IMG/VR virus record: IMGVR_UViG_3300045988_006903
Span: 1 to 18,172 of that record
DNA from: a virus
Strand: one strand, 5' to 3'
Length of the DNA stretch: 18,172 bases
A model generated the notes under the pieces. The model searched no databases, was not told where the DNA came from, and worked only from the letters and a program-made list of their open reading frames with translations. This document shows, one piece after another, positions 1-18,172 of this stretch. The number at the start of each line of letters is the position of its first letter. Position 1 is the first letter of the stretch. Made by a program: the position numbers and the translations under genes.

Positions 1-50
1 AAAAAGGAGGGGAGGGGCCCCAGCAGCTAACTCTTTTCCATAACCGCTCT

Positions 51-178
51 GTTGTGTGTTTGTGTTTTCTTTGGTCTTCTGTGTTTTTCATTGCTGTTGC
101 TGGTGGTCGTGTTGTGGTGGGTTGTTTTGTGTTTGGTTTTTTTGTGTGTTTTGGGTGTGTTGTTTTTTGTGGTGTGGT
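51..178 (+). repeat. Strand-asymmetric G+T tract inside the left ITR
   Basis: By hand count, 51..178 holds one A (position 90) and about 8 C on the + strand. 109..178 is 70 nt of G and T only. No ORF lies here. Confidence 0.9.
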
Positions 179-183
179 ATGAT
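175..183 (+). promoter_or_regulatory. Extended -10 promoter candidate (TGGTATGAT) for the ITR gene
   Basis: TGn plus TATGAT about 32 nt upstream of the ATG at 215. A GGAAGGAAG Shine-Dalgarno sequence lies at 201..209. It belongs to a recurring TGnTAnnAT family in this genome. Confidence 0.5.
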
Positions 184-214
184 GTGAATATCAACCGATA
201 GGAAGGAAGATAAA

Positions 215-415
215 ATGATTAGCAACAGCATCATTAAGAATTATGTCGAAGACTACGTCCTGAACAGTGACCAATTCGTCGATGAGTTTGACGTTGATGC
301 GATTGTCGAGAATCTGCATCATGTGGCTTTGGTCAATGATATGGTCATTGAGAAATATGATGATTGTGATTCGTTTCCGGCTGATGATTTTACGGAAGCG
401 TTTGAGGAGGCGTGA
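215..415 (+). CDS. ITR-encoded small acidic protein (66 aa), unknown function
   Basis: ATG with a strong SD (GGAAGGAAG). It has 11 Asp and 7 Glu against 2 Lys and 0 Arg. An identical protein is encoded at 17758..17958 (-). The only nucleotide difference is synonymous (GAG versus GAA). Confidence 0.75.
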   Translation: MISNSIIKNYVEDYVLNSDQFVDEFDVDAIVENLHHVALVNDMVIEKYDDCDSFPADDFTEAFEEA

Positions 416-416
416 C

Positions 417-485
417 ATGTTCGCCTCGGTGCTTGTTATTTGCGCGTGCGTTTTTGGTGTCGTTGTCGTTTTTGGCATGGTTTGA
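417..485 (+). CDS. Possible 22-aa hydrophobic peptide (MFASVLVICACVFGVVVVFGMV)
   Basis: The ATG at 417 is preceded by GAGGAGG at 404..410 with a 6-nt spacer. The peptide could form a single TM-like helix. It is very short, so the call is speculative. Confidence 0.25.
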   Translation: MFASVLVICACVFGVVVVFGMV

Positions 486-510
486 GCGTCTTTGGTCTGA
501 TAGGTGGTGA

Positions 511-519
511 TGTTATAAT
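511..519 (+). promoter_or_regulatory. Extended -10 promoter (TGTTATAAT)
   Basis: Exact TGnTATAAT. The ATG at 527 lies 7 nt past the hexamer with no SD, the geometry expected for a leaderless mRNA. Confidence 0.5.
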
Positions 520-526
520 GGTTGGC

Positions 527-673
527 ATGATTGTTGCCGTCTACGTTCTTTCCGTGCTGTTTCTTATAATGGCGGCTACGGTGTTTTGCGAACTGCCGCG
601 CAACGCGCGTGACGTTTTTTGTTTTTTGGTCATGCTTGGCGTGAGCGTGGCTATTGTATTGGTTTTTTTGTGA
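527..673 (+). CDS. Small membrane protein with two predicted TM helices
   Basis: This is the 3' part of ORF 440..673. MIVAVYVLSVLFLIMAATVF-CELPRNARD-VFCFLVMLGVSVAIVLVFL gives two hydrophobic segments split by a charged loop. The start is ambiguous (440, 518 or 527). Confidence 0.55.
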   Translation: MIVAVYVLSVLFLIMAATVFCELPRNARDVFCFLVMLGVSVAIVLVFL

Positions 674-685
674 AAGGGGTTTGAA

Positions 686-931
686 ATGGTTGAGAATGAT
701 AGGAAGATTGCCACGTTCCGCTCTCCGTTTAGGGGCGGTGACGTTGGACTATGGTATTGCGCCCACCGCAATGTGTACGAACTCCGGTATGATGTCCGAT
801 TTTATTCAATGGACGGATTGACTGATGCAGTTGCATTGACGCCGTATGACGCATGTGACTACGACCAAGTGGTTGATATTATCGTTGACGCTACCGACTT
901 GGCGCTTACTTCGCTTTTAGAAAGGAATTAG
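686..931 (+). CDS. Hypothetical early protein (81 aa)
   Basis: ORF with SD GAAAGGGG 6-7 nt upstream. It is tightly packed in a co-directional gene string. No recognisable motif. Confidence 0.6.
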   Translation: MVENDRKIATFRSPFRGGDVGLWYCAHRNVYELRYDVRFYSMDGLTDAVALTPYDACDYDQVVDIIVDATDLALTSLLERN

Positions 932-933
932 CC

Positions 934-1137
934 ATGTATTTTCGTGGTTGGATACATTCGTGGGTATGTGGCACGTGTTCAGACGCCGATAATTATTGGC
1001 GACTGAGGGCGTTTTGGGCAGGTGTGAAGCGTAAGGGTGGCCCTTTCACTCCGCCGAGACGGTGCCCGAGTACCGACTTGTGGTTTGATATGTGGTGGTA
1101 TGGTGCAGAGTCCAGTAATGAGGAATTGGAGTTTTGA
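934..1137 (+). CDS. Hypothetical early protein (67 aa, Trp-rich)
   Basis: ORF with SD AAAGGA. It starts 2 nt after the previous stop, and its stop overlaps the next gene. Confidence 0.5.
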   Translation: MYFRGWIHSWVCGTCSDADNYWRLRAFWAGVKRKGGPFTPPRRCPSTDLWFDMWWYGAESSNEELEF

Positions 1138-1139
1138 TT

Positions 1140-1670
1140 ATGAAATCGAAGAATTTGAATTTTGATAAAAGCGACAAACGTACGAACTGGTTTGATGATG
1201 GCGTGCTGGATGATGACCGTGTGCGCCGTGTCATTCGTGGTCGTCGGCGTAATCTGCATTTGCGTGAATACAATCGAGGTGAGGGCGATTGGGAAACGTT
1301 ATGCCGTAGTATAACACTGCTCAAGGACTTTTATAAGCCTCAAGGGTCGCAAGTGGCGTTCGCCGACGGGGTGGAACATGCGGCAAATGTTTGCTTATCG
1401 CTGTCCCCTCGCACATCCCGTATCGGTGCGTTGGCGCGAACTCAGGATATTGAAATGTTGGGCGGCGTCATTTATGCTCCGGCTATGGTGGCGTGGTGCG
1501 CCGTCTGTCATGTCAAGGGCGCGTCGTGCTATGAAATGTGCAAGGTGTGGGATGGCAACGAATTTGCTCAGACCGTCGTCAAAATCGCGTGTCGATGTTT
1601 TGACAATCTGACAGATGTGCGGTATACTGATGAAGACATTGCAAGAATGTCGCAACAGCAGCAACAATAA
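1140..1670 (+). CDS. Hypothetical early protein (~176 aa) with a Cys cluster and poly-Gln tail
   Basis: ORF track 1134..1670; the ATG at 1140 follows GGAG at 1127..1130. It has a basic RRVIRGRRRN segment and a CxxCH-x6-CxxxC cluster (nt 1497..1541). The C-terminus is QQQQQ. Confidence 0.6.
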   Translation: MKSKNLNFDKSDKRTNWFDDGVLDDDRVRRVIRGRRRNLHLREYNRGEGDWETLCRSITLLKDFYKPQGSQVAFADGVEHAANVCLSLSPRTSRIGALARTQDIEMLGGVIYAPAMVAWCAVCHVKGASCYEMCKVWDGNEFAQTVVKIACRCFDNLTDVRYTDEDIARMSQQQQQ

Positions 1671-1681
1671 GATAAGGTGGC

Positions 1682-2002
1682 ATGACTATGGCATACATTA
1701 AGAGAGCCAAGCATTACAGTATCGTACGCGGTATCACGCGCGGTGAAAACGGCGAACTCGTTGACACCGAGGTGGTCGTGAATGGCGCGTGCCGTACGGC
1801 TGACATGGCTATGAAGAAAGCCCGCAAAATCAACAAGGACATGCTACCCATGTCCGCCGAATATCATGCGCAGGCAACGCGCATGGATGAATCGATTTAT
1901 TGGGCTAATTGCGAATTTGGAGATGATACCGTTGTTGACTATCCGGGGCCGGTTAACGGCAACGTGGTCGAAGATGATATTATCACCGAGGAAAATAATT
2001 AA
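1682..2002 (+). CDS. Hypothetical early protein (104-106 aa); possible phi29 p6-like dsDNA-binding protein
   Basis: SD AAGGTGG at 1674..1680 favours the second ATG at 1688. The p6-like idea rests on three points: similar size, an acidic C-terminal tail (VVEDDIITEENN), and a position just upstream of the SSB-TP-polymerase block as in phi29 (gene order 6-5-4-3-2). Sequence similarity by eye is weak. Confidence 0.55.
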   Translation: MTMAYIKRAKHYSIVRGITRGENGELVDTEVVVNGACRTADMAMKKARKINKDMLPMSAEYHAQATRMDESIYWANCEFGDDTVVDYPGPVNGNVVEDDIITEENN

Positions 2003-2029
2003 TAATCCCTATAAGGAAAGGCAACGCTA

Positions 2030-2467
2030 ATGGCTGACAACGAACTGACCGTAACGAACGGCAACAACTTTTCCGCAAACGGCACTAACGCCGTATCCCA
2101 CTTCTTCGATACCTCCACGATGGACGGCAAGATGGCACTGTACAACGCCATGCAGACCGCCGATAAGGTAGACGAACACCTCAACGAGCCGTTGCATGTT
2201 ACCAACGTGCTGGCGCAGGCCATCGAAGTCGCCAATCAGGAGACCGGCGAAATCAATTCGTCCACCCGCGTCGTCATTCACTCGGAGGAAGGCGACTTTG
2301 CCGCCGCCTCCCCTACGCTGGCGCACGCATTCGGTAATCTGTTCGCCATTTTCGGCACGCCGGACACGTGGAACCAGCCGCTTGCCCTCAAGGTGGTGGA
2401 AAAGAAGAGTCGTCGTGGCTATAAGTTCTTCGACCTTGAACTAGTGTCGGAAAACAAGCGCAAGTAA
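2030..2467 (+). CDS. Phage-type single-stranded DNA-binding protein (Lactococcus-phage SSB-like family)
   Basis: SD AAGGAAAGG. The pattern ...GKMALYNAMQTADK..L.EPL.VTNV.AQ.IEV.NQETGE...STRVV....G...A.S......FGN.FAIFGTPDTW.QPL.LKV..K.SRRGYKF..LELV matches my recollection of phage OB-fold SSBs. The position upstream of the TP and polymerase genes fits. Confidence 0.55.
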   Translation: MADNELTVTNGNNFSANGTNAVSHFFDTSTMDGKMALYNAMQTADKVDEHLNEPLHVTNVLAQAIEVANQETGEINSSTRVVIHSEEGDFAAASPTLAHAFGNLFAIFGTPDTWNQPLALKVVEKKSRRGYKFFDLELVSENKRK

Positions 2468-2486
2468 CGCTATTGTCCACACTATA

Positions 2487-2495
2487 TGATATCAT
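2487..2495 (+). promoter_or_regulatory. Promoter candidate (TGATATCAT)
   Basis: TGATATCATGGCAAT at 2487..2501 is a near copy of the portal promoter TGATATAATGGCAAT at 9723..9737. It lies in the SSB-TP intergenic gap. Confidence 0.35.
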
Positions 2496-2513
2496 GGCAA
2501 TGTCCCTATAGGG

Positions 2514-3533
2514 ATGTTGCCGCCAGACTCACCCCCCGCCGTTTCCATCCTTGCGGCGAGGGGTGTTTCATACTCACAGGGGGGGGCCGTGGCAAAACGC
2601 AAAAACCGCCGACGCGCTGACAATCTGAAACGCAACGCCGCAATCAGGTCGGCACAGGTACGCCGAGAGCGAGCAGTTAGAGATTACAGTACCGGACGAC
2701 TCCCCAAGAAAATCACCGAAACGTTTTTAGGGAACCTCAGTGCCCAACAGCTTGAACAGGTAGCACGACGCGTCGGGCAGGAGTTCGGAGAGCAGCAGCA
2801 GGCTTTAAGGGCGCGAGATAATGAACCGTATCAGGTTGTCCCCGACGTTCATGTCACGAAACTTGACCGTGAGATGGCGTCGCGTCCGCTGATTATTGAC
2901 GCGGAAATTGCCGCCGCACCGCCGAAACGTCGGAAAACATTGCGGCAGCAGCAGCGCCGCAGAGTTGAGGCACGGCAGAAAATCAAGCGTGCTCAACAAT
3001 TCGAGGCGCTGAGCATGGCCCGCTATACCGTGGGTGAAATGCGTGAAATGGAACGTGCAGGCGAATCCCCGTTTGACGTGCTGGGCACTCACACGGTCGG
3101 CGGTTCGGCCCGCGATGAACTCATGCGAAGCCGTGCGAACGTGTTCGGCTCAGAGCGTGGAATAAGCCATGCACGCGCGATGATTCGAGAGGGGAGCCGT
3201 AGGAAACTTGAGCGAGAAATGCTTGAATACGCCGGACTTATTGGACGTGCGCCGTTACGCGCCGGAACTAGGCGTATTCCCGAGAACGAGGGCGTTTCGG
3301 ATTTTGATAAAGTCGCACAGCAACTTGAAGCATTCGATTTCAGCGTAGCTCAAAGATTTGCCGCTTTGTCGAACCGTCAAAAACGATGGCTGATAAACAA
3401 CACGAATTTCAGCGTTGTAGTGCGCGAGGCAACGTGGTATAATGATAAGGCACATAAATGGGAGACTAAAGCAGATGCAGGAGATGTAGAGACACGACTT
3501 GACGAATGGATGACTAGCGCAGCAAGACACTAA
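2514..3533 (+). CDS. Terminal protein (replication primer) candidate
   Basis: Sits directly upstream of the protein-primed polymerase, as phi29 gene 3 does. It is highly Arg/Lys-rich with an N-terminal KRKNRRRADNLKRN stretch. At 314-339 aa it is comparable to known TPs. The start is uncertain: ATG 2514, or GTG 2589 preceded by AGGGGGGG. Confidence 0.55.
   Translation: MLPPDSPPAVSILAARGVSYSQGGAVAKRKNRRRADNLKRNAAIRSAQVRRERAVRDYSTGRLPKKITETFLGNLSAQQLEQVARRVGQEFGEQQQALRARDNEPYQVVPDVHVTKLDREMASRPLIIDAEIAAAPPKRRKTLRQQQRRRVEARQKIKRAQQFEALSMARYTVGEMREMERAGESPFDVLGTHTVGGSARDELMRSRANVFGSERGISHARAMIREGSRRKLEREMLEYAGLIGRAPLRAGTRRIPENEGVSDFDKVAQQLEAFDFSVAQRFAALSNRQKRWLINNTNFSVVVREATWYNDKAHKWETKADAGDVETRLDEWMTSAARH
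2530..2565 (+). promoter_or_regulatory. GC-rich hairpin in the TP leader or 5' coding region
   Basis: CACCCCCCGCC at 2530..2540 pairs with GGCGAGGGGTG at 2555..2565. That is an 11-bp stem with one mismatch and a 14-nt loop, followed by TTTCA. It could be an attenuator or weak terminator after the SSB gene. Confidence 0.3.
3435..3443 (+). promoter_or_regulatory. Internal extended -10 (TGGTATAAT) upstream of the polymerase gene
   Basis: Exact TGnTATAAT inside the 3' end of the TP gene, about 100 nt before the polymerase ATG. Confidence 0.35.
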
Positions 3534-3547
3534 AAAAGGATGGAATT

Positions 3548-5008
3548 ATGCGAGAGCGTCGAACGGCGGCAACAGACGGCGCAACATTATTGACGGATGA
3601 CGGTATAACGCCATTGACGGCGAATGCAGTCATCCGATTGACCATGCTTGACCACCATACGCGCGTATGGTGCGCTCACGGATGGCAGGATATCAAGCCC
3701 ATAGCGGCTCAACTATTGAAACGACTGCCGTTGCAATCGAATCCGGCCAAGGATGGAGTTTGGGGCACGTTCAATATTCGCGGCCATTTCTACAATTTTC
3801 GCGTGCGTATGGGCGGCGTCACCGTGGATTTTCTGGACGTGCGCAACATCACACGCGACGACGGACTGAATGTTTCACGTGAAACATTTGGTGGGGCGGA
3901 TGACTTGGAAACCACGTGGAACATCGCGCGGGAATGCGACGCCCTGAATCTCAAGGGCATGACCATAGCGTCTATGGCAATGGGCGATTACGTCGGCGGA
4001 GATTACGCAGGATTCAAACGCCATTTCCCGCCATTGGATAAAGCGGAATATCATCGGATGCGCCCCGCATACTATGGAGCGATAGTGTACAGCAGACCGG
4101 GCGAATATCGGGATTGCCGGAGTTGGGATGTGAATAGTCTTTATCCGAGCATCATGCACGACTTCGCCATGCCCGTAGGTTCTCCCGTCTGGTATGAGGG
4201 AGAATATCATTATGACGCTGATTATCCGCTGCATATCGATGTTATCTCGTTCGACGCGCGACTGAAAACGGGAAAAACGGCGACACTCACAAACATCCTA
4301 CCCGTATGGGGATACGAGGGCGAACGTATGGACAGCACGCTAGGCGTCGTCACCATGCCGGTGACCGACGTGGATTGGCAAACCCTGACGGAAAACTATG
4401 ATGTCCATGTGTGGGAGTATATCGGCGGCTGGAAATTCCGTAAATCACATGGACTCTACTATAATTACGTTGATAAATGGTTTCACGTGAAACAAACCGC
4501 AACCGGCGAGCGTCGTCAAATGGCGAAACTATTGCTTAACTCGCTGGTGGGAAAATTCGGGGCCTCGCTTTACCGGCCAATGCTTCACCCGAAGTCTTCC
4601 GGCGATGGCGGCGTGGATTTTACTGTGGACAAACCCGAGTCGGCCAACTCACTCGCATGGCTACCGACCGCCGCATATGTCAACGCCTACGGTCGGCAAA
4701 TATTGTCCCGCGCGATGAACGCGAACGCCGGTCGTGTGCTCTACGCCGATACAGACGGCATGATATTGGAGGGGTCAGATGCGCCCGCAGATATCGAAAC
4801 GGATAATAGGAAACTGGGCGCGTGGAAAAACGACCATACCTATGAAAAACTCCGTATCCTCGGCAATCGCAAATATTGCGGCGTAGAGACAGATGGCAGC
4901 ACGGTGATGCGGTTGAGTGGCGTGCATCGGGCTGCCCCTATCCCCTACGACGATTTTCTGCCGAGGTCACGCCATGTCAATGATGACGGCTGTTTTTTTG
5001 TGCTATAA
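3548..5008 (+). CDS. Family-B DNA polymerase, protein-primed (phi29-like)
   Basis: Motif A WDVNSLYPS (nt 4127..), motif B KLLLNSLVGKFG (4526..), motif C YADTDG (4742..) and KxY NRKYCG (4871..). Long stretches are colinear with phi29 DNAP, e.g. EGEYHYDADYPLHI versus EGKYVWDEDYPLHI, and RKLGAWKNDHTYEK versus KKLGYWAHESTFKR. SD is AAGGA. Confidence 0.95.
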   Translation: MRERRTAATDGATLLTDDGITPLTANAVIRLTMLDHHTRVWCAHGWQDIKPIAAQLLKRLPLQSNPAKDGVWGTFNIRGHFYNFRVRMGGVTVDFLDVRNITRDDGLNVSRETFGGADDLETTWNIARECDALNLKGMTIASMAMGDYVGGDYAGFKRHFPPLDKAEYHRMRPAYYGAIVYSRPGEYRDCRSWDVNSLYPSIMHDFAMPVGSPVWYEGEYHYDADYPLHIDVISFDARLKTGKTATLTNILPVWGYEGERMDSTLGVVTMPVTDVDWQTLTENYDVHVWEYIGGWKFRKSHGLYYNYVDKWFHVKQTATGERRQMAKLLLNSLVGKFGASLYRPMLHPKSSGDGGVDFTVDKPESANSLAWLPTAAYVNAYGRQILSRAMNANAGRVLYADTDGMILEGSDAPADIETDNRKLGAWKNDHTYEKLRILGNRKYCGVETDGSTVMRLSGVHRAAPIPYDDFLPRSRHVNDDGCFFVL

Positions 5009-5009
5009 T
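5001..5009 (+). promoter_or_regulatory. Extended -10 promoter (TGCTATAAT) overlapping the polymerase stop codon
   Basis: Exact TGnTATAAT. The TAA stop at 5006..5008 lies inside the hexamer. It would start a transcript near 5016-5017 that reads into the late (structural) genes. Confidence 0.55.
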
Positions 5010-5015
5010 GACTGG

Positions 5016-5175
5016 TAGCGGGGTGTGCGTCCCAAGCCGATTCGGTGGCCCGACCGGTAGGCAATCGGTAAGGCGATTCGGTCGGATGTAGACGTGCGTA
5101 GCCAACGCCCATCGACGGCGAGGGAACCCGCACAGCCTAGCAATTCGGCACGGCAGCGTGATTGCTGCCGTGCCA
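5016..5175 (+). ncRNA. Structured ~160-nt leader or candidate small RNA (pRNA-like?)
   Basis: No plausible ORF. Helix CCGACCG (5050..5056) pairs with CGGTCGG (5079..5085), enclosing AATCG/CGATT. A possible long-range pairing joins GTGCG..TCCC (about 5024..5033) to GGGA..CGCAC (about 5120..5133). A perfect 11-bp hairpin GGCACGGCAGC/GCTGCCGTGCC spans 5147..5174 with no U-tract. Folded by eye only. Confidence 0.2.
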
Positions 5176-5194
5176 TCTACCTTAAGAGGTGATT

Positions 5195-5536
5195 ATGGAC
5201 GACACCGAAAATGATGACAAGCCGGACACCACGCCCGACACCGAACCGGACGTGACCGCCGACGACAATACGCCGAACCCGGAGCCTGAAACGCAGGACG
5301 ATAATGAACCTGAGGACGCGGGCGACGACAAGAACGCCGACATGTCCGACCGGTTGAGCGCATTGGAGGCGACTGTGGCGGAATTGTCTAAAACCGTCGA
5401 AGCGATGCGCGACGCCGCCGCCGACCATGTGCTGAACGATGGCCCCGACGACAATGCGACGCCGGAGTCGGCTGAAATGACCGACGACGACTATAACGGC
5501 ACCTACAGTACTTTCGACGACCTATACGAAGACTGA
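5195..5536 (+). CDS. Scaffolding protein candidate (very acidic, with a coiled-coil segment)
   Basis: The ORF track starts at GTG 5189; the ATG at 5195 follows AAGAGG. The N-terminus is D/E/T/P-rich low complexity and the centre is helical (LSALEATVAELSKTVEAMRDAAA). It lies directly upstream of the capsid gene, as phi29 gene 7 does. Confidence 0.6.
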   Translation: MDDTENDDKPDTTPDTEPDVTADDNTPNPEPETQDDNEPEDAGDDKNADMSDRLSALEATVAELSKTVEAMRDAAADHVLNDGPDDNATPESAEMTDDDYNGTYSTFDDLYED

Positions 5537-5558
5537 CATTTAGGAAGGAATGATCATC

Positions 5559-7289
5559 ATGGCAACCACCCCAGCGGTGACGCCGAAGCAGCAGCTTCGA
5601 CCGCTCGCCGAATTTAACAACGCTCAGATTCTGAACATGATTCGCAACGAGGCGTCGCCGGAATACCAGCGGCGAATGCCTTCGGCTACTCAGATGAACA
5701 TGGACCGCCAGATGGCTACGCTTATGTCGTCTACCCAGTTGAAGAACGAATTTTATTCGGCACTGGTGAACCGTATCGGCGGCACTTATGTGAACACGTG
5801 GCGTTGGAATAATCCTCTCAGCGTTTTCCAACGTGCATCGCAGGCGTATGGCGACACGTGGCAGGAAATCGCCGTAGGCATGCCGCTTGCGCAGGTCTAT
5901 GACCCTAATGCGGAATATCTCGGCGCGGATAATTTCCGCAAGTGGAAAATCGACGTGGATTCGCTCTATCATCGTCTGGACTTCGCTCACTGGTATCCTG
6001 CGACCACGGATGACAAGACGCTTCAGCGTGCCTTCACTTCCGAAAACGGCTTGGCCTCGCTTACCTCGCAGATTCTCACATCCTGCTACAATGCAGCCGA
6101 GGTTGACCTTTTCGAAGCTCTATGCCACCAGTTCGTCGAATATGCGAAGCTCGGCGGGTATTGGCGAGTCCATATGGACAATGACCTCAACAATATGGGT
6201 AGTTCGGAGACGGACGCCCGTGACATGCTGCGCCAGATTCGCGCGTGGGCTGACACGCTTAAATTCGTGTCCACCAAGTACAACGCCCGTCACATGCCGA
6301 CTTTCGCGCGTCCGGACGAGCTCGTGCTGTTCTGCTCTCCGGAAGTCAAGTCGGCGCTTGACGTGCAGGGCCTCGCCACGGTATTCCAGCGCACGGACGC
6401 CGAGCCGACCATCGACCGGATTATCGTCATTCCTCAAGACAGGTTCGGCATGGATGGCGTACAGGCCATCCTGACGACCGACAAATTCCTGATTGACATT
6501 CCGGTCATTAACGAAATGACTCAGCAGACCAATCCGGTCAACATCAATTCGGTCAACCATTATCTGCATGTCCAGCACATCATCTCAGTGTCCGGCTTCG
6601 CTCCGGCTGTCATGTTCTGGACGGGCGCCGGTTCCACCGCGAACGTGGTGGCCCCTACCGGCACGCAGGCTCAGGCGCCGACGTTCCAGCTCAAGCTCGC
6701 CATGTATGGTGGCGGTTCGGAAACCCCGAGCGATGTGGCGCGTGGTGGCGCGGTGCAGGTCACCGCCGATACGACCATCACTAACGAAGGTGCCGCTACG
6801 TTCCGTTCGGATGCGGTCGAGTATCGTATCGGTGATACTGCTAAGCCGAAGAGCGATTACACATATATCTCGCCTACCGGCGTGCTGGTGGTCGGTCTCG
6901 ACGAACCGAACACCACCATCCCGATTACCGCAACCGCCTTGTACACGAATCCGGCGACGCCGGAAGTGCCGGGCACCGTGTCCGCAGCTCTGGACGTGCC
7001 AGTGGTCGGTGATGGTGTTATCGGATTCAATCCGTCCATCATCGCGTCCATTGCCGTGACCGTTCCGAGCGTGACTGTTGACCATACGGCGCAGGCGACC
7101 GCAGTGGCGACCATGATTGACGGACGAACCGCCGACGTGACCGCACAGGCCGCATGGACGTCCGGCACTCCGGCGAACGCCACCGTATCCGAATCGGGCG
7201 TGGTGACTGGCGTCAAGGAAGGCAGCTCTGATATCACCGGCACGCTGTTCGGCGTGTCTGGAAAAAAGAGCGTGACCGTGACCGCGTGA
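5559..7289 (+). CDS. Major capsid protein with C-terminal Ig-like (Big_2-type) domains
   Basis: Largest ORF after the scaffold gene. AGGAAGG at 5542..5548 favours the ATG at 5559 over 5550. The last ~80 aa (..VTVPSVTVDHTAQATAVATMIDGRTADVTAQAAWTSGTPANATVSESGVVTGVKEGSSDITGTLFGVSGKKSVTVTA) form a textbook Big_2 pattern, as in phi29 gp8. A second beta-rich Ig-like module precedes it (about 6660..6990). Confidence 0.85.
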   Translation: MATTPAVTPKQQLRPLAEFNNAQILNMIRNEASPEYQRRMPSATQMNMDRQMATLMSSTQLKNEFYSALVNRIGGTYVNTWRWNNPLSVFQRASQAYGDTWQEIAVGMPLAQVYDPNAEYLGADNFRKWKIDVDSLYHRLDFAHWYPATTDDKTLQRAFTSENGLASLTSQILTSCYNAAEVDLFEALCHQFVEYAKLGGYWRVHMDNDLNNMGSSETDARDMLRQIRAWADTLKFVSTKYNARHMPTFARPDELVLFCSPEVKSALDVQGLATVFQRTDAEPTIDRIIVIPQDRFGMDGVQAILTTDKFLIDIPVINEMTQQTNPVNINSVNHYLHVQHIISVSGFAPAVMFWTGAGSTANVVAPTGTQAQAPTFQLKLAMYGGGSETPSDVARGGAVQVTADTTITNEGAATFRSDAVEYRIGDTAKPKSDYTYISPTGVLVVGLDEPNTTIPITATALYTNPATPEVPGTVSAALDVPVVGDGVIGFNPSIIASIAVTVPSVTVDHTAQATAVATMIDGRTADVTAQAAWTSGTPANATVSESGVVTGVKEGSSDITGTLFGVSGKKSVTVTA

Positions 7290-7295
7290 TATAAT
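7287..7295 (+). promoter_or_regulatory. Extended -10 element (TGATATAAT) fused to the capsid stop codon
   Basis: Exact TGnTATAAT whose TGA is the capsid stop. GTGATATAATGG is identical to the element at 9722..9733. It is followed by two hairpins. Confidence 0.35.
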
Positions 7296-7345
7296 GGGAG
7301 GGTAGCCGATTGGCTACTCTCTCTCACGGTGTGATGCAGGACAAG

Positions 7346-7381
7346 GCCCGGAGCGTAATCCACGTGATTGCTCCGGGCTTT
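7346..7381 (+). terminator. Rho-independent terminator candidate after the capsid gene
   Basis: Perfect 9-bp GC-rich stem, GCCCGGAGC (7346..7354) with GCTCCGGGC (7370..7378). The loop is 15 nt and TTT follows. A second hairpin lies upstream at 7298..7321 (10 bp including one G:U). Confidence 0.55.
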
Positions 7382-7397
7382 GCCATACCGGAGGATA

Positions 7398-9725
7398 ATG
7401 ATGATTGACGACGCTAACCCTTACGTGGAATCTAATTTTTCTTGGGCGGAATGGACGCCAAACACGACGCTGAAACTCTGCCGCGTGCCGTGGGATGCTT
7501 CATATCGTGATATCGTACGGTTTGTTTCACGGGAAACGCAGCGAGAATGGTTTAATAAATTGGACGGCGTGGAATGCCGTCCGGCCACCATGCATATTTT
7601 CAATGCGCCCGCCCGTGTCGAACTGCCGTTTAACGAAGCATCAAACTGGAATTATCTCGTAGCCTATAACGACTACCCCGGTTTGGAGGGTCCACGCGCA
7701 TGGTATTATTTCATCCAGCGCGTCGAATACGTCAACGCCCATTGCACGCAATTGGTTTTAATGCTGGACGTCTGGCAGAGTTTCCAGCATGACGTCACAT
7801 TCGGCAGCTGCTATGTGACGCGCGGACATATCGGCGTAGCCAATGAACACCAGTGGGACGATTACGGGCGCACGTATCTCGCTTTGCCGGAGGGGTTGGA
7901 TACCGGCAGTGAGATGGTCACAACGGCACAGGAATACCAGAGCATTATCGAAGGTCAGCATTACGATATAGACGGCGGCGTTGATTGGGTCGATTACGGT
8001 TTGATTGTGGTCAGCACCACTAATCTCACCGACGACCCCGGCAACACTTCTGCCCCAAAATTGACTACCGCAACCGGGGCCATCTTCGAGCAGGAAACGG
8101 ACGGTTGTTCCGTTTATTACTGCGAGAATCGAATGGCGTATGTCGCCAACATCATGGCCCTTGGCGCACTGTTTCCTTGGGTGACGCAAGGTATTTGTGC
8201 CGTGTACATGGTGCCGAAAATTCCACAGGACTACGTGAGCCGATATGGGAATAGGGTTACGGAGATTTATGGACAGTCGGTGTCCGAGGAATATGGCAAC
8301 ATCTATTCTTTCAATTCGTCTCTCGATTCGGATTTACGCTACGAAGACGTCATGGCTATCGCGAACTTTCGCAATAAATTCAACATCCCCGCCCGATACC
8401 GGAATCTGCGCAAGCTCTGCTGCTATCCATTCTGCGTTATCGAATGTAGCTGTCTGAACGGCACGGTCATTACCTACCGACCTGAAGATATTCAATCCGA
8501 CACGCTCACCATTCGGGAAACCTACACTTACGCCCCGTCCGGCGCAAGAATCAATTTCTACATTCCCGGATACAATGAGGCCGGAGCGAGTACTATAGTT
8601 CCGCTGCGTATTAACGGCAAGGATATGGGCCTTCCGATAGACGGCGGCGAAATGCTCAACGCCAGTTTCGGCATCACCAATCTGCCCCACTTTTCCGTGG
8701 TCAACAACGGGGGGGCGTTGGCTATGGTAAACAGTGCGTACACCCGAGCCTACGCACAGGAATCAGCCCAATGGACTAGGCAGAAGGCTTTGACTTCGGC
8801 TAACGTAGCCAACTCCAATGCCGCATTGCAGCGTGAATACGCCACGCGGCAAACCAATTGGGCAAACGAGAATCGGACGGCAACCAATGCCATCACGGCA
8901 AACTCGCTCAACCAGTCTCTCGCCATCGGACAAAATCAAACCAGTCAGATGGCTAATCTCCAAGTGGAGCAAAATATCAAGAGCAACAATCTCAATGGTA
9001 TGGCCAGTATCATCGGCGGGGGACTGAACGCCGTCGCATCCTGCAACCCGCTAGGCGTGGTGAACGCAGTTGGCGGGGCATTCCTCGGCTCAGCGCAGAC
9101 GGATATCGCCAATTACGGCATCAATTCGTCTGCTGCTGTCTCCAACTCCACGGCGGCGGCGAATACGGCGAATCAGATTGCCACCAATGCAGCGGCCACG
9201 TCGCAGGCCAACGCCTACACGAGCGGAGCGACCGCACTGGGCAACCAGCTGAACGCCATCGTATCGCAAGCGAATTACGGACTGGCCTCGTATGCGGCTC
9301 AAGGTGACTATCAGAACGCCATCGCCGGAATCAACGCTCAGGTGCAGCAGATGCAACTGACTCCGCCGACCACTTCGGGAGCGCTCGGCGGTGATATGTT
9401 CAACCTGAGCAACGGAATTATGGGCGTGTTGGTGCGGTTCAAAACGTGCGCGCCAAGCGCGCTGAGGGCGGCAGGTGAATACATGCTACGCTATGGATAT
9501 TTTGTCCAACGATTCGTCACCCCTCCCGCCTCGCTGGAATGCATGGAGAAATTCACGTTCTGGCAGATGCAGGAAGCGTATGTGCGGGGCACGTTGCCGG
9601 AGGAATACCGCTTGACCATCAAGGGTATGTTTGAACGTGGCGTGACGGTCTGGAACAAGCCTGAGTATATCGGTGTGACCGACTGGGCGGACAACGAGCC
9701 ACTGCCGGGCATTGGCTACGAGTGA
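7398..9725 (+). CDS. Tail knob / distal tail tube protein (phi29 gp9-like)
   Basis: The ORF track starts at TTG 7368, inside the terminator. ATG 7398 or 7401 follows GGAGG at 7390..7394. The N-terminal ~150 aa follow the phi29 gp9 pattern: ..VPWDASYRDIVRF.S...Q..WF...., ..NYLVAYNDYPG....WYYFI.RVEYVN...T.L.L.LDVWQSF..DV.F....V.RGH. The position between capsid and connector matches phi29. Confidence 0.8.
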   Translation: MMIDDANPYVESNFSWAEWTPNTTLKLCRVPWDASYRDIVRFVSRETQREWFNKLDGVECRPATMHIFNAPARVELPFNEASNWNYLVAYNDYPGLEGPRAWYYFIQRVEYVNAHCTQLVLMLDVWQSFQHDVTFGSCYVTRGHIGVANEHQWDDYGRTYLALPEGLDTGSEMVTTAQEYQSIIEGQHYDIDGGVDWVDYGLIVVSTTNLTDDPGNTSAPKLTTATGAIFEQETDGCSVYYCENRMAYVANIMALGALFPWVTQGICAVYMVPKIPQDYVSRYGNRVTEIYGQSVSEEYGNIYSFNSSLDSDLRYEDVMAIANFRNKFNIPARYRNLRKLCCYPFCVIECSCLNGTVITYRPEDIQSDTLTIRETYTYAPSGARINFYIPGYNEAGASTIVPLRINGKDMGLPIDGGEMLNASFGITNLPHFSVVNNGGALAMVNSAYTRAYAQESAQWTRQKALTSANVANSNAALQREYATRQTNWANENRTATNAITANSLNQSLAIGQNQTSQMANLQVEQNIKSNNLNGMASIIGGGLNAVASCNPLGVVNAVGGAFLGSAQTDIANYGINSSAAVSNSTAAANTANQIATNAAATSQANAYTSGATALGNQLNAIVSQANYGLASYAAQGDYQNAIAGINAQVQQMQLTPPTTSGALGGDMFNLSNGIMGVLVRFKTCAPSALRAAGEYMLRYGYFVQRFVTPPASLECMEKFTFWQMQEAYVRGTLPEEYRLTIKGMFERGVTVWNKPEYIGVTDWADNEPLPGIGYE

Positions 9726-9731
9726 TATAAT
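9723..9731 (+). promoter_or_regulatory. Extended -10 promoter (TGATATAAT) giving a leaderless portal mRNA
   Basis: The TGA is the tail-knob stop codon. Exactly 6 nt separate the hexamer from the A of ATG 9738, and that gene has no SD. Confidence 0.55.
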
Positions 9732-9737
9732 GGCAAT

Positions 9738-10688
9738 ATGAGTAGGTCTAAAAAGAATCGAGTTGGCGGTGCGTTGCACCCGCGCGGCAATTACGCGAAA
9801 GCACGCGCCGTCACGCTTGATGACATGTATCTTCATTTGCTGATGGAACTCGCGTTGAACCGCTTCAGTTGGCGCGGATTGCCGCCAACCGTGGATGAGC
9901 GTTGGCTGGAAATATGTCTGTGCGAGTACGGGTGCGCGTTGTTTTTCGAGGACAAGCGTATCGGCAGGTTCCTTGTGACTCAGGCGGGTTATCAAGGAAG
10001 GTTGAATGTGTATAATAATCCGACATGCTTCGAGCCGGTAGGCGTCAACTACCATTACCGGCAGCTCAAGGCCGGTTCGGAATGCATTCCTATTTGGGAT
10101 AATCGAATGCGCGTCGGATTCAAGCCGACATTATGGCAGTACGCACGACGCCTTGCCGATATCGACAAGGCGTATGATGTGAATCTGGAGAGTCTGAAAC
10201 TGCCTACCATCATCACAGCCGACCCCCGCACCAAACTTACCGTGCAGAACATGCTTCAGCAACGGCAGGACGGACAGGACTATATCATCGGATACGATTC
10301 GCTTGACCCCGGCTCGACGTTCCAACCATGGCCGAACACTACACCTTACTTGTTGGATAAGTTCATCCAGCAAAAAGCGCAGGTGACTAACGAGGTACTG
10401 GGATATCTCGGCATTCAATCGTCCGGCACGGAAAAAAAGGAACGGCTGATATCGGACGAAGTGGCGCAGGCTAACGAGAAAGTAGACGTTTTTCGACTGA
10501 GTTTTCTTAAGGCGCGGCAGACTGCGGCGACTGAGATTAACCGATTGTGGCCGCAGCTTAACGTCTGGGTGGAGTATGCGGACGCGCAAAGCTCCGGCGT
10601 GCCGAACGCTCTTGACTCTAGTGCAAGCGGCACGACGGATATTGACATGCCTGCATCATACGACGCGGGTATCGGAGGTGTATTGTGA
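9738..10688 (+). CDS. Connector / portal (upper collar) protein, phi29 gp10-like
   Basis: 316 aa against 309 aa for gp10. It has a basic N-terminus (MSRSKKNR versus MARKRSN). FSWRGLPPTV matches FEWENLPPTI, and EKKERLISDEV matches EKKERMVTDEV. Confidence 0.9.
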   Translation: MSRSKKNRVGGALHPRGNYAKARAVTLDDMYLHLLMELALNRFSWRGLPPTVDERWLEICLCEYGCALFFEDKRIGRFLVTQAGYQGRLNVYNNPTCFEPVGVNYHYRQLKAGSECIPIWDNRMRVGFKPTLWQYARRLADIDKAYDVNLESLKLPTIITADPRTKLTVQNMLQQRQDGQDYIIGYDSLDPGSTFQPWPNTTPYLLDKFIQQKAQVTNEVLGYLGIQSSGTEKKERLISDEVAQANEKVDVFRLSFLKARQTAATEINRLWPQLNVWVEYADAQSSGVPNALDSSASGTTDIDMPASYDAGIGGVL

Positions 10689-11476
10689 TACAGGATTTTA
10701 GCGCCTATGCGATGGCGACCCCCGGCGAGTACACCGAAACCCTTGGCAATCTTATCGCATTCGGATATGACACCGACGACAAGCTGCACCTTAGCGCCGA
10801 CTATTACCCGATTTACAACGAATCTCACCGCGCGGAGTTGAATGAAAAAATCGTTCGCCATTACGCGCTCAGGGAAATAGGTCAGGAAACCGCCCAGCAG
10901 TTCATTTTTTACTTGGGTATGACCATGGCGGAAATCATGCCATATTTCAATGAACGTTACCGGACATTGGACTTGGAATATAATCCGTTGGATTCTATGG
11001 ATATGACGACGGATAGCGAGAGCGGCAGCGAATCCCAGTCGTCCGGCAAAGCGTCAAGTACGCAGGATTCAACCAGCTCCAGCACATCCAAGTCGGATAA
11101 TTCCAGCACTACCACGTCGAAGAGTTTTGATAGTGACGTGCCTCAAACCGGAGTTGTGGGCGACTTCGCACGCTACGCCTCCCACGCAAACGAATCGCAG
11201 GCGGACAGCTCCGGCACCGCGTCCAGTTCGCAGGATTCAGCCAGCCACACCACCGCGCAAAGCGCAACCGACTATCAGCATGATTCAAGCAATTCCAAAG
11301 GCAAGAGCCACGTGAGCGGGCGTAGTCAGAGCGCCATGAGTCTGATTCAGGAATACCGGCAGGCGATTATCAACGTGGATATGGAAATCGTTCGCAGCCT
11401 CGAACCGTGCTTTATGCAGGTATGGGGCACTTATGATACAATTTTCAGCAACCACCATAATTATTATGGAGAATGA
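10685..11476 (+). CDS. Lower collar protein candidate
   Basis: GTG start after GGAGGTG, overlapping the portal stop. Its position right after the connector matches phi29 gene 11. It contains a Ser/Thr-rich internally duplicated segment. The call rests mainly on synteny. Confidence 0.55.
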   Translation: MIQDFSAYAMATPGEYTETLGNLIAFGYDTDDKLHLSADYYPIYNESHRAELNEKIVRHYALREIGQETAQQFIFYLGMTMAEIMPYFNERYRTLDLEYNPLDSMDMTTDSESGSESQSSGKASSTQDSTSSSTSKSDNSSTTTSKSFDSDVPQTGVVGDFARYASHANESQADSSGTASSSQDSASHTTAQSATDYQHDSSNSKGKSHVSGRSQSAMSLIQEYRQAIINVDMEIVRSLEPCFMQVWGTYDTIFSNHHNYYGE

Positions 11477-12120
11477 AGGTAATCATGGTTACTATTAACG
11501 CTTTGATTCCACGGCAACGCTTGTTTGACGGGGTGCCCACGTCCGTACCGTTCACCTACCGGGACGGTTTGACGACATTGCAGTTGATTGAATGCCTGAA
11601 GCATAATCTAGACACGCTTCAGTGCGATCTTGGCAGGTTGGAGAGAGCCACCACCGACCTCGCGACATCTGTAGACAAGGCTCTAGCGAATACCGTTGCA
11701 CAGCTCAATCAGGACATGACCGCGTTACGCGCGGAATTGCTCTCACTGATTCATGAGATGGAGCAGCAAGGCTCGGCAGTGTCCCCAGTCTACGGCATTA
11801 CGCAACCGCTCGGGCAAGTGTTAGGCGGCATGTACGATAATTCGCGTAATCATGGACTGTTCTGGGGTGATTATGATAACATGGAGTTGACCGCGCAGGA
11901 ATACGACGGGCTTACCCTCAACGCCCGCGAATACGACTTGAAGGCGACCGCCGTCGATAATTGCGTCCCCGGCGATTTTCCCGGACGCGCACAATTCCCC
12001 TACGGTAGGAGTATGCCCGAGAATCCACCCGCCGACATGTCGTTTATCACGCAATCGGAAGCGGACGCACGCTATGTCGAACGCAACCCATCCGCAGATA
12101 ATTTCGACAAGAAAGGATAA
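11473..12120 (+). CDS. Tail / appendage-associated structural protein (coiled coil)
   Basis: Its start overlaps the previous stop (ATGA), with an alternative ATG at 11485. A heptad-like helical region (LDTLQCDLGRLERATTDLATSVDKALANTVAQLNQDMTALRAELLSLIHEME) is present. It lies between the collar and fibre genes. Function is inferred from context. Confidence 0.45.
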   Translation: MKVIMVTINALIPRQRLFDGVPTSVPFTYRDGLTTLQLIECLKHNLDTLQCDLGRLERATTDLATSVDKALANTVAQLNQDMTALRAELLSLIHEMEQQGSAVSPVYGITQPLGQVLGGMYDNSRNHGLFWGDYDNMELTAQEYDGLTLNAREYDLKATAVDNCVPGDFPGRAQFPYGRSMPENPPADMSFITQSEADARYVERNPSADNFDKKG

Positions 12121-12125
12121 CTACC

Positions 12126-12545
12126 ATGACCGCAACCAACAAGACAGCGAATTACGAACTCAGCCAGTTCGTCGGCTCCGACCGCCCCACATGGCTCGGG
12201 GATTATAACAGCGATATGGCGAAAATCGACGCGCAGATGAAGCGGAACGCGGACGACATCGCGTCGGCAACAGCAGGCGGTCTCACCTCGGTACACCATA
12301 CCACCGACCTCACAGGTAACGGTACGTCCGGCTCCCCGCTGGGCGTGGCAAGCACTATCGCCAAGAAAACCGACATCCCGGACGTGAGCGGATTCGCCAC
12401 CACCTCCGCCCTCACCTCGGGGCTTGCAGGCAAGGTCGATAAAACCGCCTCGCAGCCCGGAACGCTCGGATTGACGGCGACCGAACTCGATTCGATGTAC
12501 AAGGACGCGGACGGCATCGTCCGTATTGGCAGAGCCAACGCCTAG
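12126..12545 (+). CDS. Short tail fibre / appendage protein
   Basis: SD AAAGGA. The N-terminal module NYELSQFVGSDRPTWLGDYNSDMAKIDAQM is paralogous to the N-terminus of the next gene. A fibre-like Gly/Ser/Thr-rich segment (TDLTGNGTSGSPLGVAS) follows. Confidence 0.6.
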   Translation: MTATNKTANYELSQFVGSDRPTWLGDYNSDMAKIDAQMKRNADDIASATAGGLTSVHHTTDLTGNGTSGSPLGVASTIAKKTDIPDVSGFATTSALTSGLAGKVDKTASQPGTLGLTATELDSMYKDADGIVRIGRANA

Positions 12546-12561
12546 AAAAAGGAGAATAAGA

Positions 12562-14001
12562 ATGTCTACCACACAGCATACCGGCCATTACAATCTGCCG
12601 ACGTTTGGCGACAATCCAAACGACCGCCCGTCGTGGCGCGGTGACTTCACCGACGCGATGACGAAAATCGACAATCAGATGTACGCCAACGCCACCAATA
12701 TCACCACGGCGACGGCTGCGGCGAACAACGCGAAAACGGCGGCGGACGCGGCCAAGGAATCGGCTGACATTGCGTCGGAGCTTGCGCAGACCAACAAGAC
12801 CGATATTGCCGAGCTGAATGACTATTTCAGCAAGCTCGGCGTCACATCTTCCGCGTCCGCGCAGAATCTGAAGGACACCATTAATGGCAAGGCGGAGAAC
12901 ACCGCACTTCAGGCGCTTCAGGGAACCGTGTCGGGCTTGTCTGACAGCCTTGAAAGCAAGGCAAATACCAGTGAAGTCTACTCTAAGGCTCAGACGGACA
13001 CGACGTTTACCAAGCAGGGCGGATACTCGGGGACGGCGCAGCAGATTGTAAGTCTTGTCAACGGCAAGGCCGATTTATCCGACGTCTACACTCGCCAGCA
13101 GGCGGACGACAAATTTGCGCCTAACCCCGATAATCAAAACATTTTGGTAGCTATTGGCGATAGCTATTTCGAGGGATTCAGGACGACGACACCAACAACT
13201 GATTCGATGATAGTCGTCGCCAGTCAAATGCTTGGACTGACTTGTCATAATTTTGCAGTCGGAGCAGCTGGGTTCATCGCTGGGGGAGCATCTACATTCT
13301 CCAAACAGCTTGATACGGCAAACACTCAAGTCGCGGATAAAACCAAGGTCAAGTACGTCGTGATTGGTGGCGGCAGGAATGACGATTGGAACACGCTAAC
13401 CGAATCCGACGTTAAAACCACACTGCAAAAAGCTGTCACCCTATTCCCGTACAGTAAGATTGTGTTTATTCCGATGATGTGGGATAACACTTGGCCATCT
13501 TGGCATCAAGGAATCGCATACGGCAAAATGGTAGCGGGCGGTCGTGGCGTTCCTCAAGTCAGTGTGATTCGCGACGCTCCGACGTGGGGGCTGTTTTGGG
13601 ATGGCGGTATGACCGACATTCACCCCAACACAGAAGGAAGTCGCGTCTATGCGCAATACATCGCCTCGGCTTGCGAAAACGGACACGCAAAACGCTCGGA
13701 AATCCTTAAAATGAACGTAAGTGGATTTACGGGGGACGCTGAGGTTATCATAGACGGACTTGATGTTTCGCTCAATGGCCGAGGCAATAAGACGCAATGG
13801 AATCAGCAAGAGTTCGCCACTATCCCCGGAGCCAGTGCGTTCGGCGCATGGGATGCGCTTATCGGTTGGATGGACTCAGGACATTTTCTAAAACTGAAGT
13901 TCACAGGTTCAGCCCTGAGCGTCATTGACGTGCTGGATGGAAACGGACAGGCCGGCAACATTTCATTCAGCAACACAATGTCGGTCTTTGCTCACAACTA
14001 G
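12562..14001 (+). CDS. Tail fibre / appendage with a C-terminal SGNH (GDSL-type) esterase domain
   Basis: The ATG at 12562 follows AAGGAGA (ORF track 12526). It carries the shared N-terminal anchor module and repeated K(A)xxSxVYxxxQxDxxF shaft motifs. SGNH blocks: I VAIGDSY (13156..), III VIGGGRNDD (13366..), V DIHPN (13615..). Confidence 0.8.
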   Translation: MSTTQHTGHYNLPTFGDNPNDRPSWRGDFTDAMTKIDNQMYANATNITTATAAANNAKTAADAAKESADIASELAQTNKTDIAELNDYFSKLGVTSSASAQNLKDTINGKAENTALQALQGTVSGLSDSLESKANTSEVYSKAQTDTTFTKQGGYSGTAQQIVSLVNGKADLSDVYTRQQADDKFAPNPDNQNILVAIGDSYFEGFRTTTPTTDSMIVVASQMLGLTCHNFAVGAAGFIAGGASTFSKQLDTANTQVADKTKVKYVVIGGGRNDDWNTLTESDVKTTLQKAVTLFPYSKIVFIPMMWDNTWPSWHQGIAYGKMVAGGRGVPQVSVIRDAPTWGLFWDGGMTDIHPNTEGSRVYAQYIASACENGHAKRSEILKMNVSGFTGDAEVIIDGLDVSLNGRGNKTQWNQQEFATIPGASAFGAWDALIGWMDSGHFLKLKFTGSALSVIDVLDGNGQAGNISFSNTMSVFAHN

Positions 14002-14007
14002 CCCATA

Positions 14008-14067
14008 CCCCACGGTTCACGCCGTGGGGTAAACCATGCTCGGCGTGCTCTGCACGCCGGGCATGGT
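14008..14067 (+). terminator. Tandem GC-rich hairpins after the fibre gene (no U-tract)
   Basis: Hairpin 1 pairs CCCCACGG with CCGTGGGG (14008..14029). Hairpin 2 is a 16-bp stem with one U:G and a 3-nt loop (14033..14067). No T-run follows, so the role is uncertain: terminator, RNA stabiliser or translational control. Confidence 0.4.
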
Positions 14068-14072
14068 ACCAT

Positions 14073-15293
14073 ATGAGTATGGTAGACGTACAAGCGTGGT
14101 TGGAACGAACCCAAAACCAATTTTGGGATATGGACGGGGCTTATGGTGCCCAATGTTGGGACCTGTGGGCAAAATACTGCATGGACTGCTATAATCTGTC
14201 GTTGGGGGACTGTATTACCCCGACCGGATACGCCGAGGGGAATTACACTCACTTTCCTACTACAGCGGCAGTGGGGCGCGTGTTCGAGAAAAAAAGCGCC
14301 GACTATACGCCCGTAATGGGAGACGTTGTATTTTGGACGTTCGGGAGTCGAATCTACACAGGCAGTCACGTGGCTATCGTCTGGGGTGGCGTCCAAGGGG
14401 ATAATATCGATGTGCTGACACAAAACCCGACGCCCGCGGTCCACCAATCGCTACCGCTCATGAAGGGTTCGCAGCTACTCGGCTATCTGCATCCCACGGC
14501 ACTACCGGAACCTCCCGAATCTGGGTACAACCCCACTGGGGGCAATAATCCGGGCGTGAGTGTAGACGGCGATATATCCACGTGGATTCAGATGCAGGGC
14601 GATAACCTCATATATCACAGCGGCTCGGGCACAACATCATCACAAGCCATTTTCTACAAGGCGAGCGCCCAGACATGGATATACCGTGGCGGCAAAGGTC
14701 AGCCGAACGCCGACCAAGGACAGGGCACGCCAAGCGTGGGCGACGGGGAGAGTTCATACGCGCTCTACGTTATTGGCACCGTTGAATCATCATTGCGCTG
14801 GGATGCAGTCGAATCAAATAATCAGGGTATCGGCATCGCACAATGGTCATTCGGCAGACGCTTACAGGTGTTGGACGCCATGAAGGCGGTTGACGCCGAG
14901 GGGTATAAAGCGTTTGCCGCTGCCGCGCCAAATATCGCCACGCTTATGGAGTCAGGCGGCACGTTTGACAGGGCAATGACTAGTAGCGAGGTCGTGGCGT
15001 TTCAGACGTGGGCGCGGCGCACGGAATCACGACAGGGACAGCGGGACCAATTCGCCAAGGATTACGAGGGCTACCCGCAAACGTATGATGATGCGAAAAT
15101 GCAGATACTATGGACATGCGCATATCATCAAAGTCCGGCAGGAGCGTTGGACGTGCCGCATTCTTCATCGCTCACGCAACTGTATAACAATATCCTCAAT
15201 ACACCCCCATTCGGGCCATACGGGACACGCTACAATACCGCCTATTCGCTGCTGAATGTGTGGGACGGGTCTAGTGCGTCACCGAACTTTTAG
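14073..15293 (+). CDS. Virion-associated peptidoglycan hydrolase: N-terminal CHAP peptidase plus C-terminal tail-lysozyme-like domain
   Basis: CHAP motifs are DGAYGAQCWDLW (Cys codon 14154..14156) and GSHVAIVW (His codon 14367..14369). The C-terminal half has GTVESS....ESNNQGIGIAQWSFGRRLQVL, resembling the phage tail lysozyme family. Its position corresponds to phi29 gp13. No SD is present; a possible leaderless start at ATG 14079 lies behind TGGTACCAT. Confidence 0.8.
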   Translation: MSMVDVQAWLERTQNQFWDMDGAYGAQCWDLWAKYCMDCYNLSLGDCITPTGYAEGNYTHFPTTAAVGRVFEKKSADYTPVMGDVVFWTFGSRIYTGSHVAIVWGGVQGDNIDVLTQNPTPAVHQSLPLMKGSQLLGYLHPTALPEPPESGYNPTGGNNPGVSVDGDISTWIQMQGDNLIYHSGSGTTSSQAIFYKASAQTWIYRGGKGQPNADQGQGTPSVGDGESSYALYVIGTVESSLRWDAVESNNQGIGIAQWSFGRRLQVLDAMKAVDAEGYKAFAAAAPNIATLMESGGTFDRAMTSSEVVAFQTWARRTESRQGQRDQFAKDYEGYPQTYDDAKMQILWTCAYHQSPAGALDVPHSSSLTQLYNNILNTPPFGPYGTRYNTAYSLLNVWDGSSASPNF

Positions 15294-15302
15294 CACAACG
15301 AC

Positions 15303-15326
15303 AAGCCGGTAGATATCTACCGGCTT
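15303..15326 (+). terminator. Hairpin terminator candidate
   Basis: Perfect 24-nt palindrome AAGCCGGTAGAT|ATCTACCGGCTT, starting 10 nt after the stop codon. ATCATTATTG follows. Confidence 0.5.
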
Positions 15327-15338
15327 ATCATTATTGTA

Positions 15339-15347
15339 TGGTAGAAT
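15339..15347 (+). promoter_or_regulatory. Extended -10 promoter candidate (TGGTAGAAT) for the packaging ATPase
   Basis: TGn plus TAGAAT, then 7 nt, then ATG 15355 with no SD. This is the same leaderless geometry seen at 527 and 9738. Confidence 0.45.
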
Positions 15348-15354
15348 GGATATT

Positions 15355-16452
15355 ATGGAGAGACTGTTAGCGGAAGACGATTATTACGATTATGGGCGCG
15401 TGTTGTCCTATCACGCGCCTTGGATGTTCGTAATCGGAGCACGCGGCCTCGGTAAAACTTATGGTGCCAAAAAATTGGTAATCGGTGACTGGATTAAGAA
15501 ACGATGGCAGTTCATTTATCTTCGCCGGACAGCCGAGGAGCAGAAGAATAAAGGCACGTGGTTTGCGGATATCGCGGAGCAATATCCAGAACTAGAGTTT
15601 AGGATATCCGGCAGTCAGGCCGAATGCCACTGGACAGATGACAGGGACGCAACCACCGACAAGCATGGCAAGAAACGCCCGACATGGCACATCATGGGAT
15701 ATTTTATCGCCCTATCGCAGGCTGGACAGGTGAAATCAGTTGCCTACCCCAGAGTACGAACGATTATCTTCGACGAAATATTCCCCGATAATATGCGATA
15801 CCTTGGCGGAGAAGTCACGGCACTTGAGGAATTTTACAACACGGTTGACCGTTGGAATGACCGAGTCCGCGTTATCATGTGCAGCAATGCCGTAACGTTG
15901 GCTAATCCATATTTCAGCGCGTTTGATATCAACCTAAAACCGCAGCTAGACAATCACACACAATATCAGCGATATTGCGATGGGTTTATTATGGTGGAAT
16001 TAGCCGATTACGGCGGGTTCAGCACAAAGGTTGCCACATCCAAATTCGGCACGTTCCTACGTAAATATGATGAGAATTATGCGAATTATGCAATCGACAA
16101 CGATTTTAGAGATAATGCCAATGCTCTCATTAGTGATTTTAATAACGCCGGTTATGCGTTCTCATTAAGAACCACCGAATACGGTATTTTCAACATCTAT
16201 CAGCAATTAAGCGATACCGACGAAATCTTATATATCATCACAAAAAAACAGCCTAAAATCACAAGAAATTTTACATTTGACTATAGACTGGTCGATAACG
16301 ATTGCATAATGCTCAAACGTTCGGACGACATGACACAGAAAATATTGAACGCCTATCGCGTCGGTAGATTACGATTCGAAACCCCGCAAATTAAGGCGGA
16401 GTTCAGTATGATTCTTGGCGGCTTATTGCAGCAATCAGGCATAAGAAAGTGA
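15355..16452 (+). CDS. DNA encapsidation (packaging) ATPase, phi29 gp16-like
   Basis: Walker A is VIGARGLGKTY (15436..15459) and Walker B is RTIIFDEI (15763..15777). The size is about 365 aa. The ORF track begins at TTG 15334, with alternative ATGs at 15346 and 15355. Confidence 0.9.
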   Translation: MERLLAEDDYYDYGRVLSYHAPWMFVIGARGLGKTYGAKKLVIGDWIKKRWQFIYLRRTAEEQKNKGTWFADIAEQYPELEFRISGSQAECHWTDDRDATTDKHGKKRPTWHIMGYFIALSQAGQVKSVAYPRVRTIIFDEIFPDNMRYLGGEVTALEEFYNTVDRWNDRVRVIMCSNAVTLANPYFSAFDINLKPQLDNHTQYQRYCDGFIMVELADYGGFSTKVATSKFGTFLRKYDENYANYAIDNDFRDNANALISDFNNAGYAFSLRTTEYGIFNIYQQLSDTDEILYIITKKQPKITRNFTFDYRLVDNDCIMLKRSDDMTQKILNAYRVGRLRFETPQIKAEFSMILGGLLQQSGIRK

Positions 16453-16459
16453 GGAATAT

Positions 16460-16825
16460 ATGCCAACCCATGAATTAATTGTTATCGGCATCGTGTTTCT
16501 ATTGGTGCTTATTGACTACGTAACAGGCGTGGTCAACGCAATCATGCACGGCGAATTGTCCAGCGAGAAAATGCGGAGGGGGCTTGGTCACAAGTTCGCG
16601 TACTTGGCGATTATTTGCGTCGCGTTAATCGTAGAATACGGTTCGGATTACATTGACTTGGGAATCGAACTACCGGTATTCATGCCGGTATGCGTAGGCA
16701 TCTGCCTAATTGAAATTACCTCGATTATGGAGAATTGCGTAAAAATCAATCCAGAATTAAGCGGCTCAAACATTCTGGACATTTTCAATATCGAGAGGAA
16801 GGAAAACAATGATAAAGAGGATTGA
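16460..16825 (+). CDS. Holin (phage_holin_4_1-like)
   Basis: SD GAGGAA. It has TM segments with the characteristic LIDYVTGVVNAIMHGELSSEKMRRGLGHKFAYL pattern and a charged C-terminal tail (RKENNDKED). It lies directly upstream of the endolysin. Confidence 0.8.
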   Translation: MPTHELIVIGIVFLLVLIDYVTGVVNAIMHGELSSEKMRRGLGHKFAYLAIICVALIVEYGSDYIDLGIELPVFMPVCVGICLIEITSIMENCVKINPELSGSNILDIFNIERKENNDKED

Positions 16826-16855
16826 AACAATCGCATACAGTGCGAAGGCAGAATA

Positions 16856-17701
16856 ATGGACGGCGTGAAATGGATAGGTTCACCGAACCACTACAATGGA
16901 CGGAACGGATACGCCGTGACCCACATAACACTACACATCATGGTCGGCCACCTTGCGGGAACAGACAGCGTATTCTTAAATGCCGGTTCGCAGGCAAGCG
17001 CACATTACGGCATTGGCGCAGACGGGACTGTACATCAATACGTAAGCGAGAGTGACGGCAGTTACAGCGACGCCAATTTCGCGTCAAACAACTCGACAAT
17101 CAGCATAGAGCACGAAGGCGGCATGGCCGGAATACCATGTACCAAGTCGTGCATGGACGCTTCCGCCCGACTATGCGCCGATATTGCGCGACGTCAAGGA
17201 TGGACGCGACTATGGCACGACGGACTCAACGGCAACATCTGGCTACACCGCGAAGTGCCCGGCACCGACCACTACGGGTGCCCAGACAGGACGGTAAACG
17301 GACTTGATGTAAACTACGTCATTGACAAAGCAAACCAAATACTAGGAAGGGACGACGAAGTGTCAGCAGCAGACGTAACCACAGGACTCTACCAAACCAA
17401 AGGCAACGACGGACGAAACTTATTCGACGGAGTTATACAGACACGGAACGAGCTGAAAGACAGGGCCATAGATGCGCTATATCAAGCCAAAGGCAACGAC
17501 GGACGAAATCTATTCGACGGAGTTATACAAGCACGCTGGGATATTGCCGAACTGAAGACCATGCTCACAGCACAAACAGCAGCCATCGAAGCACTCAGCA
17601 AGACAGTAGGGGCTAACCCAGAAACCATAGCCCAGACAGTGCAGAACGCTGTTAAAAAGAAACTAGACAGCCTGCATATCACCGTAACAGACAAACAGTA
17701 A
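16856..17701 (+). CDS. Endolysin: N-acetylmuramoyl-L-alanine amidase (Amidase_2/PGRP type) with an unusual repeat-containing C-terminus
   Basis: SD GAAGG. Motifs are ITLHIMVGHL, SAHYGIGADGTVHQYV, NNSTISIEHEG and HREVPGTDHYGCPD, which look like the Zn-ligand His/His/Cys pattern. The C-terminal ~110 aa holds two 20-aa repeats and a helical tail. No LysM, SH3 or CW-binding motif is recognisable. Confidence 0.9.
   Translation: MDGVKWIGSPNHYNGRNGYAVTHITLHIMVGHLAGTDSVFLNAGSQASAHYGIGADGTVHQYVSESDGSYSDANFASNNSTISIEHEGGMAGIPCTKSCMDASARLCADIARRQGWTRLWHDGLNGNIWLHREVPGTDHYGCPDRTVNGLDVNYVIDKANQILGRDDEVSAADVTTGLYQTKGNDGRNLFDGVIQTRNELKDRAIDALYQAKGNDGRNLFDGVIQARWDIAELKTMLTAQTAAIEALSKTVGANPETIAQTVQNAVKKKLDSLHITVTDKQ
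17387..17536 (+). repeat. In-frame tandem duplication (90-nt period) in the endolysin C-terminus
   Basis: 17387..17446 encodes LYQTKGNDGRNLFDGVIQTR and 17477..17536 encodes LYQAKGNDGRNLFDGVIQAR. The DNA is nearly identical, including a shared CCAAAGGCAACGACGGACGAAA core. Confidence 0.85.
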
Positions 17702-17710
17702 GAGAGACAA

Positions 17711-17750
17711 AGTAAAAGCCCCTAGGTTTATCGACCTAGGGGCTTTTACT
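17711..17750. terminator. Bidirectional terminator between the late operon and the right ITR gene
   Basis: Perfect 16-bp stem AGTAAAAGCCCCTAGG/CCTAGGGGCTTTTACT with an 8-nt loop. T-rich sequence is at or after the stem on both strands. It sits between convergent stop codons at 17701 and 17758. Confidence 0.75.
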
Positions 17751-17757
17751 TTATCTC

Positions 17758-17958
17758 TCACGCTTCCTCAAACGCTTCCGTAAAATCATCAGCCGGAAAC
17801 GAATCACAATCATCATATTTCTCAATGACCATATCATTGACCAAAGCCACATGATGCAGATTCTCGACAATCGCATCAACGTCAAACTCATCGACGAATT
17901 GGTCACTGTTCAGGACGTAGTCTTCGACATAATTCTTAATGATGCTGTTGCTAATCAT
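17758..17958 (-). CDS. Second copy of the ITR-encoded small acidic protein (66 aa)
   Basis: The protein is identical to that of 215..415. It is transcribed inward from the right end, and the promoter and SD are duplicated with the ITR. Confidence 0.75.
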   Translation of the reverse strand: MISNSIIKNYVEDYVLNSDQFVDEFDVDAIVENLHHVALVNDMVIEKYDDCDSFPADDFTEAFEEA

Positions 17959-17989
17959 TTTATCTTCCTTCCTATCGGTTGATATTCAC

Positions 17990-17998
17990 ATCATACCA
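17990..17998 (-). promoter_or_regulatory. Mirror copy of the ITR promoter candidate (TGGTATGAT on the - strand)
   Basis: Reverse complement of 175..183. Confidence 0.5.
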
Positions 17999-18122
17999 CA
18001 CCACAAAAAACAACACACCCAAAACACACAAAAAAACCAAACACAAAACAACCCACCACAACACGACCACCAGCAACAGCAATGAAAAACACAGAAGACC
18101 AAAGAAAACACAAACACACAAC
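17995..18122 (-). repeat. Mirror copy of the G+T tract in the right ITR
   Basis: Exact reverse complement of 51..178, reading as C+A on the + strand. Confidence 0.9.
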
Positions 18123-18172
18123 AGAGCGGTTATGGAAAAGAGTTAGCTGCTGGGGCCCCTCCCCTCCTTTTT

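Follow-up and report, generated by a model that had tools for sequence, protein, structure and literature searches.

Genome organization and host

The stretch of DNA analyzed here (18,172 bp, hereafter the window) is bounded by inverted terminal repeats (ITRs), and all its large genes lie on the + strand. Behind the left repeat there are five early ORFs (519-673, hydrophobic; 686-931; 934-1137; 1134-1670; 1682-2002), for which profile searches gave no family matches; positions 514-760 have 81% DNA identity to Bifidobacterium phage BP1. The replication genes follow, i.e., SSB, a terminal-protein (TP) candidate and PolB. The virion genes begin with a scaffold candidate (5189-5536), an acidic protein of 115 aa assigned by its position just upstream of the gene for the major capsid protein (5550-7289; Phi29_MCP, E = 5.7e-86), which has a C-terminal Ig-like domain with a weak Big_2 match. 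Next to it are the gp9-like tail knob (7368-9725; phi29_gp9_C, E = 3.5e-10, and Caud_tail_N; phrog_2248, E = 6e-78), the gp10-like connector or upper collar (9738-10688; Phage_connector, E = 5.5e-42) and the gp11-like lower collar or adaptor (10685-11476; phrog_3225, E = 1.3e-29, and phrog_5472). Three putative tail or appendage proteins (11473-12120, 12126-12545 and 12526-14001) were assigned mainly by position, the last one with a GDSL/SGNH hydrolase domain (Lipase_GDSL_2, E = 2.8e-6, short of the curated cut-off). The gp13 analogue, a tail-associated cell-wall hydrolase (14073-15293) matching endolysin PHROGs, combines a CHAP domain above its cut-off (28.4 versus 26 bits) with a lysozyme-like one below it (Phage_lysozyme2, 22.7 versus 28.2). 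The gp16-like DNA packaging ATPase (15334-16452; Podovirus_Gp16, E = 1.9e-42), a holin (16460-16825; phrog_199) and an endolysin (16856-17701), with Amidase_2 (E = 5e-16) followed by a duplicated C-terminal motif, complete the + strand series.

An earlier note on this DNA had described a full phi29-type gene set, and the profile searches confirm it for SSB, PolB, capsid, knob, connector, lower collar, gp16 ATPase, holin and amidase, while the TP and scaffold candidates had no family match in them. The window is very likely the complete linear dsDNA genome of a lytic phi29-like podophage, with 415-bp ITRs at its physical ends. Its size lies within the range of small linear dsDNA genomes that have inverted repeats at their physical termini (about 11-30 kb), and the phi29-type virion and packaging module is present. 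Tectiviridae and other tailless protein-primed elements are excluded by the phi29-type capsid, connector and tail.

The phage very probably infects Bifidobacterium. The closest isolates are Bifidobacterium phages (capsid identity, 36-42%), and the endolysin homologues found in bacterial genomes came from Bifidobacterium in five of five cases. It belongs to an uncultivated group of Bifidobacterium phages, one that is frequent among public viral contigs. The genus Badaztecvirus was considered and excluded, with a capsid identity of 41-42% and a whole-window megablast that finds only 247 nt, in BP1.

Between the PolB and scaffold genes, downstream of a putative promoter (TGCTATAAT, 5001-5009), a candidate conserved structured RNA (5016-5180, + strand) has a minimum free energy of -87.4 kcal/mol (z = -4.66) and 58 pairs, 8 of them covarying. 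In BD811P1/2 and BP1 its hairpin loop GUGAUUG is retained while the stems that carry it are unrelated. No Rfam match to pRNA was found in the window. This conserved, covarying RNA may matter more than the length of the ITR.

Replication genes

The phi29-type SSB (2030-2467, + strand) was recognized by Phi29_Phage_SSB (E = 1.7e-14) and phrog_6243. The next gene (2514-3533, + strand) is a candidate for the terminal protein by its position between SSB and PolB, its charge and its size. The product is basic (pI 10.7), predicted to be all-helical and 314-339 aa long; the true start is probably the GTG at 2589, giving 314 aa, and most homologues have a called length of 314-315 aa. The annotated TP of Av-1 also sits between SSB and PolB. 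The candidate is homologous to the genes at the same position in BadAztec1 and BD811P1 (about 30% identity), and no similarity was detected to proteins of Av-1, phi29 or Anjali. A comparison of its fold with PDB and BFVD gave no match outside its own family, the best TP-labelled hit having E = 0.34. TPs are undetectable by homology beyond close relatives (PMC11476376). In a phi29-like protein-primed phage, a protein covalently attached at the 5' ends would be expected.

PolB (3548-5008, + strand; 486 aa) is of the protein-primed type (DNA_pol_B_2, E = 7.6e-34, residues 132-341). It aligns continuously to residues 206-501 of the phi29 DNAP, spanning motifs A, B and C together with the intervening segments, where the TPR1 and TPR2 insertions lie in published phi29 structures. 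Characterized protein-primed polymerases carry exonuclease motifs; in contrast, the DxE glutamate, ExoII and ExoIII were all absent from the alignment for the window, BadAztec1, BD811P1 and BP1. With the N-terminal 154 aa, no Pfam match emerged at E <= 10; the control, Anjali, gives 1.6e-9. The lack of recognizable exonuclease motifs in the PolB of this clade is another feature that may be more important than ITR length.

Inverted terminal repeats

The two arms (1-415 and 17758-18172) are reverse complements with a single mismatch, as found both with a repeat finder and by base-by-base comparison, and the first and last bases of the window belong to the repeat, just as the earlier note had it. 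An inverted match of 415 nt is far longer than chance would produce; the second-longest inverted pair of the window has 41 nt at 71%. The mismatch, at position 409 (G on the left, A on the right), falls in the penultimate codon of a 66-aa ORF (ORF66, 215-415) and is synonymous (GAG versus GAA, both Glu). The repeat boundary coincides exactly with the TGA stop of this ORF, and from position 416 on, the arm-to-arm identity collapses. While the arms differ at only 1 of 415 positions, the same region differs between genomes by about 5-70%, depending on position.

From the end inward, the ITR is built of a conserved terminus of ~28 nt, a T/G-rich tract of ~145 nt that is poor in A, an extended -10 promoter with its RBS, and the complete gene for an acidic 66-aa protein. 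The terminus (AAAAAGGAGGGGAGGGGCCCCAGCAGCT, 1-28, + strand; mirrored at 18145-18172) is the putative replication origin. Over its nt 6-25, identity to the window is 95% in a set of 19 distinct arms that includes the window's own, and the initial run of five A's would permit sliding-back. There is a GGGGCCCC palindrome at positions 14-21. The tract (31-174, + strand; mirrored at 17999-18142 as a C/A-rich tract) consists, at 45-174, of 0.8% A, 7.7% C, 33.8% G and 57.7% T. In the relatives it measures about 130-250 nt, mostly with 1-8% A and 51-61% T, i.e., the composition is kept while sequence and length vary. Its RNA folding is not unusual (z = +0.78). The predicted promoter (TGGTATGAT, 175-183, + strand; mirrored at 17990-17998, - strand) lies within the repeat and is followed by the RBS (GGAAGGAAG, 201-209). 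The motif TGNTATNAT is found 15 times in the window versus 2.2 expected (0 of 200 shuffles), in most cases a short distance upstream of + strand genes, and the promoter motif is kept in the ITR arms of the relatives.

ITR lengths among close relatives lie between 205 and about 470 bp, perhaps 500. In most of them the repeat ends at the first ATG, with a different small gene at each end, and Cp-1 and Mycoplasma phage P1 follow this pattern too; the same gene was present at both ends in about 6 of the 41 relatives with a detectable ITR. Gene-bearing ITRs were seen in the window, L020, L053, L033, L034 and L035. The ITR of the window is probably longer than usual only because the same small early gene follows the end-borne promoter at both ends; with the same cassette filling both slots, the repeat reaches from the start codon on to the stop codon of the gene. 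The earlier note had regarded a repeat with a complete gene and its promoter as unusual, citing phi29 (6 bp) and Cp-1 (236 bp), lengths that we checked as correct. This holds for the whole gene, which is a minority state, but not for the promoter, which is the rule in the lineage, since P1, Cp-1 and the close relatives also carry ITR promoters. Once all of these are examined, the long ITR is no surprise.

A proposed gene slot behind the ITR promoter

The left copy of ORF66 (215-415, + strand) comes first after the ITR promoter, and the right copy (17758-17958, - strand) is read inward. Its product has a pI of 4.05, and the homologues form 119 clusters (about 47-89% identity), nearly all of 66 aa and with 20 invariant columns; judging by this sequence conservation, ORF66 is a real gene. 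Structure prediction gave four helices (one of five models was confident), and the model had no PDB match. From its position, acidity and variability we would guess at a role in early host takeover or anti-defence. A hairpin (17702-17759) with 26-nt arms, 96% complementary, and a 6-nt loop separates the endolysin stop from the right ORF66. It was the best terminator-like site found (20 pairs) and probably acts as a bidirectional terminator.

Close relatives have at least 15 unrelated families of small ORFs behind the ITR promoter, and this diversity occurs among phages with a portal protein identity of >= 93%. Five of the slot families occupy the left end of certain genomes and the right end of others. 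The ORF66 homologue itself is found only at the left end in L014, only at the right end in L013, and in both arms of L053 and L020. It is possible, and we propose it only tentatively, that the ITR is, beyond a replication origin, an expression platform usable from either end, in which both termini would have one and the same promoter recognized by the host and, behind it, a slot filled by recombination with interchangeable small immediate-early genes. If so, the presence of ORF66 in both slots would lead to its being expressed first whichever end enters, and at double dosage, as expected for an anti-defence or host-takeover factor. With the terminus, ITR layout and promoter motif known, the variable end-adjacent genes can also be picked as candidates for such functions.

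Physical ends and alternative explanations

Public contigs of the relatives end 0-5 nt from the same 5'-AAAAAGGAGGGG terminus. Among 20 contig ends with the terminal motif in independent IMG/VR relatives, 16 terminate within 0-5 nt of the common terminus, 3 have TruSeq adapters joined straight to AAAAGGAGGGG and 1 continues into other sequence. The adapter (...CTCTTCCGATCT) is fused directly to AAAAGGAGGGG at both ends of L011 and in L058, and because it abuts the terminus in these two contigs, the repeats lie at physical termini. The number of terminal A's would be four or five, with five in the window and L010 and four in the adapter-joined ends. The left junction between ITR and unique sequence recurs in L020, L014 and L053 (75-83% identity) and the right one in L053 and L033 (81-84%). 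The relatives' contig termini and these junctions back the claim of a complete, linear phi29-type genome with the repeats at its true ends.

Amplified viromes do contain inverted chimeras, and several related public contigs have adapter remnants or lopsided ends, so that imperfect assemblies exist in this group. Still, an origin of the whole ITR as an assembly artefact, be it a fold-back or chimeric read product or one end copied onto the other by the assembler, is extremely unlikely. The one-base difference means that the arms were assembled separately, many independent contigs share the terminus, and the cultured phages BadAztec1 and BadAargau2 carry ITRs of 259 and 227 bp. The fold-back chimera, named beforehand as a possible refutation, is ruled out by the recurrence of both junctions in relatives whose identity there has dropped to 75-84%. 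Somewhat less far-fetched, yet still improbable, is that only the core ITR (about 1-214) is real and that ORF66 is truly at one end only, the assembler having extended the repeat through it. Single-copy arrangements do exist (L014 on the left, L013 on the right), and a mixed sample could be mis-assembled in this way. However, the sole mismatch falls inside ORF66 and therefore marks two distinct copies, the order endolysin-hairpin-inverted ORF66 is found in L053 and L033 at 81-84% identity, and L053 and L020 have the gene in both arms.

A linear genome with ITRs could also replicate its ends by other means than a protein primer, for instance hairpin telomeres, to which the negative homology search for a TP, the lack of a detectable exonuclease domain in PolB and the GGGGCCCC palindrome near the terminus (14-21) would lend some weight. 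We consider this very unlikely given that the PolB domain is clearly of the DNA_pol_B_2 or phi29 type, with a match covering the segments with the protein-priming insertions, and that the gp16 ATPase, connector, SSB and gene order are all phi29-type. Furthermore, the ends open with a homopolymer run, like those of phi29 and Cp-1, and the ligation of adapters to free ends speaks against closed hairpins, while TPs are known to escape homology detection outside close relatives (PMC11476376).

In the protein-primed phi29-like phage that we favor, replication would start at each 3'-TTTTT end, with the terminal protein priming the phage PolB, and the identical terminal bases would let sliding-back occur, as known from phi29, Cp-1 and PRD1. 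Sliding-back requires terminal nucleotide reiteration (PMC5175343, PMC6266182, PMC7695010), i.e., at least two identical nucleotides, and we found 5' AAAAA in the window and four to five A's in the relatives. Host RNA polymerase would fire the ITR promoter at both ends during DNA entry, and because of this firing, the first gene at each end would be immediate-early. The left ORF66 would then be the first gene transcribed behind the left-end promoter, before the rightward genes, and the right copy would be read inward, stopping at the hairpin (17702-17759) that faces the endolysin gene. Sequence patterns alone suggest that the arms are kept near-identical by replication-linked copying between ends, and the position behind the ITR promoter would be a swappable slot for small genes.

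The window provides a complete reference genome with true termini for an uncultivated group whose cultured relatives are few and distant. Some deposited genomes of relatives appear to be without real ends, and the exact terminus makes the correction of truncated assemblies practical. With the terminus, ITR layout and promoter motif known, so is the design of origins for in vitro protein-primed replication.

Comparison with known phages

The named Bifidobacterium relatives are BadAztec1/2/4 and BadAargau2 (genus Badaztecvirus), BD811P1-3 and BP1, and their gene order matches that of the window throughout: early small ORFs, SSB, TP-position gene, short PolB and a non-coding gap, then scaffold, capsid, knob, connector, collar and fibres, and finally hydrolase, ATPase, holin, lysin and, at the opposite terminus, one inward-facing small ORF. 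The ITRs of BadAztec1 and BadAargau2 end at the start codon of the first gene, which differs between the two ends of each genome, and no isolate with an ITR in its deposited ends has a whole gene inside the repeat, unlike the window. DNA similarity is almost nil, with megablast coverage of 1% of the window, and together with the low capsid identity, this places the isolates in a different genus or higher taxon. The deposited ends of BD811P and BP1 look truncated or lopsided.

Among more distant phages, Streptococcus phage Cp-1 resembles the window in having nearly all genes on one strand and a few inward-facing ORFs at the right end. Its ITR is exact over 236 bp and extends to about 364 bp with <=5% mismatches, the 5' end being AAAG. 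The mapped early promoters are mirrored, with annotated -10 elements 339-344 from each end that put the same early promoter at both ends, and the first ORFs begin 376 and 375 nt from the ends. There is no complete gene inside the Cp-1 repeat. The Cp-1 polymerase retains the exonuclease motifs, unlike that of the window, and neither its host nor its sequence is related. Mycoplasma phage P1 (11.7 kb) has a 350-bp ITR that encloses an annotated promoter, with a different first gene starting from the repeat boundary at each end; it is transcribed inward from both ends and has no gene inside the repeat, a layout unlike that of the window. Bacillus phage phi29 and the Salasmaviridae differ in their short ITRs (5-16 bp versus 415 bp), early genes on the opposite strand, recognizable pRNA and TP, and a proofreading polymerase. 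They share with the window homologous SSB, polymerase domain, capsid, knob, connector, collar and gp16 ATPase, and a 5' end that opens with a run of A's.

Genome ends and terminal repeats

The earlier note had described a genome bounded by inverted terminal repeats (ITRs), and this was borne out at the level of single bases. The repeat finder placed the two arms at 1-415 and 17758-18172, so that both ends of the window fall on the ITR, and base-by-base comparison confirmed that the first and last 415 nt are reverse complements with one mismatch, at position 409 (G on the left, A on the right). The mismatch lies in the penultimate codon of ORF66, an ORF of 66 codons inside the repeat (215-415, with its minus-strand mirror at 17758-17958), and leaves the protein unchanged, as GAG and GAA both code for Glu. 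The stop codon of ORF66 is the exact inner boundary of the repeat: when the window is compared with its own reverse complement, arm identity is gone from position 416. The next inverted pairs detected in the window by the repeat finder are all ≤41 nt.

The terminal motif of the window was looked for at both ends of every related IMG/VR contig, and AAAAAGGAGGGG was present at 20 of these ends. Sixteen of them stop 0 to 5 nt before the motif (the upstream string being empty, A, AA, AAAA, AAAAA or TAAAA). At three more, both ends of contig L011 and one of L058, the Illumina TruSeq adapter ...GTGCTCTTCCGATCT is joined straight to AAAAGGAGGGGAGGG, and one (L069) runs on into other sequence. Since the adapter was ligated to the same base in independent libraries, the termini are physical DNA ends. 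Assembly chimeras at the ITR junctions could also be excluded, because these junctions have diverged in relatives together with the rest of the genome. The right one (endolysin 3' end, hairpin and inverted ORF66) is found in L053 and L033 at 81-84% identity and the left ITR/unique junction in L020, L014 and L053 at 75-83%. The deposited records of the cultured Bifidobacterium phages BadAztec1 and BadAargau2 likewise show perfect ITRs, of 259 and 227 bp. Taken with the gene set, the ends give good support to a complete protein-primed genome of the phi29 type, with the terminal protein (TP) as a putative member.

Several public contigs of this group keep TruSeq or Nextera adapter at their ends (e.g., L011 at 1-34, L058 at 1-30, L042 at 1-25 and the ends of L035 and L037), and many others among L008-L087 break off within the ITR or show lopsided arms. 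For BD811P1/2 and BP1, too, the genomes as deposited appear to be without their true termini.

Anatomy of the ITR

The best conserved part of the ITR is the terminus, AAAAAGGAGGGGAGGGGCCCCAGCAGCT (1-28); over nt 6-25, identity to the window is 95% among 19 distinct arms. In the window (1-21, AAAAAGGAGGGGAGGGGCCCC), Cp-1 (1-20, AAAGCATGTACTCCCCCACC) and phi29 (1-20, AAAGTAAGCCCCCACCC) alike, the terminal A-run has a homopolymer block of G or C within about 10 nt after it, the same strand carrying the G-rich version.

The terminus is separated from the ITR promoter by a strand-asymmetric tract (31-174, mirror 17999-18142). Over positions 45-174 (130 nt) it contains 0.8% A, 7.7% C, 33.8% G and 57.7% T, i.e., it is nearly free of A on the 5'-to-3' strand. 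Comparison with the arms of L010, L014, L021, L047 and L053 indicated that this composition is kept (mostly 1-8% A and 51-61% T), while the sequence is variable (about 50% identity at nt 86-125) and the length ranges from about 130 to 250 nt. By eye, the T-runs recur at a spacing near multiples of 10 nt. Bent DNA or a protein-binding site at the origin are possible roles. As RNA, the tract folds no better than its shuffles. A packaging RNA (pRNA) inside the ITR was rejected, as 1-214 on either strand folds no better than shuffled sequence (z = +0.78).

The tract is followed by an extended -10 promoter, TGGTATGAT (175-183), a ribosome-binding site, GGAAGGAAG (201-209), and the ATG of ORF66 at 215. 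The promoter motif and its flanking sequence are conserved in the arms of relatives. The pattern TGNTATNAT has 15 copies in the window for 2.2 expected (0 of 200 shuffles), 12 of them on the + strand, and most stand directly upstream of genes (511, 874, 1975, 2487, 3435, 5001, 7287 and 9723). A sigma-70 two-hexamer scan of the window missed the ITR promoter; the extended -10 pattern was informative instead. At the other end, a hairpin with 26-nt arms (17702-17759) is located 3' of the inward-read right ORF66 and also ends the endolysin gene. The left ITR is directly followed by a hydrophobic ORF of 22 codons (418-486) and then by a 51-codon ORF of two-helix membrane type (519-673), the latter preceded by a second promoter of the extended -10 type (TGTTATAAT at 511). 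The hydrophobic codons of these two ORFs account for part of the high G/T skew seen over the first 1 kb.

A common core with probably exchangeable gene cassettes

To place the 415-bp repeat among phages of this type, ITR lengths were taken from the phage records themselves and from papers. They go from 6 bp in phi29, 5-16 bp in its Bacillus relatives and 16 bp in Anjali to 25-30 bp in Clostridium phages, 52 bp in the Av-1 record and 61 bp in Enterococcus phage Idefix, and then to 227 bp in BadAargau2, 236 bp in Cp-1 (exact; about 364 bp with ≤5% mismatches), 259 bp in BadAztec1 and 350 bp in Mycoplasma phage P1. Close relatives with an anchored terminus have ITRs of 205, 234, 239, 296-335, 440 or 472 bp, and two contigs whose ends are truncated or bear adapter point to one of about 500 bp.

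In most relatives the repeat ends no more than a few bases from the start codon of the first ORF, and different small ORFs are driven at the two ends. Repeat end and first start are at 239/239 in L010, 229/236 in L021, 369/374 in L011, 259/256 in BadAztec1 and 227/231 in BadAargau2. Similarly, P1 has an annotated promoter inside the ITR and a different gene beginning at the ITR edge at each end, and Cp-1 has annotated -10 elements 339-344 from both ends, its first ORFs beginning 376 and 375 nt from them. A credible whole gene within the repeat was found in the window, L020 and L053 (ORF66), L033 (ORF66, in a truncated contig), L034 (77 aa) and L035 (96 aa). Among the 41 relatives in which an ITR could be detected (42 loci with the window included), about 6 thus have a gene-bearing repeat; ORFs called within the T/G-rich tract of relatives (e.g., L003 10-225 and L074 54-203) were judged spurious and excluded from this count. 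ORF66 is also found at a single end, only on the left in L014 and only on the right in L013. When 57 promoter-proximal ORFs from 55 arms were clustered, they fell into 15 unrelated families, five of which occur at the left or the right end depending on the genome.

From this pattern among relatives, the 415 bp of the window ITR are the common core of ~214 bp plus one cassette that is the same at both ends. The earlier suggestion that the ITR is unusual therefore holds in part: it is among the longest for the phage type and a repeat that includes a whole gene is the minority state, but it adds no more than a simple step to the layout known from Cp-1, P1 and the Bifidobacterium phages, and the window's version recurs in several public contigs.

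The two arms are nearly identical within a genome, and identity between genomes is much lower. The ITR/cassette pattern would be consistent with cassettes being swapped between ends and between genomes, the arms then being homogenised via replication-linked copying. TP-primed initiation at an internal template position followed by sliding-back is established for phi29, Cp-1 and PRD1 (PMC5175343; PMC6266182), and by analogy with these systems the TP would prime at an internal T within the 3'-TTTTT end, with dAMP as the expected linked nucleotide, and then slide back. From their position, both copies of ORF66 would be immediate-early transcripts of the host RNA polymerase.

Judged from its sequence, ORF66 is a real gene. 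Its homologues form 119 clusters with roughly 47-89% identity, nearly all of 66 aa, with 20 invariant columns. The protein is very acidic (18 Asp+Glu for 2 Lys+Arg, pI 4.05). No match was found in Pfam or PHROGs, and the predicted structure (pLDDT 85.9 in the best model, about 55 in the other four) matched no PDB fold. A relationship to p56 of phi29 was discarded, as the profiles are unrelated. That it acts as a DNA mimic would be a guess.

Gene content and relatives

All the large ORFs are on the + strand, and searches against Pfam and PHROGs identified most of the phi29-type gene set that had been expected from the sequence alone. It comprises a phi29-type SSB (2030-2467; Phi29_Phage_SSB, 1.7e-14), a DNA_pol_B_2 polymerase (PolB, 3548-5008; 7.6e-34), a capsid protein with an Ig-like tail (5550-7289; Phi29_MCP, 5.7e-86), a gp9-type tail knob (7368-9725; phrog_2248, 6e-78), the gp10 connector (9738-10688; 5.5e-42), the lower collar (10685-11476; phrog_3225, 1.3e-29), a gp16 ATPase (15334-16452; 1.9e-42), a holin (16460-16825; phrog_199) and an Amidase_2 endolysin (16856-17701; 5e-16). 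A fibre-like protein (12526-14001) has a GDSL hydrolase domain below the curated cut-off, and a hydrolase (14073-15293) has a CHAP domain above its cut-off and a lysozyme-like domain below. The scaffold (5189-5536) and TP (2514-3533) candidates had no family match in either database. No tRNAs were found in the window.

Megablast of the whole window against 50,697 phage records gave a single match of 247 nt, to Bifidobacterium phage BP1. The capsid matched 216 records, the closest being those of Bifidobacterium phages (41-42% identity to BadAztec/BadAargau and 36-37% to BD811P1-3/BP1, all with the same gene order as the window), followed by Curtobacterium and Arthrobacter phages, the remainder including phages of Bacillus, Clostridium and other hosts. 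The endolysin had five homologues among representative bacterial genomes, all five in Bifidobacterium species. On sequence divergence, the window is apart from the cultured phages at the genus level or above. A search with the portal protein recovered 80 IMG/VR loci with 93-99% identity, most of 17-19 kb, so the window belongs to a well-sampled uncultivated group.

We infer that the ORF between SSB and PolB codes for the TP. It is basic (pI 10.7), with an all-helical AlphaFold model (pLDDT 72.6), and is homologous to the genes at the same position in BadAztec1 (E = 2e-24) and BD811P1 (E = 9e-20). The GTG at 2589 is its likely start, given that most homologues have been called with 314-315 aa. 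Tyr284, which is invariant and placed in a predicted beta-hairpin, would be a speculative candidate for the DNA-linking residue. It showed no similarity to the Av-1 TP by BLASTP, nor to the Av-1 TP, phi29 gp3 or Anjali gp6 by hhalign. No PDB chain was matched, either by profile search or by the fold of the model, and in BFVD the model retrieved its own family only, the first TP-labelled match having E = 0.34. Such failures are to be expected and are no argument against the assignment, since in a published survey the TP of Nf, a close relative of phi29, was the only one that HHpred connected to the phi29 TP (PMC11476376).

A polymerase that may lack proofreading

PolB has 486 aa, its profile matches start only at about residue 132, and it aligns with residues 206-501 of the phi29 DNA polymerase. 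We aligned the enzymes of the window, BadAztec1, BD811P1 and BP1 with those of phi29, Cp-1, Av-1, Anjali and Reje. The four polymerases from Bifidobacterium phages are without the ExoI glutamate (DFET is replaced by DGAT, DGKT or DG-T), the ExoII motif is absent, there is a deletion of about 25 residues at ExoIII, and the C-terminus is shortened. Their N-terminal 154 aa matched no Pfam model at E <= 10; with the N-terminus of the Anjali enzyme as a control, the exonuclease part of DNA_pol_B_2 was matched at 1.6e-9. PolB may thus be a naturally proofreading-deficient protein-primed polymerase.

A candidate structured RNA downstream of PolB

The 180-nt gap that separates PolB from the scaffold gene (5001-5188) opens with a conserved promoter, TGCTATAAT (5001-5009), and has a candidate RNA with a strong predicted fold (minimum free energy -87.4 kcal/mol; z = -4.66, 0 of 200 shuffles). 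Across the window and 66 distinct relatives, identity per column is 89%. The consensus has 58 pairs, eight of them with compensatory changes, and half of these eight are in the terminal hairpin (e.g., CG to UA in 32 sequences and AU to GC in 28). A long 5'/3' helix leads to a three-way junction, and there is a separate 12-bp hairpin. In BD811P1/2 and BP1 the same gap holds a hairpin with the identical loop GUGAUUG on unrelated stems, with a T-run and a promoter downstream of it, in that order. The arrangement in BadAztec and BadAargau is similar, with another loop. A covariance model of the 5016-5180 RNA gave no match in the distant relatives with default filters. With filters off the matches were weak (best E = 0.0013), and in each of the five genomes one of them lay in the PolB-scaffold gap and on the coding strand, which is suggestive of homology. 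Rfam had no match for the gap RNA and no pRNA match anywhere in the window. The gap RNA could be the packaging RNA of this lineage, a late-operon leader or a terminator-linked element.

Repeats within structural and lysis genes

Three internal similarities were also observed. The endolysin C-terminus contains a 59-nt direct repeat (17387-17535, 88% identity, spacing 90 nt) encoding a duplicated motif of ~30 aa (LYQTKGNDGRNLFDGVIQTR and LYQAKGNDGRNLFDGVIQAR), which is probably cell-wall-binding. A 44-nt direct repeat with 82% identity (11042-11253) lies in a Ser/Thr/Asp-rich low-complexity insert of the lower collar gene. Finally, the adjacent tail-fibre-like genes 12126-12545 and 12526-14001 have alike N-terminal segments (...YELSQFVGSDRPTWLGDYNSDMAKIDAQM and ...YNLPTFGDNPNDRPSWRGDFTDAMTKIDNQM), which suggests two appendage proteins, either stacked or used as alternatives, that attach through a shared domain.

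What the first reader, a model, noticed from the sequence alone, without database searches (positions are those of the whole stretch)
51..178. Near-pure G+T strand in each ITR (70 nt of only G and T)
Positions 109..178 contain only G and T on the 5'-ending strand, and 51..178 has one A and about 8 C. Because of the ITR, the displaced 5' strand is G+T-rich at both ends. This tract cannot contain any palindromic restriction site. As ssDNA it cannot form Watson-Crick hairpins, yet it can still pair with the C+A tract of the other ITR to form a panhandle. It also holds several T4-T7 runs, which would favour bending or easy melting next to the replication origin. In phi29, histone-like p6 nucleates at this kind of position. 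I know of no described equivalent in phi29-like phages.
Basis: seen in the sequence. Interest (0 to 1): 0.7.

Follow-up and report, generated by a model that had tools for sequence, protein, structure and literature searches.

The report
Phased T-run, A-free spacer in phage ITR
The G+T-only stretch is real and fills the space between the replication origin and an early promoter at both ends of a small Bifidobacterium-type phage genome. It looks like a built-in docking array for a phi29-p6-like DNA-wrapping protein, made even purer by C-to-T decay of the strand that is displaced during replication.

Summary
Positions 109-178 hold only G and T (42 T, 28 G). Positions 51-178 hold 75 T, 45 G, 7 C and 1 A. 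The tract is mirrored at 17995-18122 by a 415-bp ITR. The window is a complete protein-primed podophage genome whose nearest isolates infect Bifidobacterium.

The tract joins a conserved terminal box (1-50) to an inward-facing extended -10 promoter (TGGTATGAT, 175-183). That promoter drives a 66-aa gene carried inside the ITR.

Three new points:
1. All relatives that reach the terminus have a 130-235 nt tract with 1-6% A, dominated by T then G. This window is the C-poor extreme.
2. Synonymous sites show a mirror-image C->T shift on the 5'-ending strand within about 1.5 kb of both ends. Gene orientation is the same at both ends, so the shift follows the replication strand. It explains the missing C but not the missing A. 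It is absent from phi29, Cp-1 and other controls.
3. T-runs keep a 13.0-bp register from terminal box to promoter, and 24-24.5 bp in the sister clade. ORF 1682-2002, just upstream of a phi29-type SSB, has phi29 p6 as its top solved-structure match.

Best reading: a sequence-encoded array for a p6-type nucleoprotein complex. No binding has been shown. I class it as a new variant of a known kind.

The parts
1..415 (+). Left inverted terminal repeat
   Evidence: Identical to the reverse complement of 17758-18172 except at position 409.
17758..18172 (-). Right inverted terminal repeat
1..50 (+). Conserved terminal box AAAAAGGAGGGGAGGGGCCCCAGCAGCTA..CTTTTCCATAACCGCTCT. Presumed minimal origin; the 5'-AAAAA would allow sliding-back.
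   Evidence: At least eight independent IMG/VR contigs start at AAAA(A)GGAGGGG. The box is conserved in 19 relatives. Its origin function is inferred.
51..178 (+). A-free T/G tract (75 T, 45 G, 7 C, 1 A). This is the finding.
   Evidence: Relatives have 130-235 nt tracts with T 55-62%, G 22-30%, C 6-20%, A 1-6%.
109..178 (+). Pure G+T run of 70 nt. 109-136 is a window-specific variable segment. 137-178 is the conserved promoter-upstream block.
48..62 (+). Conserved island TCTGTTGTGTGTTT, holding the first copy of motif [GC]TGTGTTT (starts at 54)
   Evidence: Alignment. The motif occurs in the genome only at 54, 79 and 144 and their ITR mirrors.
76..100 (+). Conserved island TTCTGTGTTTTTCATTGCTGTTGCT, holding the second motif copy, 25 nt after the first
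   Evidence: A spacing of 25-26 nt recurs in 12 relatives.
34..183 (+). Array of T-runs in a 13-bp register. Runs of 4 or more T lie at 34, 65, 84, 125, 137, 149, 163. The register includes the T-run of the terminal box and the -10 hexamer.
   Evidence: Family Fourier peak at 13.0 bp: power about 24, z 36-46, 0 of 300 shuffles. 17 of 19 sequences have their top period at 12.75-13.0. In the window alone the top period is 13.0 with power 10.4 and p about 0.005-0.017 at the pre-set period; it is not significant over all periods.
137..185 (+). Conserved promoter block TTTTTTTGTGTGTTTTGGGTGTGTTGTTTTTTGTGGTGTGGTATGAT
   Evidence: Conserved in all 19 relatives, although the first gene downstream differs between them.
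175..183 (+). Extended -10 promoter element TGGTATGAT facing inward, with no recognisable -35
   Evidence: It is also the first sequence of the truncated BD811P2 record. Its activity is inferred.
201..209 (+). Ribosome-binding site GGAAGGAAG
   Evidence: Sequence, 6 nt before the ATG at 215.
215..415 (+). ITR-borne gene for a 66-aa very acidic protein. The second copy is at 17958..17758.
   Evidence: 119 homologues. No family match. The structure model is unusable, pLDDT 57.
17995..18122 (-). Mirror copy of the tract (C+A on the + strand)
17708..17753 (.). Bidirectional terminator with a 20-bp stem. It closes the right ITR transcription unit and the late operon.
1682..2002 (+). p6-like dsDNA-binding protein candidate (106 aa; basic N-terminus, acidic C-terminal tail)
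   Evidence: AF2 pLDDT 68, with the core at 74-90. The top PDB match is phi29 p6, 8pw4_A. BFVD matches are to p6 or dsDNA-binding proteins of Bacillus phages. The gene lies directly upstream of the SSB, as gene 6 does in phi29. hhalign against the phi29 p6 sequence is negative.
2030..2467 (+). phi29-type single-stranded DNA-binding protein
   Evidence: Pfam PF17427, E 1.7e-14. PHROG 6243.
2514..3533 (+). Putative terminal protein, assigned by position only
   Evidence: It lies between the SSB and DNAP genes, as in Av-1 and Curtobacterium phages. It has no sequence match.
3548..5008 (+). Protein-primed family-B DNA polymerase
   Evidence: Matches phi29 DNAP 1xhx, E 1.2e-44. PHROG 1907.
215..1670 (+). 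Left-end genes with a C->T shift at third codon positions: C/(C+T) 0.38 against 0.62 in the middle of the genome
   Evidence: p 5e-13. Pooled four-fold sites of 20 genomes.
16856..17701 (+). Endolysin gene with the mirror-image shift: G/(G+A) 0.34 against 0.64. This equals C->T on the - strand.
   Evidence: p 3e-12. The same shift is seen in L088, L089 and L094 and in BP1 and BD811P2.

Best explanation
The tract is the non-coding body of each ITR. It links the terminal origin box (1-50) to an inward-facing extended -10 early promoter (175-183).

It is built from rigid T-runs in a fixed register of about 13 bp, separated by flexible TG-rich spacers, with no A on the 5'-ending strand. It most likely serves as a sequence-encoded landing pad for the phage's p6-like double-stranded-DNA-binding protein (ORF 1682-2002). 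By analogy with phi29 p6, that protein would polymerise along the array and wrap it. This would help unwind the end for terminal-protein-primed initiation and cover, and so switch off, the ITR promoter.

The near-absence of C is what turns an 'A-free' tract into a 'pure G+T' one in this genome. It is a by-product of C->T pressure on the 5'-ending (displaced) strand over the last 1.5 kb or so of both ends.

Shown: the position, the promoter conservation, the composition in relatives, the mirror-image synonymous-site skew, the T-run register, and the p6-like fold.

Inferred: protein binding, origin activation, promoter repression, and deamination of displaced single-stranded DNA as the cause of the skew.
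For: Anatomy:
- The terminal box is conserved, and independent contigs start at it.
- The promoter block is conserved upstream of different first genes.

Register:
- Period 13.0 bp at family level: power about 24, z 36-46, 0 of 300 run-order shuffles.
- 17 of 19 individual sequences peak at 12.75-13.0 bp.
- The T-run of the terminal box and the -10 hexamer share the same phase.
- Tract lengths fall into classes of about 139, 165, 214, 239 and 262 nt, in steps of 23-26 bp.
- The sister BP1/BD811-like clade has different sequences but T-runs phased at 24.0-24.5 bp: z 16, 0 of 200 shuffles.

Protein:
- For ORF 1682-2002, the top PDB match is phi29 p6, and it is the only match with probability above 0.35.
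- BFVD matches include proteins annotated p6 or dsDNA-binding protein.
- The gene order p6-like, SSB, TP, DNAP parallels phi29 genes 6, 5, 3, 2.

What is known of p6 (PMC4974454, PMC10899789):
- One dimer binds per 24 bp, with a contact and bend every 12 bp.
- It nucleates 46-125 bp from the ends by bendability, not by sequence.
- It unwinds the ends and represses the end-proximal early promoter C2.

C->T skew:
- Four-fold C/(C+T) is 0.27-0.30 in the first kb and rises to about 0.7 by 2 kb.
- Window left genes against middle genes differ at p 5e-13. The right-end + strand gene shows the mirror G->A shift at p 3e-12.
- The same pattern is seen in BP1 and BD811P2, and weakly in BadAargau2 and BadAztec1.
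- There is no neighbour-base context.
Against: - No binding data exist.
- The p6-like call rests on a medium-confidence model (pLDDT 68) and a Foldseek E-value of 0.07 against PDB. Profile comparison with the p6 sequence finds nothing.
- In this window the 13-bp signal is among the weakest of its clade. It is significant only at the period fixed beforehand from relatives. The window-specific pure-G+T segment 97-124 lacks the expected T-runs.
- The relatives share ancestry. A register could therefore be a fossil of 25-26-nt tandem duplications.
- The period differs between clades (13.0 against 24-24.5). Some members peak at 20-21 bp.
- phi29's own ends show no significant T/A-run register.
- The honeybee phages have the p6-like gene but no clear array.
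- A-depletion is not explained by the model: 1-3% A in the tract against about 10% at nearby four-fold sites.
- The skew is confined to about 1.5 kb rather than falling linearly to mid-genome. It is absent from phi29, Cp-1, Curtobacterium and Eggerthella phages. The deamination account is therefore incomplete.
Confidence: 0.45

Rival explanations
1. Neutral by-product. The spacer between origin and promoter is unconstrained. Its composition is only the local mutational equilibrium: C->T on the displaced strand plus slippage that expands T-runs and G/T microsatellites. The 13- or 26-bp register is a fossil of tandem duplications. Nothing binds it specifically.
For: - The same C->T shift is seen at synonymous sites on both ends.
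- Third positions of the first BD811P2 gene (A .08, C .05, G .26, T .61) nearly equal the tract composition.
- Relatives carry obvious microsatellites and tandem units: (GGTT)5-6 in three 113-nt repeats, (GT)9 and (GGT)4.
- TRF finds degenerate 13-, 15- and 24-nt repeats in 101-176.
- Tract length and the central sequence vary freely.
Against: - A is about 10% at neighbouring four-fold sites but 1-3% in the tract. C->T pressure alone does not give an A-free strand.
- T-run lengths vary from 4 to 9, yet the register holds over 150-280 bp in sequence-diverged subfamilies.
- A second clade with unrelated tract sequence also has a strict register.
- Islands at 48-62 and 76-100 and the block 137-185 are conserved in sequence.
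Confidence: 0.3
2. Function at the single-strand level. An A-free 5' strand and a T-free 3' strand cannot fold. The displaced end therefore stays open for SSB loading, is copied without pausing, and can anneal fast with the complementary ITR to form a panhandle that rebuilds a duplex origin.
For: Both strands of 51-178 are the least structured 128-nt windows of the genome. The ITR is long at 415 bp, as in adenovirus, where panhandles are proposed. A phi29-type SSB is encoded.
Against: Lack of structure follows automatically from the composition, so it is not independent evidence. It explains neither the T-run register nor the conserved islands. The rest of the ITR (1-50 and 179-415) is ordinary sequence. 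phi29-type replication from both ends needs no panhandle.
Confidence: 0.1
3. Promoter architecture only. The T-runs act as UP-element-like or curved upstream DNA for host RNA polymerase at an extended -10 promoter that lacks a -35. The A-free and T-free strands keep spurious -10 hexamers out of the origin region.
For: The inner 45 nt is conserved with the -10 element. The second early promoter (TGTTATAAT, 511-519) also has an A-poor upstream 60 nt: A5, C6, G21, T28. No TAnnnT can occur on either strand of 109-178.
Against: Promoters further from the end (5001, 7287, 9723, 14187) have no such upstream region. Curvature that activates promoters is phased at 10-11 bp, not 13 or 24 bp. The array extends 140-260 bp upstream to the terminal box, beyond the reach of RNA polymerase.
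Confidence: 0.1
4. A telomere-like or G-quadruplex element, or an assembly artefact of low-complexity sequence.
For: Relatives show GGGGTT, (GGTT)n and (GT)n repeats near the ends. Many contigs break inside the tract.
Against: - The G/T strand is the 5'-ending strand, the opposite polarity to telomeric G-strands.
- The window has only short G2-G3 runs with long loops.
- The tract is identical in both ITR copies.
- It is reproduced in dozens of independent assemblies, with the terminal box and promoter in place.
Confidence: 0.03

Closest known systems
phi29 p6 recognition regions at the genome ends, with the p6-repressed early promoter C2
   Same: Both lie tens to about 150 bp from a TP-capped end, next to an end-proximal early promoter. 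phi29 C2 is at 125-159 nt from the right end and is annotated as repressed by p6. A roughly 105-aa p6-fold protein is encoded just upstream of the SSB. The DNA signal has a period close to one p6 monomer (12 bp) or one dimer (24 bp) (PMC4974454).
   Different: In phi29 the signal is a subtle bendability pattern with no compositional oddity. Its ends give no significant T/A-run register, and their 5'-ending strand is A+C-rich. Here the signal is an overt, strand-pure T-run array 130-260 bp long, inside a long ITR, with a 13.0-bp register in this clade. Binding has not been tested.
Replication-associated strand asymmetry of strand-displacement replicons (vertebrate mtDNA heavy strand; APOBEC3B editing of the displaced adenovirus strand)
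   Same: There is a G+T excess on the strand that is single-stranded during replication. It is strongest at four-fold sites, and its polarity follows the replication strand rather than the gene strand (PMC3269012, PMC4182315, PMC9934312).
   Different: It is confined to about 1.5 kb at each end instead of grading across the replicon. It is essentially C->T only on the left side. It has no TC context. It is absent from other protein-primed phages tested. The papers I searched do not describe it for phages.
Long ITRs carrying promoters in other protein-primed phages (Streptococcus phage Cp-1, 236-bp ITR; Actinomyces phage Av-1)
   Same: In these phages too, an ITR of hundreds of bp carries early promoters at or near its inner edge, pointing inward at both ends.
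   Different: The Cp-1 ITR is A-rich on the 5'-ending strand (133 A and 23 G in the first 300 nt). Av-1 has mixed composition. Neither has a two-letter tract or a significant T-run register.
Adenovirus ITR auxiliary origin region (NFI and Oct-1 sites next to the core origin)
   Same: An accessory duplex-DNA-binding region lies inside the ITR, directly inward of the minimal origin of a protein-primed replicon. This comparison rests on established knowledge; I did not test it here.
   Different: The adenovirus region consists of discrete sequence-specific sites for host factors. It is not a periodic low-complexity array.

Membership tests
phi29-like protein-primed linear dsDNA podophage replicon | Inverted terminal repeats with a short reiterated terminal base run that permits sliding-back | tested here: met
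   415-bp ITR. The genome starts with 5'-AAAAA, and independent contigs start at the same sequence.
phi29-like protein-primed linear dsDNA podophage replicon | Family-B DNA polymerase of the protein-primed type | tested here: met
   phmmer against PDB matches only phi29 DNAP (1xhx), E 1.2e-44. PHROG 1907, E 2e-54.
phi29-like protein-primed linear dsDNA podophage replicon | Terminal protein covalently bound to the 5' ends | not testable with these tools
   The candidate 2514-3533 is assigned by gene order only. It has no Pfam, PHROG or BLASTP similarity to the Av-1 TP.
phi29-like protein-primed linear dsDNA podophage replicon | phi29-type SSB, a packaging ATPase without a small terminase, and picovirus-type head and connector genes | tested here: met
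   PF17427. PHROG 2150 ATPase and PHROG 2006 major head protein. Gene order matches the annotated relatives.
phi29-like protein-primed linear dsDNA podophage replicon | Packaging RNA (pRNA) gene near one end | tested here: not met
   An Rfam 15 scan at E up to 1 finds no pRNA. The only two matches are chance hits on the terminator. A divergent pRNA is not excluded.
p6-type nucleoprotein recognition region | A p6-fold dsDNA-binding protein encoded by the phage | tested here: met
   Foldseek: 8pw4_A phi29 p6, prob 1.00, TM 0.48/0.59. BFVD matches to p6 or DBP-annotated proteins. There is no sequence-level support, and the model pLDDT is 68.
p6-type nucleoprotein recognition region | Position within about 50-130 bp of the genome end, adjacent to the origin | tested here: met
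   The array runs from 34 to 183. phi29 positions are taken from PMC4974454.
p6-type nucleoprotein recognition region | DNA signal with a 12-bp (monomer) or 24-bp (dimer) periodicity of bendability | tested here: inconclusive
   A strong periodic T-run signal exists. Its period is 13.0 bp in this clade and 24.0-24.5 bp in the sister clade. This is near to, but in this clade not equal to, the phi29 value. In the window alone the signal is weak.
p6-type nucleoprotein recognition region | Cooperative binding of the protein, activation of initiation, and repression of the adjacent early promoter | not testable with these tools
   This needs EMSA or footprinting, and in vitro replication and transcription.
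Replication-associated strand compositional asymmetry (displaced-strand deamination) | Skew visible at four-fold degenerate sites | tested here: met
   Four-fold C/(C+T) is 0.27-0.30 near the end against 0.6-0.76 elsewhere.
Replication-associated strand compositional asymmetry (displaced-strand deamination) | Polarity follows the replication strand, not the transcription strand | tested here: met
   All the genes concerned are on the + strand. The left end shows C->T on the + strand and the right end shows G->A on the + strand. BP1 and BD811P2 show the same.
Replication-associated strand compositional asymmetry (displaced-strand deamination) | Magnitude proportional to the time spent single-stranded (a linear fall to mid-genome under the symmetric two-end model) | tested here: not met
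   The shift decays within about 1.5-2 kb of each end and is flat beyond. Either the model of single-strand exposure differs here, or another end-specific process is at work.

The most novel reading that the evidence does not exclude
Bifidobacterium podophages have hard-wired their ends. The proposal has two parts. First, the ITR carries a strand-pure, register-specific T-run array (13 bp in this clade, 24 bp in the sister clade) that positions a p6-type protein filament. The filament couples origin opening to shut-off of the ITR promoter. Second, the mirror-image C->T footprint over the last 1.5 kb records that these ends persist as single strands in vivo. The ends could be chronically unwound, or exposed to an end-specific deamination process, which the standard phi29 model does not predict.
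Probability: 0.3. Interest if true: 0.75.

Novelty: new variant of a known kind. Interest (0 to 1): 0.6.

Why it matters
phi29 p6 has long been described as binding by 'bendability' without a readable DNA code. A natural system would be useful in which the same kind of protein faces an overt, periodic, strand-pure array, with two different registers in two sister clades. It would let the rules of p6-DNA wrapping, origin opening and early-promoter silencing be tested directly.

The mirror-image C->T footprint would be the first genomic trace, in a phage, of which DNA stays single-stranded during protein-primed replication, and for how far from the ends.

There are practical consequences too. 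Published isolate genomes of this group (BD811P2, BD811P3, BP1) are truncated or misassembled exactly at this tract. Origin fragments for phi29-style amplification systems might also be improved by such arrays.

Tried and rejected
- **Generic consequence of protein-primed replication: rejected.** phi29 and Cp-1 have A+C-rich 5'-ending strands. Curtobacterium, Eggerthella and two fecal contigs show no skew. Av-1 shows only a weak one.
- **Transcription-associated mutation as the cause of the skew: rejected for the right end.** There the coding strand shows G->A, the opposite of what transcription of those genes would give. The tract itself lies upstream of the promoter.
- **APOBEC-like context: not seen.** C/(C+T) drops equally after C, G or T.
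- **A-poor upstream region as a general promoter property: rejected.** It depends on distance from the end.
- **Consensus promoter scan.** It did not list the ITR promoter because that promoter has no -35. I identified it from conservation instead.
- **Sequence searches for the small early proteins.** Pfam and PHROGs found nothing for any of them, including the p6-like ORF. hhalign of the p6-like family against phi29 p6 was negative. Only fold comparison worked.
- **The 66-aa acidic ITR protein as a p56-like UDG inhibitor: not testable.** The model pLDDT is 57, so I ran no fold search.
- **TP candidate against Av-1 TP:** no similarity.
- **Rfam:** no pRNA and nothing in the tract.
- **Hairpin or G-quadruplex readings:** MFE is about 0, and G-runs are too short.
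- **An error of mine, corrected.** I first assumed the p6-like protein was far better conserved than the DNAP across clades. That was wrong: identity to BP1, BD811 and the honeybee phages is 23-34%.
- **A second error, corrected.** One gene coordinate I used at first (537-673) was out of frame. I corrected it to 527-673.
Full report
**What the window is.** The 18,172-bp window is a complete linear genome.
- Its two ends are inverted repeats for 415 nt, with one synonymous mismatch at 409.
- It starts 5'-AAAAAGGAGGGGAGGGG. At least eight independent IMG/VR contigs of relatives start at the same sequence.
- It encodes a family-B DNA polymerase whose only match among solved structures is phi29 DNAP (E 1.2e-44).
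- It also encodes a Pfam Phi29_Phage_SSB protein and a phi29-type packaging ATPase, major head protein and endolysin.
- The nearest isolates are Bifidobacterium podophages (BP1, BD811P1-3, BadAztec and BadAargau). They are only 23-48% identical at protein level.
- About 80 uncultivated human-gut contigs share 87-96% DNAP identity.

**The observation.** It is correct. Positions 109-178 contain only G and T (42 T, 28 G). Positions 51-178 contain 75 T, 45 G, 7 C and 1 A. The mirror copy lies at 17995-18122. Chance expectation for such a run is about 7e-16. Both strands of the tract are the least foldable 128-nt windows of the genome.

**Anatomy.** Aligning the ends of 19 relatives that reach the terminus divides the region as follows:
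- a conserved terminal box (1-50);
- two conserved islands that each hold the motif [GC]TGTGTTT (48-62 and 76-100). This motif occurs nowhere else in the genome except at 144 and in the mirror ITR;
- a variable centre (about 105-135);
- a strongly conserved block 137-185 that ends in an extended -10 element, TGGTATGAT (175-183).

An RBS (201-209) and the ATG at 215 follow. The conserved block precedes different first genes in different relatives. It is also the very first sequence of the truncated BD811P2 record. It is therefore a promoter module, not part of a gene. The ITR carries a complete early transcription unit for a 66-aa acidic protein. That unit is present at both ends, and at the right end it is closed by a bidirectional terminator at 17708-17753. 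About 40 nt of the 'pure G+T' run is therefore promoter-upstream DNA.

**What is conserved in relatives.** Every relative that reaches the end has a 130-235 nt tract with T 55-62%, G 22-30%, C 6-20% and A 1-6%. The family trait is an A-depleted, T-rich 5'-ending strand. The window is the C-poor extreme of it.

The BP1/BD811-like clade has T/G-rich tracts too, some more extreme. L178 has 397 nt at 93% G+T, built of three 113-nt units holding (GGTT)5-6. L180 has 113 nt with no A and 3 C. phi29, Cp-1, Curtobacterium, Eggerthella and two fecal contigs have nothing comparable. The 5'-ending strands of phi29 and Cp-1 are A+C-rich.

**A mirror-image skew that reaches into genes.** Third-codon-position G+T is as follows:

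| Region of the window | Third-position G+T |
|---|---|
| Five genes of the left 1.7 kb | 0.60-0.74 |
| p6-like gene at 1682-2002 | 0.53 |
| Middle of the genome | about 0.5 |
| Last + strand gene (endolysin) | 0.28 |

- Left-end genes show a C->T shift: C/(C+T) is 0.38 against 0.62, p 5e-13.
- The right-end gene is also on the + strand and shows the mirror G->A shift: G/(G+A) is 0.34 against 0.64, p 3e-12.
- Pooled four-fold sites of 20 genomes give C/(C+T) of 0.27-0.30 in the first kb, then 0.46, 0.57, and about 0.7 from 2 kb on. A/(A+G) barely changes, and the neighbouring base has no influence.
- BP1 and BD811P2 show the same pattern. In BD811P2, G3+T3 runs from 0.87 on the left to 0.16 on the right. 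The honeybee phages show it weakly.
- The sign flips between the ends while gene orientation does not. The pressure therefore follows the replication strand, meaning the 5'-ending strand that is displaced, and not transcription.

The chemistry matches cytosine deamination in single-stranded DNA. That process is discussed for phi29 replicative intermediates and their UDG inhibitor p56 (PMC4974454), and for the displaced adenovirus strand (PMC9934312).

The skew explains why the tract is so poor in C. It does not explain why the tract is almost free of A, because nearby four-fold sites keep about 10% A. Its confinement to about 1.5 kb, and its absence from other protein-primed phages, remain unexplained.

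**A register of T-runs.** T-runs in the tract are spaced at multiples of 13 bp (13, 26, 39, 52). The spacing starts at the T-run inside the terminal box and ends at the -10 hexamer.
- The family spectrum peaks at 13.0 bp: normalised power about 24, z 36-46 against shuffles that keep the runs but permute their order, 0 of 300.
- 17 of 19 individual sequences peak at 12.75-13.0 bp.
- The distal halves alone keep a 26-bp signal.
- The distance from the terminal box to the promoter falls into classes of about 139, 165, 214, 239 and 262 nt.
- In the window the signal is present but weak: the top period is 13.0 with power 10.4, p 0.005-0.017 at the pre-set period, and not significant when all periods are scanned.
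- The BP1/BD811-like clade has unrelated tract sequence and shows a register of 24.0-24.5 bp (z 16, 0 of 200).
- phi29, Cp-1 and Av-1 ends give no significant signal.
- The relatives are related, so part of the signal may be inherited from tandem duplications. Against that, T-run lengths vary between 4 and 9 nt yet the register holds over up to 280 bp, and a second clade has its own strict register. Both points argue for constraint.

**The protein that could read the array.** ORF 1682-2002 (106 aa, with a basic N-terminus and an acidic tail) lies directly upstream of the SSB, as gene 6 does in phi29.
- It has no Pfam or PHROG match, and hhalign against phi29 p6 is negative.
- An AlphaFold2 model (pLDDT 68, core 74-90) has the phi29 p6 crystal structure 8pw4_A as its top PDB match. 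That match has prob 1.00 and TM 0.48/0.59. It is the only match with probability above 0.35.
- The model also matches BFVD entries annotated 'Histone-like protein p6' and 'double-strand binding protein' from Bacillus phi29-like phages.
- p6 binds as one dimer per 24 bp and bends DNA every 12 bp. It nucleates 46-125 bp from the ends by bendability, unwinds the ends, and represses the end-proximal promoter C2 (PMC4974454, PMC10899789).
- A strand made only of G and T alternates rigid T-runs with flexible TG steps. From general DNA mechanics I infer that this is a plausible overt form of such a bendability code.

**Conclusion.** The tract is the origin-to-promoter body of the ITR. The best-supported mechanism is a sequence-encoded array for a p6-type nucleoprotein complex. 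Its 'G+T purity' in this genome comes from an end-anchored C->T pressure on the displaced strand. The main rival is that the tract is a neutral, slippage-prone spacer whose register is historical.

Position, ITR symmetry, the p6 analogy, and the SSB and p6 candidates hold. The promoter, the A-depletion, the synonymous-site skew and the register were not seen.

Nothing here has been tested by binding or replication assays. I rate it a new variant of a known kind, of moderate to good interest.

Noticed in passing
window 175-415 and 17758-17998: The ITR holds a complete early transcription unit: an extended -10 promoter, an RBS and a 66-aa very acidic ORF. The gene is therefore present twice, and it would be the first to enter the cell whichever end goes in first. 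It has 119 homologues and no known family. The AF2 model is too poor to use (pLDDT 57). I considered a DNA-mimic or anti-defence role, such as a p56-like UDG inhibitor, but could not test it.
   Followed up: partly
L001 (GenBank PQ571273, phage BP1) 1-300: The deposited BP1 genome has an Illumina adapter (ACACTCTTTCCCTACACGACGCTCTTCCGATCT) at about 260-291, and its first 120 nt or so repeat 661-780. The left end is misassembled and the true terminus starts near 292. The right end of the record stops inside the ITR.
   Followed up: partly
L002, L003 (BD811P2, BD811P3) ends; L006-L085 starts: The published BD811P2 and BD811P3 genomes begin inside the ITR promoter or the first gene, so they lack the tract and the terminal box. 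Many IMG/VR contigs break inside the tract, or carry adapter remnants that abut the terminal box.
   Followed up: partly
L178 1-397; L181 30-65; L122 1-25: Relatives of the BD811/BP1 clade carry microsatellite-like G/T repeats in the ITR. L178 has three tandem units of about 113 nt with (GGTT)5-6. L181 has (GT)9(GGT)4. L122 starts GGGGTTGGGG(TG)7. The repeats look telomere-like but have the opposite strand polarity.
   Followed up: partly
window about 5200-5400 (ORF 5189-5536): A conserved stretch of about 150 nt that is poor in T on the + strand lies just after the DNA polymerase gene. It is present in nearly all relatives (AT skew +0.39). It is probably a compositionally biased coding region, perhaps for a scaffold-like protein.
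   Followed up: no
window 511-673: This is probably a leaderless transcript. A TGTTATAAT promoter sits at 511-519 with an ATG at 527, encoding a 48-aa hydrophobic protein. Its upstream 60 nt are also A-poor.
   Followed up: no
window, whole: Rfam finds no pRNA, at E up to 1. If this phage packages DNA as phi29 does, its pRNA is too divergent for the Rfam model, or absent.
   Followed up: partly
window 3548-5008: The DNA polymerase is short (486 aa against 575 in phi29). The match to phi29 DNAP covers only residues 155-444, so the N-terminal exonuclease region is divergent or reduced.
   Followed up: no

Follow-up and report, generated by a model that had tools for sequence, protein, structure and literature searches.

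A conserved, highly acidic 66-residue protein encoded in both inverted terminal repeats of a putative phi29-like phage genome

In phage T7 the first gene on the entering end is gene 0.3, whose product, Ocr, acts against restriction by DNA mimicry, and in the first-step-transfer region of T5 and the terminal-redundancy module of SPO1 the early anti-host genes lie in terminal repeats, where they are diploid and form the first DNA to enter the cell. In phi29 it is the right end that enters first. High acidity is not specific to DNA mimics; T7 Gp2 and T4 AsiA are small acidic phage proteins that bind RNA polymerase (RNAP). The DNA of T5 enters in two steps, and in both phi29 and T5 early genes are required on the first-entering DNA (PMC2771126). 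The p56 protein of phi29 is an early, acidic DNA mimic that blocks its host's uracil-DNA glycosylase (UDG), and the terminal repeat of phi29 is only 6 nt long (PMC4974454).

Here we describe an 18,172-bp stretch of DNA (the window), which looks like a complete linear genome of a protein-primed, phi29-like phage and which carries a gene for a very acidic protein of 66 aa in each of its two inverted terminal repeats (ITRs). In the literature searched we found no description of genes inside the ITRs of phi29-like phages. Early host-takeover genes encoded in terminal repeats are already known; a single-gene mobile ITR cassette of protein-primed phages, encoding a new protein family, was not found in that literature.

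Like the gene for Ocr, the window gene is the first behind the first host-RNAP promoters, in a genome that is read one way, and encodes a very acidic protein that is, by prediction, helical. Ocr, however, has 116 aa, forms an elongated dimer of unrelated fold (there was no Foldseek match) and is encoded by a single-copy gene outside the terminal repeat. With T5 and SPO1 the locus shares a gene inside the terminal repeat with a host-RNAP promoter, that of the window being assigned by sequence and conservation only, but the repeats of those large phages are direct, ∼10-13 kb long and hold many genes, whereas the window has a 415-nt inverted repeat with one gene in a protein-primed 18-kb genome. 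The right copy of the window gene resembles gene 17 and the right early operon of phi29 in being an inward-reading early unit beside the late/lysis end, although p17 is much larger, has no detectable similarity to the window protein and is encoded in single copy outside the ITR. Accessory host-interaction genes duplicated in ITRs with recombination-shifted boundaries are also a feature of poxviruses and asfarviruses, but these viruses infect eukaryotes, and their genomes have hairpin ends and ITRs on the kilobase scale. Finally, p56 of phi29 is, like the window protein, small (56 versus 66 aa), acidic, early (as we infer for the window gene), free of enzymatic motifs and made by a protein-primed phage (PMC4974454).

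Genome organization and the terminal cassette

The gene map of the window was drawn from PHROG scans and runs along the + strand, with genes for SSB (2030-2467), a family-B DNA polymerase (PolB; 3548-5008), the phi29-type major head protein (5550-7289), a tail protein (7368-9725), the upper collar or portal (9738-10688), the lower collar (10685-11476), an endolysin (14073-15293), the packaging ATPase (15334-16452), a holin (16460-16825) and another endolysin (16856-17701). The likely terminal protein (TP) is a 339-aa product with a pI of 10.7, encoded at 2514-3533 just upstream of PolB. Directly upstream of the major head gene, positions 5189-5536 encode a low-complexity protein of 115 aa that is rich in Asp, Glu, Pro and Thr (34% Asp/Glu); it matched no PHROG and probably serves as scaffolding protein. 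Searches of the window for Rfam families and tRNAs yielded no meaningful match and no pRNA.

Among cultured phages, those nearest to the window are BD811P1-3, BP1 and BadAztec/BadAargau, podophages of Bifidobacterium whose PolB is only 35-37% identical, and the related contigs derive from human-gut metagenomes. The sole stretch of the window with megablast similarity to a cultured phage is ∼250 bp long (514-760) and is 81% identical to the gp20/gp21 region of BP1, which points to mosaic exchange of early genes. Given that the closest cultured relatives are Bifidobacterium phages and that this patch is shared with BP1, the host of the window phage is probably a Bifidobacterium.

The two ITRs, at 1-415 (+) and 17758-18172 (-), are each 415 nt long and differ at a single base, where G at position 409 stands opposite A at its mirror, 17764. 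The difference lies 6 nt from the ITR boundary and is synonymous (GAG/GAA, Glu65). The left ITR begins 5'-AAAAAGGAGGGG, and its inner limit coincides exactly with the TGA stop codon of the 66-aa gene. The terminus 5'-AAAAAGGAGGGGAGGGGCCCCAGCAGC was also found at the ends of two independent metagenomic contigs (L004 and L007). The segment leading from the terminus to the promoter contains a tract at 50-177 (+; mirror 17996-18123, -) that, on the 5'-ended strand, is 94% G+T, 5% C and 1% A, and GT-rich ITR tracts of a similar kind are seen in relatives. Such a tract could be an origin, a nucleation region for a DNA-binding protein or a feature of displaced-strand asymmetry.

The left copy of the 66-aa gene (215-415, +) heads the early (replication) gene block as its first cistron, and the right copy (17758-17958, -) converges on the lysis genes. 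Both give the identical protein, MISNSIIKNYVEDYVLNSDQFVDEFDVDAIVENLHHVALVNDMVIEKYDDCDSFPADDFTEAFEEA, which has 11 Asp and 7 Glu, 2 Lys and no Arg (27% Asp/Glu versus 3% Lys/Arg; pI ∼4.05; net charge ∼-16); the only other product of the window genome with comparable acidity is the putative scaffold protein of 115 aa. There is no credible ORF distal to the gene, the upstream ORFs sitting in the 94% G+T tract.

An extended -10 promoter of the form TGnTATGAT (TGGTATGAT) can be placed by sequence and conservation at 175-183 (+) for the left copy and by sequence at 17990-17998 (-) for the right, and a Shine-Dalgarno sequence (SD), GGAAGGAAG, lies at 201-209 (+; mirror 17964-17972, -), 5 nt before the ATG. 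The promoter is kept in all relatives as TG-n-TAT(G/A)(A/G)T and is present in the ITRs of BP1 and BD811P2 as well. The same holds for a TATC box and for the SD (..GAAAGGA..ATAAAATG), the SD taking the form GAAAGGA or GGAAGGA in relatives. Hence the claims made from the sequence alone, of two identical acidic ORFs that are the first genes at either end, each with its own promoter and a strong SD inside the ITR, agree with what we find. A generic -35/-10 promoter scan did not flag the site because it has no -35 element. In the window as a whole the motif TGKTATRRT occurs 7 times versus 1.05 expected, the + strand copies in the early region being at 175, 511, 1096 and 3435. Extended -10 motifs on the minus strand were also seen at 12202-12210 and 12295-12303. 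Both lie in the late-gene block, which has no evident gene on that strand, and they may be antisense promoters or chance matches.

The two copies differ in what follows them. At 17708-17753, 4 nt past the right copy, a perfect stem (at least 20 pairs by scan, ∼26 by fold; dG -46.8 kcal/mol, z -11) forms a bidirectional intrinsic terminator, which makes the right copy a monocistronic unit and also closes the converging + strand endolysin gene. The hairpin GCCCCTAGG...CCTAGGGGC is likewise found 3' of the 66-aa gene in relatives. The left copy has no terminator and continues into a mini-ORF at 417-485 (+), which starts 1 nt past the stop codon (TGAcATG), and then into the early genes. This hydrophobic ORF of 22 aa (MFASVLVICACVFGVVVVFGMV) is kept with synonymous changes at four related loci (L002, L005, L007 and L033) and is probably co-transcribed with the left copy; it may specify a small membrane peptide made together with the acidic protein. 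Further into the genome another extended -10 promoter, TGTTATAAT, spans 511-519 and overlaps the first ATG of an ORF for a small protein with two TM segments (518-673), in which an in-frame ATG at 527 could serve as a leaderless start. For the 66-aa gene itself, its position and conserved promoter suggest early expression.

The acidic protein family and its predicted fold

A search of 5.8 billion proteins recovered 119 homologue clusters at E ≤1e-5 (best 1.5e-30) that are 64-89% identical to the window protein. Nearly all are exactly 66 aa long, unnamed and encoded on contigs of 16-19 kb, and they come from human-gut metagenomes. The family is a narrow one, since an index-free exhaustive HMM search of 1.84 billion cluster representatives at the 50% level gave only 20 matches. 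Scans of Pfam, PHROGs and NCBIfam with the protein gave no matches, an exact-sequence look-up returned no record, tblastn against 50,697 phage records produced chance matches only, and no copy of the gene was found in 185,579 species-representative genomes of bacteria and archaea.

Among 19 homologues (the window gene and 18 IMG/VR loci) the median pairwise dN/dS is 0.14 at a mean dS of ∼1, a substitution pattern that identifies the ORF as a real protein-coding gene under purifying selection. Selection on the protein had been proposed before, on the ground that the only nucleotide difference between the two copies is synonymous. The proposal is upheld by the dN/dS value, whereas the single difference, lying as it does between homogenised ITR copies, is uninformative on this point.

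Across the family the extreme acidity is conserved, with 15 positions at least 80% Asp/Glu and a net charge that ranges from -11 to -20; hydrophobic positions are likewise conserved to at least 80%. A high, conserved negative charge with few basic residues is a feature that the protein shares with DNA mimics, which make up a functional class and not a homologous family. A pair of histidines (His35-His36) and Cys51, which sits in a D-C-D triplet, show 88-98% conservation in the family and are absent from homologues of the BD811P2 type; these residues could make up a metal site or a patch that contacts the target.

The homologues just mentioned are more distant. When gp1 of BD811P2 (BD811P2_00001, 61 aa, with homologues in BD811P1 and BD811P3) was compared with the 66-aa family by hhalign, the alignment covered 56 columns with a P-value of 1e-4 and 57% probability, which makes it a probable distant homologue. 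Like the window gene, it is in first position behind the same ITR promoter and SD, and its product is very acidic (15 Asp/Glu, 1 Lys/Arg). In contrast to the window gene it is single-copy, the other end of BD811P2 driving an unrelated acidic protein of 105 aa, and its product is without the His-His and Cys positions. We had considered the right end as the ancestral site of the gene and dropped this idea, given that the BD811P2 homologue sits at the early end.

AlphaFold2, run with the family alignment, predicts a compact all-alpha domain with helices at residues 4-17, 27-40, 48-53 and 56-65 and no sheet. With one alignment (A1) the best pLDDT was 87.8 and two of the five models were confident, and with a broader one (A3) four of five reached 84-88. 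Acidic residues fall on the predicted helices at i, i+3/4, i+7/8 spacing (9/12/13, 28/32 and 57/58/61/64/65), and the other helix faces carry hydrophobic residues. Foldseek searches with two of the models against the PDB and with one against BFVD returned nothing below E=1, and nothing below E=3 in the PDB; the top match, at E=1.1 and TM 0.6, was the uncharacterised gp616 of Bacillus phage G. The sole PDB match in the profile search, SPP1 G39P (1no1), had E=1.5 and was treated as noise. The confidently predicted four-helix domain has no match in the PDB or BFVD.

The sequence-only reading had also pointed to phi29 p56, Ocr and ArdA as models, and kinship with these is not borne out, sequence matches (for p56) and predicted-fold matches alike being absent from our searches. 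Our searches gave the 66-aa protein no match, in sequence or structure, among known DNA mimics, anti-restriction proteins, anti-CRISPRs and UDG inhibitors. A profile search of all PDB sequences, the p56 entries included, did not recover p56, Ugi or SAUGI, and structural similarity to Ocr or ArdA was not detected in the PDB or BFVD at E <1. The fold of p56 is a dimer in which each subunit has three antiparallel beta strands and a helix (PMC3239192), and the protein carries the motifs E-x-x-Y and F-x-D-S-Y (PMC10303552), whereas the 66-aa protein is predicted to be all-alpha, has no sequence similarity to p56 and contains neither motif. Ugi and SAUGI are alpha/beta proteins that dock on Ung through their first beta strand, with an ESI-type motif (PMC10303552), and no beta strand of this kind is predicted in the 66-aa protein. 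As judged by sequence and modelled fold, the protein lies outside the p56, Ugi/SAUGI, Ocr and ArdA families.

Movement of the gene and of the repeat boundaries

A scan of IMG/VR found the 66-aa gene at 36 loci in 28 contigs, always within a few hundred bases of the contig end. Identical copies stand at both ends in 8 of these contigs, and in every contig with both ends assembled the gene is inside both ITRs. By nucleotide and protein comparisons the carriers split into three lineages, all of which include such contigs. In the window-like lineage the core proteins are mostly 90-98% identical to those of the window and the 66-aa protein 70-91%; in a BP1-like lineage the corresponding values are 34-50% and 70-86%; and in a third lineage, with genomes of ∼16 kb, they are 23-36% and 63-79%. 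Across lineages the 66-aa protein is therefore 63-91% identical versus 23-50% for MCP, portal, ATPase and PolB, and inside the window's own lineage it is less conserved than the core proteins. Because the 66-aa protein stays similar where the core proteins have diverged, the history of the gene is uncoupled from that of the genomes that carry it, and these comparisons indicate a gene that is horizontally mobile between the three lineages and retains its terminal ITR position.

The gene was not found in BP1, whose physical end is marked by an adapter, and a contig ∼95% identical to BP1 (loci L036/L037) has it at both ends. It is hence accessory, and dispensable in at least one cultured phage. 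In the BP1 record (GenBank PQ571273, L001) the Illumina adapter ACACTCTTTCCCTACACGACGCTCTTCCGATCT occupies 259-291, placing the physical end ∼236 nt before the gp1 ATG. Positions 1-291 of this record consist of a duplicated 3' fragment of gp1, filler and the adapter, so that the true genome end is at ∼292, and ∼89 nt are missing from the other end.

The inner boundary of the ITR shifts from one genome to the next. It lies at the stop codon of the 66-aa gene or at most 1 nt past it in the window and in three other contigs (L004/L005, L014/L015 and L033/L034), and past the terminator in L036/L037. In contig IMGVR_UViG_3300045988_032762 (L023/L024) the ITR is at least 522 nt long and ends at the ATG of the next gene, past the terminator and a second promoter, and in L011/L012 it reaches at least 686 nt. 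In the records of cultured phages the ITR measures 55 nt in BD811P2 (L038, 1-55), where it ends 5 nt into the CDS, and 148 nt in BP1 (L001, 380-527) and 227 nt in BadAargau2 (L039, 1-227), where it ends at the ATG or 3 nt before it; all three phages have unlike genes at their two ends behind the same ITR promoter. Boundaries at starts and stops suggest end-to-end recombination at the repeated promoter/SD modules, by which first-gene cassettes are swapped.

The genes at the ends vary as a set; their products are small and for the most part acidic. At 520-762 of L023/L024, one end encodes a BP1 gp1-like acidic protein of 80 aa (MMISNMTFKEKNELL...EDMEAFARTW) and the other an unrelated protein, also of 80 aa. 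Orthology of BP1 gp1 and the 66-aa protein was rejected, as hhalign gave no significant similarity and both genes co-occur in contig 032762; what BP1 gp1 and the family have in common is a short C-terminal F-x-x-(D/E)D-x-EAF motif only, plus the terminator.

Proposed role of the acidic protein

The reading that we favour, with a confidence that falls a little short of even, is that the ITR holds a self-contained immediate-early cassette, made up of a host-RNAP extended -10 promoter, an SD, the 66-aa ORF and, at the right end, a terminator, and that its product is an immediate-early decoy that binds a host protein. Host RNAP would transcribe the cassette inward from each genome end on the arrival of that end in the cell, the right copy as a monocistronic unit shut by the bidirectional terminator and the left copy as the head of the early operon. 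The product, modelled as a compact four-helix protein with acidic surface stripes, would probably inhibit a basic or nucleic-acid-binding host protein stoichiometrically, or serve as a decoy for it; the candidate targets are nucleases of restriction and other defence systems, repair enzymes, nucleoid proteins and RNAP. Its consequent role would be that of a host-takeover or anti-defence factor, which may work by DNA mimicry, and its composition fits such mimicry. Residence in the ITR would arise from, and be maintained by, end-to-end copying (panhandle or template-switch gene conversion) of the sort typical of protein-primed linear genomes; it would double the gene dose and make expression independent of which end enters first.

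That the gene comes first and that its product is extremely acidic are both in keeping with an early protein that inhibits a nucleic-acid-binding host protein, or acts as a decoy for it, in stoichiometric fashion. Counter-defence and host-takeover genes are usually accessory and horizontally mobile, and a role of this kind is likely because a real, selected gene moves between unrelated phages. A host target is favoured over a phage target because the gene is dispensable and mobile and remains conserved between phages with only 27-37% identity in their putative TP and PolB. The original proposal of an acidic early anti-defence factor is supported in part, by a real, selected gene in first position, by conserved acidity and by an accessory, mobile distribution; a match to the named DNA mimics and the argument from the synonymous difference do not hold.

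A more specific version, in which the cassette encodes a new-fold DNA-mimic or decoy protein directed against host defences and spread among unrelated protein-primed gut phages by genome-end exchange, with ITR residence being adaptive in that this is the first and only gene expressed from whichever end enters, ahead of the exposure of further phage DNA, is conceivable, although we consider it unlikely. The duplication in the ITRs may be adaptive, through dose and independence of entry polarity, or it may be a neutral by-product of ITR homogenisation and of boundary drift at repeated promoter/terminator modules.

Drift of that kind is central to an alternative that we hold to be possible but on balance improbable, namely that an ordinary early accessory gene, such as an RNAP or sigma modulator or a superinfection-exclusion gene, was captured by an ITR boundary that drifts by recombination at repeated promoter, SD and terminator modules, and that its presence in both ITRs has no adaptive meaning. 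The inner boundary does vary, from 55 to at least 686 nt, and is often at a start or stop codon or past the terminator; the same ITR promoter drives unrelated first genes in relatives; and many small acidic phage proteins, T7 Gp2 and T4 AsiA among them, bind RNAP. However, the gene is in both ITRs wherever both ends are assembled, and this placement in three independent lineages suggests that the arrangement is more than one-off drift. Given that RNAP is itself a host nucleic-acid-binding target, this alternative also overlaps with the decoy reading.

A role in the phage's own DNA transactions seems quite unlikely. The protein would here assist internalisation or the first rounds of replication in the manner of p17, or would act as an acidic chaperone for the putative TP, which is strongly basic. 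Phi29 needs early p17 to draw in the remaining DNA (PMC2771126), and if the lysis (right) end of the window genome enters first, the right cassette would be the only inward-reading unit on the first-entering DNA, which is why a p17-like function retains some plausibility. Yet BP1 is viable without the gene and has a 95%-identical relative with it, an acidic protein is itself unlikely to bind DNA, and if its partner were a co-evolving phage protein, conservation of 63-86% would be hard to explain where the putative TP and PolB share only 27-37% identity or cannot be aligned.

We regard inhibition of UDG, in which the protein would be a functional analogue of p56 that protects single-stranded replication intermediates, as very unlikely. 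The protein is small, acidic and, by its position, probably early, and belongs to a phi29-like phage whose replication is protein-primed (PolB and SSB), a general description that p56 also fits (PMC4974454). UDG inhibitors are known that arose from unrelated folds (PMC3794593). A UDG-specific role would be an analogy with p56, and it finds no support in our data, since the profile and Foldseek searches gave no match to p56, Ugi or SAUGI, the all-alpha prediction departs from the beta-containing structures of these inhibitors (PMC3239192; PMC10303552), the p56 motifs are absent, and BP1 replicates without the gene. That the ORF is not a gene at all and only a chance frame in a purely cis-acting origin or packaging repeat, as its shortness, its want of a family annotation and its place within a replication-origin repeat might suggest, is effectively refuted by the dN/dS of 0.14 at dS ∼1, the length and frame maintained in ∼120 clusters, the conserved hydrophobic-core and acidic positions and the confident predicted fold.

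Lytic phages of Bifidobacterium are few and little understood, and their early genes lack annotation altogether. The present analysis defines a conserved, mobile, promoter-equipped cassette at the ends of many phi29-like genomes from the human gut, whose protein has no relatives of known kind or fold in the searches made here. The system is a tractable one, with BP1 as a natural null and BD811P1-3 as carriers of a probable distant homologue. If the reading as a new-fold anti-defence protein were true, the cassette would stand to protein-primed phages as Ocr does to T7 and as anti-defence leading regions do to plasmids. Were the protein a counter-defence decoy, it would represent a new family of inhibitors, the ITRs of protein-primed phages would be exchangeable slots for the genes expressed first, and their content would help to account for the host range of phages that infect a key gut commensal.
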